A stretch of DNA of 57,934 nucleotides from Dehalococcoidia bacterium. Its GTDB lineage: Bacteria; Chloroflexota; Dehalococcoidia; GIF9; UBA5629. This document shows positions 1-57,934 of this stretch, piece by piece. Each line of letters starts with the position of its first letter. Positions within the stretch are counted from its first letter, which is position 1. Location of the stretch: the NCBI GenBank assembly GCA_028716085.1, contig JAQUQM010000002.1, positions 1 through 57,934 on the forward strand, read 5' to 3'. The notes under the pieces were generated by a model, which saw only the letters and a list, made by a program, of their open reading frames with translations, had not been told where the DNA came from and did not search any database. A program made the translations under genes and the position numbers.

Positions 1-2
1 CC

Positions 3-242
3 AAGCATGCGCAGGCCTCGCGGGTTGAAGTAATTCTGAGCTTCGAGGGGCCGCATATAGATTTGATGATTAAAGATAACGGTGTTGGATTTGAGCTCGG
101 CCCGGATGGTAAAATCGGCAAGGCCGGAGGTTACGGGCTGATAAGTATGCGGGAGAGGACTCTCGGGCAGGGAGGAACATTTGAGGTGGAAAGCGAAAAG
201 GATGCAGGCACCATGATCAAAGTCACCATCCCACTGGTTTAG
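3..242 (+). CDS. Sensor histidine kinase, C-terminal fragment (HATPase_c; 5' end outside window)
   Basis: Frame 3 reads ...LMIKDNGVGFELG...GGYGLISMRERTLGQGGTFEVESEKDAGTMIKVTIPLV*, giving the G1 (DNGxG) and G2 (GYGLxxMRER) boxes typical of NarX/DegS/LiaS-class kinases. Stop TAG at 240-242 lies 11 nt upstream of a NarL-type regulator gene. Confidence 0.8.
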   Translation, partial: KHAQASRVEVILSFEGPHIDLMIKDNGVGFELGPDGKIGKAGGYGLISMRERTLGQGGTFEVESEKDAGTMIKVTIPLV

Positions 243-253
243 GAGGCAGGCTC

Positions 254-898
254 GTGGACGTAATTAAAATAGTAATTGTAGACGATCACCCGGTGGTGCG
301 GGAAGGCATCAGCTCCATGCTGAAAAAAGAACCCGATTTTAAAATTGTGGGTGAGGCCTCCAACGGACTGGAGGCTGTGGAGAAAGTAAGGGAATTAGCT
401 CCCGATGTCGTCCTCATGGACCTGCGCATGCCGGACCTTGACGGCGTGGAGGCCATGATCAGGATCAAGGCTGAAAACAGCGATGTAAAGTTCATCATTC
501 TCACTACATTTTCCGATGATGAGTATATTTTCCGCGGCATAGCAGCGGGCGCGAGGGCATACCTGCTGAAAGATGCGCCGCGGGAAGAGCTGTTTAAGGC
601 CATCAGGGCGGTTTCCAGGGGCGAATCACTGATACAACCCGTAGTTGCCTCCAAAGTCCTGGACAGGCTTTTCGAGCTTTCCAAGAAAACCCCCGCATCC
701 GAGACACTGTCAGACAGGGAAATCGAAGTATTGCAGCTAATGGCGAAGGGTGTTTCCAACAAGGATATCGCCGATCAGCTTTCCATAACGCAGAGCACTG
801 TAAAAACCCACATCACCAGCATCTTCCAGAAACTCGATGTGACCACACGGACGGAAGCGGTTACCAACGCGCTGAAGAAGGGAATCATTAAACTCTAA
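254..898 (+). CDS. NarL/LuxR-family two-component response regulator (REC + LuxR HTH)
   Basis: GTG start. Receiver motifs IVIVDDHP and DVVLMDLRMPDLDG. C-terminal LSDREIEVLQLMAKGVSNKDIADQLSITQSTVKTHITSIFQKL is a LuxR/GerE helix-turn-helix. Directly follows the kinase fragment. Confidence 0.9.
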   Translation: MDVIKIVIVDDHPVVREGISSMLKKEPDFKIVGEASNGLEAVEKVRELAPDVVLMDLRMPDLDGVEAMIRIKAENSDVKFIILTTFSDDEYIFRGIAAGARAYLLKDAPREELFKAIRAVSRGESLIQPVVASKVLDRLFELSKKTPASETLSDREIEVLQLMAKGVSNKDIADQLSITQSTVKTHITSIFQKLDVTTRTEAVTNALKKGIIKL

Positions 899-1020
899 TC
901 ATACTTTAGTATGACCGTCCCCTCATCACAAGGTCTGATTTGTAAGTCAAACCTTTAATATCGGCAAAACCAACCTATATCCTGATTATTCAAACCTGGT
1001 TCATCGGTTAAACTAATGCC

Positions 1021-1890
1021 ATGATAAACATCAGCGAACTTGGAACCAGGAATGAAAACATCGAGATAACCGTCACGGATGTAACGTTCGGCATCGGCGA
1101 GGTCAAGCTCAACGGCCGCCTGCTTTATCCCGAAGTAACGGGTGAAGTGCCGGGCGTAGTGCTGTGCCACGGTTTCGGCACCAATTACAGGACGGTCGAG
1201 CAGCCGGCGCGCATGATTGCAGGCTACGGAATTGCAGTGCTTATTTTTGATTTTCGCGGTCACGGGAAAAGCGACGGATTCGTGGACGAAAATATAGTTG
1301 GCGATGTCATAGACGCCTGGAACTTTCTCTCCGGTTGCCCGGGCATAGATAAGGAACGCATCGGCCTGGCGGGACACAGCATGGGCGCGCTGGCGGCCAT
1401 ACTGGCGAGCAGGGAAATCAAGCCGCGTGCTCTGATAGCCCTCTCCTGCCCTCCTGAAATAGACGGCGATATTTCCAGGCTGTCGTTTGAAGTGCCGCTT
1501 GAGCTGCTTAAAGAGCAAAAAATGATCAATGAATACCCGCGTGACGGATCTCTTCCCTGGGTGAAGGGTCTGGCGGGCATAATATCGCAGGTATGGATGA
1601 GAGTTGCCGGCTACAAAGTACGTGTAGACTGGAGCAAATTCTTTAATATTTTCAGCAGGGCGAAGCTGAGTACGGCGATAAAAGAGCTCGAAGATTGCGC
1701 CATGCTTTTCGTTCACTGCACCGGCGACAGCATAGCACCCTGCAGGACCGCCGTGGCGCTTTACGAGACGGCGGAAGGCCCCAAGGAACTGCTGCTGGCA
1801 GAGGGAGGGTTCCATTCAACCCCGCTGCTGGCCGGCAGGATTCGCAACGACTGGACCGAGTGGATGGCAAATACATTGCGATCCCTTTAG
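1021..1890 (+). CDS. Alpha/beta-fold hydrolase (dienelactone hydrolase/esterase-like)
   Basis: HGFG oxyanion-type motif and GHSMG nucleophile elbow (G-x-S-x-G); late HCTGD and GGFH consistent with acid/His triad members; 289 aa. Substrate unknown. Confidence 0.75.
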   Translation: MINISELGTRNENIEITVTDVTFGIGEVKLNGRLLYPEVTGEVPGVVLCHGFGTNYRTVEQPARMIAGYGIAVLIFDFRGHGKSDGFVDENIVGDVIDAWNFLSGCPGIDKERIGLAGHSMGALAAILASREIKPRALIALSCPPEIDGDISRLSFEVPLELLKEQKMINEYPRDGSLPWVKGLAGIISQVWMRVAGYKVRVDWSKFFNIFSRAKLSTAIKELEDCAMLFVHCTGDSIAPCRTAVALYETAEGPKELLLAEGGFHSTPLLAGRIRNDWTEWMANTLRSL

Positions 1891-1927
1891 TATAAACAAC
1901 AAAATCTTGAAAAAAAGAGGGTGAGAA

Positions 1928-2323
1928 ATGGAAGATACAATAAAAGTACTTATAACCGACGATAACGAGGTGGTCAGAGAAGGACTGAAGAGCATCTTTG
2001 ACAGCCAGAAGGATATTGAAGTTATCGGGCAGGCGGTTGACGGCGTGGACGCCGTGGAAAAGGCGGAAAAACTGCAGCCCGATGTTATTTTGATGGACGG
2101 GCAAATGCCGCGCATGGACGGCCCCGAGGCCATCAGGCGCATTAAGAAGATTATGCCTGATGTCAAGGTGCTGTTCCTGACGGTGTACGGCGATTACGCT
2201 GGCGATGCCCTGGCGGCCGGCGCAAGCTGGTACCTGACTAAGGACTGCCGCAGGCAGGACCTGCTTGAGGCGGTAAGGGCCCTGGCGCAAAGCGCCCGCC
2301 TGAAGGCAAAGCCCGCCGCATAA
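1928..2323 (+). CDS. Stand-alone response-regulator receiver domain protein (CheY-like, no output domain)
   Basis: VLITDDNEVVREGL and DVILMDGQMPRMDG receiver motifs; 131 aa with no DNA-binding domain. RBS-like agagggtgag lies upstream. Confidence 0.8.
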   Translation: MEDTIKVLITDDNEVVREGLKSIFDSQKDIEVIGQAVDGVDAVEKAEKLQPDVILMDGQMPRMDGPEAIRRIKKIMPDVKVLFLTVYGDYAGDALAAGASWYLTKDCRRQDLLEAVRALAQSARLKAKPAA

Positions 2324-2342
2324 ACCCGGTATTGGAAGCTTG

Positions 2343-2380
2343 AAGCCCTGTACTTCGAAGTACAGGGCTTTTCTATTTCT
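2343..2380. terminator. Bidirectional rho-independent terminator between convergent genes
   Basis: Perfect palindrome aagccctgtact-tcga-agtacagggctt (2343-2370) followed by a T-rich tract. It sits between the stop of the + strand REC gene (2323) and the stop of the - strand acyl-CoA ligase gene (2373). Confidence 0.7.
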
Positions 2381-3968
2381 GTTGCCTGGCTGCTTTCTCT
2401 TCTTCGACCAGTGCACGGCGGTCGACCTTGCCGCTGGCAAGCAGCGGCAGCAACGGTCGTATCTCGAACTGCTTGGGTATCTTATAATTTGCCAGGTGTT
2501 TCCTGCACAGCTCACGCAGCTCCTCAGCTTCTACAGCTTTACCGGGCACAGGCATCACATAGGCTTTGCCCACCTCCTGCCAGGTCTCATCCGGGATAGG
2601 GATCACCGTAACAAAAGCTACGGAAGGGTGCTGTTCGATGACCGCTTCGATCTCCCGCGGGTACACATTATAGCCGCCGGACTTGAACATTTCCTTGGTG
2701 CGGCCGACAATCTTTATGTATCCGCGCTGATCCATGGTCGCCAGATCGCCGGATTTGAGCCAGCCATCCTTTGTAATGGTCTCAGCTGTAGCTTCCGGGC
2801 GTCTCCAGTATCCCTTCATAACCAGGTCGCCTTTCATCCATATTTCTCCTACCTGCCCCCTGGCGACCTCCTTGCCGCTGCTGTCCATGAGCTTGATCTT
2901 GAACGGCGGATAGCATTTACCTGCTGTTTGAATCAGGTCTTCCATGGAATCACCGGGCTTTGTATAGGTGATGAAACCCGCGTTCTCAGTCTGGCCATAG
3001 CCGGTCATCAGCAATGCTCCCGTTTTCGATAACCTTTTCACCATCTCCTCCGATGCCGCAGAACCCGCCCAGATGATGGTCTGAAGGCTGGATTGATCGT
3101 AGCTGTCGTAATCAGGCAGCAAAAACTGCAGCATAAACATGGCAGGCACCTGCCCCATGAAGGTGATTTTCTCCTCCTGTATGGTCCTGAGCGTTGCTGC
3201 AGGATCGAAGCGGTCCATCAGTACAACCGTTGCACCCCAGTGCAGGCAGCCCATGGCAAGCTCTACGGCACAGGCGACATGGTTGATGGGGAAGTGTATC
3301 AGCAACTTTCCTTCGCCCCTTTTATTGGTGGGCGCAATGAAATGCTCATTCTGGGCGGCGGCGCTGGAGATGATGTTTTTATGCGTCAACAGCGCACCTT
3401 TGGGCTTGCCTGTCGTGCCGGAAGTATAAATGATCAGGGCCGGGTCGTCTTCCCGGACTTCTTTAATCCGTTGCATCAACTCCGCTTCAAGATGCGAGCG
3501 ATCCCTGGCGAGCTCCTCATCCCAGCTTAACGTCCCTTCCCAGGGATTGTCTATAATCACAAGATGTTCGAGTTCTGGATTTGCAGCTTTCAACGCTATC
3601 ACATCATCCATGTAGTCGCGCATCAGGGCGTCATAGTTTCTGACCACGAATCCCACCTTGGGTTTGGCATCACCCACCATATAGAGGAATTCATCACGCG
3701 TATAGCGCGGATTGAGGCCGAGCCAGATACCTCCCACCATGGCTGTGGCCATGTAAATGTACATGAATTCATCACGCGCCGCCGATAAAGTAACTACCCT
3801 GTCCCCCTTCTTTACCCCCAGTTCAAGCAGCAGCTTTGCTAAATTGGACGTTTTGCCATAGAAATCTCTGTAGGTAATCCTCCTCTCCTTGAATATCAAA
3901 GCCTCTTTTTCGGGATATTTGTCTGCCCATCTCCGTACATATTGCCAGATTAACTTTTCCTCGGCCAT
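2373..3968 (-). CDS. AMP-dependent acyl-CoA synthetase/ligase (long/medium-chain fatty acid-CoA ligase-like)
   Basis: AMP-binding signature IIYTSGTTGKPKGALLTH, plus GWLKSGDLA and IVGRTKEMFKSGGYNVYP motifs of the ANL superfamily; 531 aa. Confidence 0.9.
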   Translation of the reverse strand: MAEEKLIWQYVRRWADKYPEKEALIFKERRITYRDFYGKTSNLAKLLLELGVKKGDRVVTLSAARDEFMYIYMATAMVGGIWLGLNPRYTRDEFLYMVGDAKPKVGFVVRNYDALMRDYMDDVIALKAANPELEHLVIIDNPWEGTLSWDEELARDRSHLEAELMQRIKEVREDDPALIIYTSGTTGKPKGALLTHKNIISSAAAQNEHFIAPTNKRGEGKLLIHFPINHVACAVELAMGCLHWGATVVLMDRFDPAATLRTIQEEKITFMGQVPAMFMLQFLLPDYDSYDQSSLQTIIWAGSAASEEMVKRLSKTGALLMTGYGQTENAGFITYTKPGDSMEDLIQTAGKCYPPFKIKLMDSSGKEVARGQVGEIWMKGDLVMKGYWRRPEATAETITKDGWLKSGDLATMDQRGYIKIVGRTKEMFKSGGYNVYPREIEAVIEQHPSVAFVTVIPIPDETWQEVGKAYVMPVPGKAVEAEELRELCRKHLANYKIPKQFEIRPLLPLLASGKVDRRALVEEEKAARQQK

Positions 3969-4016
3969 TTCAACTACCTCCTTCCTGTAATGATAAGAAC
4001 TGCTTTGCTACGCGGA

Positions 4017-4844
4017 TTACTGCGGGATATCGAACTTGGGAACACCGGCATCCGGTTTATACTGGGGAGGCCTCTTTTCCAAAGCTGCCTGTATGCCTTC
4101 CTGTATATCAGGTGATATCTGGTTCCTCTCCCATAGTTCAGATTCGAAAAGGTACAGGTCCGACATGCGTGCTACCGATGCAGCGTTAACCTGCTTCTTG
4201 CAGATGCGTATGGCTAGCGGGCCCCTGGTCATGATTTTGTGGGCAAGCTCGTAGCTGGCGGGTAATAGCTTGTCGAGGGGGACGACACTGTTCACCATGC
4301 CTATGCGGTACGCCTCAGGCGCATCAACGTGTTCACCGGTCATGATGATTTCCTTGGCCTTTACCGGTCCTAAAAGCGCTACGAATCGCGGTGTCGCTCC
4401 CCAGCTGAGAAACATGCCGAGGTTGGTTTCAGGCACACCCATCCTGGCGTCATCGGCGGCGATCCTGAAATCGCAGTTCATGGCTATGCACAAACCGCCG
4501 CCGATACAATACCCGTTAATAGCCGCTATGGTTATCTGTTCAAGGTTCTCTATGGCGGACATCAAGTCCAGGGAAAACAGCTGCCAGATCCTTTCGTTGG
4601 GAAGTTCTTTCTGGCTTACATGTTCCGTAAGCGCTTCGATACGGAAATCGAAGCCTCCCGAGAAAGCGCGGCCGGCTCCTGTGAAGATTATTACCCGCGT
4701 CTCCAGGTCTGACCTGAATTCTGCCACAAGATCACGCAAGTCCAGGAAAAATTGCGTGTTCAACGTGTTCAACTTATCCGGGCGATTGAATGTGACAAGC
4801 GCAATGCTGTCTTTCTTTTCAACCAGCAGAGTACTGTATGCCAT
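4017..4844 (-). CDS. Enoyl-CoA hydratase/isomerase (crotonase superfamily)
   Basis: FTGAGRAFSGGFDF and INGYCIGGGLCIAMNCDFRIA oxyanion-hole motifs; 275 aa; adjacent to the acyl-CoA ligase. Confidence 0.9.
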   Translation of the reverse strand: MAYSTLLVEKKDSIALVTFNRPDKLNTLNTQFFLDLRDLVAEFRSDLETRVIIFTGAGRAFSGGFDFRIEALTEHVSQKELPNERIWQLFSLDLMSAIENLEQITIAAINGYCIGGGLCIAMNCDFRIAADDARMGVPETNLGMFLSWGATPRFVALLGPVKAKEIIMTGEHVDAPEAYRIGMVNSVVPLDKLLPASYELAHKIMTRGPLAIRICKKQVNAASVARMSDLYLFESELWERNQISPDIQEGIQAALEKRPPQYKPDAGVPKFDIPQ

Positions 4845-4869
4845 AACACTTCCCCTTTCTAACCTGCGG

Positions 4870-6561
4870 TTAGATCAATTTGAATTGCAGCACATCGACT
4901 ATGCCCATATCGGTCAGGCGCAGCTCGGGAATAACCGGCAGCGCAAGGAACGAAAGAATGGCAAAGGGGGCCGGGGGCAATTTACCCAGCGTGGCGGCGA
5001 CTTTTTCCACTTTGTCGTACCGGGCGGATACCTTTTCCGCTGGATCGAGCGAGAGCAGGCCTGCAACAGGAAGGGGAAGCGTGGCGATTACCTTGCCGCC
5101 TTTGACCACGGCCAGCCCGCCGTGCATATCCTCTATGGCCCTGACAGCCGCATAAATATCCTTATCATTCGTGCCCACAACCACAACATTATGGGAATCA
5201 TGGGCGATGGTGGAGGCGATGGCGCCGCTTTTCAGCCCGAATCCTTTGACGATGCCGATCCCGATATTGCCGGTGGCCTTGTGCCTCTCCACCACAACGG
5301 CTTTAAGGAGATCTTTGGCTGTATCAGGTTTAAATAAGCCTTTGGGCAGAGCAACCATCTTCTTTTTGGTCACGATCTGGCCGGGGATGATCTCGATGGC
5401 CGGGAATTGGCTTTGGGTTATTTTAAGCTCGAGATTTTTCAAGCTGAAGGGCTTGATATTCACGGTTTTCAGCAGCCTGGAAGGAGTTTTCTCTGCTAAG
5501 GGACCAAGGTACTTGCCTGCCTTTGCCACCAGCCTGCCGTTGAAGAAAACCATGTCTATAGTAAGCTTTTTCAGGTTTTTAATGGTGACGAGGTTGGCTC
5601 TGGCGCCCGGGGCGACCCTGCCCAGATCGTGCAGCCTGAAGTAGTTGGATGGTATGACCGTCACGAGCTGGATTGCCCTTATGGGGTCAAGCCCCAGCTT
5701 GATGGCCTTCCTGATCACTGCATCGACATCGCCGTCGCTGAGCAGGTCGGAGCAACTGCGGTCGTCCACAACGAACATACAGCGGTGCCAGGTCTTCTCT
5801 GTGACCAGAGGTAGCAATGTTGCCAGGTTCTTCTCGGAGGTGCCTTCCCTGATCATGAGGTTAAGTCCCCGCGCCAGCTTTTCCCTGCCCTCTTCCAGCT
5901 CAGTCGTCTCATGGTCGGAGTATATACCTGCCGATATATAGGCATTCAACTGCCTGCCGCGGAGGCCGGGAGCATGGCCGGCGATAACGTGTCCCCGGGC
6001 TGCTTCTATCTCGTCAATAACAGGTTTGAAGGCGTTGATCACGCCGGGATAATTCATCATCTCACCCACGCCTATATTGTCCTTCCATTTCAGCAGCTTC
6101 TTTATCTCTGCTGCGCCGATGGAGGCCCCGGAGGTCTCCATGTGCGTGGCCGGAACGCAGGACGCGGCCTGAAAGAATATATCCAGCGGCAGGTTACGGG
6201 CGCAGTCCATGACGAACCTGATGCCGTCGAAGCCGGACACATTGGTTATTTCATGCAGGTCGGTCGAAATGGAGGTGACACCGTGAGGCACCACGGCGCG
6301 GGCATACTGGGCCGGATGCAGCATGGAACTTTCGATGTGGATGTGCCCGTTGATGAAGCCTGGTGAAAGGTAATCTCCCTTAAGATCGATGACTTCCCTG
6401 GCTTTTGTATAGTCCCCGATGCCGGCTATATGGCCGTCATAGATTGCCACGTTGCCCTTTTCTATGCTGGTTGTAAAGACGTTGATGATGCGGGCGTTTT
6501 TCAGGACCAGGTCGGCTGCTTTATCTCCGCGGGCGACTGCTATTAAGTCAGAGAGATTCAT
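4870..6561 (-). CDS. ade: Adenine deaminase
   Basis: 563 aa amidohydrolase with PGFINGHIHIESSM metal site, AGHAPG and SDHE motifs, and the length and architecture of bacterial Ade. Followed by hpt. Confidence 0.88.
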   Translation of the reverse strand: MNLSDLIAVARGDKAADLVLKNARIINVFTTSIEKGNVAIYDGHIAGIGDYTKAREVIDLKGDYLSPGFINGHIHIESSMLHPAQYARAVVPHGVTSISTDLHEITNVSGFDGIRFVMDCARNLPLDIFFQAASCVPATHMETSGASIGAAEIKKLLKWKDNIGVGEMMNYPGVINAFKPVIDEIEAARGHVIAGHAPGLRGRQLNAYISAGIYSDHETTELEEGREKLARGLNLMIREGTSEKNLATLLPLVTEKTWHRCMFVVDDRSCSDLLSDGDVDAVIRKAIKLGLDPIRAIQLVTVIPSNYFRLHDLGRVAPGARANLVTIKNLKKLTIDMVFFNGRLVAKAGKYLGPLAEKTPSRLLKTVNIKPFSLKNLELKITQSQFPAIEIIPGQIVTKKKMVALPKGLFKPDTAKDLLKAVVVERHKATGNIGIGIVKGFGLKSGAIASTIAHDSHNVVVVGTNDKDIYAAVRAIEDMHGGLAVVKGGKVIATLPLPVAGLLSLDPAEKVSARYDKVEKVAATLGKLPPAPFAILSFLALPVIPELRLTDMGIVDVLQFKLI

Positions 6562-6584
6562 AATTGACCTCCACCGGATGCGGT

Positions 6585-7103
6585 TTATTCTATATAACAG
6601 ATGTCAGGCAGGTAGCGGTATTTTTCGTTCCAATCTATCCCGTAGCCTACGATAAATTTATCCGGCACCGTGAAGCCCAGGTAATCTATGGATACCGGCA
6701 CTTTATGGCGCGACGGCTTCACCGTGAGCGCGCACAGCCTGAGCGAGGCCGGCTTCTTCTTACGCAGGTATTCCATGAGAAAACCGGTGGTCAGCCCTGT
6801 ATCGACGATGTCCTCGATGACTATGACGTGGCGGCCTTTTACCCTGGCGCTCAGCCTGGTGAGGGCTTTAATTTTTCCCGAGGACTCGGTTCCGCTCCCG
6901 TAGCTCGACAACTTTACGAAGTCGATTTCAAGAGGTGTATGTATATGGCGCACGAGGTCTGCCATGAACATGAAAGAACCTTTGAGTATGCCCACCAGCA
7001 GGGGCCGCTTGCCCTTATAGTCCCGGGTAATTTCGGCCGCCAGCCTGTCGATAGCTTCGGCGATGTTTTCGTAGCTGATGAGGATTTTCAGCTTGGTTGG
7101 CAT
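6585..7103 (-). CDS. hpt: Hypoxanthine(-guanine) phosphoribosyltransferase
   Basis: 172 aa; PRPP-binding motif VIVIEDIVDTGLT, LKGSFMF and the C-terminal GYGIDWNEKYR motif typical of Hpt. Confidence 0.92.
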   Translation of the reverse strand: MPTKLKILISYENIAEAIDRLAAEITRDYKGKRPLLVGILKGSFMFMADLVRHIHTPLEIDFVKLSSYGSGTESSGKIKALTRLSARVKGRHVIVIEDIVDTGLTTGFLMEYLRKKKPASLRLCALTVKPSRHKVPVSIDYLGFTVPDKFIVGYGIDWNEKYRYLPDICYIE

Positions 7104-7161
7104 GAAAGAATTATAGCCAGCGGATGAGGTAATTGTCTATACGGCGCAGAGATAGGTGTGC

Positions 7162-8331
7162 CTATCGCCTGGCAGTCAGCTTCTTAACTGCGTCGCTCAA
7201 CCCGTCTATGGTCAGCTCGAACATGGGGAAGAGCTTGCTGATCATCAAAACCGTGGGGTAGGTGCTGAAGCGGGCACGCTCGGGATTGAGCCACACCACA
7301 TGCGAGAAATGAGATTTGAACTGCCTGAGCCTGTCCAGTCCTGCCATTTTCTGGTAGCCGTGGAAGTATAAATCGCCATAGCGGTCCAATAGCTCAGATT
7401 GCGCCATGCAGGCATCGCCGACAAAAACAACCTTGTAGTCGGGCTCAAGTGTTTTGAGGACGTGTTCGATGGCCTCCCCCTTGCGCTGCTCGATATCCGG
7501 GTATAGTACATCGTAAGGACAATTATGAAAGTAATAGTATTTAAACGATTTGAAATGGTTCAGTGAGTTGGCGGCGGAGAAAAGCTGGCTGCACAGCTCG
7601 GCGTAAGGTTCCATGGAGCCCCCGGCGTCCATGATGAGCAACAGTTTGACGGTATTTTTCCTGGGGCGTTTCCACTTAAACTCAAGTTCGCCGGCGTTCT
7701 TACAGGTCGCATCTATAGTCTGGTCCAGGTCCAGCTCGTCTTCAGGCCCGATGCGGTTGAGCTGCCTTAACTGCTTGAGTGCGACTTTAATCTGCCGCAC
7801 ATCGAGCGTTACATCGCTGCGGTAATTCTGGAAGTACCTGGCCTCGGCGATGCGGACGGCGCTGCGCATACCGTCCATGCCTCCCACCAGGATACCCTGC
7901 GGATTACTACCGGAGTAGCCGAAACGCGATGTGCCGCCGGTCCCGATCCAGTAATCGCCGCCGTCATGGCGCTCCTTTTGCTCGCGTAACCTTTTTTCAA
8001 ATTCCTTGAGCAGCTCCTCGAGGTCCATTTGCTGCATCACTGCCAGTTCTTCCGGTGTGAGCTCCGGGCGCTCCTTGGGATTCTTAAGCCAGGTGAGCAG
8101 TTCTTCCGTTATTTCAATGGGTGGTGCTATACCCCTGAAATACTCCTGGAAGGCCTGGTCGTACTGGTCGAAATGCGTCTCGGTCTTGACCAGGATGGAG
8201 CGCGCCAGGTAATAGAAATCCGTCATGTTGTCGCAGCAGTTTTTGGATAGTGCTTCCATCAGGATCATCCATTCGGTGAGTGAAACGGGCACCTTCTTTT
8301 CTTTCAGCTTATAGAAAAACGGAGTAAACAT
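7162..8331 (-). CDS. VWA domain protein (CoxE-like partner of a MoxR-class ATPase)
   Basis: C-terminal von Willebrand A-like region LLLIMDAGGSMEP (MIDAS-like D-x-G-x-S; the second Ser of the canonical DxSxS is Gly); 389 aa; immediately downstream of the AAA+ gene on the same strand. Confidence 0.72.
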   Translation of the reverse strand: MFTPFFYKLKEKKVPVSLTEWMILMEALSKNCCDNMTDFYYLARSILVKTETHFDQYDQAFQEYFRGIAPPIEITEELLTWLKNPKERPELTPEELAVMQQMDLEELLKEFEKRLREQKERHDGGDYWIGTGGTSRFGYSGSNPQGILVGGMDGMRSAVRIAEARYFQNYRSDVTLDVRQIKVALKQLRQLNRIGPEDELDLDQTIDATCKNAGELEFKWKRPRKNTVKLLLIMDAGGSMEPYAELCSQLFSAANSLNHFKSFKYYYFHNCPYDVLYPDIEQRKGEAIEHVLKTLEPDYKVVFVGDACMAQSELLDRYGDLYFHGYQKMAGLDRLRQFKSHFSHVVWLNPERARFSTYPTVLMISKLFPMFELTIDGLSDAVKKLTARR

Positions 8332-8349
8332 ATTTGTGTACTTATATTA

Positions 8350-9216
8350 CTAATTCCCGTACGTATTCATGCCGCGGTATCCCTGTTTTTTCCTGATGTA
8401 GTGGGAAACGTAGTGATCGAAGTCCGTCTCTTTCTTGATCAGCGTGCCCAGGAAGGGTATCTCGCCTTCTTTGATTTTACCGTCGAGGCCGCTCGCCAGC
8501 AGCGCCTGTATCCAGTCGATGAGCTCGCTGGTCGAGGGCTTCTTGCGGAAATCATCGATTTTGCGCAGTGTATAGAAAGTCTCCAGGGCATCTTTTAAAA
8601 GAGCGTTTTTGATATTGGGGTAGTGTACCTTGACTATCTCTTCCATCAGGGCGGGATCGGGGAACTCGATGTAGTGGAAGATGCACCTGCGTAAAAAGGC
8701 GTCGGGCAATTCCTTTTCGTTATTGCTTGTGATGATGACGATGGGGCGCTGCACGGCCTTGATGGTCTCCTCGGTTTCCGGTATATAGAAACTCATCTCA
8801 TCAAGCTCGTTGAGCAGGTCATTGGGGAACTCCAGGTCCGCCTTGTCTATCTCGTCGATGAGGAGCACAACCTGCACCTTGGTTGTAAAAGCCTGCCCCA
8901 GCTTGCCGAGCTTAATGTAGTGCTTTATATTGGAGACTTCCTTGTCACCGAAGCGGCTGTCATTGAGCCTCTGCACCGTGTCATAGACATAGAGGCCCTC
9001 GGCGGCCTTGGTGGTGGATTTGATATTCCAGCGGATGAGCTCTTTTTCCAGGGCCGAGGCGATGCTGTAGGACAGCAGGGTCTTGCCTGTGCCCGGTTCT
9101 CCCCTGACGAGGAGCGGACGCTGCAGAGTTATGGATACGTTGACCGCGTTTTTAAGCGCGTCCGAGATCACATAATCGCTTGAGCCCTTGAATTGCTCGA
9201 AATTTTTGTTAGCCAT
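8350..9216 (-). CDS. MoxR-class AAA+ ATPase (AAA_5/CoxD-like)
   Basis: Walker A GEPGTGKT, Walker B VVLLIDEIDKA, sensor region ITSNNEKELPDAFLRRC; 288 aa single AAA+ module. Confidence 0.85.
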   Translation of the reverse strand: MANKNFEQFKGSSDYVISDALKNAVNVSITLQRPLLVRGEPGTGKTLLSYSIASALEKELIRWNIKSTTKAAEGLYVYDTVQRLNDSRFGDKEVSNIKHYIKLGKLGQAFTTKVQVVLLIDEIDKADLEFPNDLLNELDEMSFYIPETEETIKAVQRPIVIITSNNEKELPDAFLRRCIFHYIEFPDPALMEEIVKVHYPNIKNALLKDALETFYTLRKIDDFRKKPSTSELIDWIQALLASGLDGKIKEGEIPFLGTLIKKETDFDHYVSHYIRKKQGYRGMNTYGN

Positions 9217-9247
9217 GTTAAAGCCTCCGGAAGAATAAGGAATTTAC

Positions 9248-9279
9248 AATTAAAACCCCCGGTTGTAATAACCGTGGGG
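9248..9279 (-). terminator. Probable rho-independent terminator downstream of the BNR surface-protein gene
   Basis: Minus-strand RNA CCCCACGGUU-AUUAC-AACCGGGGG followed by UUUUAAUU (9-bp stem with one bulged A), located 74 nt after the stop at 9353. Confidence 0.5.
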
Positions 9280-9352
9280 AACTGTATCACAATTTGTCAT
9301 AATTGAATTACATTTTAGGTGATTATCGGTTTAAAAGCAAATCAGGCTCATC

Positions 9353-12289
9353 TCAGATTTTCCTTGCCGATTTCCTGCCGGCAAGGAATGCAATGATGAT
9401 GAGAATGATGAGGAGGACTCCGAGGAGAGGAATCCACAAATTGTTCTGCAGGAATGAAAGTATGCCCGTTGATGGCGCATTATCAGCAGTCGGTCGGGCC
9501 GGAATCTTGCCGGTTATATTGCCTGTGACGGTAACGGGAGGAACAACGTTTACAGTACCCTTCGGTTTGTTTTCTGCCACACTGAACGAAAGCGTATTTG
9601 ACCATTCGCCGCTGCCTTTTTCACCCGTTGCCGCCTGTGTAACCCGTACTTTCCAGTAATATGTCTCACCCTGCTTGATATCCTTGTTATCGGGAAGAGT
9701 CCATTCCGGCGAGCGACGATACTGGGGAGAGACAGTTACCTGTTCCAACAGCTTTGTGAAGTTGTTGTCCCTGGCAAGCCACAGTTCATAAGCGCCGGCG
9801 GCGGTATTATGCTTCCATTCGAAGGTTATCTGGCCGATGGAATTGTCTTCGAGGTAGATGGGAATAACGTTATCCGGCCCGGGCGCTACGGCGACAGGTG
9901 CAGCGAAGAGCACCTCTTTGGGAGGTGGAGGCGGTGGTTTGTACGTGGGACCCCCGGAAAGACAGTCGCAAAAATGCCACAGCCTACCTGTGCCGGCAGC
10001 AAAATTGTAAGCCCGGTTGTCTATAGCCCAGAGGTTAACACCGGATGACAGCTTGAGCGCCACCGGTTCGCGTGTGAAGACAACACCCGGCTGGAGCCCT
10101 GTATTCAGGACGTCCCAGAGAATATCCGGCGGGACTACTGCTTCAGGATTGATGGAGCGGTCGACAACGGAGTTCGTGCCTCCGTCTGCTACACCGTACA
10201 GCGTGTTCATTTGCGCCAGACTCCAGTATCTCAGGTTGGGCGCCTGCATCTCGTTCCATACGGGCGCGCCGATCAGCCAGGCGTAGATGTTGCTGCCCGC
10301 ACCGTTGCTGGCCGCATAGATCAGGGCGCCTGCAGGAAAGCGGTAGTCCACTATGGCATGTACCTGGCCGGGAACAGGTAGGGTGGAGGTTCTGGAGAAT
10401 GAATTTCCGCCGTCGATAGAGAAGCTCACACTGCTGTCTGCAACGTCCCCACCGACAATAACAAGGTTGGTCGGTGTAGCAAAAATAGTATGCGCTGCGT
10501 TTAATCCGGTTGCTATCTGGCTCGACCATTGCGGGATCAGAGATGTGACATTGCACCTGCGTATAAAGATGCCGGAAAGGACATAGACATAACGGACATT
10601 GTTAATGCTCGTAACTGTGAAGTCGGTTATATTTGAGCCGGGCAGCATTTCTTTCCATATTTGACCCTGATCCTGTGATTGCCTGAAATCCTGGGTATTT
10701 CGTGAGGCGAAGAAGACGGCCTGGTCATTGCCCGTATTGCTCATACGCAGGATGACGTCATTGCTGGCTGACGTGAAGCAAAGGACGCGTTCCCAGGACC
10801 TGGCAGTCGCCTGGGCGGATGAACGCCAGATACTATCGAAGTTGGTGGCTCCTGTAGTGTTAATAGAGGCGAGGTACATGATGCTTGAGTCTTCCGACAC
10901 AACGACATCTCCCAGGGAATCAATTCTGGTATCAATCAGGCTGAGCTGGTTCCAGGTCCTGCCGCTGTCCCTGCTGATCGAGAAAGCAGATTCATCCAGG
11001 GGTACGATGTTTGCATATCCGGCGGGCCAGGCGCCAGGCGCGTTTAAGAGCGCGGAACTCGTGCCGCAATAGGCCAGGCTGCCATCGGGCGACCATAGAA
11101 CCTGGGCGTTTCCGTATCCGGAAGTGCCTGCGCCTGTGGGCGGCTTCTCAGCGGGGTACCAGCAGGTTGCCGGGCAGGTATTCGGCGCATCGGTAAACCA
11201 TGTCATAACCGTAGCCCTGGCGGGATCGCCCCTGACTTCACCGCAGAGCAGTTTACCCATGGCGTATGTGCCGAAATAAGCGATGCTTGATATCCTTTTG
11301 TTCCCGGATGCTGCCATCAGTTGATAAACAATATTATTGTCAATGCGGTAAACGCCGGGGTTACCACCCGTTGCATCGATGCTGATAAAAGCGCGGCAGA
11401 GACTGGGCGCCTGGCCTGAAAAATCAAGCGGCAGCTCGAGGTCAGCGGTTATAACCTGGTTGGCGAGAGGAGAAGTACCCGCTCCAGCGGCGGTTATTTC
11501 AGGCGGATTGCCGCCATAGACCGTATTCCAGTTCGTAGTATTGGTATTAGGGTCGCGTATGCCGACATTAAAGAATGTCCCGGCCAGGGTTCCGTATACT
11601 ACTGAGATTGAAGAATCGGTTCTGTAATTCGGCGAGAACTTAAGGGCAAAGACATCTCCGGCCAGTCCCTGGTCCACCCATGTACCGCCCGGGCTTGTTC
11701 CCTTCAGGCAGTAAACCGTACCCGCTCCGCCCCCGGTACGCGTTCCTGCAGCGACATCATAGTTACCGTAATTGAATGATATGGAAATAGCCCCTATATT
11801 GGCGGCGGCAGGGCAATTGGTATCGTACCAGTTCTGACCTCCGTCGATCGACGCGAAAACCCGGCGCGGCAAACCCCCTGTACTGGTTACTACAGCTACA
11901 AATGATGGATTGTCGGGCGCCAGAGCGATGTTCCAGGCGGGCAAAGCCGCACCTCCGGCTGTGAGATTATTCGTGATATCAGTCCAGCTTGCGCCGCCGT
12001 CATCGGAGCGGTAGAGCCGAAGATTAGCGGTATCAACGGCATACAGTATCCTGCCATCCATGCCGGATGCGAGCGCATTGATTTCGCAGGGGCTTACGAT
12101 CACGTTGAAATAGCTGTCGCTGGGAGTATCAACCATACTCCATATCATACTGCCTGCATTCACCGGGAAAGGCGCTCCCGAAAATAGAGTCAGGGCGCTT
12201 ATCAGCAGTAAAGCGATAGTCACTAACCGGCTTTTCAACATAATCAGACCGCAATTTGCCGTTTTAATATAAAGAACGCGACCGGACAC
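9353..12289 (-). CDS. Large secreted, C-terminally membrane-anchored BNR/Asp-box beta-propeller protein with Fn3-like domain
   Basis: Signal-like N-terminus (more likely start MLKSRLVTIALLLISALTLF at 12241). Repeated Asp-box motifs SDDGGASW, SIDGGQNW, SRDSGRTW, SQDQGQIW, SIDGGNSF. PPPPPP linker and an Fn3-like segment (ITFEWKH...YYWKVRV). C-terminal TM LWIPLLGVLLIILIIIAFLAG followed by RKSARKI. Confidence 0.75.
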   Translation of the reverse strand: MSGRVLYIKTANCGLIMLKSRLVTIALLLISALTLFSGAPFPVNAGSMIWSMVDTPSDSYFNVIVSPCEINALASGMDGRILYAVDTANLRLYRSDDGGASWTDITNNLTAGGAALPAWNIALAPDNPSFVAVVTSTGGLPRRVFASIDGGQNWYDTNCPAAANIGAISISFNYGNYDVAAGTRTGGGAGTVYCLKGTSPGGTWVDQGLAGDVFALKFSPNYRTDSSISVVYGTLAGTFFNVGIRDPNTNTTNWNTVYGGNPPEITAAGAGTSPLANQVITADLELPLDFSGQAPSLCRAFISIDATGGNPGVYRIDNNIVYQLMAASGNKRISSIAYFGTYAMGKLLCGEVRGDPARATVMTWFTDAPNTCPATCWYPAEKPPTGAGTSGYGNAQVLWSPDGSLAYCGTSSALLNAPGAWPAGYANIVPLDESAFSISRDSGRTWNQLSLIDTRIDSLGDVVVSEDSSIMYLASINTTGATNFDSIWRSSAQATARSWERVLCFTSASNDVILRMSNTGNDQAVFFASRNTQDFRQSQDQGQIWKEMLPGSNITDFTVTSINNVRYVYVLSGIFIRRCNVTSLIPQWSSQIATGLNAAHTIFATPTNLVIVGGDVADSSVSFSIDGGNSFSRTSTLPVPGQVHAIVDYRFPAGALIYAASNGAGSNIYAWLIGAPVWNEMQAPNLRYWSLAQMNTLYGVADGGTNSVVDRSINPEAVVPPDILWDVLNTGLQPGVVFTREPVALKLSSGVNLWAIDNRAYNFAAGTGRLWHFCDCLSGGPTYKPPPPPPKEVLFAAPVAVAPGPDNVIPIYLEDNSIGQITFEWKHNTAAGAYELWLARDNNFTKLLEQVTVSPQYRRSPEWTLPDNKDIKQGETYYWKVRVTQAATGEKGSGEWSNTLSFSVAENKPKGTVNVVPPVTVTGNITGKIPARPTADNAPSTGILSFLQNNLWIPLLGVLLIILIIIAFLAGRKSARKI

Positions 12290-12340
12290 ATAATAGTTTA
12301 ACTTAATTATACCTGTCTTTAATTAAGCAGTATGAATCGT

Positions 12341-14560
12341 TCAGGCCGGCAGCTGATCGGAGGGAATAATCTGGGAGGCGGCAATGTCAAGTTCGGGCAT
12401 GCCATCAGTGTAATGCGGGATGGGGGGTTTAAGCGGTTGTTTGGGCCCGTAATTACGTTCTTCGTTTATTGTTTCCAGTAAGCTGTAGACAATCTCCGTG
12501 GCCCCCTTATGGGTTCCTTTATGCCCTTCGAGCAGCTTGCAAACATGCAGTTCCCATTCGTTATATGTTTCTCTTGTCCAGGTAACCGTGCGGCCGCCGG
12601 CAAGAGCGGCGCTCTTTTTGTCACCCGGCGTGACCACTATGGGCTTGATACTGGTGTTTTTCCAGGGAGTAACTGCAGTGCGCAGAAGCTTCTTGGTGGT
12701 ATAACCGCACTCGATGGCGTTAGCAGGTTTTTCTGTAATAGAGTCGACTGTGGTGATGATTTCAGGCGCAGGCAGGCTCTTTTTCTCAGCAGTTGTAGCA
12801 AATTCGGGCAATTCGGGTGTTCCCAGCCCTTCTTTGCCGGATGCCAGTTCATCTTCGTATTTCTGAAGAAGCTCGCCGAATTTTTCCATGAGCTGCTCGC
12901 GGGTGGTCTGAGGTGATTTTTTCAGACCATCGCCGATCATAACGACGGTTGTCTGGGGAGGAGGCATGGCTGCCTGAGGAGGCATGGTGGGTGGGGGAGG
13001 TGGATATGCTTGATATAGCGGGGGTGGCGGTGCGCGCATGGGTGGGGGTGGGTATGGCGCCATCTGGGGTCCCCTGCTTCGTTTGGTCAAGGTATAGAGG
13101 CCGTATACTATCCCGCCTATGACGAGTATGGTAAGCGGTATGGTAACTGCCGGTGTTCCGTAATCAGTTTCCCAGTCAATGGTAATGGTTTTGGGCCCGT
13201 CGATGGTTACTGTCCCTGAAGTTAAAACAGCTTTATTTTTACCTCCGAAAAAACCCATAATACCGGGCATGGCAATTTCGGTGGGCGTAACACTCCACTT
13301 CGCTATATCCCCCTCCTTATACCAGCCGCTTCCCTGCACATTCCCGTATTTGGATATGATATCGAGTTTGATAAATACATCGTAGGTGGCAATGTATGTG
13401 CCGGGAGCTGTGACGGCAAAATTAAGCGTTTGTGATCTTATTTTATCGCCGCCGGGACCCAGCCAGTACGCGAACCTGTATTGCGATTCGGAATCCTTGG
13501 GAGCGCCGTCCGGAGCTGAGACCGTAAGAGAACTGCCCTCACGGTACCAACCTGAACCGGACACGCTTACCAAACCCGCTGGATCGGAAACCAGATCAAT
13601 ACTATACTCAGGGTAATAGGTAAATCGTACCTGGGAAACGCCTTCCGAAATTGTTGCAGAGCTGGATTCGGCTTTATACCTGACATCGCTATTGGAAGGA
13701 TCGCTAACGACTTGATCAACCGATACCGATACAGTGGCATCCGGATCCAGCCGCAGCCTGACGGATTCACCGCCCCGTAAAGTTGACTTGATAGCATTAT
13801 CTACATACAAATTTGTTTGGCCCGCCGTCAGACTCTGGGAAATGCTCACTACTACCTCGTAAGTTCCTCTTTCAACCGATATGGAAAAAGATTGCTGGGC
13901 GGTCGTAGAAGAGCTGGTCGCAGTGATTGTAAACACATAGTTGCCGGCTGTTCCCCGGGCAGGAACACCTGATATGGTGCCGGTGCTTCCCAGTGTGAGC
14001 CCGGAGGGTAGTGCCCCGCTGGTAAGAGCATATGTAATGGTTCCTGTTCCTCCAGTAGCTACGACATTAGCAGAATAGACCTGGCCGACTATGCCGTTGG
14101 GCAGGCTGGTTGACGAAAAAGTAAGCGGTGGCGAAATGATAGTGATGATGTAAGTATTACTTGTAGTTCCGGTGGGATCGGTGACAGTTACGCTGAGAGG
14201 ATATGTGCCTGCTGTAGTTGGAGTCCCGGTTAAAGTATTGCCCAAAGCCGTGAGACCTGGCGGAATACTGCCGGAAATAGACCATACGGGCGCGGTGCAG
14301 GTTGTGCCGTTGCATGTAGCTGAGAATATAAAACTGTAAGCCGTTCCTACGGTCCCGCTGGGTGGTGAGTTGGTAATAACCGGATTTGCTGCCTGAACAT
14401 CGCCCGGGATAAAAAGAGTTATGCCTGCCGTTAATAGAACAAGTATTAGTAAAAAACGCAACAGGGAGATTTTCACCTTTTTGAGATCCATATTATTACG
14501 GAGGTATTCCTTATACGACAGCATAGTTGGCTTTATGTCTGTATTATAATGACTATTCAT
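12341..14560 (-). CDS. Type-I membrane surface protein with putative Ig-like (cadherin/dystroglycan-type) domains, proline-rich juxtamembrane region and cytoplasmic domain
   Basis: Signal or anchor ISLLRFLLILVLLTAGITLF...VQA (alternative start near 14491). Repeated PPGLT...GTPTTAGTY and LPSGLTLGSTGTISGVPARGTAGNY motifs typical of the putative Ig domain family. TM IPLTILVIGGIVYGLYTL then KRSRG. Pro-rich PYPPPPMRAPPPPLYQAYPPPPPTMPPQAAMPPPQ, then about 200 aa of unrecognised domain. Confidence 0.65.
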   Translation of the reverse strand: MNSHYNTDIKPTMLSYKEYLRNNMDLKKVKISLLRFLLILVLLTAGITLFIPGDVQAANPVITNSPPSGTVGTAYSFIFSATCNGTTCTAPVWSISGSIPPGLTALGNTLTGTPTTAGTYPLSVTVTDPTGTTSNTYIITIISPPLTFSSTSLPNGIVGQVYSANVVATGGTGTITYALTSGALPSGLTLGSTGTISGVPARGTAGNYVFTITATSSSTTAQQSFSISVERGTYEVVVSISQSLTAGQTNLYVDNAIKSTLRGGESVRLRLDPDATVSVSVDQVVSDPSNSDVRYKAESSSATISEGVSQVRFTYYPEYSIDLVSDPAGLVSVSGSGWYREGSSLTVSAPDGAPKDSESQYRFAYWLGPGGDKIRSQTLNFAVTAPGTYIATYDVFIKLDIISKYGNVQGSGWYKEGDIAKWSVTPTEIAMPGIMGFFGGKNKAVLTSGTVTIDGPKTITIDWETDYGTPAVTIPLTILVIGGIVYGLYTLTKRSRGPQMAPYPPPPMRAPPPPLYQAYPPPPPTMPPQAAMPPPQTTVVMIGDGLKKSPQTTREQLMEKFGELLQKYEDELASGKEGLGTPELPEFATTAEKKSLPAPEIITTVDSITEKPANAIECGYTTKKLLRTAVTPWKNTSIKPIVVTPGDKKSAALAGGRTVTWTRETYNEWELHVCKLLEGHKGTHKGATEIVYSLLETINEERNYGPKQPLKPPIPHYTDGMPELDIAASQIIPSDQLPA

Positions 14561-14747
14561 ACGGTTGTCGATATCTCACTGCCGCAAATCTTTCTCCATG
14601 TCTTATGAAGGCCTATCAGAATTATATTAAAGAAATATTAGTAAAATATTAACCCGGTTGAACTAAAAGCCGTTTCCAGATTACAATGAATACAATTTTT
14701 TCGAAATGAAAGTGCGTTCTATAATTTAGATGTATTGATTAGGAGTA

Positions 14748-17090
14748 ATGATCTTGAAAGACAGCGAAGACAAACTGCATGAAAATTATAAGAATTTGCC
14801 GTTCGGTGTTCTTATAGTTGACGATGCATGCAATATCAAATATATCAACGAGATTTTCAAGCGTATCCTTGGCTTGCCCAAAGGAAAAACTCTAATAAAT
14901 TTGAATCTTTTTGAATTACCGAATCCAAAGGATACTGTGGTTCCTGATGCATTAAGACAATGCATGACGGAAAGAGAGTCTGCCGTATTAAGCTATCAGG
15001 CTACCCTGACAGGACAAAAAGAATCGAACTTCCAGATTTATCTGATTCCCCTGGTTAACAGCAGTAATGAAGTAACAGGTGCTCAGGCTTTTGCTCATGA
15101 CATCAGCCATACCATAGAACTGAATAAAACACTCCCTGAAACTGCCACGTCACATATATCGGCCACTGATAATAACACCATAGAGGTTCAGCACTCAAAG
15201 CTGCAGGATGAGCTGGCACTGAGGGCATGGCTACTGGATGGAGCCACCGACACCATATATGTCCACGATACTGTTGGCAAGATGCTGTATATTAATGAAA
15301 CGGCCTGTAAGATGCTCGGATTTACTAAAGAAGAAATAATCGGCGTCGATTCCCGGAAGCTGTTGCCTCCCCGGTATGCCAGGTTTTCCGACCAGCAAAT
15401 TGCCTTTATTCTGGAGAACGGGGAAGCGAATTTTGAAACGGAGTATCTCAAAAAAGATGGAACATCTGTGCCCGTTGATGTGCACAGCGCGATGTTAACA
15501 TTAGGCGATAAGCAAGTGATAATGGGAGTGGCGCGGGACATATCCGAACGCAAGATGGCAGAAGAAGCTTTGAAAAGGTCCGAGGAAAGATTCCGCACAG
15601 TACTGGAAGATATGGAAAACGGATATTTTGAGCTGGATCTCAAAGGTAACTATATTTTTGTTAACGATGCAATGTGCAAAATACTGGGGAGAAGCAGACC
15701 TGACATTGTCTCAGAACACTTCAATAGTTTCTCCGACAAATCAGACGAGCGTTTCACGGAAAACAGCGAAAATATTATGAACGACACTATCAATAAAGGA
15801 GTGACGATCTCCGGTACCAGCGGCACCATAATTAAAGGAGATGGCAGCAGAAGAACGATAGGTTTTTCCATTTCTCCGATGAGAAATGCCGCCGGACGCA
15901 TAATTGGTATGAGGGGAATTACGCGTGATATAACGGACCGCATCAAGATAGAGCAGCAGTTGTTGATGGCGGGTAAACTGGCGTCAATGGGGGAACTCGC
16001 TGCCGGAGTTGCACACGAAATAAATAATCCGCTTACGGCAATAATGGGATATGCCGAATTACTTTTCAGCGACCAATCTTTACCCCCGGAGATAAAAGAA
16101 GATCTGGGTAAAATTTACAGTCAAAGCCAGCGCGCAGCCAAAATTGTGCAGAACTTACTCACTTTTGCCCGCGGCTACAAGATGGAGCATAAGCTTATTA
16201 ATATCAACGAACTGTTAATTAAGACACTCGATTTACGTTCTTATAAGCACAGGGTGACCAACACCAATGTCAGTATAAACTATGATCCCGAAATACCTGA
16301 GATACTGGCCGACGAGAGTCAAATACAGCAGGTATTATTGAATCTCATCGTGAATGCTGAGCAGGCAGTAGCATTAAACAAGAGCGGTGGCAAGATAAAT
16401 ATTACTACCACCCATGAGAACAATATGGTGAAGATATCCGTAGCGGATAATGGCTCCGGCATACCCGAAAAATACATCGATAAAATATTCGACCCGTTCT
16501 TTACTACAAAAGATGTCGGACAGGGAACAGGTTTGGGATTAAGTGTGTGTCACGGTATTGTCAGTGAACATGAAGGTACAATATACGCGGAGAATCTTGA
16601 GGAGGGTGGCGCCATTTTCACCGTAGAATTACCTGCTACTGAAAAAACTCCCCAGGCAGCTATAGAATCCGCAGACCGCTCAAAGCTCGACAGGCGGAAA
16701 CATATTTCCAGAAATCGAGTAATCGTTGTAGATGATGAGGAAATAATCAGAGACATTCTGACCAGAATTCTTACCGAACACGGTTATGATGTAGACACCG
16801 CTGCAAGCGGCGTGGAAGGGTTACATAAGATCGAACAAGAAAAGTATGATATATACCTCCTGGATTTGAAGATGCCCGGAATCGACGGCCAGGAATTGTA
16901 TGAAAAGATATTGGCAATTGGTCCGGCTGATTTGGTCAGACGGGTAATTTTTATCACCGGGGATACTATTACTAAGTCAACTATGGAATTTTTAGAATCT
17001 ACGGGGAGGATTTATTTTAATAAGCCTCTTGAATTTACCAAGTTGATAAACTCCATGCAAGAGATACTTTCGAGTAAAGAAACCAATTAG
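14748..17090 (+). CDS. Hybrid sensor histidine kinase (multiple PAS domains + HisKA + HATPase_c + C-terminal receiver)
   Basis: PAS-like segments (for example [13 protein letters not shown] and [14 protein letters not shown] junctions); H-box [13 protein letters not shown]; N-box [11 protein letters not shown]; G-boxes DNGSGI and GTGLGLS; receiver VIVVDDEE...[15 protein letters not shown] taggag and a tataat-like box lie upstream. Confidence 0.9.
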
Positions 17091-17114
17091 TATATTTCTT
17101 TATTGCTGCCTGGA

Positions 17115-17657
17115 TCACTTAATTTTGAGAGGGAGCCCGGCAGCCATAAAATATACTTCATCCGCATGCTGTGCTAAACGCTGATTTACACGCCCTAAAA
17201 TATCACGATAAATACGCCCCATCCGATTGTCTGGAACCAACCCCAAGCCGACTTCATTGGAAACAAGGATACATGATGATTTATCGGTACCCATGAATTC
17301 AAGAAGACCGTCAATTTCTATAGCGACTTCCGAATCAACATCCTTATTTGCATCTTGTTTGCTCATAACATTGGCGATTAAAATGGTAATACAATCAATC
17401 ACAATTACATCGTAATGTTTCTCCAGGCCGGCAAGTATCCGCCCGACTCCGGAAGGAGCTTCCAGAGTATCCCAGCCAGGTGGACGTGAGAGTTTGTGTT
17501 CATCGATACGGGATTTCATTTCTTCATCGAGAGCCTCAGCGGTAGCACAGAACAACACCTTGCCTCCGATTTGAGCGGCCGTGTTTTGAGCCAGAGCGCT
17601 TTTACCGCTTCTGGCGCCTCCCAGGATGAGAATATTTTTTTTAAATACGCCTGTCAT
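17115..17657 (-). CDS. cobU: Adenosylcobinamide kinase / adenosylcobinamide-phosphate guanylyltransferase
   Basis: 180 aa; P-loop LILGGARSGKSALA; CobU/CobP size and layout; last gene of the cob operon. Confidence 0.9.
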   Translation of the reverse strand: MTGVFKKNILILGGARSGKSALAQNTAAQIGGKVLFCATAEALDEEMKSRIDEHKLSRPPGWDTLEAPSGVGRILAGLEKHYDVIVIDCITILIANVMSKQDANKDVDSEVAIEIDGLLEFMGTDKSSCILVSNEVGLGLVPDNRMGRIYRDILGRVNQRLAQHADEVYFMAAGLPLKIK

Positions 17658-17676
17658 TACCGTTAATAAACATATT

Positions 17677-18441
17677 TCATATCGGCAAATGGAAATCGGG
17701 AATTTGGAGGTGACTTCTGGTAAGAATAATAATTAGAATCAGGCTGAGTACCTCGCCTATTTCATTAATGGCTCCGTAGCAATCACCGGTCAATCCGCCA
17801 AAGTGACGGTTGAGAAACGCGCCGAAACCGAACATTAATAAAAATAATACGGCACAGAGGATCAAACCCTTCAGTATTCCAACAAGAACCATTGCCACAA
17901 CTAAAGCCGTCACTGTGGCAATGGTCAATTCTCTCCATGTGGCTAGCTTTTTAGCGGAAAAACCCATACCTTCCGGTTTGGCCGAAGGAAAAATCACTAT
18001 TGAACTTGCCATCGTCCAGCGGCTGAGGACCGGCATAACCAGTAACGTAGAACTGCTTATGATGAAATTAAGGCTTACGTATTTTGTCAGCAGGAGCAGG
18101 CAGGCGCCGACTATTCCAAATGTGCCAACACGTTTGTCGCTCATTATCGCCAGTCTTTCTTCGCGTGTTTTCCCCGCTGCCATCGCATCACAGGTATCTA
18201 CCAGACCGTCAATATGGTGGGCTCCAGTAAGAATTGCTAATGCTGCTATCAGCAAGATGCTGATGACAGGAGAAGGAAGGATAAAAAGCAGCAAGTAATT
18301 TAATACGGCCAGGATAGACCCCAGAAGCAGACCGATCAACGGGAAATAGGCGAGCGCTTTACCAAGGTTAGCTTCATATTTGTCCTTTAAATACGGGACC
18401 GGGATGATGGTTAGGAAACGTAGAGCCCTGATAATGTCCAT
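17677..18441 (-). CDS. cobS: Adenosylcobinamide-GDP ribazoletransferase (cobalamin 5'-phosphate synthase)
   Basis: 254 aa polytopic membrane protein; FLTIIPVP N-terminus and HxDGLxDxxD-like motif (HHIDGLVDTCD) typical of CobS. Confidence 0.9.
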   Translation of the reverse strand: MDIIRALRFLTIIPVPYLKDKYEANLGKALAYFPLIGLLLGSILAVLNYLLLFILPSPVISILLIAALAILTGAHHIDGLVDTCDAMAAGKTREERLAIMSDKRVGTFGIVGACLLLLTKYVSLNFIISSSTLLVMPVLSRWTMASSIVIFPSAKPEGMGFSAKKLATWRELTIATVTALVVAMVLVGILKGLILCAVLFLLMFGFGAFLNRHFGGLTGDCYGAINEIGEVLSLILIIILTRSHLQIPDFHLPI

Positions 18442-19518
18442 TTATTGTCGCTCACATGTTGTTGAGGTTATATCGGTGACATTTGCCGATTCGAAGGTAG
18501 CCATTTGCGTGAGAATGTTGGCTGCAGACTCAACCAGAAAAATGCCCAGCGCGGATCCCGTGCCTTCGCCAAGACGCATATTCAGGTTCAGCAAGGGTTT
18601 CAAACCCATAGAATTCAGGCAGATGCTGTGCCCGTTTTCGGCAGAAAGATGTGATGCGATCAAATAGTCCGTGGCTGCAGGGCATATCCTGGTAGCTATA
18701 AGAGCTGCTGCTCCGGAGATGAAACCATCGATGACTACCGGAATTCTGTGCGCTGCTCCGGCTAGCATCAGACCGGCCAGTCCGCCGATTTCAAAGCCGC
18801 CAACCTTTGCAAGTACATCGATAGCATCGCCGGGATCCGGCTGATTCACCTGCAGGGCTTTTTGAATAACTCTGATTTTAAGGGCCAGTTGTTGATCGTC
18901 AATACCTGTGCCCCTGCCTGTTACTTTAGAGACAGGTTCTCCGGTCAGGGTAGCAATAATGGCACTTGCAGCAGTGGTGTTGCCTATTCCCATGTCGCCT
19001 GTGCCGATAATATCCAGCCCTCTCTCAATCTCAGCCTCAACGATTTCGATACCGGTCTCCAGACAAGCCAGGACCTGCTGTGTGGTCATCGCAGGCCCAA
19101 GACACATGTTTTGTGTGCCGAAATCGATCATCCTGCAGATCAATCCTGGGGTGTGAGGGAAGCCTCCAATGACACCCATATCTACAATGACCAGACGCGC
19201 ATCAATCTGTCGCGCCAGCACGTCAATAGCGGCGCCGCCATTCAGAAAATTCAAGACCATCTGTCTGGTTACCTCTTGGGGATAAAGACTTATTCCCTCA
19301 CTGACCACGCCATGATCAGCCGCCATGGTTATGATCACTTTGTGATGAATCGCTGGAAAAGGACTAGCCTGGATGCCTGCGAGTTTGATTGATATGTCTT
19401 CAAGTAAGCCCAGGCTGCCCCGTGGCTTGGTTAGCATAGCCTGTCTCTGACAGGCTTTTTCCACAGCTCCTGAATCCAGAGGACGAATTCTTTTAACGGT
19501 TTGTTCGAGTATATTCAT
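18442..19518 (-). CDS. cobT: Nicotinate-nucleotide--dimethylbenzimidazole phosphoribosyltransferase
   Basis: 358 aa; GDMGIGNTTAASAI and LGEGTG motifs of CobT; its stop codon (18442-18444) directly abuts the cobS start codon at 18441. Confidence 0.92.
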   Translation of the reverse strand: MNILEQTVKRIRPLDSGAVEKACQRQAMLTKPRGSLGLLEDISIKLAGIQASPFPAIHHKVIITMAADHGVVSEGISLYPQEVTRQMVLNFLNGGAAIDVLARQIDARLVIVDMGVIGGFPHTPGLICRMIDFGTQNMCLGPAMTTQQVLACLETGIEIVEAEIERGLDIIGTGDMGIGNTTAASAIIATLTGEPVSKVTGRGTGIDDQQLALKIRVIQKALQVNQPDPGDAIDVLAKVGGFEIGGLAGLMLAGAAHRIPVVIDGFISGAAALIATRICPAATDYLIASHLSAENGHSICLNSMGLKPLLNLNMRLGEGTGSALGIFLVESAANILTQMATFESANVTDITSTTCERQ

Positions 19519-19534
19519 GGTTTAAAATATTGAT

Positions 19535-20071
19535 TCAATATTCAATTCCTTTGCGCTGCTGTATACCTTCCGCAAACGGATGCTTGATCATCAGCATCTC
19601 TGTAACAAGGTCTGCCTGCTTGATCACTTCGGCCGGCGCCTTTCTGCCCGTCATGATGAGTTCGACGTGGCCGGGTTTGATTTTCATCAGTTCAAGGATT
19701 TGTTCCTGACTGATAAATCCCCGCCAGTGTGCGATGAAAATTTCATCGAGGATTATCACATCATAATCGCCGCTCACTATTGCTTTGCGTGCAAGTTCCA
19801 GTGTCTGGGTAGCTTCAGACAGAAGTTGAGCATCTGGTTTCTGGAAGATATCGCCCTGTCCAACCTGGATTATCTTGAATGAATTAGATTTGTCGTTAAA
19901 ATAATGTTCTCCACCGGGTTGCCCTTTTAAGAACTGAAAAATAATCACCTTCATGCCGTGACCGGCGGCCCTGAGCGCTAATCCAAGCGCTGCGGTTGTT
20001 TTACCCTTCCCGTCCCCTGTATAAACCTGAACCAGGCCTTTAAGTTCCTTATCCTGCATCGGCGCCTCCAA
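19535..20071 (-). CDS. cobO: Cob(I)yrinic acid a,c-diamide / corrinoid adenosyltransferase (CobA/CobO/BtuR type)
   Basis: 178 aa; VYTGDGKGKTTAALGLALRAAGHG P-loop and LDE...TGR motifs of CobA-type ATP:corrinoid adenosyltransferase. Confidence 0.9.
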   Translation of the reverse strand: MEAPMQDKELKGLVQVYTGDGKGKTTAALGLALRAAGHGMKVIIFQFLKGQPGGEHYFNDKSNSFKIIQVGQGDIFQKPDAQLLSEATQTLELARKAIVSGDYDVIILDEIFIAHWRGFISQEQILELMKIKPGHVELIMTGRKAPAEVIKQADLVTEMLMIKHPFAEGIQQRKGIEY

Positions 20072-21566
20072 AAGTTATGTTATAGATACTTTTCATGTCA
20101 AGGTTGCTTCTAAATATATCAGCCAGGATATCGTAGTCAGAGTCTTTATTGATGTGGACCGCTCCGGAATATATTATTCCCCTCAGCATACCGAGGTTCT
20201 TTAAAAAGCTATTGGTGAAATCGGCATTGTGAAATATTCCGTGTATGTACGTGCCGAAAACAAGCCCGTTTTTACTGATTGTACCCTCATTATGGGAGGA
20301 GTTACCATCCGGTAACGAAGTGATATTAAATACCGGCGAACATTCCGGATTCAAAGGTTTGCCGTTATGTATTTCGTAACCCTTTATCACCATATCTTTC
20401 ATCCCGCTAAAAAGACCTGTATCGGTCATTATCCTTGCCTGTATCTGTCTGGTAGTTTTATCTTCCGTGAAGGTGGTTTCCATGTCAAATAACTGCAGGC
20501 CTTCTAGCTCTTCAACATCCGACTCAATACCCTGGGGATCAAGGATGCGTTTACCCAGCATCTGATATCCTCCGCAGATACCTATCAAAGGTATGCCTGC
20601 TTTAACCTTCATCAAGATGGCATCAGCCAATTTACTTTTATGCAAATAGATTAGATCGGAGATGGTAGTTTTAGTCCCGGGTAAAATGATTATGTCCGGA
20701 TTACCCAGTTCGCTGGCATGTGATACATACTTTAAATTGCAGTGTGTTTCAAGAAGATCAAAATCATCATAGTTGGAGATATGCGGCAAACGTATAACTG
20801 CTATATTCAGATTTCCATTCCTGCAAGGTGTTATCCGCTCGTCAAGGTAGACAGAATCTTCCTGAGCGATGTTAACCTGCTTTATATAAGGAATGACGCC
20901 CAGCACGGGTTTAGCATATCGGTCGGCCAGGAATTCCAGACCGGGTTCGAGTAAATCTATATTACCCCGGAATTTATTGATAATAAAGCCTCTGATAAGA
21001 TCACGTTCCTTCTTATTTAGCAACTGCATGGTTCCAACTAGTGAGGCGAATACACCGCCCCGGTCGATATCGCCGACGAGGAGCACCGGTGAATTAACCA
21101 GCCGGGCTATGCGCATATTAACGATTTCACGGCTTTTCAGATTGATCTCAGCGGGACTTCCGGCGCCTTCAATGACTATCACTTCATATTCGGCCCGCAA
21201 TTTTTCCAGTGATCCGGCGACAACCTTTAAGAATGTGGACGATAGGTTGTAGTAATGAGCTGCATCCAGCGTACTGACGGGTTTACCCGATACAATGACC
21301 TGTGATGTAGCATCTGCCTGAGGTTTTAGTAAAATCGGATTCATATGAATCGAAGGTTCAATGCCGGCTGCCTCGGCCTGAACAGCCTGCGCCCGGCCGA
21401 TTTCGCCACCCTCTTTGGCGACATAAGAGTTCAGCGCCATATTCTGTGCCTTAAAAGGCGCCACCTTGTAACCATCCTGCTTGAATATACGGCAAAGCGC
21501 GGTGGCGAGAATGCTTTTCCCCACGGATGAAGCTGTGCCCTGGATCATAATGGTTTTAGCTGTCAT
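20049..21566 (-). CDS. cobQ: Cobyric acid synthase
   Basis: 505 aa; N-terminal IMIQGTASSVGKS dethiobiotin-synthetase-like P-loop and C-terminal GATase GICGGYQMLG...YIHG. Confidence 0.92.
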   Translation of the reverse strand: MTAKTIMIQGTASSVGKSILATALCRIFKQDGYKVAPFKAQNMALNSYVAKEGGEIGRAQAVQAEAAGIEPSIHMNPILLKPQADATSQVIVSGKPVSTLDAAHYYNLSSTFLKVVAGSLEKLRAEYEVIVIEGAGSPAEINLKSREIVNMRIARLVNSPVLLVGDIDRGGVFASLVGTMQLLNKKERDLIRGFIINKFRGNIDLLEPGLEFLADRYAKPVLGVIPYIKQVNIAQEDSVYLDERITPCRNGNLNIAVIRLPHISNYDDFDLLETHCNLKYVSHASELGNPDIIILPGTKTTISDLIYLHKSKLADAILMKVKAGIPLIGICGGYQMLGKRILDPQGIESDVEELEGLQLFDMETTFTEDKTTRQIQARIMTDTGLFSGMKDMVIKGYEIHNGKPLNPECSPVFNITSLPDGNSSHNEGTISKNGLVFGTYIHGIFHNADFTNSFLKNLGMLRGIIYSGAVHINKDSDYDILADIFRSNLDMKSIYNITFGGADAG

Positions 21567-22662
21567 GTTTACATGCCGGCATTGTTCTTATTTTTTTTAT
21601 AGCTTTGATCAGTTCACGGCAATCTTCGATCGCACGCGGCGCTATCCTGACGTATTGGCGCAATCCGAAGGACGTACAATCGCGGACTGCAAAGCCTTCC
21701 CTCAGCAGCGTTTCGCGGAATTTCGCGGCATTACCGACTTTAACCAAAAAGTAATTTGTCTGCGAAGGGATTACGTTTAAACCCATTGCGGAAAGCTCAT
21801 CTACAAGGTATTGTTTTGCCTCAAATATGCCGGCAGTTGATTCAGCCAGATATTCGTCACACATCAAGGCAGCAATGCCGGCTTGCTGAGCCGCGGAATT
21901 AACATTCCACGGTGGGCGGGATTTCTTTAAATTATTGATTATTTCGCTTGAAGCTAATCCATAACCCAGCCTTAAACCGGCAAGAGCAAAATCCTTTGTC
22001 ATAGAGCGGCACAGGAGCACATTCGGCATATCGATCAGTTTCAAAGCATTATCGCTATTCCTGGTGAAGGCTATATAAGCTTCATCCAGTATTATCAGGG
22101 TCTGGTTAAAGATAGAAGCAATCCTCTGAACTTTTTCAATGGGCAGATATTGACCGGTTGGATTGTTCGGATTGCAGATAAACATTGCCTTCGGCCTGTG
22201 AAGCTCCGCAGATTTAATCAACGCATCCACATTTATTAGAAAGTTATTATCCTCGTTTAGCTGATAGTAAACGACACCGGTATTAAACTGACGGCAGGCC
22301 AGTTCGTAGTCTCCATATGTGGGCTGAAGTATCAACGATTTATCCTGCCTGCTGAGATAGGCAATAATGGCCAGCCTTATCAGCTCCGTTGATCCGTTAC
22401 ATACAATAATATTACCGGTTGATACGCATAATTTCCCTGAAAGAGCTTCCACCAGGTCGTAAGAGTCAGAATCGGGATATAATTCAGCGGGCAATTCATT
22501 CAGTGAGGCGCGTATGTTTTCAGGCAGTCCGAAAGGATTACAACTAATGCTGAAATCACGCATGTTGTCGGGATTTAGGCCCCTCTCTATCAATTCCCGA
22601 CTATTTACTCCGCCGTGTATACAGGGCGTGAGGCCGATAATATGAGGATTAGGTTGCAACAA
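21556..22662 (-). CDS. cobD: Threonine-phosphate decarboxylase (class I/II PLP aminotransferase fold; HisC-like)
   Basis: 368 aa PLP enzyme (NPNNPTG; Lys in RSMTKDFALAGLRLGY). The CobD call over histidinol-phosphate aminotransferase is by operon context (overlaps cbiB and cobQ). Confidence 0.72.
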   Translation of the reverse strand: MLQPNPHIIGLTPCIHGGVNSRELIERGLNPDNMRDFSISCNPFGLPENIRASLNELPAELYPDSDSYDLVEALSGKLCVSTGNIIVCNGSTELIRLAIIAYLSRQDKSLILQPTYGDYELACRQFNTGVVYYQLNEDNNFLINVDALIKSAELHRPKAMFICNPNNPTGQYLPIEKVQRIASIFNQTLIILDEAYIAFTRNSDNALKLIDMPNVLLCRSMTKDFALAGLRLGYGLASSEIINNLKKSRPPWNVNSAAQQAGIAALMCDEYLAESTAGIFEAKQYLVDELSAMGLNVIPSQTNYFLVKVGNAAKFRETLLREGFAVRDCTSFGLRQYVRIAPRAIEDCRELIKAIKKIRTMPACKHDS

Positions 22663-23578
22663 GGCAAATCACCTCTTTGGTTACGATTAAGACAGTCCAA
22701 ATGGAGGCTGTCAGCAACAACACTTCTTGTGATTCACTGATCAGGGCGCATGTAAGTTCCCTGCTGTTGTGCCCTAACCGGTAGTGTTCAGGTTTCTCAA
22801 GCTGAATCCCCAGTGAACCTGCCATTGCACTCATGGTCCATCCCGCATTGGGGCTTTCTGTTGCCGTGTGATACTGCTGCGTGGTTTGCCAGGCATTTTT
22901 TATATTCTTTCTTATGATTCCGGAAGCGACAATGATAAGCAGGGCGCTAATACGGGCGGGTATAAAATTCGCCAGATCGTCTACGCGTGCAGAGAACTTA
23001 CCGATGTATTCCCATTGGCCGTGATAGCCGATCATGGAATCGAAGGTATTGATAATTCTATATACGAGCGCACCGGGCAGGCCGAAGATGGCGAAATAAA
23101 AAAGCGGAGCTACAAAGCTGTCACAGGTATTCTCGGCACAGGACTCTATCGAAGCGGAGATGACCTGACGGCTGTCAAGGGTTGCAGTATTGCGGCTGAC
23201 CAATGCCCGGACTGTTGTTCGGGCACTGTCAATGTCTCCTTCTGCAATATGAGTTTTTACTGCGTTTACCGATTGCCACAGGCCGCGTACGGAGAATGTC
23301 GCTTTAAGTACGTATGCTGAAAGCAGGATATAGAGAAGGGCATTAAAAGAGTGGAGATAGAGAAGCAGACAATATAGCGGTACCGTTATCACCACTGAGG
23401 TTGCCAGCACGATGATTATGCCGAAAATAAACTGTGATACTATGCCCTTTTGAGGGGAGAATTTAAGCTGCAGTGAGATGAGTTTACCCAACCATGCCAC
23501 CGGGTGCAGGCTATTTTTAACTTCGCCCAAAACGGCATCTAACAGCAGCGAAAGCAGTAATATTGCTAAATTATCCAT
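22649..23578 (-). CDS. cbiB: Adenosylcobinamide-phosphate synthase
   Basis: 309 aa membrane protein with the HPVAWLGKLI motif and CbiB/CobD-family layout. Confidence 0.9.
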   Translation of the reverse strand: MDNLAILLLSLLLDAVLGEVKNSLHPVAWLGKLISLQLKFSPQKGIVSQFIFGIIIVLATSVVITVPLYCLLLYLHSFNALLYILLSAYVLKATFSVRGLWQSVNAVKTHIAEGDIDSARTTVRALVSRNTATLDSRQVISASIESCAENTCDSFVAPLFYFAIFGLPGALVYRIINTFDSMIGYHGQWEYIGKFSARVDDLANFIPARISALLIIVASGIIRKNIKNAWQTTQQYHTATESPNAGWTMSAMAGSLGIQLEKPEHYRLGHNSRELTCALISESQEVLLLTASIWTVLIVTKEVICLVAT

Positions 23579-23584
23579 GGTCTG

Positions 23585-24382
23585 TTATTTGTGTTTTCTC
23601 TCCGGAACGGCGGTTATGTAAGTAACGGGAAGGCTGTTTACGGGATGTGGATAGACCTGTACATGGGCATCGAAAACCTTTTCAATTGAAGAAGAGTTGA
23701 TTATGTCCGAGGGAGTACCTTGCTTATAAATCAGTCCATCCCTGAGCATGATCAGCCGGTGGCAAAATTGACACGCTAGATTTAAATCGTGCAAAGCGGT
23801 GACAACCGTCAGGTTGCTGTCAGTGCATAGTTTATGCAGGACACTAAAAGTTTCCACCTGATAATTGATATCGAGATTGGCCGTAGGCTCATCCAGCAGC
23901 AAAATCTCAGCTTCCTGCGCCAGTGCGCGTGCTATGATCAGCCGTTGTTTTTCCCCCCCTGAAATTTCATTAATCCTGCGCTGCACGAGGTGTACTGTCC
24001 GTGTAACCTTCATGGCCTGAAGAGCTATACGAAAATCCTTTTCACTTTCGTGTCCTAATAAACCCAAGTGGGGAGTGCGTCCCATGAGCACGATTTCCAG
24101 AGCGGTGAACAGGTCGGGAAGGACTGCATTTTGCGGGACGAGTGCTATCTTTTTGGCTATTGTGCGGTGTTCGATCCGGGTAATATCGGTGGAATTAAAC
24201 AGTACTTCGCCTTTAAGAGCCTTTAGCAATCCCGACAGTCCCTTGAGCAAAGTTGTTTTCCCCGATCCGTTAGGGCCGATGATTCCCAGTAACTCGCCCG
24301 GCCTCGATTTCAGACTAATGGATTTAAGTGTAATATTGCCGCCGTAGCCGAAAGTAGCTTCATTTGCAATCAGTATTGCCAT
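23585..24382 (-). CDS. btuD: ABC transporter ATP-binding protein (corrinoid/siderophore type, BtuD/FepC-like)
   Basis: Walker A GPNGSGKTT, signature SGGEKQR, Walker B ILLLDEPT. I prefer the ATG at 24382 (MAILIANE...), which abuts the permease stop at 24384. The tracked ORF extends to 24460 and would overlap the permease by 77 nt. Confidence 0.8.
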   Translation of the reverse strand: MAILIANEATFGYGGNITLKSISLKSRPGELLGIIGPNGSGKTTLLKGLSGLLKALKGEVLFNSTDITRIEHRTIAKKIALVPQNAVLPDLFTALEIVLMGRTPHLGLLGHESEKDFRIALQAMKVTRTVHLVQRRINEISGGEKQRLIIARALAQEAEILLLDEPTANLDINYQVETFSVLHKLCTDSNLTVVTALHDLNLACQFCHRLIMLRDGLIYKQGTPSDIINSSSIEKVFDAHVQVYPHPVNSLPVTYITAVPERKHK

Positions 24383-24383
24383 A

Positions 24384-25454
24384 CTAAAACACCGCCTTTT
24401 TCCTGGTGCGCAGAACATAGAGAAAAAACGGTACGCCGATGATGGCAGTAATGATGCCAACCGGTATCTCGGACGGCGCCATCATTGTCCTCGAAATTGT
24501 ATCTGCCGATATTAAAAAGATAGCTCCGGTCAGGGCAGATAAGGGGAGAAGAAGCCTGTAGTCCGGTCCAAAGAGTATACGTACCAGGTGAGGGACGATG
24601 ATACCGATAAAACCGATAATTCCACAGAAACATACGGCAGCGGCGGTAGCAACTGTAGCTGCGCATAGAATAATTAGCTTCACCTTTTCCGTGTTTATGC
24701 CGAGCTGTCGTGCCTGGTCGTCATCCAATTGCATGACATTGAGCGGTCGGGCATAAAGACAGATAATGACGATGCCCAGCAATATATAAGGTGTCATGAT
24801 GGATACCTGCCACCAATCAGCTAAAGAAAACGTACCGAGCAGCCAGAAAATGATTCCATGAGCTCTATCTCCGGATATGATAATGAGATAGGAGGTTATA
24901 GCTGCCAGGAAAGCTCCGATAGCTACTCCTGCAAGGATTAAGGTGGTCATGGGAAGGGTAGTCCCCACACGTGCAATGGAATACACTGCAAATACGCACA
25001 GAACAGCCCCGCTAAAGGATAGGATAGGTATAAGAGCTACAGGTATGTTGTACGGAAGTATAAAACCTACAACTGCTCCCAGTGCTGCTCCCTGTGATAT
25101 CCCGGTCAGGTAAGGATCAGCCAGCGGATTACGAAACATACCCTGGTATGCGGCTCCTGCGGTACTTAGCGCTGCTCCCACCAGGCCGGCCATAATTATC
25201 CGCGGGAGACGGACATGAAATACGATAGTCGAAATGCTGGCGGAATCGACATTGTCACTACTAATGAAGGGAAGAAGCAAATTTAAAATAGATTGAAATG
25301 GAATATGAGTGCTGCCGAAAGCTGAGGAAATGAGAACGACACCGACAAGTGCAAAGCTAAAGCCTGCTATGGCAATCAAGCCTTTATGAAAGCGTAGTCG
25401 ATACTGCCTCAACTCTTTTGCCGGAATGCTTTGGTTGGCTATTTTAAGTTCCAT
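24384..25454 (-). CDS. btuC: FecCD-family ABC permease (BtuC-like)
   Basis: 356 aa, about 10 TM segments, with RLPRIIMAGLVGAALS and the C-terminal GIITAIIGVPFFLYVL motif typical of FecCD/BtuC permeases. Confidence 0.85.
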   Translation of the reverse strand: MELKIANQSIPAKELRQYRLRFHKGLIAIAGFSFALVGVVLISSAFGSTHIPFQSILNLLLPFISSDNVDSASISTIVFHVRLPRIIMAGLVGAALSTAGAAYQGMFRNPLADPYLTGISQGAALGAVVGFILPYNIPVALIPILSFSGAVLCVFAVYSIARVGTTLPMTTLILAGVAIGAFLAAITSYLIIISGDRAHGIIFWLLGTFSLADWWQVSIMTPYILLGIVIICLYARPLNVMQLDDDQARQLGINTEKVKLIILCAATVATAAAVCFCGIIGFIGIIVPHLVRILFGPDYRLLLPLSALTGAIFLISADTISRTMMAPSEIPVGIITAIIGVPFFLYVLRTRKKAVF

Positions 25455-25491
25455 AATTCAGATACATTGTTACCGGTCACACGGCAAATAA

Positions 25492-26427
25492 TTATTTATC
25501 TGTATTGGATGTCTCCGGATATATAAAATTAGACAGTTGTTCCAGGCCTTGGACTGCCCTGGGGCCAAACCGGTAAACGAGATCGCCGTCCACTTGATAT
25601 ACACATTTATTTTTAATGGCACTGGTGTTTTTCAGACGTGCATCAGTATTTAAATAATCCCACAAGGGATTTTCCGGTTTACCCATGCTTACGGGCGCAA
25701 TTATTACCTGGGGATCCCTGGCTAGAATTGTTTCAAGGCTGATCGCACCATGTCCCGCGATATCCTGTGCAATATTGGTACCTCCGCTGGTGCGGATCAT
25801 ATCGTCAATAAGTGTGCCATTTCCGGCAGCCATCAATGGGTCATGCCATATCAGCAGTAAAACCCGTCTGCGTTGTTCAACAGGAATGACCTTACTTTTG
25901 TTTGAGACAGCATCAACTCTGTTTTGAAGAGCATTGTTCAACTCAGTAGCCTGGTCTTTGTTACCGGTCAATTCCCCAACCAGCATTATGTCTTTCAATA
26001 TGGCGCTTAACGTTTTTGGATTCAAAGTAAGTACGTTAAAACCAATTTTCTCCAATGCCGGTGTAACACTCTTGCTGTGGATTTCTGCGGCCAGTATCAA
26101 GTCAGGTTGAAGTGCAATAGTTTTTTCGATATCAATAGTGCTGAAACCGCCTACATGTATTTTGCTGTCAGCCTCGGGCGGGTAATTGCAGTAATCCGTC
26201 ACGCCTAAAAGACTATCCTGCAGTTTGAGGGCGTATACAATTTCTGTATTGCTCGGGGCTAAGGAAACGATTTTTTTCGGAGTGGAGGCCGTTCTCACCG
26301 GTGTATCTATATCATCATATTGTAATACCGGTTCATTTTTGATACCGCACGATAGGAAAATAACCGATAATACCACCAATATCAGTGTGCATGGAATGAT
26401 CCCTGATCTTCTCATCAACATAATCAC
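25492..26427 (-). CDS. btuF: Periplasmic/lipoprotein-type substrate-binding protein (class III, BtuF-like corrinoid binding)
   Basis: 311 aa; signal with lipobox-like LSCG; KIVSLAPSNTEIVYAL and PDLILA motifs of the Peripla_BP_2 family. First gene after the B12 riboswitch. The true start could be an internal Met at 26421 or 26415. Confidence 0.8.
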   Translation of the reverse strand: MIMLMRRSGIIPCTLILVVLSVIFLSCGIKNEPVLQYDDIDTPVRTASTPKKIVSLAPSNTEIVYALKLQDSLLGVTDYCNYPPEADSKIHVGGFSTIDIEKTIALQPDLILAAEIHSKSVTPALEKIGFNVLTLNPKTLSAILKDIMLVGELTGNKDQATELNNALQNRVDAVSNKSKVIPVEQRRRVLLLIWHDPLMAAGNGTLIDDMIRTSGGTNIAQDIAGHGAISLETILARDPQVIIAPVSMGKPENPLWDYLNTDARLKNTSAIKNKCVYQVDGDLVYRFGPRAVQGLEQLSNFIYPETSNTDK

Positions 26428-26446
26428 CCTGTCAGTTTGATTAAAT

Positions 26447-26475
26447 AAAAAAACCCTGCTCCTGCGAGCAGGGGG
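26447..26475 (-). terminator. Riboswitch expression-platform (attenuator) terminator
   Basis: Minus-strand CCCCCUGCUCGCAGGAGCAGGG followed by UUUUUUU, placed between the B12 aptamer and the btuF start. Confidence 0.75.
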
Positions 26476-26528
26476 ATTATTTTTAAATAATAAACCCCAC
26501 CCCCTTACTCCGCGGAGGTAGCTTGTTA

Positions 26529-26628
26529 AGCGAGGTGGCGTTCTGACTTTAACAGCAGGCGGGACTGTACCGGGCTTTCACCGGTTTGCCTTCCTATTAA
26601 GCTCGGGGTCGCCCCTGAGCGCCTCGCC
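26529..26628 (-). promoter_or_regulatory. Cobalamin (B12) riboswitch aptamer
   Basis: Minus-strand RNA GGCGAGG...AAUAGGAAGGCAAACCGGUGAAAGCCCGGUACAGUCCCGCCUGCUGUUAAAGUCAGAACGCCACCUCGCU. It has the conserved GGAAG..GGUGAAA.CC core, a GCYGCUGU element and a B12-box-like AGUCAGAACGCCACCUCG. P1 closes between GGCGAGG (26622-26628) and CCUCGCU (26529-26535). Confidence 0.85.
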
Positions 26629-26651
26629 AACAATATTTAATTTGGCTAAAG

Positions 26652-26679
26652 AATATACCCGATGATAAACGGATGTCAA
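26652..26679 (-). promoter_or_regulatory. Sigma70-like promoter of the riboswitch-btu/cob operon
   Basis: Minus strand TTGACA (26674-26679), a 16 nt spacer, then TATATT (26652-26657), about 25 nt upstream of the riboswitch P1. Confidence 0.45.
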
Positions 26680-26715
26680 TAGGCATATGAAGTTGGAGAT
26701 TGTAGTTAAAAACCT

Positions 26716-26724
26716 TGCTATAAT
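26716..26724 (+). promoter_or_regulatory. Possible extended -10 element (TGcTATAAT) upstream of the first oligosaccharyltransferase gene
   Basis: tgctataat lies 40 nt upstream of the ATG at 26764; there is no clear -35. The region is AT-rich, so chance occurrence is plausible. Confidence 0.25.
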
Positions 26725-26763
26725 AGGAAAACCGAGGTTATAATCTATCATAATACTAATACT

Positions 26764-29700
26764 ATGAATCAAAAACGGATACCACTCTGGCTGGTTGTAG
26801 GTATTATCCTCTTTATCATCGTCCTGATAGCTCTATGGCTCCGCATTGCCCTTCCGTATAAGCAGGTATTTGTCGGTGAGTGGGTGAAGATGACGGGTAT
26901 AGATGCCTATTATTACATGCGGCTGGTGGATAACCTGGTACGACATTTTCCGAACCTGACACAATTCGATCCGTATTATCAATATCCCGGAGGCGTCACT
27001 ACAGGAGGCGCGCCCAATTTCTTTGCCTATTTTATGGCCGCAATCATTTGGTTGCTGGGGCTCGGCTCACCTGACCAGCATATAGTCGATGTAATCGCGG
27101 TATACATACCACCACTCATGGCAGCGCTGACTATTATTCTTGTGTTTTTTATTGGTAAAACCATTGCCGGCAAATGGATGGGTTTATTGGCCGCCGGTCT
27201 GCTGGCAATAATGCCCGGTGAATTTCTAAATCGATCCATGCTTGGTTATACGGACCATCATATAGCCGAAGTCCTTTTTTCAACGATATTCATGCTGTTT
27301 GTGTTTCTGTCTTTAAAGAGTGGGGAGGGAGCTAGTTTTGACGCCATAAAACTGAAACAATGGAAGCTGCTGAACAAACCAATCATATATGGAGCACTGG
27401 CAGGTTTCGGATTGGCTCTGTACACGCTGACATGGGCCGGCGCGTTATTATTCGTACTTGTAGTACTTGTATTTTTAATAATTCAAGTAATAGTTGACCA
27501 TTTGAGGGGGCGAAAAAGCGATTATATAGCATTAGCACTAGGGCCGGCTTTCATAGTTGCAATATTAGGATATATACCATGGGCCAGGGATCTGCGGACA
27601 ATGTTATCGCTGGTCATGGGGTTGGCAGTGACAGTAGTACTGGTGGTACTGTCCGATTATATGCTTAACCGTGGTTACCGACGTTTCTATTACCCTGTAG
27701 CCGTTTTTGCCATGGGTGTAACAGGTGCCCTGGCTTTATATTTGGTCTACCCTGAATTATTGATTTCAACGACGTACCAGATCGCAAGCCTTTTATTCAC
27801 CTGGGGTACGAGCACGACGGTAATGGAGATGCAACCGCTCTTGATGTATCAGGGCGATTTATCTTTTGTTGTGGCGTTTGGTAATTATACGACTGCGTTT
27901 ATATTTTGTTTTGCAGGTTTGGGATTATTAATTTATCAGGCCTTGAGGCGAGATAATCCTGACAGAATTCTCCTGATTATATGGAGTGTAATTGTGCTTT
28001 TGTCCACACTGTCGATGAGGAGATTCGCATATTACTTTGCAGTCAATGTAGCATTGCTTACGGGATATCTGACCTGGATGGTGTTGCAGTTCGCTATGAC
28101 CAGAAAAGAAGAAGCTAAGCCTGCAGCTTTGCCGGTCAAACCAACTGCGAAAAATAGAAAAAAGATAGTAACAAAGCCGCCACCTTCTTCGTCGAAAAAG
28201 CCCTTGATTGTAGCGTTACTTATTTTATTGATTTTACTGCTTGTATACTACCCTAATTTCGGGCCGTTGCCGGACGGGCAGAGACCCTCTATCGATCTGG
28301 CTTCCCGGCCTTTATTTGCACCATCCAATGCATGGTGTGAATCCCTTGATTGGTTGCGCAGTAATTCTCCGGATCCTTTGAGTAGTGCAGATGCATACTA
28401 TGCATATTATCGGACAGGTACGGAATCACAGAATTTCAGCTACACAAAGACCGAGTACGGAGTGTTGAACTGGTGGGACTACGGCTACTGGGTTACGCGA
28501 ATCGGGCGCAGGTTACCTGCATCGAACCCGGGAACAGGTGAATACGGTGAAGCGCGATATTATACTGCTCAGGATGAGTTCAATGCGGGCAGAGCAATCA
28601 ACAACTATGGCACACGTTACGTGATTGTAGATTATGAAATCGCATCTTACAACAGTAAATTTCATGCGCTGGCTTCATTGAGTGGAGAGAATTATTCCCG
28701 ATATTTCGATCTCTTTGTCCAGAAACAGGGTACAAATTATCAGCCTGTTGTTCTCTTCTTCCCCGAGTACTACAGGAGTATGGTTGTCAGATTATATAAC
28801 TTCGATGGCAAAGCTGTGATTCCGCAAACCGTCACGGTAATTAATACTGCAGATAGGGTGGGGCCTCAGGGCAAAATTTACAAAGAGATAATGGACATCA
28901 AGGAATTCGCTACATTTACTGAGGCACAGGAGTTTATCAATAGCAAGAAATCGGATGATTATTTGATTGTTAGTGACGATCCTTTAAAAAGCCCTGTACC
29001 GCTTGCAGAATTAACGCAATATTCACTTCAATATAGCTCCAGTCAAAAGAATAGTTATTTATTCAAACCTATCTCAGATATTAAAATATTCGAATATCGT
29101 AAATTAGCCATACCGATCACTGGAGATTGGGATGGTAGAGGCATAACCAAACTGGGTGAGTGGCAACCTGATGAGAGCTGTTTCCTTCTTGATGTCGACG
29201 GGGACGGTATTTGGAATCCTGATAAAGGTGATGCAAAGCTTGGCCCCTTCGGTTTTTCTACCGATATTCCACTAATTGGTGATTGGACCGGGGATGGAAA
29301 AGATAAGATAGGTGTGTGGAGGCCTTCTGAACTATGTTTTTATCTGGATAGCAACGGTGACGGTGTATGGAATCCCGAAAAGGGAGATAGAAAATTAGGG
29401 CCTTACGGATTGTCGTTTAATAACACACCCGTAGTTGGTGATTGGAATGGCGATGGAAAAGATGAAATTGGTGTATGGGGGAATTCAAGGATTGCGAATA
29501 AAATGACGTTCTATCTGAACATAGCGGGTGATGGAAACTGGAATTCAGAGAACGGGAATTTGATCATAGATCCCTTTGGCAAAAAGGGGAATGTTCCTGT
29601 GATAGGCGATTGGAATAATGACGGAAAAGATGAAATAGGTGTCTGGGACCCTGTCAGCCGGGACTTCTATCTAGACGCAATGGGCAAAGGGGTATGGGAT

Positions 29701-29919
29701 GAAAGCAAGGGGGTCACCAAAATCGGTCCTTTTGGAGAAACCACCTTTACGCCTTTGAGCGGGCGCTGGAACGATAAGAACGGGACAAAATTGGGCATGT
29801 GGGATCCACAAACGGGCGGTTATTACCTGGATGTATCGGGTGAGCGCACATGGGGCGACAATTCATCCATCATTAAATTGAATCCGTTTACGCGGACAAA
29901 TCAGAATAGCTCGCCTTAG
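26764..29919 (+). CDS. STT3/AglB-type oligosaccharyltransferase (GT66-like) with C-terminal FG-GAP/VCBS-like repeat module
   Basis: 1051 aa; about 13 TM N-terminal half. First-loop motif TGIDAYYYMRLVDN, then LGYTDHHIAEV. Literal WWDYGYW motif at nt 28471-28485 in the soluble domain. A C-terminal 265 aa repeat module is absent from the downstream paralog. Confidence 0.85.
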   Translation: MNQKRIPLWLVVGIILFIIVLIALWLRIALPYKQVFVGEWVKMTGIDAYYYMRLVDNLVRHFPNLTQFDPYYQYPGGVTTGGAPNFFAYFMAAIIWLLGLGSPDQHIVDVIAVYIPPLMAALTIILVFFIGKTIAGKWMGLLAAGLLAIMPGEFLNRSMLGYTDHHIAEVLFSTIFMLFVFLSLKSGEGASFDAIKLKQWKLLNKPIIYGALAGFGLALYTLTWAGALLFVLVVLVFLIIQVIVDHLRGRKSDYIALALGPAFIVAILGYIPWARDLRTMLSLVMGLAVTVVLVVLSDYMLNRGYRRFYYPVAVFAMGVTGALALYLVYPELLISTTYQIASLLFTWGTSTTVMEMQPLLMYQGDLSFVVAFGNYTTAFIFCFAGLGLLIYQALRRDNPDRILLIIWSVIVLLSTLSMRRFAYYFAVNVALLTGYLTWMVLQFAMTRKEEAKPAALPVKPTAKNRKKIVTKPPPSSSKKPLIVALLILLILLLVYYPNFGPLPDGQRPSIDLASRPLFAPSNAWCESLDWLRSNSPDPLSSADAYYAYYRTGTESQNFSYTKTEYGVLNWWDYGYWVTRIGRRLPASNPGTGEYGEARYYTAQDEFNAGRAINNYGTRYVIVDYEIASYNSKFHALASLSGENYSRYFDLFVQKQGTNYQPVVLFFPEYYRSMVVRLYNFDGKAVIPQTVTVINTADRVGPQGKIYKEIMDIKEFATFTEAQEFINSKKSDDYLIVSDDPLKSPVPLAELTQYSLQYSSSQKNSYLFKPISDIKIFEYRKLAIPITGDWDGRGITKLGEWQPDESCFLLDVDGDGIWNPDKGDAKLGPFGFSTDIPLIGDWTGDGKDKIGVWRPSELCFYLDSNGDGVWNPEKGDRKLGPYGLSFNNTPVVGDWNGDGKDEIGVWGNSRIANKMTFYLNIAGDGNWNSENGNLIIDPFGKKGNVPVIGDWNNDGKDEIGVWDPVSRDFYLDAMGKGVWDESKGVTKIGPFGETTFTPLSGRWNDKNGTKLGMWDPQTGGYYLDVSGERTWGDNSSIIKLNPFTRTNQNSSP
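29122..29916 (+). repeat. Five intragenic tandem repeats (52-56 codons each) of an FG-GAP/VCBS-like unit
   Basis: Units start at 29122, 29278, 29437, 29605 and 29761. Consensus is GDW(x)GDGKD(E/K)IGVW-x(5-10)-FYLD-x2-GDG-x-WN-x3-G-x3-GPFG. The last unit is degenerate (GRWNDKNGTKLGMW...YYLDVSGERTW). Confidence 0.6.
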
Positions 29920-29927
29920 TAACCATT

Positions 29928-32264
29928 ATGAAACAAAAAAGAACAAAGTCGTGGCTGATTGCAGGCGCTATCCTCTTTGCGATCATCCTAATTACATTGT
30001 GGCTCAGGATTGTACTTCCATATCCGCAGGTATTTGTCGATAATTGGGTAAAACTTACGGGCGTGGATGCATATTATTATATGCGGCTGGTGGATAATCT
30101 GGTGCGCCATTTTCCCAATCTGACACAGTTCGATCCGTATTTTCAGTATCCCGGAGGGTGGGATCCAGGCGCCGCCCCAAATTTCTTTGCGTATTTTATG
30201 GGCGCCATTATTTGGATGCTGGGATTAGGAACGACGGATCAACACACTGTAGATGTGATTGCGGTATACATACCGCCGGTATTGGCTGCGCTGACAGTGA
30301 TTGCAGTATTTTTTATTGGCAAGACGATCGGTGGCAAGTGGATGGGATTATTGGCAGCCGGCCTACTGGCTATCATACCAGGCGAGTTTCTCAACCGTTC
30401 CCTGCTGGGCAATACCGATCATCATGTTGCCGAGGTGCTATTCTCATCAGTCGCAATGATGTTCGTTTTTATGTTTATTCACAGCAGTGAAAGGAAAAGC
30501 TTTGCCGGGTTGAGAGAAGAAGGATCATGGAAAGAAACCAAGCTTTTGTTGTATGGGATTCTGGGTGGAGTATTCCTTGGCACCTACCTTCTCACATGGG
30601 CAGGGGCATTATTATTCGTATTGATATTTTTCGTATTTATCGTGGTACAGGCTGTAATAGAACACATGTGCGGCAGATCCAACGATTACCTGGGGTTACT
30701 TGGATTATGTATATTTGGGACGGCATTTGTAGTATATCTGCCCTGGGCAAGAAGTACTTATGTTACGTTATCCTTGATGATAGCAATATTTACATCAATA
30801 TTGCTGGTTATTGTATCTCGCAGCATGCTTAAACTCCGCGTGAAAAGCCTTTATTATCCAGTCGTTATTATCAGCCTGGGAATTATTGGCTGCCTCGGTA
30901 TTTATCTTGTTAATGACAAACTGCTGATCCAATTGATTTCGCGTGTTTTCAGTATATTCATCTGGAGTACAGATACTACTGTTTTTGAGATGCAACCGCT
31001 GTTGTGGTACGGCAAGGAATTCACTTTTTCTGTTGTAATGCAGAATTATGCTACCGGTTTTATCCTGAGTATGTTGGCTCTGGTAATCTTGATATACCGT
31101 GTCATAAAAAATAACAGAGTTGTTGATGTGCTGCTTGCCGTCTGGAGCGTGATTATTCTACTGGCGGCGCTCAGCATGAAAAGGTTTGCCTATTATTTCG
31201 ACCTTAATGTAGCTTTGTTGACAGGTTACCTGTCGTGGATTGTATTAAGCCTGGTTCTAACCGGAAAAGTTCTGCCTGATAAAGATGAGCAAAAAGAAAA
31301 ACAAGATATTGGCACCCTAGGGAAAAAGGCCATAAAACAGAAATCAACACATAAATTCAGTAAAACATATATGTATGTGGCATTACTGATGATATTTCTC
31401 ATTGTTTACTATCCTGACATCGGCCCTTTACCGGGTGGAAGGAAACCGGCGATTGATGTTGCCAGCAAACCTGCGTTCTTACCTGCCGATTCATGGTGTG
31501 AATCCCTGGACTGGCTTAGATTGAATACGCCGGAACCACTTGGAGACGCAGATGACTACTACGGCTTATATCAAGCGCCTCATGAATCCGGGGGATTCAG
31601 TTATCCTTCAACGGCATACGGTGTGCTGTCCTGGTGGGACTACGGGTATCTGATTACAAGGATAGGGAGGAGAATACCGCATTCGAATCCCGGTATAGGA
31701 ACCTATGGCGAAGCGAACTATTTTATTGCCCAGGATCAAGAATCGTCCGGCAAGCTCATGCATGATTGGGGTATTAAATACGTTGTCATAAGCTATGATA
31801 TGACATCGTTTAAAGAGAAATTCTACGCCATGGCGCTTTACGGTGGTCATGAACGAGAGGATTACTATGATTTTTATCTGAAGAAAACAGATGGCGGTTA
31901 TGATGCAGTATTATTCTTTTATCCCGATTATTACCGCACTATGGCAGTAAGATTATTTAACTTTAATGGAGAAGAAGTGGTCCCCGCAGCTACTATGGTT
32001 GTGGATTATTCTATCGGGACGGATAAATCTGGAAAAAGATATAAAGTCATTAATGAGATTAAAAAGTTCGATTATTATTCCGAAGCTATGGATTTTATCG
32101 AACAGCACCAGGGCAATTACCGGATAATTGGAACAGACCCGGGCAACAGCCCTGTCCCGCTTGAAAAACTGAGTCATTATGAATTGGTCTACGGCTCCAG
32201 TCAACAAGCAGAAGTCGGCACGGTTACCACGGCCGGGATAAAGATTTTTGAGTATACAGAATAA
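29928..32264 (+). CDS. STT3/AglB-type oligosaccharyltransferase paralog (GT66-like), short form
   Basis: 778 aa and collinear with the upstream paralog (same N-terminal TGVDAYYYMRLVDNLVRHFPNLTQFDPY block and LGNTDHHVAEV). WWDYGYL at nt 31632-31646. It ends (IKIFEYTE*) exactly where the paralog's repeat extension begins. Starts 8 nt after the upstream stop. Confidence 0.85.
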   Translation: MKQKRTKSWLIAGAILFAIILITLWLRIVLPYPQVFVDNWVKLTGVDAYYYMRLVDNLVRHFPNLTQFDPYFQYPGGWDPGAAPNFFAYFMGAIIWMLGLGTTDQHTVDVIAVYIPPVLAALTVIAVFFIGKTIGGKWMGLLAAGLLAIIPGEFLNRSLLGNTDHHVAEVLFSSVAMMFVFMFIHSSERKSFAGLREEGSWKETKLLLYGILGGVFLGTYLLTWAGALLFVLIFFVFIVVQAVIEHMCGRSNDYLGLLGLCIFGTAFVVYLPWARSTYVTLSLMIAIFTSILLVIVSRSMLKLRVKSLYYPVVIISLGIIGCLGIYLVNDKLLIQLISRVFSIFIWSTDTTVFEMQPLLWYGKEFTFSVVMQNYATGFILSMLALVILIYRVIKNNRVVDVLLAVWSVIILLAALSMKRFAYYFDLNVALLTGYLSWIVLSLVLTGKVLPDKDEQKEKQDIGTLGKKAIKQKSTHKFSKTYMYVALLMIFLIVYYPDIGPLPGGRKPAIDVASKPAFLPADSWCESLDWLRLNTPEPLGDADDYYGLYQAPHESGGFSYPSTAYGVLSWWDYGYLITRIGRRIPHSNPGIGTYGEANYFIAQDQESSGKLMHDWGIKYVVISYDMTSFKEKFYAMALYGGHEREDYYDFYLKKTDGGYDAVLFFYPDYYRTMAVRLFNFNGEEVVPAATMVVDYSIGTDKSGKRYKVINEIKKFDYYSEAMDFIEQHQGNYRIIGTDPGNSPVPLEKLSHYELVYGSSQQAEVGTVTTAGIKIFEYTE

Positions 32265-32280
32265 AGAGGCCTCCAATTTT

Positions 32281-33390
32281 ATGAAATCGGCAATAATCGC
32301 GATGACATTATATCAAACACAGGGGGCGGATCGTCTAACATGGCAGCAAGCTGAAGCGTTATCTCGAAAAGGCGATGAAGTATCAATTTTCACTTTTTCT
32401 ACTAGATTTAATCAGTTGCAGAATATAAAACTTATTAAGATGGGCATGCCCGCAGGATTTTATAGTGAAAAAATCTTTCGCATTTGCCTCCCTGTTAATT
32501 TCATTAAGGCTTATCAATGGGTACCGAGATTAAAGGGCTTCGATATTGTTTATGCTCATGGATATCCCGCCAGCTGGTTTGCATACCTGTCCAAAATATT
32601 CTTCGGTGTTAAATACATTCATTATTTTTATCATATCAATACACCGGGATTTTTCCCCGGCCTTTTCCCCAGGATTTATACAACAATTCAGCTTTTTTTC
32701 GAAAAAATAACTCTCAGTAAAGCTGATGGCGCAATCACAATCAGTGAATTTGCACAGCAGCAACTAACAAAATTTGCCAAGTTGGAGAGTAAAGTAATAT
32801 ATCCTCAAATAGATTGCATCAGGTTCCAACCTGATATAGACAGAAGAAAAATCAGGGATAGATATGATATAGGAGATGCCCCGCTGGTTCTGTTTGTCGG
32901 CGGCATATCACCACAAAAGTGCATTCATTTGCTGATCAATGCTTTTAAAATCTTAAAAATAGATATTCCGAATGCAAGGCTATTAATAGTCGGCAAGTTC
33001 CTCTTTGACAGTTATACTGACTTGTTGAAGCAGATGTCTGATGATTCAGTTGTATTTTCGGGAGAATTGGCTGATGAGGATATACCATACTGCTATGCGG
33101 CCTGTGATGTTTATGTATCGGCAAGTAGATGGGAGGGTTTCAATCTCCCGCTTGCGGAAGCACAGGCTTGCGGAAGGCCGGTTGTAGCCTTTAATATAGG
33201 GCCACATCCTGAAGTTATGATCGATGAAGTCACAGGATTTTTAGTCCCTGAGCTCGATTTACCAGCTATGGCTGAAAAAATTGAACTGCTGCTATGTGAT
33301 GAAAAGCTGAAAAATGCTATGGGGAAAGCTGCTCGGGGGTTTATTACAGAGAAATATTCTGAAAACCAATATCTCAATATTGAATTCTGA
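32281..33390 (+). CDS. Glycosyltransferase family 4 (GT-B, group 1)
   Basis: C-terminal EX7E motif (WEGFNLPLAEAQACGRPVVA) and VGG...K nucleotide-sugar binding region. I prefer the ATG at 32281 (RBS aaagagg 11 nt upstream). The tracked ORF starts at a TTG at 32248 that overlaps the OST gene. Confidence 0.85.
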   Translation: MKSAIIAMTLYQTQGADRLTWQQAEALSRKGDEVSIFTFSTRFNQLQNIKLIKMGMPAGFYSEKIFRICLPVNFIKAYQWVPRLKGFDIVYAHGYPASWFAYLSKIFFGVKYIHYFYHINTPGFFPGLFPRIYTTIQLFFEKITLSKADGAITISEFAQQQLTKFAKLESKVIYPQIDCIRFQPDIDRRKIRDRYDIGDAPLVLFVGGISPQKCIHLLINAFKILKIDIPNARLLIVGKFLFDSYTDLLKQMSDDSVVFSGELADEDIPYCYAACDVYVSASRWEGFNLPLAEAQACGRPVVAFNIGPHPEVMIDEVTGFLVPELDLPAMAEKIELLLCDEKLKNAMGKAARGFITEKYSENQYLNIEF

Positions 33391-33574
33391 TTATTAGAAA
33401 TAGTATCATGCCCAATATCACGGTCCCAAATCGATAGGATACTGGCAGTGCAAGCTGCTCTTAAAGTCCTGTTTCACTTTGGCATACTGATGTGCGGCAA
33501 TTTGATTTTGTTATAATTATACGCCGTATAGTTTATCCTGACGTTTGAAGATTAAGGTTTACGAAGATATTTGT

Positions 33575-34540
33575 ATGCTGCAAAAACTTGCACCGAAGAG
33601 TAAAGGTTCCTTACCCGCCGGTATACTCAGGATTGTGATCAAACCCTTTATTGGAACAGGAATAGGTAGATTTTCCCTTGTAAATAAGATATATCAGTTC
33701 TTCGCCAAGGTTTTTATCATTCCACAGGAAAACCAGCTTGTTACTATTAACGGATACAAGATGTATATCAATTTAGATCGTGAAAAAGGGCTTGACGGCA
33801 TCTCCCAGGAACTTATATTTCACGGTACATATGAGAAATATGCAACGTCTTTGTTCCAGCAGTATGTTAAAAGGGGTATGACTGTGATCACTATAGGGGC
33901 AAATATCGGATATTTCGTGCTGCTGTTCTCATCATTGGTGGGGAAGGATGGCAAGGTATTTGCGTTCGAGCCGGCACCTCAGAACTTCAACTTACTAGTT
34001 CGAAATATTGAACTGAACGGATATGATAACATCGTTGCACTGCAGAAGGCAGTTTCCGATAGGTCAGGAGCAGGGATATTGTATATAGATAAATCTGATC
34101 CGGCGGGGCACAGTCTTTTTCAGGAAGCTACAAACCAGGTAACCGGCGGTAAAGCGGAAACACTTTCTGTTGACATGGTAAGCCTCGACGAATATTTTAA
34201 GAATAATAATATCAGTGCAGATATTATTCAGATGGATATACAAGGTGCAGAACCTCTTGCTGTCAAGGGAATGGAGAATTTAATCTCCAGTAGTAAGGAA
34301 GTGAAGATTTTTACCGAATTCTGGCCGTTTGGATTGGAAAAGAGTGGATTTTCAGCGGAGCAATATTGGACTCAATTGAATCAATTGGGTTTTAAATATA
34401 TTTATCTCATTAATGAACGACACCAAAACCTAGAACCGACGAGCTTAGTGGAAGCAGTTAAACTTTGCAGGGGAAATGTAATTACACCTCCCAGCGCAGT
34501 CAATTTGTTATGTACTGCGACTCCACTGGATTGTATTTAA
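33575..34540 (+). CDS. FkbM-family SAM-dependent methyltransferase
   Basis: Methyltransf_21-type motifs VITIGANIGYF, VFAFEPAPQNF and IQMDIQGAE. ATG at 33575 preferred over the TTG at 33545. Confidence 0.8.
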   Translation: MLQKLAPKSKGSLPAGILRIVIKPFIGTGIGRFSLVNKIYQFFAKVFIIPQENQLVTINGYKMYINLDREKGLDGISQELIFHGTYEKYATSLFQQYVKRGMTVITIGANIGYFVLLFSSLVGKDGKVFAFEPAPQNFNLLVRNIELNGYDNIVALQKAVSDRSGAGILYIDKSDPAGHSLFQEATNQVTGGKAETLSVDMVSLDEYFKNNNISADIIQMDIQGAEPLAVKGMENLISSSKEVKIFTEFWPFGLEKSGFSAEQYWTQLNQLGFKYIYLINERHQNLEPTSLVEAVKLCRGNVITPPSAVNLLCTATPLDCI

Positions 34541-34634
34541 TTTGTGAATATTGCTACGATGATAAACATAGTGTTAGTTATGTCTTAACGATTCTTAATA
34601 TAAAACAGGTGGAAAGTTACAGGATGATTTCGTC

Positions 34635-35573
34635 ATGAAAACGCAAGGTTCGTTTCCCTTTCGGATATTTAAAAGCGCTGTTAAGCCGTTTATCGGGACA
34701 GGGATAGGGAGGTTCCGCCCTATTGGGGCATTCTATAATTATCTTGCCGGTAATATAACTGTGCCGGAGGAAGAGAGTACCATTTGTGTAAACGGGTACC
34801 GGATGCATACACATTCCGACAAGAAGGGAATTGAGGGTATTGCACATGAGTTGCTCTTAACTGGCACATATGAAGAATATACCTCTTTTGTATTTAAGCA
34901 ATATGTGAAAAAAGGTATGACAGTACTGGATATTGGCGCTAATATCGGATATTTCACTCTTTTAGCAGCCAGCCTGGTCGGGGAAGGCGGCAAAGTATAT
35001 GCATTTGAACCGGAACCTAAAAACTATAATTTACTTGTAAAAAATGTGGAGCTTAACAGCTATAACAATATCGTAGCGGTGCCCAAAGCTGTATCAGATA
35101 GAGTAGATGAACTTCAGCTGTTTATTGACAGGGTAGAATCGGGAGGGCATAGCCTGTTTAAAGAATCTGCACGAAGAGGAAATATAAACTCCGTAGAATC
35201 AGTGACGGTCAGCACCACCAGTATTGATGAATTTTTCGGTGACAACCAGTCGATTATTGATGTTATTAAAATTGATATTGAGGGTGCGGAAGTGCTGGCT
35301 TTAAAAGGAATGCAAAATACCTTAAGTAGAAATAGGGATGTTAAGTTATTTACGGAATTTACTCCTCATAAACTTAGAAATGCTGGAAATTCCGCCGAGG
35401 AGTACTGGGCGTATCTGGTAAAATCAGGATTCAATCATATCTATATCATTAATAGCCACAAAAAGGTACTGGAAAATGCCACTCTTGATGCGATATTACG
35501 TTATTGCCGGGGAGGAATGTTTAAACAAGCAGGACATGTGAATTTACTATGTGCAAAAATCTCCCTGGATTAG
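34635..35573 (+). CDS. FkbM-family SAM-dependent methyltransferase (tandem paralog)
   Basis: Collinear with the upstream gene (VKPFIGTGIGRF, VLDIGANIGYF, VYAFEPEPKNY, IKIDIEGAE, VNLLC). Confidence 0.8.
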   Translation: MKTQGSFPFRIFKSAVKPFIGTGIGRFRPIGAFYNYLAGNITVPEEESTICVNGYRMHTHSDKKGIEGIAHELLLTGTYEEYTSFVFKQYVKKGMTVLDIGANIGYFTLLAASLVGEGGKVYAFEPEPKNYNLLVKNVELNSYNNIVAVPKAVSDRVDELQLFIDRVESGGHSLFKESARRGNINSVESVTVSTTSIDEFFGDNQSIIDVIKIDIEGAEVLALKGMQNTLSRNRDVKLFTEFTPHKLRNAGNSAEEYWAYLVKSGFNHIYIINSHKKVLENATLDAILRYCRGGMFKQAGHVNLLCAKISLD

Positions 35574-35621
35574 TACATATACAGATAATAAGATTAATCG
35601 GTAAATATTCGATAATTAGTT

Positions 35622-36875
35622 ATGTATTTTAAAAACGATCGTGACCATCCTATAAAAACACCTTTTGCCTGCCCATTCCCGTGGACATCGCTTTCATTAA
35701 ATTATGACGGTGGAATATCCTTTTGTTGCCTGCATTACCCATTTGCTCATATCAGTGAGCTTTCAGAGAAATCGGTAGATTCTATATGGAACGGCAGCGT
35801 AGCACAGGATTTACGACGGAGGTGGAAAGAGGGAAGGCTTAAAGGCACACCCTGCGGAAATTGCCCTGGATTAAGTGAGTTTAAAAGATATGCTTACCCT
35901 GTGAATGATCTGGAAAATATGCCTGAAGGACCCTACAAAGAGAATGTTCAACTCAATATCTCTGAGATTAAGCAGAGCGAAACCAGATTGAAATCACTGC
36001 CTATCAGCATTTATTATACGCCGAGTGTTCTATGCAATATAGATTGCATACATTGCTGCCAGCCGAAAATCGGCAAAAATAATTATACGTACCTTGATAC
36101 GGAAGAACTGATTAAATTCTACCGGATTCTGGGCATGAAATCGGTCAGTCATGCTATATCAGGCGGGGAACCCTTATATTTGAAGCAGGTATCCAGACTG
36201 ATTAGTGAATTTAGCCCTGAACAAAAAGCCGCTTCCGAATTGATATTATTCACCAACGCACTTCTCATAAAAGAGAAGTTTGACCAGATTGCCGGATTCA
36301 GAAAATATGATTTTGAGATCAGTATTGCGTCATCGAATAAAGAGATATATGAGTATATTCATAGTGGCGCCAGCTATGACATGTTAATCGAGAATCTTGA
36401 ATTCCTTATTCAACGCAAAGCCGAAGGAATTGACTTATCTGCAAATCGAATAATGGTACTGATGAAATCAAATTTCAATGACCTGAACAATGTTTTTGAG
36501 TTTGCATCAAGGTATAAATTGGATGATACCTGGATACGCGCTATTGATGCTGCATATCATAAATACAAAATAATGCCGGATGAAAACATTTTCATGTTAC
36601 CCTATTTACTTGGCGGCATACCCAACTGGCAGGATACAATGGAGAAAGCATCACAAGCCGCTGAATCAAGCAATAACCGTGTAGCCTATGATCACATACA
36701 ATATCTGCAGAAAAATGTCTCCGGGTCGCGAATTGTAAATTTGTATCGTTCGATAATTAATTGGCTGCGCTGGTTTTTCACTATAAGCATCCTGCGATTA
36801 TGGCGGGAACCAGTGCAAAGGGCAAAAATTGCTTCTCTGAGACATCGTTTATCTACATTATTAAGCAGAAAATAG
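35622..36875 (+). CDS. Radical SAM enzyme with an N-terminal SPASM-like cysteine module (apparently permuted domain order)
   Basis: CxxxCxxC radical SAM motif CNIDCIHCC at about aa 138-146 and a GGEP glycine-rich motif. The N-terminal 90 aa read ACPFPWTSLSLNYDGGISFCC...IWNG...PCGNCPG, matching the C-terminal SPASM/twitch modules of the two other radical SAM proteins in this window. The C-terminus has no Cys cluster. Confidence 0.78.
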   Translation: MYFKNDRDHPIKTPFACPFPWTSLSLNYDGGISFCCLHYPFAHISELSEKSVDSIWNGSVAQDLRRRWKEGRLKGTPCGNCPGLSEFKRYAYPVNDLENMPEGPYKENVQLNISEIKQSETRLKSLPISIYYTPSVLCNIDCIHCCQPKIGKNNYTYLDTEELIKFYRILGMKSVSHAISGGEPLYLKQVSRLISEFSPEQKAASELILFTNALLIKEKFDQIAGFRKYDFEISIASSNKEIYEYIHSGASYDMLIENLEFLIQRKAEGIDLSANRIMVLMKSNFNDLNNVFEFASRYKLDDTWIRAIDAAYHKYKIMPDENIFMLPYLLGGIPNWQDTMEKASQAAESSNNRVAYDHIQYLQKNVSGSRIVNLYRSIINWLRWFFTISILRLWREPVQRAKIASLRHRLSTLLSRK

Positions 36876-36922
36876 TATAAGTCTTTAGTAGTAACGTTTA
36901 TGGTTAACAAAGCAATTTATCT

Positions 36923-38077
36923 ATGAGTATCGGTAGATCGATCATTAATATTCTGGTAGCAATCTTCGTTTCGTTATACTCGATAGACTTCTTAAGCCGC
37001 TTTATATTCTGTCTACAGGATAGAGGTATGCGCTTGTTCAGCAATAAAATGTTCAGGAAATTTTATTCCCTGGAGCCTTATGAACAAAGAGATCTTAATA
37101 ATAGGACCATATTTACGCTTGTTCCATGTTTTGAAGCTACATTTGCGGAGATGATCCAATATGAAGAAAAAGGCGGACACTGGTTCAGGGCCGGTCGATT
37201 AAAAAAATGGCTTAATGAGAATGAGATTAATATTAATAACGCCGGAATTAATATAAATTCCCACGGCTTTCGGGGATACGAACTTCCACAAGCAAAGGAT
37301 GCTGGTATCGTGCGCATTATGGCTTTGGGAGATAGCTGCACTTTCGGTACAGTTGAATCAATGTCTTATCCCCGGGCTATGGAACGTAAGCTTAACTCCA
37401 ATGGTATTAAAGCCGAGGTTATTAATGCCGGCGTGGAGAAATATGGAATCAGGCATCTATTGAAGAGACAAGAGTATTATCTTGGATTTAAACCCGATAT
37501 TGCTACGATTTATACTGGCTGGATCGGAGCCAACTTTTTTGGCGACGATTTCGCAGGAACTCTCGATGTTTTCAATAACAGCTATTGGCTGGCAGCGTTA
37601 AACTCCAAATTTAGAAAATTGCGCGGCGTTTCGAATTGTGAAGAACCAAAGAAAACCAATGGTAAATTTTATAAAAAAGTAAACACGAATTATGGATCAA
37701 CATATTATATGGACCAAATATGGCTGCTAGCTCAGGGGTTAATGCAAAACAATGTAAAAGTTGTGTTATTTACCTTGCCTTCATGGTTTGATCCCCTTAA
37801 TGAAGCGGATGCAGATATGCTGAAATTCGGTAACCTGCCACCGTTTTCAGGCAATGCGTACATTTTTGGCTATCGTGTTTATGAGTACAATAACCGACTT
37901 CGCGATTTATCGGCCAAGCATGAAATTCCTTTAATAGATCTGGAAAGATATATAGACAACACTTATCACGATAAGAAGCAATATTTTTGGGATGCATGCC
38001 ATCTCAATCCGGAAGTACAGGTAGAAGTCGGTGAATTTATTGCGGCTGAATTAATGAGAACGGGGCTGATAGGGTAG
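36923..38077 (+). CDS. SGNH/GDSL-family hydrolase (esterase or acyltransferase-like), N-terminal membrane anchor
   Basis: N-terminal TM IINILVAIFVSLYSIDF; block I IMALGDSCTFG (GDS); block V WDACHLN (DxxH). Confidence 0.7.
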   Translation: MSIGRSIINILVAIFVSLYSIDFLSRFIFCLQDRGMRLFSNKMFRKFYSLEPYEQRDLNNRTIFTLVPCFEATFAEMIQYEEKGGHWFRAGRLKKWLNENEININNAGININSHGFRGYELPQAKDAGIVRIMALGDSCTFGTVESMSYPRAMERKLNSNGIKAEVINAGVEKYGIRHLLKRQEYYLGFKPDIATIYTGWIGANFFGDDFAGTLDVFNNSYWLAALNSKFRKLRGVSNCEEPKKTNGKFYKKVNTNYGSTYYMDQIWLLAQGLMQNNVKVVLFTLPSWFDPLNEADADMLKFGNLPPFSGNAYIFGYRVYEYNNRLRDLSAKHEIPLIDLERYIDNTYHDKKQYFWDACHLNPEVQVEVGEFIAAELMRTGLIG

Positions 38078-38127
38078 CGCTGGCGATAATAATCATATTA
38101 GTGGATACTTGATCCAGGCTGAACTGT

Positions 38128-39699
38128 TTAGATAAATTTCCTCAGTAGTTTCTTAATTGGCTCTATATTTACTCCGATAGATTTTTCAATATTTAGTAAA
38201 ATTGCAATATCTTCGGCATCAAAGCTGCGCGTCAATAAAATGATAATTCCGTATATGGCGAAGTAAAAAACAAAAACCAGGGGCAATATCCACCATGTAA
38301 TGGTAATAAATTGGCGAATGACAAATTGAAATAGTAGCGCCAGAACGACAGATACGATGACAGGTTTGAGCAGGTTTTTACTGAAAGGTTGAATTTTGGT
38401 GGAAATATACAATCTCACAGATATTATGAGATTTAAAACTGCCAGAGATATTGCCGAAGCTGTTGCGGCACCAACAGGGCCTGCAATGGGAATCAACGTG
38501 ACACACAGAGAGATATTTAATAGAGCCGAGATAATACCTGCCCACATGATTAATTTGGAATTTCCCGAGGCGAGGAATATGCATGATCCCAATCCCAGTA
38601 AATTCATAATCATAAAACCACTGGCTAAAATGCGAAGCACATCGGAAGCAGGGCCATAGGCATAAACTTCACCGAACAAAACGTTGAGTACCGCATCCGG
38701 GAACAAGAACATTACCAGCCATAGAGGCAAAGTCAATGATACAAGCCACTTGGTTGAAATAATATAAGAGCGCTTCACTTCGGCAGTCAAACCCTGGGCA
38801 AACAGATTGGCTATGACAGGTATATAAATAAGCATAAATGAAGCCAGTGGCACGGTGATGAAATATGCCAGCGGATAAGCCGCATTATATAAACCCACCA
38901 CATCTGGTGACTTGAAATGGCCCAAGATCATCGTGTCGGCATTAAAAATGAGAATGGATACTATGGCGGTTACTGAGATAGGAAGTGAAAATACGATTAA
39001 GTTTTTTAAAGCGTCAATATCAAACATGTTGATTTTAAAAACTGCCAGGCCGGGCAGTTTTATTAATGTGTAAATTAGTAAAAAGCTGAATGTCAATGTA
39101 ATGGCAGCCAGGTAAGCATAGAAGAAAAACTGGAAAACCATATTCAACATAACCATACCAATCAGCAGAACCAGAAACGAGGCATTAAGCATAATCGATT
39201 GAAAGAGTGCCTGGGGCTCCATTTTATTAAAGCCGCGGAAAACGGCTGCCATAATATTTATCATGGTTAAAAAAGGAAGACCTATCGCGAATATTCTAAG
39301 TACCGGAGACAGCTCGGCGGAATGAAAAATATTTATGGCGATGATATCCGCAAGAACGAATAACAATAGACCGGCAATAATACTGGTGATAATGCTTATT
39401 TGAAATGTTGATGCAATGGTCTTCCCAATTTCGCGCTCAGCGGACTTGCCCCGGTGAAAAGCAATATATCTCGTGCTTCCATCTTGAAGTCCCAGGCAAG
39501 ACAATACCATGGCAAAATTCAGCACTACTAATGCCAATGAAAAGATTCCGTAATTAGCTTCCAACCCATATCGTGCAATGATAAGCCTGGCGAAAAATTG
39601 CAGTACCAGTCCCAGATACATTCCGATTGTGCCGATACCCATACCGCGGAATATCTGCTGCAATGATTCATTGAGCCGGCTGGAATTATCTGTGCTCAT
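38128..39699 (-). CDS. Polysaccharide/oligosaccharide flippase (MOP superfamily, Wzx-like)
   Basis: 523 aa, about 14 TM helices, with the N-terminal FRGMGIGTIGMYLGLVLQFFARLIIARYG pattern typical of polysaccharide biosynthesis (Polysacc_synt) proteins. Confidence 0.8.
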   Translation of the reverse strand: MSTDNSSRLNESLQQIFRGMGIGTIGMYLGLVLQFFARLIIARYGLEANYGIFSLALVVLNFAMVLSCLGLQDGSTRYIAFHRGKSAEREIGKTIASTFQISIITSIIAGLLLFVLADIIAINIFHSAELSPVLRIFAIGLPFLTMINIMAAVFRGFNKMEPQALFQSIMLNASFLVLLIGMVMLNMVFQFFFYAYLAAITLTFSFLLIYTLIKLPGLAVFKINMFDIDALKNLIVFSLPISVTAIVSILIFNADTMILGHFKSPDVVGLYNAAYPLAYFITVPLASFMLIYIPVIANLFAQGLTAEVKRSYIISTKWLVSLTLPLWLVMFLFPDAVLNVLFGEVYAYGPASDVLRILASGFMIMNLLGLGSCIFLASGNSKLIMWAGIISALLNISLCVTLIPIAGPVGAATASAISLAVLNLIISVRLYISTKIQPFSKNLLKPVIVSVVLALLFQFVIRQFITITWWILPLVFVFYFAIYGIIILLTRSFDAEDIAILLNIEKSIGVNIEPIKKLLRKFI

Positions 39700-39836
39700 C
39701 TCGCCTCAGGCATTAATAGTACAGAAGTTCCGACATCCGGTAAAGCCGATGGAAAGCATACTAAAAGCCGGAACACGGAATAATCTCAGGTTTTTGCGAG
39801 GTATTAATTGAAGATGATGAAAATTTAACTATCACC

Positions 39837-40895
39837 TTATTTTCTAGAGCTGGTCATTCTGGTAATAATAACATTTTCGCTGGGATAGTTGGGTGCGTCC
39901 CAGGGGAATACTTCGCCTTTAAGGCATCTCTGCCATCGCGAGAGGTCCTCATCCACCATAACCTCAATAAGGCGGTCAAACTTTGTTTGCGGCTGCCAAT
40001 TCAGCACTGTTTTTGCTTTGTGATAATCACCCTGAAGAAGATTAACATCCACCGGTCTAAAAAATGTTTTATCAACCGTAACATATTTATCAGGGGCCAA
40101 CCCAAGTCTTGCGAAAGTTTTTTCCACAAATTCCCTGACCGTGTGTGTTTCATCAGTTGCAATAACAAAATCATCGGGTTTTTTCTGCTGCATCATCAGC
40201 CACATAGCCTGTACGTATTCGGGCGCATAGCCCCAATCTCTTTTTGCTTCCAAGTTGCCGAGCCTTAGCTCTTTCTCGAGGCCAAGTGCAATTTTGGCTG
40301 CGCAATTGGTTATTTTTCGCGTTACGAACTCGAGTCCCCTGATTGGAGATTCATGGTTGAAAAGAATGCCGCTGCAGGCAAATATGCCATGGGTTTCACG
40401 GTACATCCTGGTGATCCAATGGGCATAGAGTTTTGCTGCGGCATAAGGGCTGGCAGGCTTGAAGTGCGTATCTTCGGTTTGTTGAGCGGCATCTCCATTG
40501 CCGTAAAGCTCGCTGGTAGATGCCTGGTAAAACCTTATTTTGGGATTAATCTGGCGTACAGCTTCGAGGATCCTGGCAACGCCCAATCCCGTTATAGTCC
40601 CGGAAGCTACGGGTTGTTCAAATGAAGCTCCTACAAAACTCTGTGCCGCAAGATTATAGATTTCATCGGGTTGGCACATTTCAATAGCTTCATAAATAGA
40701 GGACGAGTCGATTAAATCAGCCGGTATAAGGAACATTTTGTCAAAGATGCCAAGGTATAAAAGTCGCCAGAAATTGGGAGTCGACAGGCGTCTGAAGGTG
40801 CCATAGACCGAATATCCTTTTTCTAACAGGAATTTGGCAAGGTAAGCCCCGTCTTGCCCGGTTACGCCTGTTATTATTGCCTTTTTAGCCATCAA
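39837..40895 (-). CDS. gmd: GDP-mannose 4,6-dehydratase family (extended SDR)
   Basis: ITGVTGQDGAYLAKFLLEKGY Rossmann motif, ASTSELYG, SPYAAAKLYAHW (YxxxK) and FNHESPIRG; 352 aa. Confidence 0.85.
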   Translation of the reverse strand: MMAKKAIITGVTGQDGAYLAKFLLEKGYSVYGTFRRLSTPNFWRLLYLGIFDKMFLIPADLIDSSSIYEAIEMCQPDEIYNLAAQSFVGASFEQPVASGTITGLGVARILEAVRQINPKIRFYQASTSELYGNGDAAQQTEDTHFKPASPYAAAKLYAHWITRMYRETHGIFACSGILFNHESPIRGLEFVTRKITNCAAKIALGLEKELRLGNLEAKRDWGYAPEYVQAMWLMMQQKKPDDFVIATDETHTVREFVEKTFARLGLAPDKYVTVDKTFFRPVDVNLLQGDYHKAKTVLNWQPQTKFDRLIEVMVDEDLSRWQRCLKGEVFPWDAPNYPSENVIITRMTSSRK

Positions 40896-40922
40896 TTATG
40901 ATTCTCAAGTATATTCGAAGCA

Positions 40923-41942
40923 TTATTTTGATATATAGTTATAGCCATCCCAGGGTAAAGCCACACCTTTCAACCAGCTTTCCCACCTTTTTACATCTTC
41001 GTGGACCATTATCTCTACCAGACGTTCAAATTTTACTTCGGGCTGCCAGCCCAGTTTGGTCTTTGCCCTGGCGTAGTCTCCCTGCCAGAAATTCACATCA
41101 ACGGGCCTCAATAATTCTTTATTCACTTTAACGTACTTGGACCAATCCAGACCTACAATGCTGAAAGCCTGCTGGAGGAACTGCTTTACAGTATGCATTT
41201 CGTTGGTGGCAATAATATAGTCATCCGGTTCCTTTTGCTGCAGCATGCGCCACATAGCGTTAACATATTCAGGGGCATAACCCCAGTCCCTCTTAGCTTC
41301 AATATTTCCCATAGCCAATTCATTGTCCAATCCAAGTGAAATCCTAGCCACGGCGTTGGAGATTTTTCTTGTTACAAAATCCAGTCCTCTGAGCGGGGAT
41401 TCATGATTGAACATTATCCCGTTGCAAATAAAAATACCATAACCGGCGCGGTATATATTGGCTATCCAGTGTGCATAGAGCTTAGCTACGGCATACGGAT
41501 TGGCCGGATTAAAAGGCGTATCTTCAGTAAGAGGTTTTGTGTTACCCTGCCCGAAAAGCTCGATAGTGGAAGCCTGGTAAACTCTAATATCCTTGTTGAT
41601 GCTCCTGACTGCCTCCAGCAGCCTAGTCAGTCCCAGCCCTGTGATCTCCCCGTAGCCTACAGGGTGCTCAAATGATGCTCCCGGGAAACTCTGTGCCGCC
41701 AGATGGTAAATCTCATCAGGACGACTGACCCGGATCGTATCTATAAGAGAGGACGAATCATTGAGTTCTGCAGTGAGCAGATGAACCCTATTATGAACAT
41801 CGAGATACTGCAACCTCCAAAAATTGGGGGTGGATGAACGGCGGTAACTACCGTATACTGTGTAATCCTTATCCAACAGCAGCTTTGCCAGGTAGGCGCC
41901 GTCCTGGCCGGTGATACCGGTAATTAATGCCCGTTTAGACAC
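40923..41942 (-). CDS. gmd: GDP-mannose 4,6-dehydratase family, diverged tandem paralog
   Basis: ITGITGQDGAYLAKLLLDKDY, ASTIELFG, NPYAVAKLYAHW and FNHESPLRG; 339 aa. Collinear with the neighbouring copy but clearly diverged. Confidence 0.85.
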   Translation of the reverse strand: MSKRALITGITGQDGAYLAKLLLDKDYTVYGSYRRSSTPNFWRLQYLDVHNRVHLLTAELNDSSSLIDTIRVSRPDEIYHLAAQSFPGASFEHPVGYGEITGLGLTRLLEAVRSINKDIRVYQASTIELFGQGNTKPLTEDTPFNPANPYAVAKLYAHWIANIYRAGYGIFICNGIMFNHESPLRGLDFVTRKISNAVARISLGLDNELAMGNIEAKRDWGYAPEYVNAMWRMLQQKEPDDYIIATNEMHTVKQFLQQAFSIVGLDWSKYVKVNKELLRPVDVNFWQGDYARAKTKLGWQPEVKFERLVEIMVHEDVKRWESWLKGVALPWDGYNYISK

Positions 41943-42175
41943 AATATTCGTCGCAAGCTATATTCGGAGAAATTTATTGGATCAAGCCGTTTAAACGCGC
42001 ATAGTATAACATAAGACGCCGAGGTCGGGCTAAACCGGTGTTTGGTCAACCTTTACTTCACAATTCGCTAGGGTACTAGGGAAAAATAGGAATATAGTAC
42101 CACGATGTTGATACTGTTTGGTTATGGACAGCCTTTGATTAAACTTGTACAATCAAAATACAACTGCAGTGTGAA

Positions 42176-45100
42176 ATGCGATTGGAAGGTCAGGCCATGA
42201 GACAAACAGGTCTTAGTATAGCAGTTATTATACTGGCAATATCTTCATTCATATTACCAAGTAATGCCGATGTAAGTTATGCTGCATCGGGCTCTGGAAG
42301 TATCATTCTGTCCTTGCCTTCCGGCACATATACGATAAGCAAAGATCAGGATGGCGCTGATGTCATACGGATGGATGGATTCTATCCCATGGCGTCTCCG
42401 GGAGATCCCATGCTGCCTCATAAAGTGTTTGATGTAATTGTTCCACCGGATGTGGTGTGGCAAAGCATTAGTTTAAGAATAGTCTCCGCTGAAAAAATTA
42501 CCCTCGAAGGTACATATGATATAAAGCCGACTCCACCTATGGCTATAGCTGATAATATCAGCGGTGGACAGCCAAACCTGGTCTGGGGATCGGGGAAACA
42601 AATTGTCGACAACAAAAATGTTGCTGTATATGGAAACGATGCAGATTTCCCTGCAGTTTATCTGAATATACTGCCGTACTCCCAGATGCGCAAATGGAAT
42701 TTCACCAGGGTGGACTTTATTCCCTTCCAGTATAATCCGGTATCCAAAAAACTGACGCTGATCAAGAGCGCCACAGTAGAAATCAGCTACCAGCAATCGG
42801 GTATTCAGCCTTCCGCAGCTATGCTGTCGGACAGGGTGATGGATAGCGCTGCTCCACAGGTACTATTCAATTACGGTCAATCATCTGCATCATACGTGCC
42901 GTCGGCTTATGTTCAGCCGCAGGCAACTTATAACTACGTTATCATCACAACCAGCGCCATCCAGGCAGGCAGCGCCAAACTGGCTTCATTTGTAACGCAT
43001 AAACAGAACAAGGGATACAGCGTGCTGGTGGTGACCGAGGCCCAGTGGGGCGCTGTCACAGGGCAATCACCCAATCACAAAGCTGAAAAGATCAGAAAAT
43101 GGTTGCAGGACAACTATATCAGCTATGGAATACAAAACGTACTTTTAATCGGGAATCCTACACCGTATGAAAGCGGGGAAGGTGATGTGCCGATGAAAAT
43201 GTGCTGGCCCAGACGAGGCTACGGCAGTTACGAAGACGCGCCGACCGACCATTTTTATGCAGATTTGACAGGCAACTGGGACCTGAACGGCAACCAGTAT
43301 TATGGCGAAGCTTCCGGCGATACAGGCTCTGGCGGAGTTGACCTCGCAGCGGAGGTTTTCGTGGGCAGGATACCTGTTTACAACGCTGACTATACCACGC
43401 TGGACAACATATTACAGAAGACTATTGATTACGAGAACGAGGGCAGTTCCGGGTGGCGTAAGAGCGCCTTGCTGCCCATGAGTTTTTCTGACGTTTACAC
43501 AGATGGTGCATATTTATCCGAACAGATGAGGACAAATTATCTGACTGGCGGTGGATATTCATCATGGAGGATGTACCAGCAGGGGAGCGCATGCCCTGCT
43601 GCAAACTCCTCTTTTGCTTCTGAAGAAGAATTGAGGTCGGGAACTTACGTGAGAGATCGCTGGGCAGCCAGTGATTATGGCATAGTCTGCTGGTGGGGTC
43701 ATGGCAATGAAACCGGAGCGTATGCGGGTTATGGCAGTTGCGACAACGGCGCTTTCTTTACTAGCTCCTCTTGCTCGTCCCTGGATGATGACCATCCGTC
43801 TTTCACCTATCAATGCTCCTGTACCAACGGGTATCCCGAATCCAGCAGTAACCTGCAATATGCCATATTGAAGCAGGGCGGAATAGGAACCGTGGGTGCA
43901 AGCAGGGTTTCCTGGTATTACATCGGTCAGACAAATTTTGTGGGAAGCCCTTCAAATTCGGGGATAGGCTATGAGTATGTGAAGCGGCTTGTCGCCAATA
44001 ATGCAGCCGGCAACGCCCTGTATTCCACGATTCAAAGCGTCATACCTGTGAGCGATGCGGAATTCTTGCAGAATGCCTTCGGCTTCAACCTCTATGGTGA
44101 TCCATCTGTTACCATTACGCCGACTAACTCGCCTCCGACTGTTACCAATGCCACGGGCGCCACAAATATTACCAATACCACGGCTACGCTTAACGGCAAT
44201 CTCACGTCAAACGGCGGCCTGGATACAACGGTTACCATTTACTGGGGTGATAACGACGGCGGAACTACCGCGGGTAATTGGGATAACCCTGTTAACCTTG
44301 GAGTCAGGTCTGTGGGTGCTTTTTCCACTGATCTGACAGGTTTAACGACAAATACAACCTATTACTACAGGTGCAGCGCAACAAATGCACAGGGCACAGT
44401 TTGGTCAAGCAGCACGGAGCAGTTTGTAGCGATTACGCAGGCCAGGCTGGTAGGTACGGACAGCAATACATATGGGTATGCTGCTGGTGGCAACTATATA
44501 CATTTGACACGGTTTGTGGCGCTGGGAAGCGGCACGGTGAACCAGATGCGGGTGAATGCAGGGGTGGCAGGGGGCAGTGTGAAGCTGGCGATATATGCGG
44601 ATGCAGGCGGGCAGCCCGGCGCATTGCTTAACGCGCTTAACACAGCGACGCCGTGTGCCAGTACCGGCTGGAACACGATAAATTTCCCTGCAACGGCAGT
44701 GACAGCGGGAACGGCATACTGGCTGGCGGAGAATTCCAATGTTGCGACATGCAATTACAAAAGCGATGCAGCTTACCAGTTGCGCTTTACAGCATATTCA
44801 TTTGACTCATCATTTCCCAGCACCTTAAGCGGATTATATTCTATGACCGGCTACATAGGTATAGCAGGCTGGGGCGCACCTGCGGAACCTCCTCCTCCTC
44901 CCACGCCGCCAACAGTCAGCACAGGAGTGGCTACATCTGTAAGCAGCCGGACAGCAGTTTTGAACGGGAACATGACCGTAGTGGGAAGCGTCACTCCGGT
45001 GAGTGTTTATTTTCAGTATGGGACGACAGTTTCATACGGCAGCGCTACTGTACAGCAACAGGTATCGGCTACGGGAGCATTTAATGCCAGCGCAAGCGGT

Positions 45101-47593
45101 TTAACTCCGGCCACACTGTATCATTTCCGATCGGTGGCCGTTCCTGAGGGAGGGAGTGCCGTCTATGGATCCGATGCTACATTCACTACGCTTGCTGCGA
45201 CCCTTGGAGTAAGCACAGCGGCGGCTACGACAGTTACGAGCGCGGGAGCGGTGCTCAACGGGATACTGGATGATCTTGGCAGCAATCCCAGCGCGGACGT
45301 GTATTTCCAGTATGGCACAACTACATCATACGGCAGCAGCACGGCTCCGCAGACGAGGACTGAAACTGGATCATTCAGCCAGTCGATCAGTGGATTGACG
45401 GCAAGCACGCCCTACCATTATCGAGCAGTAGCGGAGGGATCTACTACTGTGTATGGTACGGATGTAATGTTCAATACAACATCTGCCGAGCCACAGCGAC
45501 TGGTAGGGACGGACAGCAATACATATGGGTATGCTGCTGGTGGCAATTATATACATTTAACACGGTTTGTAGCGCTGGGAAGCGGCACGGTGAACCAGAT
45601 GCGGGTGAATGCAGGGGTAGCAGGGGGCAGTGTGAAGCTGGCGATATATGCGGATGCAGGCGGGCAGCCTGGGGCACTGCTTAACGCGCTTAACACAGCG
45701 ACGCCGTGTGCCAGTACCGGCTGGAACACGATAAATTTCCCTGCAACGGCAGTGACAGCGGGCACGGCATACTGGCTGGCGGAGAATTCCAATGTTGCGA
45801 CATGCAATTATAAGAGCGATGCTTCTTACCAGTTACGTTATCTGCCGTTATCCTTCGGCTCGTCATTTCCCAGCTCTTTAAGCGTATTATATTCTATGAC
45901 CGGCTACATAGGTATAGCAGGCTGGGGCGCACCTGCGGAACCTCCTCCTCCTCCCACGCCGCCAACAGTCAGCACAGGAGTGGCTACATCTGTAAGCAGC
46001 CGGACAGCAGTTTTGAACGGGAACATGACCGTAGTGGGAAGCGTCACTCCGGTGAGTGTTTATTTTCAGTATGGGACGACAGTTTCATACGGCAGCGCTA
46101 CTGTACAGCAACAGGTATCGGCTACGGGAGCATTTAATGCCAGCGCAAGCGGTTTAACTCCGGCCACACTGTATCATTTCCGATCGGTGGCCGTTCCTGA
46201 GGGAGGGAGTGCCGTCTATGGATCCGATGCTACATTCACTACGCTTGCTGCGACCCTTGGAGTAAGCACAGCGGCGGCTACGACAGTTACGAGCGCGGGA
46301 GCGGTGCTCAACGGGATACTGGATGATCTTGGCAGCAATCCCAGCGCGGACGTGTATTTCCAGTATGGCACAACTACATCATACGGCAGCAGCACGGCTC
46401 CGCAGACGAGGACTGAAACTGGATCATTCAGCCAGTCGATCAGTGGATTGACGGCAAGCACGCCCTACCATTATCGAGCAGTAGCGGAGGGATCTACTAC
46501 TGTGTATGGTACGGATGTAATGTTCAATACAACATCTGCCGAGCCACAGCGACTGGTAGGGACGGACAGCAATACATATGGGTATGCTGCTGGTGGCAAT
46601 TATATACATTTAACACGGTTTGTAGCGCTGGGAAGCGGCACGGTGAACCAGATGCGGGTGAATGCAGGGGTAGCAGGGGGCAGTGTGAAGCTGGCGATAT
46701 ATGCGGATGCAGGCGGGCAGCCTGGGGCACTGCTTAACGCGCTTAACACAGCGACGCCGTGTGCCAGTACCGGCTGGAACACGATAAATTTCCCTGCAAC
46801 GGCAGTGACAGCGGGCACGGCATACTGGCTGGCGGAGAATTCCAATGTTGCGACATGCAATTATAAGAGCGATGCTTCTTACCAGTTACGTTATCTGCCG
46901 TTATCCTTCGGCTCGTCATTTCCAAGCTCTTTAAGCGAATTATATTCTATGACCGGCTACATAGGTATAGCAGGTTGGGGATCATCGGAGCCGACTTTAG
47001 CCAGTGTAACTAACGGAAGTGGGGCGAGTGCGATTACATCGAGTACTGCGACATTGAATGGGAATTTAGTTGTTAACGATAGTTTCCCCGTGACGGTCCA
47101 TATTTACTGGGGAGACAATGATGGGGGGACTACGATAGACAATTGGGATCAAGATGAGAATCTGGGTGTCCTGGGCAGTGGGGCGTTTAGTAAAAATATA
47201 TCAGGATTGAATGGAAGTACAACATATTATTACCGGTGCAGCGCAATCAATGCTGCCGGCCAGGCCTGGGCCAATAGCAATGCAAGTTTCATAACAGCAG
47301 TACCCCCGTTGCCTCCTGGTGCGCCTTCACTGCTTTCGCCGGGCGCAAGGATAGTTGTTAAATGGAGCAAAACATCGGGTGCAACCAATTATGGTTTGCA
47401 GGTTAATACGGCAAGTGATTTTGGGGCCGGAACGATGGCATTCAATAATACATCGTTGGGTGATGTAGATGAATACGAAGTGACAGGACTTTCGTTCGGT
47501 ACTACGTACTACTGGCGTGTTAATGCAAGCAATGCAGCCGGAACAAGTCCCTGGTCCCAGGTCTGGCGAGTAGCAGTATATAATTCGCCATAA
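42176..47593 (+). CDS. Giant secreted peptidase C25 (gingipain)-like surface protein with Fn3-like modules and internal tandem repeats
   Basis: Signal peptide (probable start MRQTGLSIAVIILAISSFILPSNA at 42197). C25-like core (NYVIITTSAIQ...KGYSVLVV...VLLIGNPTP...HFYADL). Putative clan CD dyad His in WWGHGNE (nt 43700-43702) and Cys in YQCSCTNGYP (nt 43814-43822). Fn3-like modules follow (TIYWGDNDGGTT...TTYYYRCSA). 1805 aa. Confidence 0.8.
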   Translation: MRLEGQAMRQTGLSIAVIILAISSFILPSNADVSYAASGSGSIILSLPSGTYTISKDQDGADVIRMDGFYPMASPGDPMLPHKVFDVIVPPDVVWQSISLRIVSAEKITLEGTYDIKPTPPMAIADNISGGQPNLVWGSGKQIVDNKNVAVYGNDADFPAVYLNILPYSQMRKWNFTRVDFIPFQYNPVSKKLTLIKSATVEISYQQSGIQPSAAMLSDRVMDSAAPQVLFNYGQSSASYVPSAYVQPQATYNYVIITTSAIQAGSAKLASFVTHKQNKGYSVLVVTEAQWGAVTGQSPNHKAEKIRKWLQDNYISYGIQNVLLIGNPTPYESGEGDVPMKMCWPRRGYGSYEDAPTDHFYADLTGNWDLNGNQYYGEASGDTGSGGVDLAAEVFVGRIPVYNADYTTLDNILQKTIDYENEGSSGWRKSALLPMSFSDVYTDGAYLSEQMRTNYLTGGGYSSWRMYQQGSACPAANSSFASEEELRSGTYVRDRWAASDYGIVCWWGHGNETGAYAGYGSCDNGAFFTSSSCSSLDDDHPSFTYQCSCTNGYPESSSNLQYAILKQGGIGTVGASRVSWYYIGQTNFVGSPSNSGIGYEYVKRLVANNAAGNALYSTIQSVIPVSDAEFLQNAFGFNLYGDPSVTITPTNSPPTVTNATGATNITNTTATLNGNLTSNGGLDTTVTIYWGDNDGGTTAGNWDNPVNLGVRSVGAFSTDLTGLTTNTTYYYRCSATNAQGTVWSSSTEQFVAITQARLVGTDSNTYGYAAGGNYIHLTRFVALGSGTVNQMRVNAGVAGGSVKLAIYADAGGQPGALLNALNTATPCASTGWNTINFPATAVTAGTAYWLAENSNVATCNYKSDAAYQLRFTAYSFDSSFPSTLSGLYSMTGYIGIAGWGAPAEPPPPPTPPTVSTGVATSVSSRTAVLNGNMTVVGSVTPVSVYFQYGTTVSYGSATVQQQVSATGAFNASASGLTPATLYHFRSVAVPEGGSAVYGSDATFTTLAATLGVSTAAATTVTSAGAVLNGILDDLGSNPSADVYFQYGTTTSYGSSTAPQTRTETGSFSQSISGLTASTPYHYRAVAEGSTTVYGTDVMFNTTSAEPQRLVGTDSNTYGYAAGGNYIHLTRFVALGSGTVNQMRVNAGVAGGSVKLAIYADAGGQPGALLNALNTATPCASTGWNTINFPATAVTAGTAYWLAENSNVATCNYKSDASYQLRYLPLSFGSSFPSSLSVLYSMTGYIGIAGWGAPAEPPPPPTPPTVSTGVATSVSSRTAVLNGNMTVVGSVTPVSVYFQYGTTVSYGSATVQQQVSATGAFNASASGLTPATLYHFRSVAVPEGGSAVYGSDATFTTLAATLGVSTAAATTVTSAGAVLNGILDDLGSNPSADVYFQYGTTTSYGSSTAPQTRTETGSFSQSISGLTASTPYHYRAVAEGSTTVYGTDVMFNTTSAEPQRLVGTDSNTYGYAAGGNYIHLTRFVALGSGTVNQMRVNAGVAGGSVKLAIYADAGGQPGALLNALNTATPCASTGWNTINFPATAVTAGTAYWLAENSNVATCNYKSDASYQLRYLPLSFGSSFPSSLSELYSMTGYIGIAGWGSSEPTLASVTNGSGASAITSSTATLNGNLVVNDSFPVTVHIYWGDNDGGTTIDNWDQDENLGVLGSGAFSKNISGLNGSTTYYYRCSAINAAGQAWANSNASFITAVPPLPPGAPSLLSPGARIVVKWSKTSGATNYGLQVNTASDFGAGTMAFNNTSLGDVDEYEVTGLSFGTTYYWRVNASNAAGTSPWSQVWRVAVYNSP
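44447..46980 (+). repeat. Intragenic tandem repeat, period 1053 bp (351 codons), about 2.4 copies
   Basis: Copies begin at 44447, 45500 and 46553. Alternative-frame and antisense ORFs recur with identical translations at +1053 offsets (for example 45163-45408 = 46216-46461 and 45547-45807 = 46600-46860). Copy 1 differs from copy 2 in the first about 430 bp (AAYQLRFTAYSFDSSFPSTLSGLY vs ASYQLRYLPLSFGSSFPSSLSVLY). Copies 2 and 3 differ only by a few SNPs near 46925-46935. Confidence 0.92.
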
Positions 47594-47637
47594 AACAAGG
47601 CATTAACTTCAAAAATATTTTATTAACACGTTGCACC

Positions 47638-47668
47638 CAAACGCAGGATACTATAGCGTTTGTTTCGC
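47638..47668 (+). terminator. Weak candidate terminator after the giant gene
   Basis: caaacgc-(11 nt loop)-gcgtttg followed by tttcg; only a 7 bp stem and a short T-run. Confidence 0.3.
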
Positions 47669-47886
47669 TGTCGTACCGGCCAGTGCATTGTATATTATTT
47701 CATTCAAACTAATTATGTAATTCGAATGTGAATGTGTATCTGTAATTACCGGATCGGCCGCTCTGGTTCGATTGGTGAATTTATGCGGATGGGGTAGTGG
47801 TAATAGATCCACAGTAGCAGTTACCTGCCGGGATATTGAGGCATATAGCTTTCCATGAGATTGATTTATAGAGTAAAATATATAAA

Positions 47887-48804
47887 ATGTATAAAAGCGA
47901 TATCTCCAAGGTAAACCGCACTACAGAATCGCCCGAATTCCCGGATGTTATTCTCTTAGACAACACCAACGCGTGCAATCTGCGCTGCACCATGTGCGAT
48001 CATAAAAACATAAAAAAATACCGAAAAATACAAAAAATGGACTGGGACCTCTATAAGAAGATTATTGATGAAATAGCTATAGAAAAGCCGCAAGCCCGAA
48101 TCTGGCAGATTTTTTATGGAGACCCTTTTTTATGCTTGGACATGCCGGAACGTATCAAATATGCTAAAGGCAGAGGCTTAAAAGATGTTGTGTTAAATAC
48201 AAACGGCGTTCTTATGACCAAAGAAAAATCAAGGGCGGTCATAGAAGCCGGGCTTGATGTGATGTATGTTGGTATCGACGCGGCCGATAAGATGACATAT
48301 GAACAGATACGGGTAGGTGGTGATTTTACAGCAGCGAAAGCAAATACGCTGATGTATCGTGACCTGTTAAGAAAGATCGGCAGGCCGGAACAAAACCTGT
48401 TTGTGCAGTTTGTAGTCAGTGATCTCAATATCAATGAGGTTGACCGGTTTAAAAAATACTGGGTGAGTGAGGGGGTGAATGTTAAAATAAGGCCGAAAGT
48501 CAGCTGGGCCGGCCTGGTTGACGCGTCGAATCTTCGCCCGAACTCAGAAGTTGAGCGTAAGCCGTGTTACTGGATAGTAAGAACTGTAAATATCTGTGCA
48601 GACGGATCGGTTGCTTTCTGTACGGCCGACGTACATTGCCGGGTAAAATGTGGGGACGCCAATACGATGACGATCAGGGAAATCTGGAGAGGTGACCTGG
48701 AAAAATATCGCATAATGCATAGTGAAAACAGGTTTGACGAGCTGCCTCCCATGTGCCGTGATTGCTCCGATTGGCAGTCTTCGTATGCAGACTATTATCA
48801 ATGA
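47887..48804 (+). CDS. Radical SAM/SPASM(twitch)-domain protein
   Basis: CNLRCTMCDH (CxxxCxxC) near the N-terminus. C-terminal KPCYWIVRTVNICADGSVAFCTADVHC...EIWRG...PPMCRDCSDW auxiliary-cluster module. 305 aa. Confidence 0.85.
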   Translation: MYKSDISKVNRTTESPEFPDVILLDNTNACNLRCTMCDHKNIKKYRKIQKMDWDLYKKIIDEIAIEKPQARIWQIFYGDPFLCLDMPERIKYAKGRGLKDVVLNTNGVLMTKEKSRAVIEAGLDVMYVGIDAADKMTYEQIRVGGDFTAAKANTLMYRDLLRKIGRPEQNLFVQFVVSDLNINEVDRFKKYWVSEGVNVKIRPKVSWAGLVDASNLRPNSEVERKPCYWIVRTVNICADGSVAFCTADVHCRVKCGDANTMTIREIWRGDLEKYRIMHSENRFDELPPMCRDCSDWQSSYADYYQ

Positions 48805-49400
48805 GCGAAGAAAAAGGAAGCCTGCCCTATCTAATTTCCAGCGATCTCTCACGTTTTGCGCAAACTTATGCATTGCGCGGGCAAAAATACTCCAGAGTCA
48901 AGATATTTTTCGAGAGCTTTATTTTCAAGGCAGGTTTTCAAGCTGTATTTTTATACCGCCTAAGCCACTGGTTTTTTAAGAGGCACTGTATATATCTGGC
49001 CTGGTTTTTTTCGAGGTTGAACCAATCAGTAACAGGAGCAGAAATAGAATTCAATGCAGAGATTGGCCCGGCCCTGTTTATCGCGCACCCTTCAGGAATA
49101 GTTGTCGGCAGAGGAACTGTCATGGGTTCCAATATTACAATTTTTCAGGGAGTGACGTTTGCAACCAGAAGCTGGCACCCTGATGACATAAATAGATTTC
49201 CGGTTGTTGGGGACGGCTGTTACTTTTTTGCACACTGCACTGTGATAGGCAATGTGAAGATAGGGAACAACTGCGTGGTCGGGGCTCAGGCTCTGGTTAG
49301 CAAGGACATGCCAGATGGCTCTTTAGCTGTGGGAACCACTGCTGACATTATTCCTGGAAAGGGGAAGGAATTAGGTGGGTCCTGGGTAGAAAACTTGTAG
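48801..49400 (+). CDS. Hexapeptide-repeat O-acetyltransferase (serine acetyltransferase/WcaB-like)
   Basis: Left-handed beta-helix repeats IAHPSGIVVGRGTVMGSNITIFQGVTFA...VVGDGCYFFAHCTVIGNVKIGNNCVVGAQALV. The ATG at 48801 overlaps the upstream stop (ATGA), suggesting translational coupling. The tracked ORF begins at 48762. Confidence 0.8.
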   Translation: MSEEKGSLPYLISSDLSRFAQTYALRGQKYSRVKIFFESFIFKAGFQAVFLYRLSHWFFKRHCIYLAWFFSRLNQSVTGAEIEFNAEIGPALFIAHPSGIVVGRGTVMGSNITIFQGVTFATRSWHPDDINRFPVVGDGCYFFAHCTVIGNVKIGNNCVVGAQALVSKDMPDGSLAVGTTADIIPGKGKELGGSWVENL

Positions 49401-49492
49401 ATTGATTTAATATATTCATTAAACATATAATAACGCAGTTCATTTCAGCTTTGATCAAATCCGGGTATTGACTCTAAGGTGGTCCGTATTAA

Positions 49493-50212
49493 GTGAAATA
49501 TAGCTTATCGTTAGTTGTAACTGCATATAATGAGGAAGAGCTATTAGAATCATTTATTCAAAAATCAATGGACGACCTGGGGAAAGTATCGGATGATTAT
49601 GAGATTGTTCTGGTAAATGACGGCAGTAAGGATAATACTATTGAAATAGCAAAAAAGCTTGTCGGGAGGTATCCCAATCTGGTAATTGTGGATCTGAAGG
49701 AAAATATCGGGACAGGGCCAAACTATACAGCGGGTTTAGCGGTTGCCTCAAAAGAGATATTTTTCTGGAATACCGTTGATGGAAAATTCGATACCCGGGA
49801 TCTGCCTTTGTTGCTTCCATACCTTGATGATTACGATGTTGTCAGCGGTTATCGATCAGATTTGAAAGGAAACACTTTTTATCAGAACATACTTACCGTA
49901 TGTAATCTCTATTTGATAAGGATGCTTTTTGGCCTCAAGCTCAAAGCCTATCAAACCATCCAGTTCCATCGCATGGAGTTTATTCGCCGTATTACTCTTG
50001 AAAATAACAGCTCGTTCGTGTGCCCCGAATTGCTTATCAAGGCAAACGCAGCAGGAAAAACCATCAAGGAAGTTGAAATAACGTTCCATGGGCGACGGGC
50101 GGGCAAAGCCACAGGCGGAAGGTTGTCTTTTGTTATGCGTTCCCTGATTGATGTGTTCAAGTTCTGGTTGTTGTGGAGGGTGCTTGGTCGTATGAAGGTG
50201 TACACGAAATAA
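49493..50212 (+). CDS. Glycosyltransferase family 2 (polyprenol-phosphate sugar synthase-like; DPM1/GtrB/ArnC class)
   Basis: 239 aa; LSLVVTAYNEEE and IVLVNDGSKDNT GT-A motifs; short single-domain size typical of polyprenyl-phosphate glycosyltransferases. GTG start. Confidence 0.82.
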   Translation: MKYSLSLVVTAYNEEELLESFIQKSMDDLGKVSDDYEIVLVNDGSKDNTIEIAKKLVGRYPNLVIVDLKENIGTGPNYTAGLAVASKEIFFWNTVDGKFDTRDLPLLLPYLDDYDVVSGYRSDLKGNTFYQNILTVCNLYLIRMLFGLKLKAYQTIQFHRMEFIRRITLENNSSFVCPELLIKANAAGKTIKEVEITFHGRRAGKATGGRLSFVMRSLIDVFKFWLLWRVLGRMKVYTK

Positions 50213-50253
50213 CAGAAAAATTGCCCCGGAGTGACTCGGATAATTGAGTCCGG

Positions 50254-51270
50254 ATGCAGGCATTGAGTAACAGGAATCCGTCCGATACAGAAGATAATCT
50301 CGCTACCAGTGAAGAAAATAAAAGATCACTGTCCTGGGGTTTTTTATTACGACTCACTGTTTCTGTAGTGATCCTGGCCTTTATTCTTACCAGGATTGAT
50401 TTCAAGCAATCAATTGAAATTATTTCACATATTAATTTATGGGGCTTTGTATTTGCATTTCTATTAAATTTACTATTCCACTTTTTATTCGTTCTAAGAT
50501 GGCAGGCAGTGCTGTCTTTGTGGGATATAAAGCCGGGATTGGTGCGCCTGTCTATCTGGCATCTTGTGGGAATGTTTTTCAGTTTGTTTCTGCCGACTTC
50601 GGTTGGCGGTGATATTGTCAAAGCCTATTATTTTTCTAAAGATACCAGCCAAACTTCGATATCGTTTCTATCGGTATTCTGGGATAAATATATCGGTTTT
50701 GTTGCATTTATATTTTATGCTGCGCTGACCGCTACTTATGAATTGTTGAAGATTAACGGCATAGAGGTTTATACATTATTGATTTGGGTACTAGTGGCTG
50801 CAATTGCTGTTTTAGCGATACCTGCATCAGGTTTAATTATGAAGCTTGTCGGACTACTGGGTAAGCGGCTTGTTAGGTTACAGAACATCCTGCTTCTTGT
50901 GCATAGTTCTTTTAAAATGATATTACGCAATTATCGAACTGCGTTGCTCGTTTTCACCTATGTTTTAATAGCACTGCTTCTAAATGTAGCGGTCAATTAT
51001 GTGCTGATATATTCTATGGGTCTTTCCACCGATTTAATACCTCTTCTGATACTGATTCCTGTGATAACAGCTATCAATATGCTGCCGATTTCGATTAGCG
51101 GATTGGGCGTCAGGGAAGCCGCATTTATTTTGCTTTTTGCGCAGGTAGGCTTCACCAATGATCAATCATTTGCATTATCAATACTCAATTTTATTCTGCT
51201 CGTACTAGCCAGCCTGCCTGGCGGCCTTATATATTTAATGGTTAAACCAAAGAAGGACGTATCGCAATAA
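50254..51270 (+). CDS. UPF0104 / lysylphosphatidylglycerol-synthase-TM-like membrane protein (flippase-like domain)
   Basis: 338 aa, about 8 TM segments, with the LPTSVGGDIVKAYY motif characteristic of the LPG_synthase_TM/UPF0104 family. Commonly found next to GT2 genes. Confidence 0.7.
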   Translation: MQALSNRNPSDTEDNLATSEENKRSLSWGFLLRLTVSVVILAFILTRIDFKQSIEIISHINLWGFVFAFLLNLLFHFLFVLRWQAVLSLWDIKPGLVRLSIWHLVGMFFSLFLPTSVGGDIVKAYYFSKDTSQTSISFLSVFWDKYIGFVAFIFYAALTATYELLKINGIEVYTLLIWVLVAAIAVLAIPASGLIMKLVGLLGKRLVRLQNILLLVHSSFKMILRNYRTALLVFTYVLIALLLNVAVNYVLIYSMGLSTDLIPLLILIPVITAINMLPISISGLGVREAAFILLFAQVGFTNDQSFALSILNFILLVLASLPGGLIYLMVKPKKDVSQ

Positions 51271-51408
51271 ATAGCGGTCGTTTGTTAACAAGCCTATTGT
51301 GCATAATCTTTCGTTATCAGTATCATGTGCTATAATTCATTCGGCAGTTTCCAGATGCGAGCACTCTGTAGCCAGCCACGATCAGTATTGATTTGAGGTG
51401 AAAGATAA

Positions 51409-52443
51409 GTGAACCGTTATCATGTGCCTGATTTAGATGATGTCAGACTGAAAAATGAAGGTGGAGAATTCCCCGCCATGGTAATTGTTCCGGTATCTTA
51501 TGTGTGCAATTCAAGGTGTCCCAACTGCGCATACACCAACTCTGATATCAGGGACAGCTATAATGATACACCGTTTATGCCGGATGAGCTTTTTAAAAGA
51601 ATCAGTGATGAATGCGGCAAATACAACGCCCTCATACGAGTCTCGGGTGGTGGCGAACCACTAATCAGCAAACATATTATTGACCAAATTGAATATGCCA
51701 AGGGAGTGGGAGCCAGAATCGGGCTTATTACAAATGGTTCACTCCTTACTCCCGAGAGGGTTGATAGACTTTTAAAGGTAAACACAGATGCAATTGAGAT
51801 TAGTGCTGATGCTGGGGACAAGGATACGTATGCAAAAGTCAGGCCCGGACTGAACTTCGATAAATTAGTCAGGAATGTTAAATACCTGGTGAATAAGAGA
51901 AATGAACTCAAAAGCACAAGCAGGATCATAGTCAGCATCATCAATCAGAAAGAGCTCCAGGGGAAACTTGAATCCGCCGTTGCGTACTGGAATAAAATCG
52001 TTGACCACGTACAGATTCGTAAATACCTTACATGGAGCATATGCGATCCATCGCAATCTGCGGATCCTACGCCCTACATTCCTGAATTGCCTGTCAGGGT
52101 TCCCTGCCCTTTCCCGTTTGAGCGTGTTATGATCGATGTAAGGGGCAAAATATCCTTTTGCGCCTATGATATCAGGTTCGAAACCGATTTTGGCAACGTG
52201 CATAAGATATCTATAAAGCAGGCCTGGCAGGGTGAGAAATTCAAGAAATGGCGGCAACTGCTGCTTGAAGGGAAATACGAGGAGATACCCGTTTGCAACA
52301 AATGCCCCGATTGGAAGTACAGGTCGTGGCATTACAATTACTGGAATATATTGAACAAAGCTGATAAAAAGAAGGAAGCGATATCAGACTCGCCTGGTGA
52401 GTTTGAGGATGAGGAATTTGATAATTTGCCACTCGACTTATGA
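51409..52443 (+). CDS. Radical SAM/SPASM(twitch)-domain protein
   Basis: GTG start with RBS gaggtg; CNSRCPNCAY (CxxxCxxC); SGGGEPL. C-terminal VPCPFPFERVMIDVRGKISFCAYD...QAWQG...IPVCNKCPDW module. 344 aa. Confidence 0.85.
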   Translation: MNRYHVPDLDDVRLKNEGGEFPAMVIVPVSYVCNSRCPNCAYTNSDIRDSYNDTPFMPDELFKRISDECGKYNALIRVSGGGEPLISKHIIDQIEYAKGVGARIGLITNGSLLTPERVDRLLKVNTDAIEISADAGDKDTYAKVRPGLNFDKLVRNVKYLVNKRNELKSTSRIIVSIINQKELQGKLESAVAYWNKIVDHVQIRKYLTWSICDPSQSADPTPYIPELPVRVPCPFPFERVMIDVRGKISFCAYDIRFETDFGNVHKISIKQAWQGEKFKKWRQLLLEGKYEEIPVCNKCPDWKYRSWHYNYWNILNKADKKKEAISDSPGEFEDEEFDNLPLDL

Positions 52444-52569
52444 GATGTCTCAAACCGTAACAAGTACGAGTCATTTGGAAATGGTGTCAAGTCCAGGTAA
52501 GCTGATTGGCATTGAATTCCTGCTCTGAATAATGCTGAATGGCATTACAGGATGTAATTCGATAGTAAT

Positions 52570-54438
52570 ATGTGCGGTATTTGCGGTATATTCGGAAGTC
52601 CGGAACTGGATACTCTGGCTGATATGGTCAGGGTGCTCGCGCACCGTGGGCCTGATGATGAACACATTGTAAACGGTAAGCATTTCTGCATAGGTGCCAG
52701 GCGCCTGAGCATAATCGATCTTGAAGGTGGCAGGCAACCACTGTCCAATGAGGATGGAACAATCTGGGTGGCGCAGAACGGCGAGATTTACAATTTCCCC
52801 CCGCTGATGGAAAGCCTCAGTTCCAAAGGACACACTTTCAGATCCAGGTCTGATACTGAGGTTGTTGCACATCTTTATGAGGAAAGGGGTGATGAGTTTG
52901 TCAACTTCTTGAACGGCATGTATGCCATAGCAGTCTGGGATGATAAAAAAAGAAAAGGCTTGCTGGTACGAGATAGGGTGGGTAAAAAACCGCTCTATTA
53001 CCTGGCAAAGGATGATAAGCTATATTTTGCATCAGAGATAAAGTCCCTTTTACAGGTTCCCGGTTTTACTAAAAGAATAAATTATGAAGCACTGTACTAT
53101 TATCTCAGCTATAAAAACACCCCATGCCCGCTTACGATATTTCAGGATATATTCATGCTGCCCCCCGCGACCGCGATGCATTTCTACCCGGGTAAAAGAC
53201 TCCGATTATACAAGTATTGGCAACCTAATTTTGCAGGCGCAAATGCTAAACTGGGTATATCCGAAGAAGAAACTGTTGATGAATTAATAAGTGTATTGAA
53301 AGGTGCTGTAAGCCGCAGGTTGATAAGTGATGTTCCCATAGGATTCTTTCTGAGCGGCGGATTGGATTCAGGGCTTACAACGGCATTAGCGGCAGAGATT
53401 GCAGGTAAGAAAATTAATACTTTCACGCTGACTTATGCCGGAGATGATACACTTCCGGGCAAGCAGCTGGACAGAGATAACGCGAGAAAAATCTCTCAAA
53501 TATATGGGACCGATCATCATGAAGAAATGGTTGATTTCCCAAATTTCCCCGATGAGTTTCCCAGGATAATAAGGTCATTCGACGAGCCTTTTTGCGGTGT
53601 CATATCCACTTATTTTCTATCGCGCTTGATCAGTAAGCATGTTAAGACCGCGATAACCGGTGATGGTTCGGACGAGCTGTTTGGCAGTTATCTTTCTCAC
53701 AGGCTTGCTTTCCCTGTTTACAATTATATTCAGTATCAGAATACAGGAGATGCAAAATATAAGGATTTCCAGTTTTTTCAGAATGATATGGGATACCTGG
53801 CCGGCATTGCCGAACCACAGGATTGGAAATGGCGATACAAGCTGTTGGTGTTCAGCGATGAAGAAAAGCGCACACTACTTGCGCCGGAAATGGTTGAAAG
53901 CACCAGTAATTACGATACCGGGCGGCATTTAGAAAAATATTTCCAAAATCTAACTGCGACGGATCCGTTGAACCGCATGCTTGAAGCGGAGTTCCACTTT
54001 CAGCTTCCTGATCAGGTTCTGGCTTTTTCCGACAGGCTTTCCATGGCACATTCACTGGAATTACGTACAGCTTATCTCGATAAGGAATTTGTAGAACTGG
54101 CTGCACGCATTCCCGGCAGGTTAAAGATAAAAGACGGAGAGACCAAGTATATATTGAAGAAAGCTGCTTTACGATATCTGCCCCGCGAAATCATTTACAG
54201 AAAAAAGGAAGGATTTGTAATGCCTGTAACTGAGTGGCTTTACCATAATTTAAAGGGATACGTGCAGGCTATCTTGAGTCAGCAATCGCTATCATGTCAC
54301 AATCTGTTCAATTATACTTATGTTCAGGGGTTGATTGATAAATTCTATTCGCAAGACTATGATTACAGACTGGGCAACAAATTATTGTCTCTCATAGCGT
54401 TCCAGGTATGGCATGATTTGTATTTGAAAAATGGTTGA
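52570..54438 (+). CDS. asnB: Asparagine synthase (glutamine-hydrolysing)-family amidotransferase
   Basis: N-terminal MCGICGIFG (Ntn Cys2 glutaminase) and PP-loop FFLSGGLDSG; 622 aa. In this context it is probably a sugar-carboxylate amidotransferase rather than housekeeping AsnB. Confidence 0.88.
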   Translation: MCGICGIFGSPELDTLADMVRVLAHRGPDDEHIVNGKHFCIGARRLSIIDLEGGRQPLSNEDGTIWVAQNGEIYNFPPLMESLSSKGHTFRSRSDTEVVAHLYEERGDEFVNFLNGMYAIAVWDDKKRKGLLVRDRVGKKPLYYLAKDDKLYFASEIKSLLQVPGFTKRINYEALYYYLSYKNTPCPLTIFQDIFMLPPATAMHFYPGKRLRLYKYWQPNFAGANAKLGISEEETVDELISVLKGAVSRRLISDVPIGFFLSGGLDSGLTTALAAEIAGKKINTFTLTYAGDDTLPGKQLDRDNARKISQIYGTDHHEEMVDFPNFPDEFPRIIRSFDEPFCGVISTYFLSRLISKHVKTAITGDGSDELFGSYLSHRLAFPVYNYIQYQNTGDAKYKDFQFFQNDMGYLAGIAEPQDWKWRYKLLVFSDEEKRTLLAPEMVESTSNYDTGRHLEKYFQNLTATDPLNRMLEAEFHFQLPDQVLAFSDRLSMAHSLELRTAYLDKEFVELAARIPGRLKIKDGETKYILKKAALRYLPREIIYRKKEGFVMPVTEWLYHNLKGYVQAILSQQSLSCHNLFNYTYVQGLIDKFYSQDYDYRLGNKLLSLIAFQVWHDLYLKNG

Positions 54439-55126
54439 TAAGAAGCAAGTCGTAGTATTACAACCCGGGTACCTGCCCTGGTTGGGCTTTTTCGATCAAA
54501 TGTATAAAAGCGACATCTTTGTGATTTACGATGATGTTCAATTTGATAAGCACGGCTGGCGTAATCGTAATCGTATTAAAACGGCGCAGGGAATTCAGTG
54601 GCTGACAGTTCCCGTGCTCACTAAAGGCCGTGATAAACCACTTATTAATGAGGTGCTAATAAATAATAACTCAGACTGGCGAAAAGCCCATTTTAGTTCT
54701 ATTAAGCAGAACTATTCCAGGACTCCTTTTTTTTCTACCTATATCAATGTTTTTGAGGAGATATATTCACAGGAGTGGGAGTACCTTATTGATTTGGATG
54801 TCACGTTTATACGGGTTTTGATGGACAAACTCAATTTAAACCGTGAGATATTATTCTCTTCGAAACTCGAAGTGCCTGAACACAAAACACACCGCCTGAT
54901 AAATATATGTGTCAAACTGGGGGCTACAGACTATTTGACAGGAAAAGCAGCAGAAGATTATATTGATGAGTCTCTTTTTAATGAGAAAAATATTAGGCTG
55001 CAATATCACAACTACACCCATCCTAGTTACAGTCAAATGTACGGTGATTTTATCCCATTTTTATCAGTCGTTGATTTACTCTTTAATCATGGACCTCAAA
55101 GCCTGGAGATCCTAATTAATAAATAA
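54431..55126 (+). CDS. WbqC-family protein
   Basis: VVLQPGYLPWLGFFDQMYKSDIFVIYDDVQFDKHGWRNRNRIK matches the WbqC-like family N-terminal signature; 231 aa; overlaps the asnB stop by 8 nt. Confidence 0.75.
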   Translation: MVDKKQVVVLQPGYLPWLGFFDQMYKSDIFVIYDDVQFDKHGWRNRNRIKTAQGIQWLTVPVLTKGRDKPLINEVLINNNSDWRKAHFSSIKQNYSRTPFFSTYINVFEEIYSQEWEYLIDLDVTFIRVLMDKLNLNREILFSSKLEVPEHKTHRLINICVKLGATDYLTGKAAEDYIDESLFNEKNIRLQYHNYTHPSYSQMYGDFIPFLSVVDLLFNHGPQSLEILINK

Positions 55127-55145
55127 TAATTGTGAAGGGAGAATA

Positions 55146-56162
55146 ATGAAAACAATTCTTATCACCGGCGGCGCAGGATTTATGGGCAGTAACTTCGTGC
55201 GATATCTGCTAAAAAAATACCCTGATTACAAACTAATCGTTCTTGATGCTTTAACTTATGCAGGATGCATGGAAAATGTACCACGGGTTCCCAATGTTAG
55301 GTTCTGGTTTGGAAATGTTCGCAACGCCGAGCTTGTCGATACGTTGATTTCGCAGTGCGATGTAGTTGTTCATTTTGCCGCCGAGACCCATGTAACCCGT
55401 TCTATTTATGATAACCTTTTGTTTTTTGAGACGGATGTACTGGGTACACAGTGTATAGCCAACGCTGTACTGAAGAATAACAGCAATATTGAACGATTTA
55501 TCCATATTTCTACATCGGAAGTGTATGGCGCTGCCAGGTTTGATGTTATGGATGAGGAGCACCCGTTGATGCCGGCAAGCCCCTATGCCAGCGCCAAGGC
55601 CGGCGCAGATAGACTGGTCTACTCGTATTGGCATACGTATGGAATACCGGCGGTTATTATCCGGCCTTTTAATAACTACGGGCCATACCAGCACCTGGAG
55701 AAGGCAGTTCCGCGTTTCATTACTTCATGTATTCTCAACGAGCCGATTAACATTCACGGCGATGGGAAAATGAGCCGTGACTGGTTATTCGTGGAAGATT
55801 TGTGTAATGCCCTTGATCTTGCTTTGCAGGGTGACATCAACGAGCTCAAGGGGGAAGTCATCAATGTCGGCACCGGCAAGAGTATTGAGATCGGAACTCT
55901 GGCAGAGATGATTGTTGACCTGATGGGAAGCTCGCGCTCATTGCTAAGGTATGTAGGAGATCGTCCCGGGCAGGTAATGCGTCACAGATCATCAACGGAA
56001 AAAGCTCAGAAACTGCTGGAATGGCATTATTCCGTTCCTATCGAGGAAGGCTTAAAGAGAAGTATAGACTGGTATAAAAAAAATCATAGTTGGTGGGAGA
56101 AACAATTATGGATGAGGTCGGTACCCATAATAACCAAGGATGGAAAAATTGAAGAGCATTAA
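55146..56162 (+). CDS. rfbB: dTDP-glucose 4,6-dehydratase-like NDP-sugar dehydratase (extended SDR)
   Basis: ITGGAGFMGSNFVRYLL, LDALTYAG, STSEVYG, SPYASAKAGADRL (YxxxK) and FNNYGPYQHLEKAVP; 338 aa. Confidence 0.8.
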   Translation: MKTILITGGAGFMGSNFVRYLLKKYPDYKLIVLDALTYAGCMENVPRVPNVRFWFGNVRNAELVDTLISQCDVVVHFAAETHVTRSIYDNLLFFETDVLGTQCIANAVLKNNSNIERFIHISTSEVYGAARFDVMDEEHPLMPASPYASAKAGADRLVYSYWHTYGIPAVIIRPFNNYGPYQHLEKAVPRFITSCILNEPINIHGDGKMSRDWLFVEDLCNALDLALQGDINELKGEVINVGTGKSIEIGTLAEMIVDLMGSSRSLLRYVGDRPGQVMRHRSSTEKAQKLLEWHYSVPIEEGLKRSIDWYKKNHSWWEKQLWMRSVPIITKDGKIEEH

Positions 56163-56279
56163 CTGCTCTCTAAGTCATGCGGATATTTTATGACCATTGA
56201 AAAAATAACCAAATTTAGAATTCAAAAGGTATCGGCAGATCTATGTGATACATATTATTATTTCATGCAGACTGCGGTA

Positions 56280-57773
56280 TTACTGCAAATTGGCCAGGGC
56301 AGCCGGCTTGTCATTATCAACCGGCTTCCCACGATTAAATAAATGGTCTATAAACACTGCACTCAAGATAATATAAGCCAGGCTGCCTGGCAAGAGGCTT
56401 TTGCCAACACCTGACACAAAACAAACAATATGGACTGCAGACAGATAGACCACTGGAGTAATAATTAAGACAACTTTGCGCCAATCTTTGCGAAGAACCC
56501 ATATACCTCCTACACTAAAAAGTACAGGGAAAACGACAAATACCGCAGCCAGACTCCAATAAAACGCCTGATAAGGGTAGGAAATTACAGTTTGAAGAAA
56601 CGTACCATTTCCCCACGCAGATAGAAAGTTTGCCCACGTCACCTGACGCCCTTCGCATTCATACCAGTTCTGATAATCCGGGCAAAGCGGTTGTATCCCG
56701 AGGCCATTATAGTAGAAAAGAGTGCGCGGCAACCTCAGAAGCAATGCTTTTAACCACCACAGAGGGTGTTCAGTGATAGTGGTTATCACCTTATCCTTAA
56801 ATACCAAATCATATTCCGGAGTTCCAAACTTGACATCGTATCCAAGTTCTTTTTTTGCTAATTCCCATGCATAAGCCTCATTAAATATCGCTCCTGCCGG
56901 ATTATCTTGAAACTCACCGAATCCTACCCAGATACCAGCCCATGTCCCAACGCGCATGTTGGGGCTTAATACGCCTGTCACGTAGTAGTTTCTGACAATC
57001 CAGGGAACAGTCATTACCATGACAACAAGCATCATAGCCGCAGTGATTTTGATCGTATTAGCTAATTGATGTCCAATTTCACGTTTGCGCAGCTTGTAAA
57101 TCAGGAGGGCAAGGCCGTAAAGGCAGGGGAGAAACAAGGCTGTTGGCTGAAAATAGCAGCTCACTCCTATAAATAAAGACGATAACAGATAGAAAACCAA
57201 CTTGTCATGCAGTACACCTTTAATAAAGAAATATAATGAAACCAGGATAAAAAACGGCATTAAAGCGTCATGAATGACAAATGTAGACAGGGTAGCTATA
57301 GGAAGGAATACCGCATATGTGAATGATGCTATCAATCCAACTCTTTTGGAAAAGAGCTGTCTGCATAACAGGAAAATAATCAAGCAGCCAAATGAATCAA
57401 GGATAGCTTGAAGTATACGTGTATAAATATATCTGTATTCGCCGGATAATGAAAAAGTTAATGCGACAAGGGAGCTTGTTCCGGGTGGTAATCCATAATA
57501 CGGTGTAAAATTTTCTTTGTCTGGCGGTGGAACGTCCTCCATTTCGACGAGGCGATTAGTCTTATACATCCGGTCTATGATAGTTGCTAGATACTCGTCA
57601 TCAACTACATACCCCCGCCCTGCGGACAAATTTCTGGCAGCTTCGCCTATCTGGTAGGTTAATCCTATTTCCGGAGAATTACGTGTATAGTAAATAATAC
57701 CTACACGTATAAAGAGAGCTATAAAATATACTATACAAAGAAAAATCGTTATAGACCGATTGCTTTTCAGCAT
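56280..57773 (-). CDS. GT-C fold membrane glycosyltransferase (ArnT/PMT_2, GT39/GT83-like)
   Basis: 497 aa polytopic membrane protein. First extracytoplasmic loop contains the acidic VVDDEY motif. The architecture (about 11-13 TM plus loops) resembles polyprenol-phosphate-sugar dependent glycosyltransferases. Strong RBS aggagg. The call rests on topology and motif only. Confidence 0.55.
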   Translation of the reverse strand: MLKSNRSITIFLCIVYFIALFIRVGIIYYTRNSPEIGLTYQIGEAARNLSAGRGYVVDDEYLATIIDRMYKTNRLVEMEDVPPPDKENFTPYYGLPPGTSSLVALTFSLSGEYRYIYTRILQAILDSFGCLIIFLLCRQLFSKRVGLIASFTYAVFLPIATLSTFVIHDALMPFFILVSLYFFIKGVLHDKLVFYLLSSLFIGVSCYFQPTALFLPCLYGLALLIYKLRKREIGHQLANTIKITAAMMLVVMVMTVPWIVRNYYVTGVLSPNMRVGTWAGIWVGFGEFQDNPAGAIFNEAYAWELAKKELGYDVKFGTPEYDLVFKDKVITTITEHPLWWLKALLLRLPRTLFYYNGLGIQPLCPDYQNWYECEGRQVTWANFLSAWGNGTFLQTVISYPYQAFYWSLAAVFVVFPVLFSVGGIWVLRKDWRKVVLIITPVVYLSAVHIVCFVSGVGKSLLPGSLAYIILSAVFIDHLFNRGKPVDNDKPAALANLQ

Positions 57774-57934
57774 ATAGCCTCCTCAATTTTGTCCCTTAGT
57801 ACAAGCATGATAAAGGTTTTTAATGCCCTTCAAAGTATCGAAAGTAGTTTCTTAATTGTTTTCGAATTCCCTGTTGCTATTTGCCCGATTTTATCAAGCG
57901 AGAATCATTGTGATGATTTGCTTTCATATTCAAT

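Follow-up and report, generated by a model that had tools for sequence, protein, structure and literature searches.

The window analyzed here, a stretch of 57,934 nucleotides taken as a whole, comes from a Dehalococcoidia bacterium (GTDB lineage Bacteria; Chloroflexota; Dehalococcoidia; GIF9; UBA5629) and corresponds to positions 1 to 57,934 of the forward strand of contig JAQUQM010000002.1 (assembly GCA_028716085.1). It carries two adjacent genes of the AglB-type oligosaccharyltransferase (OST) family, ORF1 and ORF2, along with the following features:

254-898: NarL/LuxR response regulator
26473-26454: terminator-like hairpin flanking the riboswitch
26517..26641, minus strand: cobalamin riboswitch aptamer (31.6 bits; gathering threshold 31.5)
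26679-26652: promoter-like site flanking the riboswitch
26715..26744, plus strand: sigma-70-like promoter candidate TTGCTA-18-TATAAT (10/12 match), ending 20 nt upstream of the ORF1 ATG
26764..29919, plus strand: ORF1, long AglB-type OST (1051 aa, ATG start)
29928..32264, plus strand: ORF2, short AglB-type OST (778 aa, ATG start)

Recomputed coordinates agreed with the first-pass annotation in placing the two ORFs 8 nt apart, and their products are 51-52% identical. The promoter candidate is weak, as such matches were not enriched over shuffles. No clear Shine-Dalgarno sequence was seen on inspection upstream of ORF1 or ORF2, so the first-pass mention of such sites was not borne out for the OST genes. 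The riboswitch belongs to a divergently transcribed btuFCD-cob operon and is conserved at the same place in three other loci (L001, L005, and L008); it lies outside the OST system and is a marker of bacterial context.

Family assignment, motifs, and fold

Both proteins matched the Pfam models STT3 and AglB_core-like (6e-27 and 9e-21 for ORF1; 2e-22 and 5e-18 for ORF2). Both also exceeded the trusted cutoff (450 bits) of NCBIfam TIGR04154, an archaeal AglB subfamily ("archaeosortase A system-associated"), with 597 bits for ORF1 (E 5.5e-179) and 564 bits for ORF2 (E 4.6e-169). Each could be aligned end to end with AglB-L of Archaeoglobus fulgidus (AfAglB-L; AF_0380; PDB 3WAJ/3WAK/5GMY/7E9S), and a single-sequence match to this protein, listed for ORF2, covered residues 8-650 with E 2e-48. 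When the PDB was searched with a profile, AfAglB-L was recovered at E 1e-90 and the weakly similar eukaryotic STT3A/STT3B at 4e-15 at best, while PglB (PDB 3RCE, 5OGL, and 6GXC), the type to which the characterized bacterial N-OSTs of Campylobacter and Desulfovibrio belong, gave no match at E ≤ 1.

The motifs located by alignment with AfAglB-L and relatives are as follows:

26902..26904, plus strand: ORF1 Asp47 in external loop 1 (GIDAYYY), aligned to the Asp of AfAglB-L GGNDPWYYY; invariant
27250..27261, plus strand: ORF1 D-x-H motif T163-D164-H165-H166, aligned to AfAglB-L DHH; D164 and H166 invariant
27817..27828, plus strand: ORF1 TIXE-type motif T352-V-M-E355 in external loop 5 (EL5), aligned to AfAglB-L TIAE; Glu invariant
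28471..28485, plus strand: ORF1 WWDYG, residues 570-574 (WWDYGYW starts at residue 570)
28630..28671, plus strand: ORF1 DK-type motif with insertion, D623 ... K632-F-H-A-L, aligned to AfAglB-L D-I-E-M-E-T-x-K-Y-Y-A-M
30066..30068, plus strand: ORF2 Asp47 (GVDAYYY)
30414..30425, plus strand: ORF2 T163-D164-H165-H166
30978..30989, plus strand: ORF2 EL5 motif T351-V-F-E354
31632..31646, plus strand: ORF2 WWDYG, residues 569-573 (WWDYGYL starts at residue 569)
31791..31832, plus strand: ORF2 DK-type region S622-Y-D-M-T-S-F-K-E-K631-F-Y-A-M; Lys retained, Ser replacing the family Asp

The WWDYG motifs lie exactly where they had been reported, and the first-loop G[IV]DAYYYMR and TDHH motifs were likewise found in both ORFs. 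The AfAglB-L residues at the corresponding motifs line up with D47, D164, H166, E354/355, R419/420, WWDYG, and K631/632. Across 120 relatives, this catalytic set, from Asp47 to the DK-motif Lys, shows no or almost no variation. The DK motif of the family has its Lys in 119 and its Asp in 117 of these 120. Based on the alignment, Asp47 of ORF1 is predicted to be a metal and catalytic ligand, and its DK-type motif is predicted to form the Ser/Thr(+2) pocket.

ORF1 combines a GT-C membrane domain of 13 helices with a periplasmic AglB core and, at its C terminus, a propeller of the FG-GAP type. The best Foldseek match of its AF2 model (pLDDT 86.3, pTM 0.83) was AfAglB (7e9s, E 2.7e-29), followed by STT3, then by PglB as the lowest-ranked OST (E about 1e-11, TM 0.54-0.57), and then by DPY19/PMT/ArnT. 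Profile, sequence, and fold evidence thus agree on membership in the STT3/AglB/PglB family, and within it ORF1 and ORF2 fall on the AglB side, as the first reading of the sequence had suggested. A GT-C enzyme of the ArnT/PMT type with a chance WWDYG was ruled out: the motifs are not chance matches because they are located within full-length TIGR04154 and AfAglB-L matches, and the ArnT/PMT fold matches were weaker.

The window proteins share with AfAglB-L the membrane and core domains and the whole motif series, including the insertion in the DK-type motif. They differ in their bacterial host, in low identity (19-21% by Foldseek), and in the AglB_L1 peripheral domain (PF18079), which is missing from the bacterial clade but present in nearly all of the 120 listed AfAglB-L relatives, whose named members are Archaeoglobi. 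The loop preceding the last transmembrane helix is long and Lys/Pro-rich in the window proteins, unlike that of AfAglB-L. A further difference is the C-terminal extension of ORF1:

29110..29883, plus strand: about five FG-GAP/VCBS-like repeats of ~52 aa, GDW[DNT]GDGKDxIGVW; all-beta structure predicted

Scanned alone, this extension matched Pfam FG-GAP_3 (31.3 bits; cutoff 26.9). It forms regular four-strand units in the AF2 model (pLDDT about 80-94), gave weak Foldseek matches to integrin and Tc-toxin propellers, and has counterparts in roughly a quarter of the relatives. PglB has in common with the window proteins the superfamily, the overall fold, WWDYG, a bacterial host, and an adjoining glycan-assembly cluster with a flippase; however, PglB carries an MI motif, a class separate from the DK-type motif found here. 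Eukaryotic STT3A/STT3B have the same catalytic fold and motifs and are themselves paralogous catalytic subunits with divided roles, but their C-terminal domains differ and the window proteins are predicted to be single-subunit.

The glycan cassette and the acceptor

Genes for sugar building adjoin the OST pair on its downstream side, and three further genes (the last three listed) lie farther along the window:

32282..33390, plus strand: GT4-family glycosyltransferase, first cassette gene (Pfam Glycos_transf_1, 2e-36)
33545-34540 and 34635-35573, plus strand: two FkbM-family methyltransferases
35622-36875, plus strand: radical SAM/SPASM ("twitch") enzyme, without counterpart in the close relative L001
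36923-38077, plus strand: GDSL-family esterase/acyltransferase, without counterpart in L001
38128..39699, minus strand: Wzx/MOP-family lipid-linked oligosaccharide flippase (Pfam Polysacc_synt, 4.5e-19)
39837..41942, minus strand: two GDP-mannose 4,6-dehydratase-like genes (TIGR01472; both slightly short of the 415-bit cutoff, at 402 and 375 bits)
49493-50212: DPM1-like GT2
50254-51270: flippase-like membrane protein
56280-57773: PMT_2-type GT-C

The GT4 gene likely starts at the ATG at 32282, with AAAGAGG upstream, rather than at the TTG at 32248, and the dehydratase-like genes may supply a 6-deoxyhexose. Sugar-nucleotide, GT4, GT2, and Wzx genes are recurrent neighbors in bacterial AglB loci, with GT4 genes adjoining AglB in 13 of 65. 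The cassette itself is strain-variable, having been swapped between close relatives: the L001 flippase is only 38% identical to that of the window and lies on the other strand, and the L001 dehydratase-like genes show 74-79% amino acid identity with saturated synonymous divergence. In Haloferax volcanii, the AglD/AglR/AglS module completes the glycan extracellularly by adding a last sugar, for which dolichyl-phosphate-mannose is the donor. The last three genes listed above follow the same three-part logic; this likeness is one of domain content, with scores far below any equivalog cutoff, and their link to the OSTs is putative.

The 58-kb window yielded no initiating phosphoglycosyltransferase of the WecA/PglC/AglH type, nor was an archaeosortase A or PGF-CTERM partner, the namesake of TIGR04154, visible there, unlike in the archaeal systems of that subfamily; this partnership may be absent from bacteria altogether. 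The large secreted proteins encoded in the window showed no excess of sequons (23 observed versus 23.2 expected in a protein of 1805 aa; 7 versus 10.4 in one of 978 aa). This last result, along with a neighborhood of generic surface-polysaccharide type (Wzx, GT4, sugar-nucleotide enzymes, an acetyltransferase, and a PMT_2 GT-C), would fit an OST fold co-opted for envelope polysaccharide assembly and acting on an acceptor other than Asn in proteins, for instance by O-linked transfer, by ligation of glycan polymers, or by lipid glycosylation. We consider this unlikely, as WWDYG, the DK-motif Lys, and the acceptor-clamping Glu of the EL5 TxxE motif are invariant across the 120 relatives, and sequon-reading elements would hardly be conserved to this degree unless the acceptor were of the sequon type. 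In addition, DPY19, PMT, ArnT, and ALG were much weaker fold matches, and neither a Wzy polymerase nor a chain-length regulator was found.

Two maintained paralogs

Both copies are under purifying selection, with dN/dS values of 0.13 for ORF1 (against an 87% ortholog) and 0.16 for ORF2, similar to those of neighboring housekeeping genes. The tandem pair is retained in at least three lineages, including relatives at 87% and 74% identity; in the latter, ORF2 is seen as an 84%-identical N-terminal fragment running up to the contig end. ORF2 is the faster-evolving paralog. It sits on a long branch, had orthologs found only in immediate relatives of the window, and departs from the family at L575 (W in 114/120 relatives), S622 (D in 117/120), and N162 (Y/F in the family). 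These features would fit a reading in which ORF1 is the sole working OST and ORF2 is decaying or non-catalytic, for instance as a regulatory or scaffolding subunit. That reading is very unlikely, given that no metal-binding or catalytic residue has been lost from ORF2, nor has the Lys of the sequon pocket, that its dN/dS is comparable to those of ORF1 and the housekeeping neighbors, and that its frame is intact and full-length in both the window and the 85% relative. Multiple AglB copies are common, with three A. fulgidus chains among the PDB matches and up to four copies in one locus (L010). Since duplication is normal for the family, the earlier suggestion that the two paralogs may have two glycan or acceptor specificities is reasonable.

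Bacterial host, distribution, and proposed pathway

The bacterial context claimed at first was upheld by the riboswitch, the NarL/LuxR regulator, a hybrid histidine kinase, a cobalamin salvage operon (cobU/cobT/cobS/btuFCD), and a cob-operon and AglB synteny shared with Dehalococcoidales MAGs at 50-67% amino acid identity. Although the best named-family match and the best structure are archaeal, it is scarcely credible that archaeal DNA was misjoined to a bacterial contig or that the whole window is archaeal, because the junction of riboswitch-bearing cob operon and OST pair recurs in separate JGI, ENA, and NCBI assemblies, a single-OST junction occurs in Dehalococcoidales MAGs (L005, L011, L039, L008, and L035), GC content shows no break at the junction, and the nearest sampled archaeal proteins are far more distant (TACK/Asgard, 58-90 bits; AfAglB-L, 308 bits) than hundreds of bacterial ones (Dehalococcoidia, more than 700 bits with the same profile).

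No fewer than 420 species-representative genomes carry relatives; most of these genomes are Dehalococcoidia, and Planctomycetota and Acidobacteriota contribute distant relatives. The system had been proposed as undescribed. No published study of these Dehalococcoidia genes was found in the literature searched, but the family has many members, and pipeline annotation at NCBI and JGI already labels relatives as OST in Dehalococcoidia MAGs; the pair is a new member of an established family, in a host that has received little study. The OST genes of the window may have been acquired independently of the PglB lineage, the tree built here being one without PglB. The gene family would have entered bacteria from a Euryarchaeota-like AglB, now forming its own bacterial clade, and would be inherited within this Dehalococcoidales group at a fixed chromosomal site beside the cob operon.

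We propose, with a probability of roughly 80% for the explanation as a whole, that ORF1 and ORF2 are functional AglB-type (archaeal-type, GT66) N-oligosaccharyltransferases of Dehalococcoidia. By homology with AfAglB-L, glycan assembly would take place at the cytoplasmic face on polyprenyl phosphate; the lipid is presumably a polyprenol of the bacterial kind and not the dolichol of the archaeal system. The adjacent cassette would provide the GT4, the FkbM methyltransferases, the radical-SAM enzyme, and 6-deoxyhexoses derived through GDP-mannose dehydratase, and the Wzx-type flippase would then flip the lipid-linked glycan. Each OST would bind this donor along with a divalent cation, for which Asp47, Asp164/His166, and the EL5 Glu would serve as ligands, with WWDYG and the DK-motif Lys holding the +2 Ser/Thr of the N-X-S/T sequon. 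Outside the cytoplasmic membrane, secreted or envelope proteins would then receive the glycan en bloc on the Asn amide. The paralogs, probably co-transcribed and both maintained by selection, would most likely have separate roles, defined by donor glycan or by acceptor set, and ORF1 may gain an additional binding surface outside the cell from its FG-GAP propeller. With an intact AglB-type pair adjoining a sugar-building cassette, this lineage very probably N-glycosylates its surface proteins in the archaeal manner.

Two adjacent AglB-type oligosaccharyltransferases

ORF1 and ORF2, which lie 8 nt apart, share 51–52% identity, and belong to the STT3/AglB/PglB family (CAZy GT66), were located as follows.

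26764-29919, + strand: ORF1, 1051 aa, WWDYGYW from residue 570 (nt 28471)
29928-32264, + strand: ORF2, 778 aa, WWDYGYL from residue 569 (nt 31632)

The sizes, gap, and WWDYG positions match exactly those read from the sequence in the first-pass annotation, and the G[IV]DAYYYMR and TDHH motifs it had claimed for both proteins were found in both. The HMM search it had proposed matched each protein to STT3 and AglB models: Pfam STT3 (PF02516) scored 95.6 bits (6e-27) for ORF1 and 80.8 bits (2e-22) for ORF2, with a gathering cutoff of 24.5, and the Pfam AglB core domain was detected at 9e-21 and 5e-18, respectively. NCBIfam TIGR04154, titled 'oligosaccharyl transferase, archaeosortase A system-associated', covered residues 14-780 with 597.3 bits (ORF1) and 564.5 bits (ORF2), above the trusted cutoff of 450. 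The archaeal host expected of this subfamily was not found here: the context is bacterial and the synteny is that of Dehalococcoidales. No archaeosortase/PGF-CTERM partner, whose co-occurrence gave the subfamily its name, was found within the 58-kb window, and a PGF-CTERM-like terminus was absent from every large secreted protein of the window.

Used as a single query, ORF2 matched AglB-L of Archaeoglobus fulgidus (AfAglB-L; 3WAJ/5GMY) with an E value of 2e-48 over residues 8-650. With a profile built from 25 family sequences, the AfAglB-L match in the PDB improved to 1e-90, eukaryotic STT3B was found at 4e-15, and no PglB chain was recovered at E ≤ 1. The AlphaFold2 model of ORF1 (110 homologs; mean pLDDT of 86.3, pTM of 0.83) has the 13 transmembrane (TM) helices and C-terminal globular domain of the GT-C fold. 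Using Foldseek against the PDB, all of the top 19 matches were catalytic subunits of oligosaccharyltransferases (OSTs), with AfAglB first (2.7e-29), followed by eukaryotic STT3 (~1e-13 to 1e-17) and PglB (~1e-11). PglB thus gives no sequence match to the window OSTs and the weakest OST fold match; DPY19, PMT, ArnT, and ALG proteins rank below all OSTs, including PglB. The alternative raised at the outset, a non-OST GT-C family in which WWDYG occurs by chance, is ruled out by the profile matches and this fold ranking.

Aligning the proteins to AfAglB-L with HMMER, a check also suggested in the first-pass annotation for the D-x-H, WWDYG, and DK/MI motifs, brought all catalytic motifs into register.

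Catalytic motifs of the window OSTs and their AfAglB-L counterparts
Asp D47 of external loop EL1: Asp of GGNDPWYYY
TDHH (D164, H166): DHH motif (NDHH)
TVME (ORF1) or TVFE (ORF2): TIAE of external loop EL5
Arg of RF-AYYF: conserved Arg ahead of the last helices (QNRFAYYF)
WWDYG, residues 570-574 (ORF1) and 569-573 (ORF2): WWDYG
D......K-F-x-A-[LM]: DIEMETxKYYAM, a DK-type pocket with an insertion

D47, D164, H166, the EL5 Glu, the Arg, and the W/W/D/G of WWDYG are conserved in 120/120 relatives, and the Lys of the DK pocket in 119/120. D47 and D164/H166 are the predicted divalent-cation ligands. Both ORFs carry a TIXE/SVSE-type EL5 motif with its Glu. The Ser/Thr pocket is of the DK type (D..K...M/I/L), not of the MI type, and reads D623...K632-F-H-A-L in ORF1; ORF2 keeps K631...M635 and has a Ser in the Asp position. 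ORF2 retains all the invariant residues and the pocket Lys, forms a long branch, and deviates at three otherwise conserved sites, with S622 in place of Asp (117/120), L575 in place of Trp (114/120), and N162 in place of Tyr/Phe; it is a faster-evolving copy, not a broken one. Both ORFs are predicted to be working N-oligosaccharyltransferases, with a probability that we put at roughly 80%.

In ORF1, residues ~783-1040 are composed of about five repeats of ~52 residues of the type GDW[DNT]GDGKDxIGVW. When scanned alone, this extension matched Pfam FG-GAP_3 (31.3 bits, cutoff 26.9); it was modeled confidently by AlphaFold2 as repeated four-stranded units, and Foldseek matched it weakly to propellers of integrin and Tc toxin. 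About a quarter of the relatives have a comparable C-terminal extension. As a guess, the propeller might anchor the enzyme to envelope components or recognize them. A long Lys/Pro-rich loop precedes the last TM helix (ORF1 residues 447-479, ~28102-28200; ORF2 residues ~445-480); it is much longer than its AfAglB-L equivalent and was modeled with low confidence (pLDDT <50).

Host, distribution, and history of the gene pair

The OST pair faces a divergent cobalamin (btuFCD-cob) operon, whose leader contains the following elements.

26679-26652, - strand: strong sigma-70-like promoter match TTGACA-16-TATATT, ahead of the aptamer
26517-26641, - strand: cobalamin riboswitch, directly upstream of ORF1 on the opposite strand (31.6 bits; Rfam gathering cutoff, 31.5)
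26473-26454, - strand: terminator-like hairpin and T-run, after the aptamer and ahead of btuF
26427-25492, - strand: btuF, first gene downstream of the riboswitch

Promoter match, aptamer, and hairpin form a riboswitch unit (26454-26679, - strand) that looks complete. The gene order from the riboswitch is btuF-btuC-btuD-cbiB-cobD-cobQ-cobO-cobT-cobS-cobU, and genes for a hybrid histidine kinase and for a response regulator of the NarL/LuxR type also lie nearby. The aptamer recurs at the same site in L001 (a close relative of the window locus), in L005 (as AdoCbl-II), and in L008. The cob operon/OST junction is common to five loci from Dehalococcoidales metagenome-assembled genomes (MAGs; L005, L011, L039, L008, and L035; cob protein identity, 49-67%), and an identical arrangement was found in separate JGI, ENA, and NCBI assemblies. 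The named closest OST relatives come from MAGs labeled 'Dehalococcoidia bacterium' or 'Chloroflexi bacterium'. An archaeal contig or a chimera is ruled out by the repeated independent assemblies and the synteny. The host context is bacterial, and the OST gene has been vertically inherited at the cob-adjacent site within one Dehalococcoidales group.

The riboswitch, NarL regulator, and cob operon bear out the bacterial flanks described in the first-pass annotation. This was not the case for the Shine-Dalgarno sites it had listed with them, as none is recognizable before either OST gene (26745-26763 and 29920-29927); an AAAGAGG lies 11 nt before the ATG (32282) of the downstream GT4 glycosyltransferase gene. 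Only 20 nt separate the end of a -10-like TATAAT from the ORF1 ATG that follows it, so the mRNA leader may be very short. In a promoter and terminator scan, matches were not enriched over shuffles, and the 8-nt gap is therefore the sole basis for the OST operon structure.

When one genome was scanned for each GTDB species, relatives were identified in at least 420 species genomes. The best 80 of these are mostly Dehalococcoidia/Dehalococcoidales MAGs (35-56% identity). Among the matches listed, the next tier comprises Phycisphaerae/Planctomycetota, Acidobacteriota, and one Chlorobiaceae-labeled MAG (25-33% identity), and archaeal sequences reach only 21-26%. Full-length relatives include four from Planctomycetota (L040, L042, L045, and L050), nine from Acidobacteriota (L044, L058-L061, L063, L065, L066, and L068), and one Chlorobiaceae-labeled (L043); a closed 3.6-Mb Phycisphaerales MAG chromosome (CP070685.1) is among the relatives from other phyla. 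An HMM of the bacterial family scored 700-1250 bits for Dehalococcoidia, 308 for AfAglB-L, and 58-90 for TACK/Asgard AglBs. In a neighbor-joining tree, computed without support values and not including Halobacteria and Methanomicrobia, the Chloroflexota, Planctomycetota, and Acidobacteriota sequences form a single clade that adjoins Archaeoglobi and lies far from TACK/Asgard; the full-length relatives from other phyla group there with Dehalococcoidia and not with archaea. When the search for an archaeal sister group was seeded with AfAglB-L, all named relatives among the matches listed were Archaeoglobi. The bacterial clade differs from the Archaeoglobus-type AglB-L in its peripheral region: AglB_L1 (PF18079) is absent from ORF1, ORF2, and 120/120 bacterial relatives listed, whereas only two of the 120 AfAglB-L relatives listed, both of them shorter entries, lack it. 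In the closest published statement found, a few bacterial homologs nested in a euryarchaeal clade were taken to reflect at least two archaea-to-bacteria transfers (Lombard 2016, PMC4973528). The clade described here fits that picture, yet its size goes well beyond 'a few'.

Duplication of AglB genes is nothing unusual. A single copy within 10 kb to each side was found in most bacterial loci; the loci with tandem pairs are the window, its 85-87% relatives (L001-L004), and L013. Four AglB-type OST genes, two per strand, lie within 10 kb in L010 (1835-11816; Dehalococcoidia MAG, SPRUCE 159), and two of these paralog lineages also occur in L013 in the neighbor-joining tree, which points to recurrent OST multiplication in Dehalococcoidia. 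An NCBI MAG contig encoding a 74% ORF1 ortholog stops 333 nt past that gene, and these 333 nt hold a gene fragment 84% identical to ORF2 residues 41-108, with ORF2-specific residues; at least three lineages have thus kept the pair. Comparison with the L001 orthologs gave dN/dS values of 0.13 (ORF1) and 0.16 (ORF2), and of 0.12 and 0.17 for the neighbors btuC and cbiB. These coding-sequence comparisons indicate that selection maintains both OST copies.

The paralogs have diverged most in two stretches: residues 250-400, with TM helices and EL5, are 34-42% identical, and residues 600-780, in the peripheral domain, 32-45%. This pattern is compatible with, and no proof of, a different handling of donor or acceptor by the two proteins. 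Residues 51-150 are 82-86% identical; for the N-terminal 150 residues, identity is put at 82-86% (amino acids) and 71-81% (nucleotides). Recent gene conversion is a candidate explanation for this similarity. The same segment is also the most conserved part across the whole family.

The glycan cassette and candidate acceptor proteins

Downstream of the OST pair, glycan genes were found in the following order.

ATG at 32282 (probable true start): GT4 glycosyltransferase, first downstream of the pair
After GT4: two FkbM methyltransferases
35622-36875, + strand: radical-SAM/SPASM enzyme, after the FkbM pair
After the radical-SAM/SPASM enzyme: GDSL protein
After the GDSL protein, - strand: Wzx flippase
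Last, after Wzx: two GDP-mannose-4,6-dehydratase-like genes

The cassettes that separate the OST pair from the dehydratases in the window (32282-41942) and in its 85%-identical relative L001 (12423-19557) differ in gene content, order, and strand. Families common to both cassettes are only 26-45% identical, as against 74-90% for the flanks, and the dehydratase genes show saturated synonymous divergence, compared with a dS of 0.4-0.6 for the OST and cob genes. These comparisons show a glycan cassette that is replaced while the adjoining OST locus stays fixed, in what looks like serotype-style exchange.

Association with glycan genes was directly observed in a survey of 65 bacterial loci.

Gene families neighboring AglB-type OST genes (loci out of 65)
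NAD-dependent sugar epimerase/dehydratase: 20
GT4: 13
B12-binding radical SAM: 10 (including L026, 5171-6562)
UDP-glucose/GDP-mannose dehydrogenase: 8
DegT aminotransferase: 8
GT2: 6
Wzx: 6
UDP-GlcNAc 2-epimerase: 6

Three radical-SAM/SPASM genes are present in the window glycan cluster (35622-36875, 47887-48804, and 51409-52443, + strand). Together with the B12-binding radical-SAM family that recurs beside AglB, they suggest unusual sugar modifications, e.g., C-methylation or epimerization. Farther downstream, the window encodes a secreted protein of 1805 aa, further radical-SAM enzymes, an acetyltransferase, an AsnB-type amidotransferase, WbqC, and a dTDP-glucose-dehydratase-like protein. 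A search of the window for an initiating phosphoglycosyltransferase found none.

In Haloferax, the AglD/AglR/AglS module adds the final sugar outside the cell. The window encodes a DPM1/ArnC-like GT2 (polyprenyl-phosphate sugar synthase type) and a flippase-like membrane protein (TIGR00374) at 49493-51270 (+ strand), as well as a PMT_2-type GT-C at 56280-57773 (- strand). This trio has a similar three-part logic, with scores far below the equivalog cutoffs.

The 978-aa protein encoded at 9353-12289 (- strand) has a signal peptide, BNR/sortilin-type repeats, and a linker rich in Pro and Thr, and its C-terminal TM helix bears a basic tail; this layout resembles that of an archaeal S-layer glycoprotein. 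It is possibly an envelope protein and OST target. It adjoins a 739-aa He_PIG Ig-domain protein (12341-14560, - strand) that has a 56%-identical counterpart in L005. The 1805-aa protein (42176-47593, + strand), which combines a C25-propeptide-like region, choice-of-anchor R domains, and a C-terminal fn3/purple-acid-phosphatase-N region, is encoded inside the cluster of glycan genes, and a partial L001 gene in the same place shares 68% identity with it. The large secreted proteins of the window showed no sequon enrichment that would hint at the OST targets, with numbers close to those expected from composition: 7 sequons were observed against 10.4 expected in the 978-aa protein, and the 23 in the 1805-aa protein are as composition predicts.

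Predicted N-glycosylation in Dehalococcoidia

The OSTs would act at the outer face of the cytoplasmic membrane, transferring a flipped polyprenyl-phosphate-linked glycan supplied by the adjacent cassette to N-X-S/T sites in secreted or envelope proteins. The analysis establishes family, motifs, fold, host, selection, and gene association, and we infer the activity, the carrier (a mono- or diphosphate, undecaprenyl or other), the targets, and any division of labor between the paralogs. The glycan would probably be methylated and contain 6-deoxyhexose. To our knowledge, the STT3-type bacterial N-glycosylation established by experiment is almost entirely that of PglB, in Campylobacterota and a few Desulfobacterota. 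We see about an even chance that Dehalococcoidia have a complete archaeal-style N-glycosylation of envelope proteins that uses a bacterial AglB clade acquired separately from PglB, with some Planctomycetota and Acidobacteriota, distantly, doing likewise.

The first-pass annotation had proposed an undescribed system. No publication describing these enzymes was found in the literature searched, most subscription journals being outside its scope; the proteins themselves belong to a known family, whose members public pipelines already name correctly. New with respect to the literature searched are the bacterial host range, the clade size, the FG-GAP fusion, the conserved tandem pair, and the cassette swapping. 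We regard the locus as a well-founded and testable lead on N-glycosylation in bacteria, not as a system of a new kind.

If the proposal for Dehalococcoidia holds, these bacteria would represent a major uncharacterized N-glycosylation lineage, abundant and uncultured in groundwater, sediment, and soil, with innovations of its own: an OST-FG-GAP propeller fusion, stable tandem OSTs (up to four copies), and serotype-like cassette swapping. Some cultured Dehalococcoidia have an S-layer envelope without peptidoglycan, and active enzymes would place N-glycosylation in a class with such members. Other members of Chloroflexota are reported to have taken the archaellum from archaea (2025, PMC12488501), and active OSTs would be a further clear case of archaea-to-Chloroflexota transfer of cell-surface machinery. 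They would also provide new single-subunit OSTs for glyco-engineering, possibly with different sequon and donor rules, and cassette replacement would explain strain-level surface variation in uncultured subsurface bacteria. Bacterial N-glycosylation would then be far more widespread than textbooks hold.

Follow-up and report, generated by a model that had tools for sequence, protein, structure and literature searches.

The closest described systems to the protein reported here are archaeal AglB, for its enzymatic part, and the propellers of bacterial umbrella toxins, for its C-terminal part. The UmbA proteins include five-bladed propeller lectin families, and the propeller of UmbA4, from the Streptomyces coelicolor umbrella toxin particle, binds teichuronic acid (PMC13274773). 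The ligand-contact residues tested in UmbA4 were Y551, N633 and W668, and the pocket positions are poorly conserved even between the blades of this one protein (PMC13274773). With regard to the envelope in which the present protein would be found, an S-layer is present and peptidoglycan is absent in the Dehalococcoidales (PMC10284905).

The window, i.e., the whole stretch of DNA that was analyzed, comprises 57,934 nucleotides from a Dehalococcoidia bacterium (contig JAQUQM010000002.1) and carries two tandem genes for putative oligosaccharyltransferases (OSTs), ORF A and ORF B, next to genes for glycan biosynthesis. The features discussed below are as follows.

26764..29919, + strand: ORF A, predicted AglB/STT3-type OST with C-terminal propeller, 1051 aa plus stop (ORF list, TIGR04154, Pfam STT3 and AglB_core)
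26764..28272, + strand: membrane domain of ORF A, residues 1-503, with D47, D164/H166 and E355 (TVME); hydrophobic segments to about residue 503, aligning to 3waj
28273..29097, + strand: extracytoplasmic globular domain of ORF A, residues 504-778, ending in IKIFEY, where the ORF A/ORF B alignment stops; Pfam AglB_core-like at 523-627
28471-28485, + strand: WWDYG motif in the globular domain of ORF A, which also holds the DK-motif lysine K632
29098..29916, + strand: predicted five-bladed FG-GAP/VCBS-like beta-propeller, ORF A residues 779-1051 (FG-GAP_3, AF2, Foldseek)
29110..29265, + strand: blade 1, residues 783-834; first Asp loop degenerate (DWDGRGITK), second intact (DVDGDGIWN)
29266..29424, + strand: blade 2, residues 835-887; loops DWTGDGKDK and DSNGDGVWN
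29425..29592, + strand: blade 3, residues 888-943; first loop canonical (DWNGDGKDE), four-residue insertion after strand 2
29593..29748, + strand: blade 4, residues 944-995; first loop canonical (DWNNDGKDE), second degenerate (DAMGKGVWD)
29749..29916, + strand: blade 5, residues 996-1051; both loops degenerate (RWNDKNGTK, DVSGERTWG), low-confidence tail
29928..32264, + strand: ORF B, tandem AglB paralog without propeller, 778 aa, ending in IKIFEYTE
32248..41942, no strand assigned: start of the adjoining glycan-biosynthesis island (Pfam scan)

Both genes had been described as OSTs in the preliminary description, and both are indeed of the AglB/STT3 type as evidenced by TIGR04154, the NCBIfam model [quoted passage not shown], on which the scores are 597.3 bits for ORF A and 564.5 bits for ORF B (cutoff 450). 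The best solved-structure sequence matches of ORF A are the A. fulgidus AglB entries 3waj and 5gmy (E 1.5e-46), and the AF2 model of the full-length protein (pLDDT 83.9, pTM 0.80) has AglB 7e9s_A as its best Foldseek match (E 2e-29); across 7e9s_A, 3wak and 5gmy_A the E-values range from 2e-29 to 5e-27, with a target TM of 0.67-0.68. The residues D47, D164/H166, E355 (TVME), the WWDYG motif and K632 all align with A. fulgidus AglB. When 46 sequences, ORF B among them, are aligned, D47, D164, H166, E355, D572, G574 and K632 are invariant, and the remaining positions of WWDYG (residues 570-574), W570, W571 and Y573, show a conservation of 90% or more. Judged by its sequence, ORF A is an archaeal-type (AglB/STT3) N-oligosaccharyltransferase with intact catalytic residues, encoded by a Dehalococcoidales-type bacterium. 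No archaeosortase or PGF-CTERM substrate was recognized in the window with NCBIfam.

ORF A and ORF B align with 52% identity across ~780 aa, as far as IKIFEY, in agreement with the earlier observation, borne out by the ORF list, that the first paralog continues beyond the point where the second one stops. The extension measures 273 aa past IKIFEY (nt 29098-29916) rather than the 265 aa first reported; position 29122, previously given as its start, is the first GDW of ORF A (residue 787). ORF B has intact catalytic motifs and no remnant of a propeller tail. The five repeats of 52-56 aa that had been proposed are confirmed by the spacing of the GDW/GRW starts at residues 787, 839, 892, 948 and 1000, with periods of 52, 53, 56 and 52. 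The motifs ascribed to them (GDWxGDGKDxIGVW, FYLDxxGDGxW and GPFG) are present in blades 1-4, but blade 5 and the first loop of blade 1 are degenerate. Blades 2-4 retain the calcium-type loop motif DxNxDGxxE, whereas blades 1 and 5 have it in degenerate form; this is consistent across orthologs, the degenerate or intact status of each blade being constant in every one of them. On the basis of these loops in blades 2-4, the propeller is probably stabilized by Ca2+. The repeats are old and diverged, since identity between blades is low (25-60% for protein, 39-62% for DNA). Recent tandem amplification of the blades was considered and rejected on these same identities and on the recurrence of the same degenerate blades in every ortholog.

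The suggested resemblance to FG-GAP/VCBS repeats is supported by the extension alone, which passes the cutoff of Pfam FG-GAP_3 (PF13517, formerly VCBS) with E 2.4e-7 and 31.7 bits (cutoff 26.9), whereas the whole ORF A protein, at 25.1 bits, falls slightly under it. A precomputed PF13517 match is present on some of the fusion homologs, and NCBIfam gave no family match on the extension. Only 17 of 74 close family members are found by FG-GAP_3 at E<=1e-5, and the repeats therefore form a divergent subfamily. Structure prediction, which had been proposed as a means of telling a propeller from a solenoid, gave a five-bladed propeller for the extension (AF2 pLDDT 88.5, pTM 0.88), with 20 strands in five groups of four and pLDDT <50 at extension residues 270-273; a beta-solenoid and disorder are ruled out by this model. 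In the full-length model, strand 773-778 of the OST is followed by strand 783-787 of the propeller, with a connector of ~4 residues. From homology to solved AglB structures we infer that the propeller sits outside the membrane beside the catalytic domain, because it is joined almost without linker to the last strand of the extracytoplasmic globular domain.

The five-blade arrangement is well maintained. All 24 long homologs, which are 40-87% identical overall, keep five colinear repeats, even where identity falls to 39% in the extension or to 40% for the protein as a whole, and the junction IKIFEY-xKxxIPxxGDW is conserved among the homologs. The propeller is under purifying selection, with a dN/dS of 0.096 vs 0.10-0.16 for the OST core. 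From the sequences of some orthologs at the same syntenic position, the propeller appears to have been lost, some of them keeping a 10-residue remnant of the first strand (KKDVIPLxGD), and a neighbor-joining tree of the OST core, crude as it is, has long and short forms interleaved. The propeller would thus be dispensable in some lineages, because it has been repeatedly lost. The tandem pair of a long and a short AglB was found in the window and in one close relative only, the same slot in other genomes holding one long or one truncated AglB. With the pair so limited, the suggested division of roles between the paralogs by means of this module gains little.

The combination of OST and propeller is rare, with ~26 protein clusters, whose entries in the public records bear no more than the generic name OST. 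This count comes from an exhaustive profile search; a homolog search with the extension only gave short proteins and missed known fusions. Those members with a named source genome all derive from Dehalococcoidales or Chloroflexota metagenome-assembled genomes (MAGs). In the literature on AglB or OSTs in Dehalococcoidia and Chloroflexi, and on OSTs with FG-GAP repeats, no paper describing the fusion, or a bacterial AglB in Dehalococcoidia, was found. The preliminary view that this is not a standard OST architecture holds in so far as the fusion is rare and no paper was found, but the fusion is not unique, as the ~26 clusters are already in the databases. It is a new variant, both parts of which are of known kinds. 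The five-repeat cassette itself belongs to a family of 34,516 representative proteins (exhaustive profile search), with 19,677 representative proteins matched by the extension profile at E<=1e-10, and usually forms the C-terminal end of its carrier, be it a secreted protease, a cell-wall hydrolase or another surface protein. Its carriers include S8, C1, M10, M12B and sedolisin proteases as well as amidase_2, M23, CHAP, GH16 and beta-helix proteins. Judged by these architectures, the cassette behaves like a binding module that is portable between proteins; such use at the C-terminus of secreted enzymes is typical of binding domains.

Searches against solved structures point in a similar direction. 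The sole PDB sequence match of the extension is UmbA4 9oee_A (phmmer, E 3.9e-5), which is also the top Foldseek match of the propeller (E 5e-8, query TM 0.60, ~19% identity). Ranks 2-4 are three KICSTOR chains, followed at E 1e-4 to 1e-3 by PAL, PVL and AAL2, which are fungal GlcNAc-binding FG-GAP/integrin-like lectins; integrins and KICSTOR/ITFG2 are also among the matches. The similarity is modest, with a TM of 0.60 to the six-bladed lectin and ~0.45-0.5 to the seven-bladed lectins. The viral structure library gave no match under E 1e-3.

These comparisons make it somewhat probable that the propeller is an extracytoplasmic, lectin-like docking module, probably stabilized by Ca2+, on a catalytically intact OST, with predicted binding of both ligand and Ca2+. 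The earlier suggestion of a glycan- or envelope-docking module fits with lectins being the nearest structures and with the enzymes that carry the cassette elsewhere, from which ligand binding may be predicted. The propeller would bind a glycan or glycoprotein of the cell envelope, most plausibly the N-glycan or S-layer glycoprotein that the ORF A OST would help to make. Such binding might anchor the OST to the envelope or to its substrate, or keep partly glycosylated acceptors near for further sites. The propeller would be an accessory module with no part in catalysis, given that orthologs encoded at this locus function in its absence.

Some FG-GAP propellers have proteins as ligands, as in the integrins and KICSTOR/ITFG2 of the Foldseek list, and the module could instead dock an acceptor polypeptide, such as the S-layer or another envelope protein, or a second AglB copy in an oligomer, rather than a glycan. 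The presence of the cassette on many proteases, whose targets are proteins, and the large surface proteins encoded nearby would agree with this. However, the only solved relative at sequence level, and at the same time the best match in structure, has been demonstrated to be a lectin for a glycopolymer, the cassette is also carried by enzymes with glycans as their targets (peptidoglycan hydrolases, GH16 and beta-helix enzymes), and no partner protein co-varies with the propeller at the loci examined, so that docking to protein is possible but rather unlikely. It is more doubtful still that the propeller has no ligand at all and is a Ca2+-binding spacer or stabilizer of the external domain, or a neutral evolutionary passenger. 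Its clean loss in syntenic orthologs could be read in this way, as could the finding that the core and Ca-type loops, rather than obvious pocket residues, are the most conserved; a dN/dS of 0.096, which equals the low values of the catalytic domains, the retention of five colinear blades across homologs 40-87% identical overall, and membership of a 34,516-member family of portable C-terminal modules on secreted enzymes, typical of binding domains, all speak against it.

An artefact, in which an AglB gene and a separate propeller gene had been run together by misassembly, a missed stop or a frameshift, would be a natural concern given that the window and most of its relatives are metagenome assemblies, and that one homolog search returned two seemingly stand-alone propeller proteins of 283 aa. 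The reading frame, however, is uninterrupted in at least 24 independent clusters or contigs from different studies, the junction IKIFEY-xKxxIPxxGDW is conserved, and the 283-aa proteins come from genes truncated where their contigs end, which makes this explanation extremely improbable. Stand-alone propeller genes, or fission of the fusion, were likewise dismissed as the origin of these two proteins (P0121 and P0122), the cut genes lying beside glycan genes.

The glycan-biosynthesis island that adjoins the OST pair contains genes for a GT4 glycosyltransferase, two FkbM methyltransferases, a radical SAM/SPASM protein, a GDSL hydrolase and a Wzx-type flippase, together with two sugar-nucleotide 4,6-dehydratase-family (GDP_Man_Dehyd) genes, and the corresponding slot in relatives holds variable glycan genes. 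Large surface proteins are also encoded near the OST pair. The lectin-like reading could be extended, such that the propeller reads the cell's own N-glycan or S-layer glycan and the enzyme is a "product-sensing" OST, either tethered to the glycoprotein lattice of its own making or retaining partly glycosylated acceptors during processive multi-site glycosylation. Under this extended scheme, presence of the propeller would switch with the hypervariable glycan island, e.g., under phage pressure, and would mark an archaeal-style N-glycosylated S-layer envelope in the peptidoglycan-free Dehalococcoidia. Among the ~8 loci examined, no glycan-island gene evidently tracked the presence or absence of the propeller, and the extended scheme as a whole is speculative and unlikely.

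If the propeller is lectin-like, its covalent attachment to a catalytic OST subunit would unite an enzyme and a glycan or envelope reader naturally in one chain, and the fusion could show how recognition of substrate or product is added to an OST core. The locus also points to a large and apparently unstudied archaeal-type N-glycosylation system in the Dehalococcoidia, some of which carry out organohalide respiration. The compact five-bladed cassette, found as it is on many secreted enzymes, could serve as a glycan-binding scaffold. The design of the enzyme is unusual, not revolutionary.

In comparison with known systems, ORF A shares with archaeal AglB (A. fulgidus AglB-L; 3WAJ, 5GMY, 7E9S) the multi-helix membrane domain with D47, D164/H166 and E355 and the external domain in which WWDYG and the DK-type lysine lie, and AglB is its best structural match. 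It differs in that its host is seemingly bacterial, according to the Dehalococcoidales/Chloroflexota MAG labels, and in the 273-aa propeller that is added after the globular domain; the matched solved structures of AglB, STT3 and PglB are counterparts to the OST part only, none of them with such a C-terminal propeller. The propeller resembles that of UmbA4 (9OEE) in repeat type, P..GD[WF][ND]GDG.D...V[WF], in Ca-type loops conserved across blades, and in its predicted extracellular, C-terminal position on an enzyme-like protein. UmbA4, on the other hand, has six blades, teichuronic acid as ligand and a trypsin-like toxin-targeting protein as carrier, whereas ORF A has five blades on a membrane OST and a second DxxGDGxW loop per blade. 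The DxNxDGxxD/E loop and the FG motif (GPFG in ORF A) are also those of PF13517 proteins and of the integrin alpha propeller, but the integrin-type propeller has seven blades, as against the five of ORF A and of each of the 24 long homologs. Finally, the fungal PVL (2BWM), PAL (5MB4) and AAL2 (4TQM), at a Foldseek probability of 1.0, have the same FG-GAP-type four-stranded blades and Ca-binding loops, but are soluble, stand-alone proteins of seven blades with 12-16% identity to the propeller of ORF A.

The protein encoded by ORF A is an intact AglB-type oligosaccharyltransferase (OST) whose external end bears an FG-GAP-like propeller, predicted to be five-bladed, that is conserved and under selection, and it lies in tandem with a paralog, ORF B, that ends where the propeller would begin.

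26764..29919, + strand: ORF A, 1051 aa
29928..32264, + strand: ORF B, 778 aa

The two share 52% identity over ~780 residues in a pairwise alignment that ends at IKIFEY, 2 residues short of the ORF B C-terminus. Against NCBIfam TIGR04154 ('oligosaccharyl transferase, archaeosortase A system-associated'), for which the curated cutoff is 450 bits, ORF A scores 597 and ORF B 564 bits, both well clear of it, and Pfam STT3 and AglB_core domains are found in both alike. ORF A matches Archaeoglobus fulgidus AglB (3WAJ, 5GMY) in sequence at E 1.5e-46, and the best structural matches of its full-length AlphaFold2 model (pLDDT 83.9, pTM 0.80) are AglB 7E9S, 3WAK and 5GMY (E 2e-29 to 5e-27), followed by eukaryotic STT3 and, later still, bacterial PglB. 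In an alignment of 46 homologs including ORF B, residues D47, D164, H166, E355, D572, G574 and K632 are invariant, and conservation reaches 90% or more at W570, W571 and Y573 in the WWDYG motif; given this conservation, ORF A and ORF B look catalytically competent. The final hydrophobic segment of ORF A stops near residue 503, and by homology with solved AglB the remainder, propeller included, would be outside the cytoplasmic membrane.

Past IKIFEY, ORF A extends for 273 residues (nt 29098-29916), as opposed to the 265 from 29122 given in the preliminary description; the latter position is that of the first GDW, at residue 787. The five repeats of 52-56 aa reported there are present, starting at residues 783, 835, 888, 944 and 996, and the motifs described hold in blades 1-4, except in the first loop of blade 1, which is degenerate, as is blade 5. 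With these small corrections the description was borne out. Blades 1 and 5 show their degeneracy at the same sites in every ortholog, the integrin-type Dx[N]x[D]GxxE loop is canonical in blades 2-4, and the second loop, DxxGDGxW, one per blade, is common to the whole family of this five-repeat cassette. The repeats are old, as blades are only 25-60% identical to each other in protein and 39-62% in DNA.

The proposed FG-GAP/VCBS likeness is supported by the extension alone, which scores 31.7 bits (E 2.4e-7) against Pfam FG-GAP_3 (formerly VCBS; threshold 26.9); scored in whole ORF A, the same match reaches 25.1 bits, slightly under threshold. Structure prediction, which had been suggested as a check, returned a predicted five-bladed beta-propeller: AlphaFold2, using an alignment of 24 homologous extensions, gave a confident single domain (pLDDT 88.5, pTM 0.88) whose 20 beta-strands fall into five sets of four. 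In the full-length model, the propeller opens with strand 783-787 only four residues after the final OST-domain strand (773-778), so that it is closely apposed to this domain, not flexibly tethered.

The top 120 ORF A homologs include 24 clusters (90% identity level; 87% down to 41% identical to ORF A) that are ~970-1075 aa long with five colinear GDW repeats after IK[IV]FE[YFC]. Exhaustive searching added P0323, colinear with ORF A and 40% identical, and a fragment, P0251; the contig-edge fragments P0121 and P0122 probably also belong to this set. Where members are named, the label reads Chloroflexi, Chloroflexota or Dehalococcoidales MAG and the annotation no more than 'oligosaccharyl transferase'; of the 80 species-level genome loci with the cassette, only 2 are AglB fusions. 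The fusion, for which no description was found in literature searches, is therefore neither unique nor widespread: it recurs within a single bacterial clade, is seldom met among proteins with the cassette, and has already been deposited under a generic OST name. Other Dehalococcoidia AglBs carry different additions (P0094, 1334 aa; P0113, 1039 aa; P0071, P0082, P0096 and P0106, 874-889 aa), some being a large insertion that lies inside the external domain and has a precomputed match to DUF4082 (PF13313), others a C-terminal extension of ~100 aa that is fn3-like by appearance of sequence. Module acquisition in this OST family seems to concentrate at the external end.

The slot of the long, propeller-bearing AglB is constant in the window and the related loci L081, L082/83 and L090, with a divergent BtuFCD and cobalamin-salvage operon upstream and variable glycan-biosynthesis genes downstream. 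The same slot is held by the short AglBs P0031 and P0027. Several short forms stop 10 residues (P0031: 6) past IKIFEY with the tail KKDVIPLxGD, as in a dozen other short forms, and in the long forms this stretch makes up the first strand of the propeller.

Short AglBs in this slot, ending 6-10 (mostly exactly 10) residues past IKIFEY with a conserved remnant of that strand (e.g. KKDVIPLSGD): P0020, P0021, P0026, P0027, P0034, P0035, P0037, P0038, P0040, P0043, P0045, P0087
Short AglB genes of the same kind, by locus: L084 10001-12370; L085 10001-12382

Long and short AglBs are interleaved in a crude neighbour-joining tree. The remnant strand possibly keeps some role of its own; the simplest reading is a single old fusion that was later cleanly truncated again and again, which makes the propeller an accessory part of the OST. 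The tandem long and short pair occurs only in the window and L090, with no second AglB adjoining in L001 or L002. Between ORF A and its 87%-identical L090 ortholog, dN/dS is 0.16 in the membrane domain, 0.10 in the globular domain and 0.096 in the propeller, so that constraint on the propeller equals that on the catalytic parts. It is very unlikely that the fusion is an assembly artefact.

AglB genes (TIGR04154) are found in bacteria labelled Dehalococcoidales or Chloroflexota by multiple MAG labels, and no paper on AglB-type N-glycosylation in these groups was found. The AglBs head a glycan-biosynthesis island of ~30 kb, with different gene content in every related locus, and the divergent cobalamin operon upstream is kept in all of them.

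26764-32264: AglB pair; island ~26.7-57 kb (relatives L081-L085, L090)
33545-34540, 34635-35573: tandem FkbM methyltransferase paralogs, beside radical SAM/SPASM genes
35622-36875, 47887-48804, 51409-52443: three radical SAM/SPASM genes, scattered in the island
17115-26427, - strand: complete cobalamin salvage/remodelling operon (CobU, CobS, CobT, CobA/BtuR, CobQ, CobD, CbiB and BtuFCD-type transporter)
42176-47593, + strand: large protein, 1805 aa
9353-12289, - strand: large protein, 978 aa
12341-14560, - strand: large protein, 739 aa

The radical SAM/SPASM and FkbM genes hint at unusual sugar or peptide modification. Two of the large proteins are probably surface proteins and candidate OST substrates: that of 1805 aa has a signal peptide, Propeptide_C25, choice-of-anchor R and fn3 domains and 22 N-x-S/T sequons, and that of 978 aa a sortilin/BNR-like propeller segment and, at its C-terminus, a hydrophobic anchor and then basic residues, resembling a sorting signal. 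The third, a He_PIG protein, is kept beside the Cob operon in relatives. Downstream of the contig-cut P0122, a glycan island (L086 857-8547) encodes UDP-sugar dehydrogenase, GFO/MocA oxidoreductase-hexapeptide acetyltransferase, DegT aminotransferase and UDP-GlcNAc 2-epimerase; this set resembles the route to 2,3-diacetamido-mannuronic acid, which is of the sugar class recognised by the propeller of the Streptomyces umbrella-toxin protein UmbA4, possibly by coincidence.

Beyond OSTs, a search of 1.84 billion representative proteins with the extension profile gave 34,516 matches at E<=1e-3, of which 19,677 reach E<=1e-10, and in 78 of the 80 loci the cassette is on a non-AglB protein, usually at or near the C-terminus. 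Its partners include proteases (S8, C1, M10, M12B, sedolisin), cell-wall-type domains (N-acetylmuramoyl-L-alanine amidase, M23, CHAP) and GH16, beta-helix/NosD, PKD, CARDB and InlB B-repeat domains. The consensus of 74 non-AglB cassette proteins has five repeats, each ending P..G.W, which makes the five-blade unit a standard, portable cassette. Just 17 of the 74 are recognised by Pfam at E<=1e-5, marking the cassette as a divergent FG-GAP subfamily. Cassettes of five or six repeats are C-terminal on secreted proteases or PKD proteins of methanogenic archaea (e.g. L009 3187-6939, Methanospirillum purgamenti; L008 350-1651, Methanoregulaceae), Chromatiaceae, Streptomyces, Acidobacteria and Planctomycetes (loci L003-L080). 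In some copies (L008, L009 and P0042) the internal repeats are nearly identical, a sign that these lineages recently underwent homogenisation or amplification of the repeats.

In keeping with the docking role put forward in the preliminary description, the propeller is more likely than not a lectin-like docking module, with Ca2+ as its probable stabiliser; by binding a glycan or glycoprotein of the envelope, it would hold the OST close to its substrate or product. Such a role accords with the closest relatives of the propeller and with the enzymes bearing the same cassette, as well as with the Dehalococcoidales envelope, which has an S-layer and lacks peptidoglycan (PMC10284905). Docking of a protein is possible though rather unlikely, and a ligand-free structural role is improbable. 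After the top Foldseek match, 9OEE chain A (E 5e-8, query TM 0.60), which is also the only PDB sequence match of the extension (E 3.9e-5), come in order the KICSTOR ITFG2 chain, the fungal GlcNAc lectins PAL/PVL/AAL2, a Tc-toxin propeller, CRTAC1 and integrin alpha; a viral structure library gave no significant match. 9OEE chain A is Streptomyces coelicolor UmbA4, whose C-terminal propeller is a lectin with teichuronic acid binding shown by cryo-EM and mutagenesis, and UmbA proteins comprise twelve five-bladed propeller lectin domain families (PMC13274773). The UmbA4 propeller itself is six-bladed (PMC13274773), whereas that of ORF A is predicted to be five-bladed. The OST-propeller architecture combines two already known kinds.

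Follow-up and report, generated by a model that had tools for sequence, protein, structure and literature searches.

A probable surface-glycan island headed by two AglB-type oligosaccharyltransferases in a Dehalococcoidales bacterium

We analyzed a stretch of 57,934 nucleotides (the window) from a Dehalococcoidales bacterium (Chloroflexota, Dehalococcoidia). Positions 26764-57773 (~31 kb) probably form the first part of a surface-glycan island that spans at least 41 kb and is anchored by two AglB paralogues, and we infer that its glycan is transferred to asparagine. In the best reading, the island is an uncharacterized variant of a Wzx-dependent, AglB-linked N-glycan system. What we establish is its gene content, the intact catalytic motifs and AglB fold of the oligosaccharyltransferases (OSTs), the bacterial context, the fixed place of the OST, and the mosaic make-up of the cassette behind it.

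An earlier note, made from the sequence alone, had proposed a complete protein N-glycosylation system in an AT-rich block. All 20 open reading frames that it listed are present, and the domains that it named were recovered with Pfam and NCBIfam (Table 1). The lower GC content of the island was borne out (about 0.42, with 0.527 at 1-13000), but a sharp boundary at 26764 was not (GC is 0.459 at 13001-26763). Within the island, the gene for the 1805-aa protein has a GC content of 0.514, and no intergenic gap is above about 340 bp. "Complete" was wrong because the island continues beyond the window: an overlapping NCBI contig extends it past 57773 by at least 10 kb, with a GC content of 0.40.

Table 1. 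Genes of the island within the window, with domain and family matches
Gene product	Position	Strand	Matches
OST1, AglB-type, long form, 1051 aa	26764..29919	+	STT3 + AglB_core
OST2, AglB-type, short form, 778 aa	29928..32264	+	STT3 + AglB_core
GT4 (GT-B) glycosyltransferase	32248..33390	+	Glycos_transf_1 2e-36, Glyco_transf_4 2e-15
FkbM-family SAM methyltransferase 1	33545..34540	+	PF05050 2e-16; TIGR01444 96 bits
FkbM-family SAM methyltransferase 2	34635..35573	+	PF05050 7e-25; TIGR01444 117 bits
rSAM1, radical SAM with N-terminal twitch/SPASM-like domain	35622..36875	+	SPASM 17-82, Radical_SAM 134-295
Membrane-anchored SGNH/GDSL hydrolase	36923..38077	+	Lipase_GDSL_2 2e-10
Wzx/MOP-family flippase (predicted)	38128..39699	-	Polysacc_synt 5e-19, Polysacc_synt_3, MatE
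GDP-mannose 4,6-dehydratase (GMD) paralogue a	39837..40895	-	PF16363 2e-122
GDP-mannose 4,6-dehydratase (GMD) paralogue b	40923..41942	-	PF16363 2e-114
Secreted multidomain C25-family (gingipain-like) cysteine peptidase, 1805 aa	42176..47593	+	Propeptide_C25 1e-11
Radical SAM/SPASM enzyme 2	47887..48804	+	Radical_SAM 9e-19, SPASM 4e-8
Hexapeptide-repeat acyltransferase, EpsC/CysE-like	48762..49400	+	Hexapep 3e-8
Short soluble GT2, polyprenyl-phosphate sugar synthase type (ArnC/GtrB/DPMS-like)	49493..50212	+	Glycos_transf_2 7e-20
LPG_synthase_TM/UPF0104 flippase-like membrane protein	50254..51270	+	PF03706 1e-35
Radical SAM/SPASM enzyme 3	51409..52443	+	Radical_SAM 2e-18, SPASM 6e-12
AsnB-family glutamine-dependent amidotransferase	52570..54438	+	Asn_synthase 3e-79, GATase_7
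WbqC-like protein	54431..55126	+	PF08889 2e-81
RfbB-like NDP-hexose 4,6-dehydratase	55146..56162	+	TIGR01181 332 bits
GT-C, PMT_2, ArnT/PMT-like	56280..57773	-	PMT_2 1e-12, PMT 8e-5

Both OSTs pass the TIGR04154 cutoff of 450 bits (597 bits for OST1 and 564 bits for OST2), and OST1 matches the Pfam domains STT3 (6e-27) and AglB_core (9e-21). The best match of OST1 by both sequence and fold is AglB-L from Archaeoglobus fulgidus (3WAJ/3WAK/5GMY/7E9S). In the PDB sequence search, 3WAJ matched at 1.5e-46, and PglB gave no match at 1e-3 or better. The AF2 model of OST1 (pLDDT 83.8, pTM 0.79) is closest to AglB 7E9S (E = 1e-27), followed by eukaryotic STT3 (1e-17 to 6e-12) and PglB (2.5e-11). On sequence and predicted fold, the OSTs are AglB-type, not PglB-type. 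In OST1, a multi-helix membrane domain at the N-terminus is followed by an AglB core and then by five C-terminal FG-GAP-like repeats (787-1051). The first two parts also occur in AglB-L, as do the D47, DxH, TIXE-like, WWDYG, and DK-type motifs. AglB-L has no counterpart of the ~265-residue FG-GAP repeat domain, and identity is only 29.5% (over 583 columns). OST2 is 52% identical to OST1, branches apart from it in a distance tree (first 70 matches, midpoint-rooted), and is 85% identical to its counterpart in a sister strain; by these comparisons, it is an old paralogue. The two OST genes are separated by 8 nt.

As the earlier note had proposed, we compared synteny in relatives. In relatives whose OSTs are 44-87% identical to those in the window, the OST adjoins the cobalamin-salvage (cob/btu) operon at the same place, and in five of six related neighborhoods it is directly followed by Wzx, GT4, sugar-nucleotide, or GT2/GT-C genes. 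In the sister strain and in another relative (L083), the gene immediately 3' of the OST(s) is Wzx. In L087, housekeeping genes follow the OST, so adjacency to glycan genes is not obligatory. Compared to the sister strain, the OSTs are 85-87% identical and the flanking genes 78-90%, versus just 38% for Wzx, 25% for GT4, and 45% for FkbM. By these identities, the OST is the conserved gene, and the glycan genes behind it are mosaic, in a serotype-like pattern.

Several genes in the window could assemble and export a glycan. GT4 has no transmembrane segment by hydrophobicity and probably extends the lipid-linked glycan while this faces the cytoplasm. The Wzx-like protein has many hydrophobic TM-like stretches and is predicted to be the flippase for the lipid-linked oligosaccharide. 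The GT2 also lacks a TM segment; its best PDB matches are ArnC (9e-9), GtrB (1e-8), and Pyrococcus furiosus DPMS (7e-8), and its NCBIfam matches (PgfS, ArnC, Dol-P hexose transferase) are weak and far below cutoffs. Just 41 nt 3' of it is the UPF0104 gene, whose product has several hydrophobic TM-like stretches and matches TIGR00374 ("flippase-like domain," 84 bits versus a cutoff of 43). The GT-C also has several such stretches, has no PDB sequence match, and probably works on the outer face with a polyprenyl-P-sugar as donor. The GT2 is a candidate for making this donor; alternatively, it is a candidate AglJ-like initiating enzyme. Similar modules (ArnC/ArnEF/ArnT-like) lie in the 10-kb extension: a GT2 of 311 residues that is PgfS/ArnC-like over its full length, an ArnF/E-like EamA protein of 120 residues, and a PMT_2 protein of 499 residues. 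Altogether, two more GT-C (PMT_2) paralogues lie within 10 kb past the window. No glycosyltransferase of the window or the extension reaches the NCBIfam equivalog cutoff of any Agl or Pgl enzyme.

Most of the remaining genes would tailor sugars. GMD a scores 402 bits against TIGR01472 (cutoff 415), matches 2Z1M (1.5e-119) and 1RPN (5e-117), and keeps the GxTGxxG, S-T-x-E, and YxxxK motifs; GMD b is 63% identical to it and also keeps the catalytic motifs, and the sister strain retains the pair. The RfbB-like dehydratase is just under the TIGR01181 cutoff (365). The hexapeptide acyltransferase scores 134 bits against NF041874 (EpsC; cutoff 150). AsnB scores 441 bits against TIGR01536 (cutoff 267), and its end overlaps the start of the WbqC gene by 8 nt. 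The SGNH hydrolase has a hydrophobic N-terminal segment (1-31) and probably faces outwards. CxxxCxxC is present in all three radical SAM enzymes, at residue 138 in rSAM1 (84 bits versus a cutoff of 170 for NF033640, N_Twi_rSAM) and at residue 30 in enzyme 2. The best PDB matches are GDGT-MAS (2e-12) and BtrN (2e-8) for enzyme 2, and BtrN (2e-10) and the cytosylglucuronate decarboxylase BlsE (4e-7) for enzyme 3, which is 91% identical to its sister-strain counterpart. For WbqC, the SGNH protein, and all three radical SAM enzymes, any assigned function is a guess.

The absences in the earlier note held up: Pfam recovered neither a phosphoglycosyltransferase (PF00953 or PF02397) nor an NTP_transferase in the window. 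The dehydratase partners are also absent from the window, but about 8 kb outside it is a WecE-type 4-aminotransferase (621 bits versus a cutoff of 435), a likely partner of the RfbB-like dehydratase. The flanking sequence, which the note suggested searching, did not supply an initiating transferase in the 26 kb upstream or the 10 kb downstream. Nor did PF00953 or PF02397 (WecA/PglC-type) occur in the sister-strain extension or the six related OST neighborhoods.

The lack of an initiating transferase linked to the OST fits another explanation, in which N-glycans are not the main product of the island. It would mainly make a Wzx-dependent surface polysaccharide, a glycolipid, or O-glycans attached by its PMT_2/GT-C enzymes, and the AglB genes, as neighbors of a glycan-gene hot spot, would obtain their donor elsewhere or draw on just part of the island. 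O-linked precedents are actinobacterial Pmt and the Streptococcus mutans Pgf system. Three to four PMT_2 GT-Cs, together with ArnC/PgfS-like GT2s and ArnE/F-like flippases, dominate the right-hand part of the island, the C25 protein has Ser/Thr/Pro-rich linkers, and in L087 the OST stays beside cob/btu even without glycan genes. The single GT4 and single GT2 in the window are a small set for building a complex oligosaccharide, which counts against the N-glycan reading. However, OST2 overlaps the co-oriented GT4 by 17 nt, Wzx is adjacent to the OST(s) in two relatives, and in the window Pfam gave no domain match for a Wzy polymerase, a chain-length regulator, or an O-antigen ligase. Also, the GT2/GT-C modules of Haloferax act together with AglB, not instead of it (PMC3871713). 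We consider this explanation less likely. The glycan-assembly block is physically tied, and probably also transcriptionally tied, to two intact STT3-family OSTs. Because of this tie, and because glycan genes follow the OST in five of six neighborhoods, the most economical reading is still that a flipped, tailored, lipid-linked glycan is transferred to Asn. This part of the earlier proposal stands, but its "complete" system does not.

The central 1805-aa protein had been described as sequon-rich. Its 23 N-X-S/T sequons are high in absolute number only (shuffling the protein gave 22.7 +/- 4.0), and no D/E-X-N-X-S/T sites were found in it. By its domains and conserved residues, it is a secreted C25-family cysteine peptidase, with an N-terminal signal-like segment, a C25 propeptide, a catalytic domain (H509/C549), and an array of fn3-like and choice-of-anchor-R domains (three choice_anch_R matches in NCBIfam) that includes a 1053-nt tandem repeat in near-identical copies. 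PF01364 was not reached in this protein at E <= 0.01. There are 868 homologues at E <= 1e-5; among the 120 listed, which are 49-63% identical, most carry PF01364 and several are named "C25 family cysteine peptidase." All 16 homologues that were aligned keep H509, G510, and C549. A role as a dedicated glycoprotein is not obvious, and the peptidase may be either a passenger or a substrate.

Alternatively, the AglB-like proteins might not be protein N-OSTs in this lineage: they might hydrolyze lipid-linked oligosaccharides to free oligosaccharides, or use a non-protein or non-Asn acceptor. The long form OST1 carries an unusual FG-GAP propeller, and full-text literature searches found no paper characterizing the AglB family in bacteria. 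Against this, the sequon-binding and catalytic residues of AglB/PglB/STT3 are conserved: OST1 keeps D47, D164-x-H166, E355, WWDYG (570-574), and the DK-type K632. Across 49 homologues, D47, D164/H166, E355, D572/G574, and K632 are invariant, and W570, W571, and Y573 are at least 90% conserved. OST2 retains WWDYG and the other catalytic motifs. To our knowledge, every characterized STT3-family member is an N-OST, and we consider this alternative improbable.

The host itself is bacterial. Close OST homologues with a named source are all from Chloroflexi or Dehalococcoidia MAGs, and Chloroflexota account for 50 of 79 genome loci; these came from many independent binning studies, on contigs of up to 759 kb. 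Homologues of the C25 peptidase often come from Methanothrix and ANME. That the window is a euryarchaeal fragment or chimeric mis-assembly (an ordinary archaeal agl cluster), as these peptidases and the NCBIfam name of TIGR04154, which ties the OST family to the archaeosortase A system, might suggest, is very improbable given the cob/btu-to-OST junction in more than eight independently assembled Dehalococcoidales contigs (one of 528 kb), the bacterial-type CobU, BtuFCD, cobalamin riboswitch, and LuxR-type and hybrid histidine kinase regulators, and the mere 21-25% identity of archaeal loci from a pattern-based genome scan.

The precedent for the architecture is the Agl pathway of Haloferax volcanii (PMC3871713), for which we compared the aglB-anchored cluster (AglJ/G/I/E, AglB, AglD-AglR-AglS, AglP, AglM, AglF). 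In both, an AglB-type OST heads glycosyltransferases, a Wzx-like flippase, methyltransferases, and sugar-nucleotide enzymes. Haloferax does not need a WecA/PglC-type enzyme because AglJ (GT2) starts on dolichol phosphate. The island differs from the Haloferax cluster in its bacterial host, in its pair of paralogous OSTs, of which one ends in an FG-GAP propeller, and in having several GT-Cs as well as three radical SAM/SPASM enzymes; its window glycosyltransferases are also below Agl equivalog cutoffs (46.6 bits versus 375 for NF041391; 43.8 versus 325 for TIGR04182). Like Campylobacter pgl, this is a bacterial locus in which an STT3-family OST and GT4 occur with a flippase and with tailoring of amino/acetyl sugars; L083 also carries PglD_N and DegT genes. 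Unlike pgl, the island has OSTs that are not PglB-type and that have the DK-type instead of the MI-type motif; Wzx takes the place of the ABC flippase PglK, PglC is missing, and the secreted C25 protein lacks the extended sequon. The sets of GT2, small flippase, and GT-C (GT2 + UPF0104 + PMT_2 in the window; GT2 + EamA + PMT_2 beyond) resemble ArnC/ArnE-F/ArnT, GtrA/B/V, and S. mutans Pgf, but all are below equivalog cutoffs and sit inside an OST-anchored island. The island resembles Wzx-dependent O-antigen and capsule loci in its low GC and in the non-orthologous exchange of Wzx and glycosyltransferase genes between close strains with conserved flanks; unlike those loci, it has no Wzy, Wzz, or WaaL-type genes and has an N-OST in the ligase's place. 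Finally, the N-terminal 660 aa of the 1805-aa protein carry the propeptide and conserved His/Cys pair of gingipain/C25 peptidases, but its C-terminal array, with near-identical 351-aa repeats, is lineage-specific.

What we infer is in what order the steps run, which chemistry and lipid carrier the glycan has, which proteins accept it, and that Asn-linked glycosylation takes place at all. Nucleotide sugars would first be tailored in the cytoplasm, where the two GMDs would make GDP-4-keto-6-deoxymannose derivatives and the RfbB-like dehydratase, with WecE, would make a dTDP-4-amino-4,6-dideoxyhexose; the sugars would then undergo acylation, methylation, amidation, and radical-SAM reactions. GT4 and GT2 enzymes would build the glycan on a polyprenyl phosphate carrier, Wzx would flip it, and OST1 and/or OST2 would transfer it en bloc to Asn in N-X-S/T sequons of secreted and envelope proteins. 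On the outer face, the GT2/flippase-like/GT-C modules (one in the window and more beyond) probably add further single sugars from polyprenyl-P-monosaccharides. This would resemble ArnC/ArnEF/ArnT and Haloferax AglD/AglR/AglS: in Haloferax, a GT2 charges a lipid phosphate with one sugar, and a flippase-type protein and a GT-C add that sugar outside the cell (PMC3871713).

Full-text searches found no paper describing archaeal-style N-glycosylation in this bacterial group. The most interesting aspect of the island, which the earlier note did not recognize, is that its host is bacterial and its OSTs are of the archaeal AglB type. An AglB pair at the head of a strain-variable, sugar-building island points to archaeal-style N-glycosylation in these bacteria.

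Both of the oligosaccharyltransferases (OSTs) that open the glycan island, OST1 and OST2, belong to the AglB type. They score 597.3 and 564.5 bits against the whole-protein model TIGR04154 of NCBIfam (cutoff 450), whose title is [quoted passage not shown] That title implies co-occurrence with a sorting system, but we detected neither an exosortase or archaeosortase domain nor a PGF-CTERM tail in the window or in related loci. In a sequence search of the PDB, the nearest solved structure to OST1 was AglB-L from A. fulgidus (1.5e-46, 29.5% identity over 583 columns); human STT3A matched at only 5e-5, and no PglB matched at 1e-3 or better. We also modelled OST1 with AlphaFold (AF2) from 49 homologues (pLDDT 83.8, pTM 0.79). 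The predicted GT-C fold, a multi-helix membrane domain with a periplasmic core, is nearer in Foldseek to AglB (1e-27, TMt 0.68) than to STT3 (1e-17 to 6e-12) or PglB (2.5e-11, TMt 0.57). With no PglB match by sequence and PglB ranked below both AglB and STT3 by fold, we rejected the idea of a PglB-type bacterial N-OST.

The OST motifs are found in both paralogues and line up with those of A. fulgidus AglB-L. In OST1 numbering, these are the first acidic residue (D47), the D-x-H motif (D164/H166), a glutamate in EL5 (E355, within the TIXE-like "TVMEMQP"), WWDYG (570-574), and the DK-type lysine (K632). Across the 49 homologues, D47, D164, H166, E355, D572, G574, and K632 are invariant, and W570, W571, and Y573 are conserved in at least 90%. 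Because the catalytic and sequon-binding residues are so well kept, the OSTs are neither pseudogenes nor obviously inactive. The earlier note, which proposed a complete N-glycosylation island, held that decay of these genes would count against it; both are intact.

OST1 and OST2 are 52% identical, and their places on two distinct deep branches of a distance tree mark them as old paralogues. OST1 also carries five FG-GAP-like repeats (residues 787-1051); the model shows them with confidence as a series of beta-sheets that would fit a propeller. The same long form is seen in about 20 homologue clusters. Paralogue expansion is extreme in Dehalococcoidia bacterium SPRUCE 159, where each of four tandem OSTs is 41-43% identical to OST1.

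Positions of features in the window and in other loci. Positions without a locus name refer to the window. L001 is the 10-kb extension past the window end, L088 is the sister-strain contig, and L007, L083, and L085 are OST loci in other genomes.
Feature	Position	Strand	Remarks
LuxR/GerE-type response regulator	254-898	+	
Stand-alone receiver domain	1928-2323	+	
AAA ATPase (weak MoxR-domain match) and VWA (CoxE-like) protein	7162-9216	-	adjoin surface-protein genes
978-aa Sortilin/BNR-type secreted protein	9353-12289	-	C-terminal plain TM anchor; 7 sequons
739-aa He_PIG secreted protein	12341-14560	-	2 sequons; syntenic in L083 and L085
PAS hybrid histidine kinase	14748-17090		
Cobalamin salvage/BtuFCD operon	17115-26427	-	forms a stable junction with the divergent OST
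Cobalamin riboswitch RF00174	26517-26641	-	31.6 bits, right at the gathering threshold; precedes btuF and the cob salvage operon; left edge of the island, so that the OST1 promoter has no more than about 120 nt
OST1	26764-29919	+	1051 aa, long form
OST2	29928-32264	+	778 aa, short form
rSAM1	35622-36875	+	SPASM/twitch-like Cys-rich domain N-terminal to the SAM core
GMDa	39837-40895		
GMDb	40923-41942		63% identical to GMDa
C25 peptidase gene	42176-47593	+	1805 aa
Repeat within the C25 gene	44447-46852		three copies, 1053-nt period, 97-100% DNA identity, 351-aa units
rSAM2	47887-48804		
GT2	49493-50212		short
UPF0104 "flippase-like" protein (LPG_synthase_TM)	50254-51270		41 nt after GT2
rSAM3	51409-52443		
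PMT_2 GT-C	56280-57773	-	
PMT_2 protein, N-terminal 231 aa	L001 1-693	-	
Four tandem AglB-type OSTs	L007 (JBEKCL010000053.1) 1841-11816	two +, two -	
DUF2206 membrane protein	L083 20506-22821		near OST
DUF2206 membrane protein	L088 14236-16653		in island extension

The AglB_core matches first suggested that the window might be archaeal. This was ruled out by homologue names, genome titles, and bacterial-type surroundings: CobU/S/T/A/Q/D cobalamin salvage, BtuFCD, the cobalamin riboswitch, a hybrid PAS histidine kinase, and a LuxR-type response regulator. Among the 120 homologues listed for OST1, all those with a named source are from Chloroflexi or Dehalococcoidia MAGs. A scan of GTDB species genomes gave 408 relatives, and we kept 79 loci: 40 from Dehalococcoid* genomes, 10 from other Chloroflexota, 14 from other bacteria (Planctomycetota, Acidobacteriota, one Chlorobiaceae, and one unclassified), and 15 from archaea. 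The archaeal loci reach only 21-25% identity, which is a lower bound on archaeal relatedness because the two peptide patterns used as the query were drawn from the bacterial clade. AglB-like OSTs may be more widespread in bacteria than expected. Homologues with 25-33% identity occur in Phycisphaerae, Planctomycetaceae, Acidobacteriota (Bryobacterales, Vicinamibacteria, and Solibacteraceae), and one Chlorobiaceae MAG (loci L037, L039-L041, L043, L046, L055-L058, and L061-L065).

In relatives whose OSTs are 44-87% identical, the OST lies at the same place, transcribed divergently from the cob/btu operon (L002/L083, L005, L008, L036, L081/82, and L084-L087, all from Dehalococcoidales MAGs). What follows the OST varies: Wzx, two GT4s, PglD_N, DegT, a GT4, and DUF2206 in L083; GT87, DUF362, LPG_synthase_TM, and UbiA in L084; GT2, GT87, a methyltransferase, EamA, and an rml-like set in L085; an NTP-transferase, RmlC/B/D, Wzx, GMD, DegT, and a GT4 in L086; and housekeeping genes in L087. 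The large membrane proteins with DUF2206 (771-805 aa) recur in L083 and L088. In the sister strain, the flanking genes are 78-90% identical, as are OST1 (87%) and OST2 (85%), and identity remains high for GMDa (79%), GMDb (74%), the rSAM3-AsnB-WbqC-RfbB segment (84-96%), and the GT-C (81%). Wzx, the GT4, and FkbM are only 38%, 25%, and 45% identical, a pattern of non-orthologous replacement that is typical of serotype-determining glycan loci. The archaeal-type AglB looks like a positionally conserved gene across this Dehalococcoidales MAG clade that is joined, in the window, to a hypervariable glycan cassette. A scan for tRNA genes came back empty, which leaves no tRNA-linked integration signal, and a scan of 37900-48000 for promoters and terminators was uninformative.

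ORF listing and Pfam/NCBIfam scans bear out the earlier note's gene inventory for 26764-57773 in full. Besides two tandem STT3 + AglB_core proteins, the island encodes a GT4, two FkbM methyltransferases, a Wzx-type flippase, three radical SAM/SPASM proteins (each with CxxxCxxC), an SGNH protein with an N-terminal anchor, two GMD paralogues, a hexapeptide transferase, AsnB, WbqC, an RfbB-like dehydratase, a short GT2, a UPF0104 protein, and a PMT_2 GT-C (which has no match in a PDB sequence search). The description of this region as an AT-rich block is only partly right: GC is about 0.42 for the island and 0.527 for 1-13000, but 13001-26763 is already at 0.459 and the 1805-aa gene is at 0.514. 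Family assignments suggest that the glycan would contain 6-deoxy and 4-amino-6-deoxy hexoses that bear methyl, acyl, and amide groups. Since the nearest matches of rSAM2 and rSAM3, though weak, are BtrN, BlsE, and GDGT-MAS, a radical-SAM step of oxidation or decarboxylation is also possible. rSAM1 resembles NF033640 ("N_Twi_rSAM"), but at 84 bits versus a cutoff of 170, and it has no counterpart in the sister-strain segment between OST2 and GMD. GMDa matches GMD structures at 1e-119 and RMD (2PK3) at only 8e-29. An RMD-type reductase role for the second GMD (for GDP-D-rhamnose) is unsupported, as the S-T-x-E dehydratase motif is kept in both paralogues; a bifunctional GMD like 1RPN is possible.

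The island does not stop at the window end. The last window gene has an identical copy on JAQTMT010000005.1 (GCA_028714195.1), which overlaps the window end with one mismatch and then runs on past it. In these 10 kb (GC 0.40), a full-length PgfS/ArnC-like GT2 (GT2-311), an ArnF/ArnE-like EamA protein (EamA-120; ArnF 2e-13), and a PMT_2 GT-C (PMT_2-499) are adjacent, followed by a second ArnC-like GT2, three methyltransferases, a WecE-type transaminase, and another PMT_2. A metagenome scan for further extension recovered only the sister-strain contig, on which UDP-glucose dehydrogenase, DUF2206, another PMT_2, and a methyltransferase come next; upstream, MBOAT and DUF1574 take the place of some genes.

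As the earlier note reported, the window itself has no phosphoglycosyltransferase, nucleotidyltransferase, or dehydratase partner, and all intergenic gaps in the island are under about 340 bp, so no gene of that size is hidden. The transaminase scores 621 bits (cutoff 435) as a dTDP-4-amino-4,6-dideoxyhexose transaminase, and therefore the aminotransferase partner of the RfbB-like dehydratase lies just outside the window. We saw no NTP_transferase in the window or the 10-kb extension, and no 3,5-epimerase or 4-reductase in this strain. The pathway in the window is not complete, contrary to the earlier note's suggestion: activated-sugar supply is only partial.

Annotating the flanks, which that note recommended, yielded no initiating transferase of the WecA/PglC type in the extension or the sister-strain contig; PF00953 (WecA/AglH) and PF02397 (PglC) are also absent from the window and from related OST neighbourhoods. 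Two explanations remain. The initiating enzyme may be encoded elsewhere, or one of the ArnC/GtrB/DPMS-like GT2s may start assembly on polyprenyl monophosphate, by analogy with AglJ, which starts on dolichol phosphate in Haloferax (PMC3871713). The second explanation draws on family knowledge, and these GT2s score far below the cutoffs for AglJ and for Dol-P hexose transferases.

Two OSTs, Wzx, the GT4, and the GT2 place an OST, a flippase for lipid-linked oligosaccharide, and cytoplasmic glycosyltransferases in one locus, and this combination recurs in relatives. GT2, UPF0104, and PMT_2 in the window also form a three-component set with the architecture of ArnC/EF/T, Gtr, and AglD/R/S (a GT2 synthase, a small or flippase-like membrane protein, and a GT-C), as do the adjacent GT2-311, EamA-120, and PMT_2-499 of the extension. 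All of them score under the equivalog cutoffs, so what they share with these systems is architecture and not orthology. In the main rival reading, which we consider unlikely, a large part of the island would work through the PMT_2 enzymes in O-linked, polysaccharide, or lipid glycosylation. We think that N-glycosylation is the probable function: a tailored oligosaccharide would be made on polyprenyl phosphate with Wzx as flippase, the AglB paralogues would move it to asparagine, and the GT2/flippase/GT-C modules would then attach sugars at the outer face.

The 1805-aa secreted protein, which the earlier note placed at the centre of the island as a giant sequon-rich protein, is better described as a peptidase. 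Its N-terminus resembles a signal peptide. A search with residues 1-660 gave 868 homologues at E ≤ 1e-5. Identity is 49-63% for the 120 that were listed; several of these bear the name "C25 family cysteine peptidase," most have PF01364, and their sources include Methanothrix, ANME, Desulfobacteraceae, Lentisphaerae, and Dehalococcoidia. The C25 propeptide PF08126 is present (44.6 bits, cutoff 22), and H509, G510, and C549 are invariant in the aligned homologues. PF01364 itself was not reached directly in Pfam, and searching the PDB by sequence with the first 756 residues yielded no helpful match. By propeptide, His/Cys pair, and homology, we assign the protein to family C25, which replaces the idea of an S-layer protein or a dedicated glycoprotein. 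Past residue 660 there is an array of fn3-like and choice-of-anchor-R domains, and there is no C-terminal anchor. The repeat in this gene has either expanded recently or lies in a stretch that is assembly-prone; its copy number in the real genome is uncertain. The gene's GC is like that of the genome core and unlike that of the island, and the gene at the corresponding position in the sister strain codes for another signal peptide (a comparison over 16 codons only).

Sequons are not enriched in this protein: it has 23 N-X-S/T sites, versus 22.7 ± 4.0 in shuffles, and no D/E-X-N-X-S/T sites. They do cluster at 658-675. Active OSTs could well glycosylate this protein, but nothing singles it out as a dedicated substrate. 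Since the S-layer protein proposed for Dehalococcoides has BNR repeats, the 978-aa and 739-aa secreted proteins may be envelope proteins and OST acceptors.

To our knowledge, textbooks confine OST-dependent N-glycosylation among bacteria to the PglB of Campylobacterota and of some Desulfobacterota. The architecture here is that of known AglB- or PglB-anchored loci and so is not categorically new. What differs is the bacterial host clade, the AglB type of an OST that is positionally conserved in related Dehalococcoidales, the FG-GAP-fused paralogue, and the cassette rich in radical SAM and GT-C enzymes. Our full-text literature search found no paper tying Dehalococcoidia or Chloroflexi to an OST, and as most subscription journals lie outside it, an earlier description is possible. 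The sole general precedent we found is Lombard 2016, which mentions a few bacterial homologues of AglB that nest among those of euryarchaea.

A broader reading, which we offer as a tentative and rather doubtful one, is that Dehalococcoidia make envelope glycoproteins by a vertically inherited, archaea-derived AglB pathway. It would be GT2-initiated on polyprenyl monophosphate, in the euryarchaeal style rather than that of WecA/PglC; the conserved OST would serve a serotype-like, fast-exchanging glycan cassette; and the FG-GAP-propeller paralogue would pick distinct acceptors or dock to the S-layer. In that case, bacteria would have a second major form of N-glycosylation, independent of PglB.

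If the OSTs are active, they would provide new enzymes of simple N-X-S/T specificity, along with new sugar-tailoring enzymes, for glycoengineering. They would be one more archaeal envelope or motility trait transferred into Chloroflexota, like the archaellum, which moved from Methanotecta into Dehalococcoidia and Anaerolineae (PMC12488501, a 2025 paper that does not mention AglB). Cultured Dehalococcoides and SAR202 reportedly have an S-layer and no peptidoglycan (PMC11994032), and active OSTs would help to explain how such bacteria decorate their surface.
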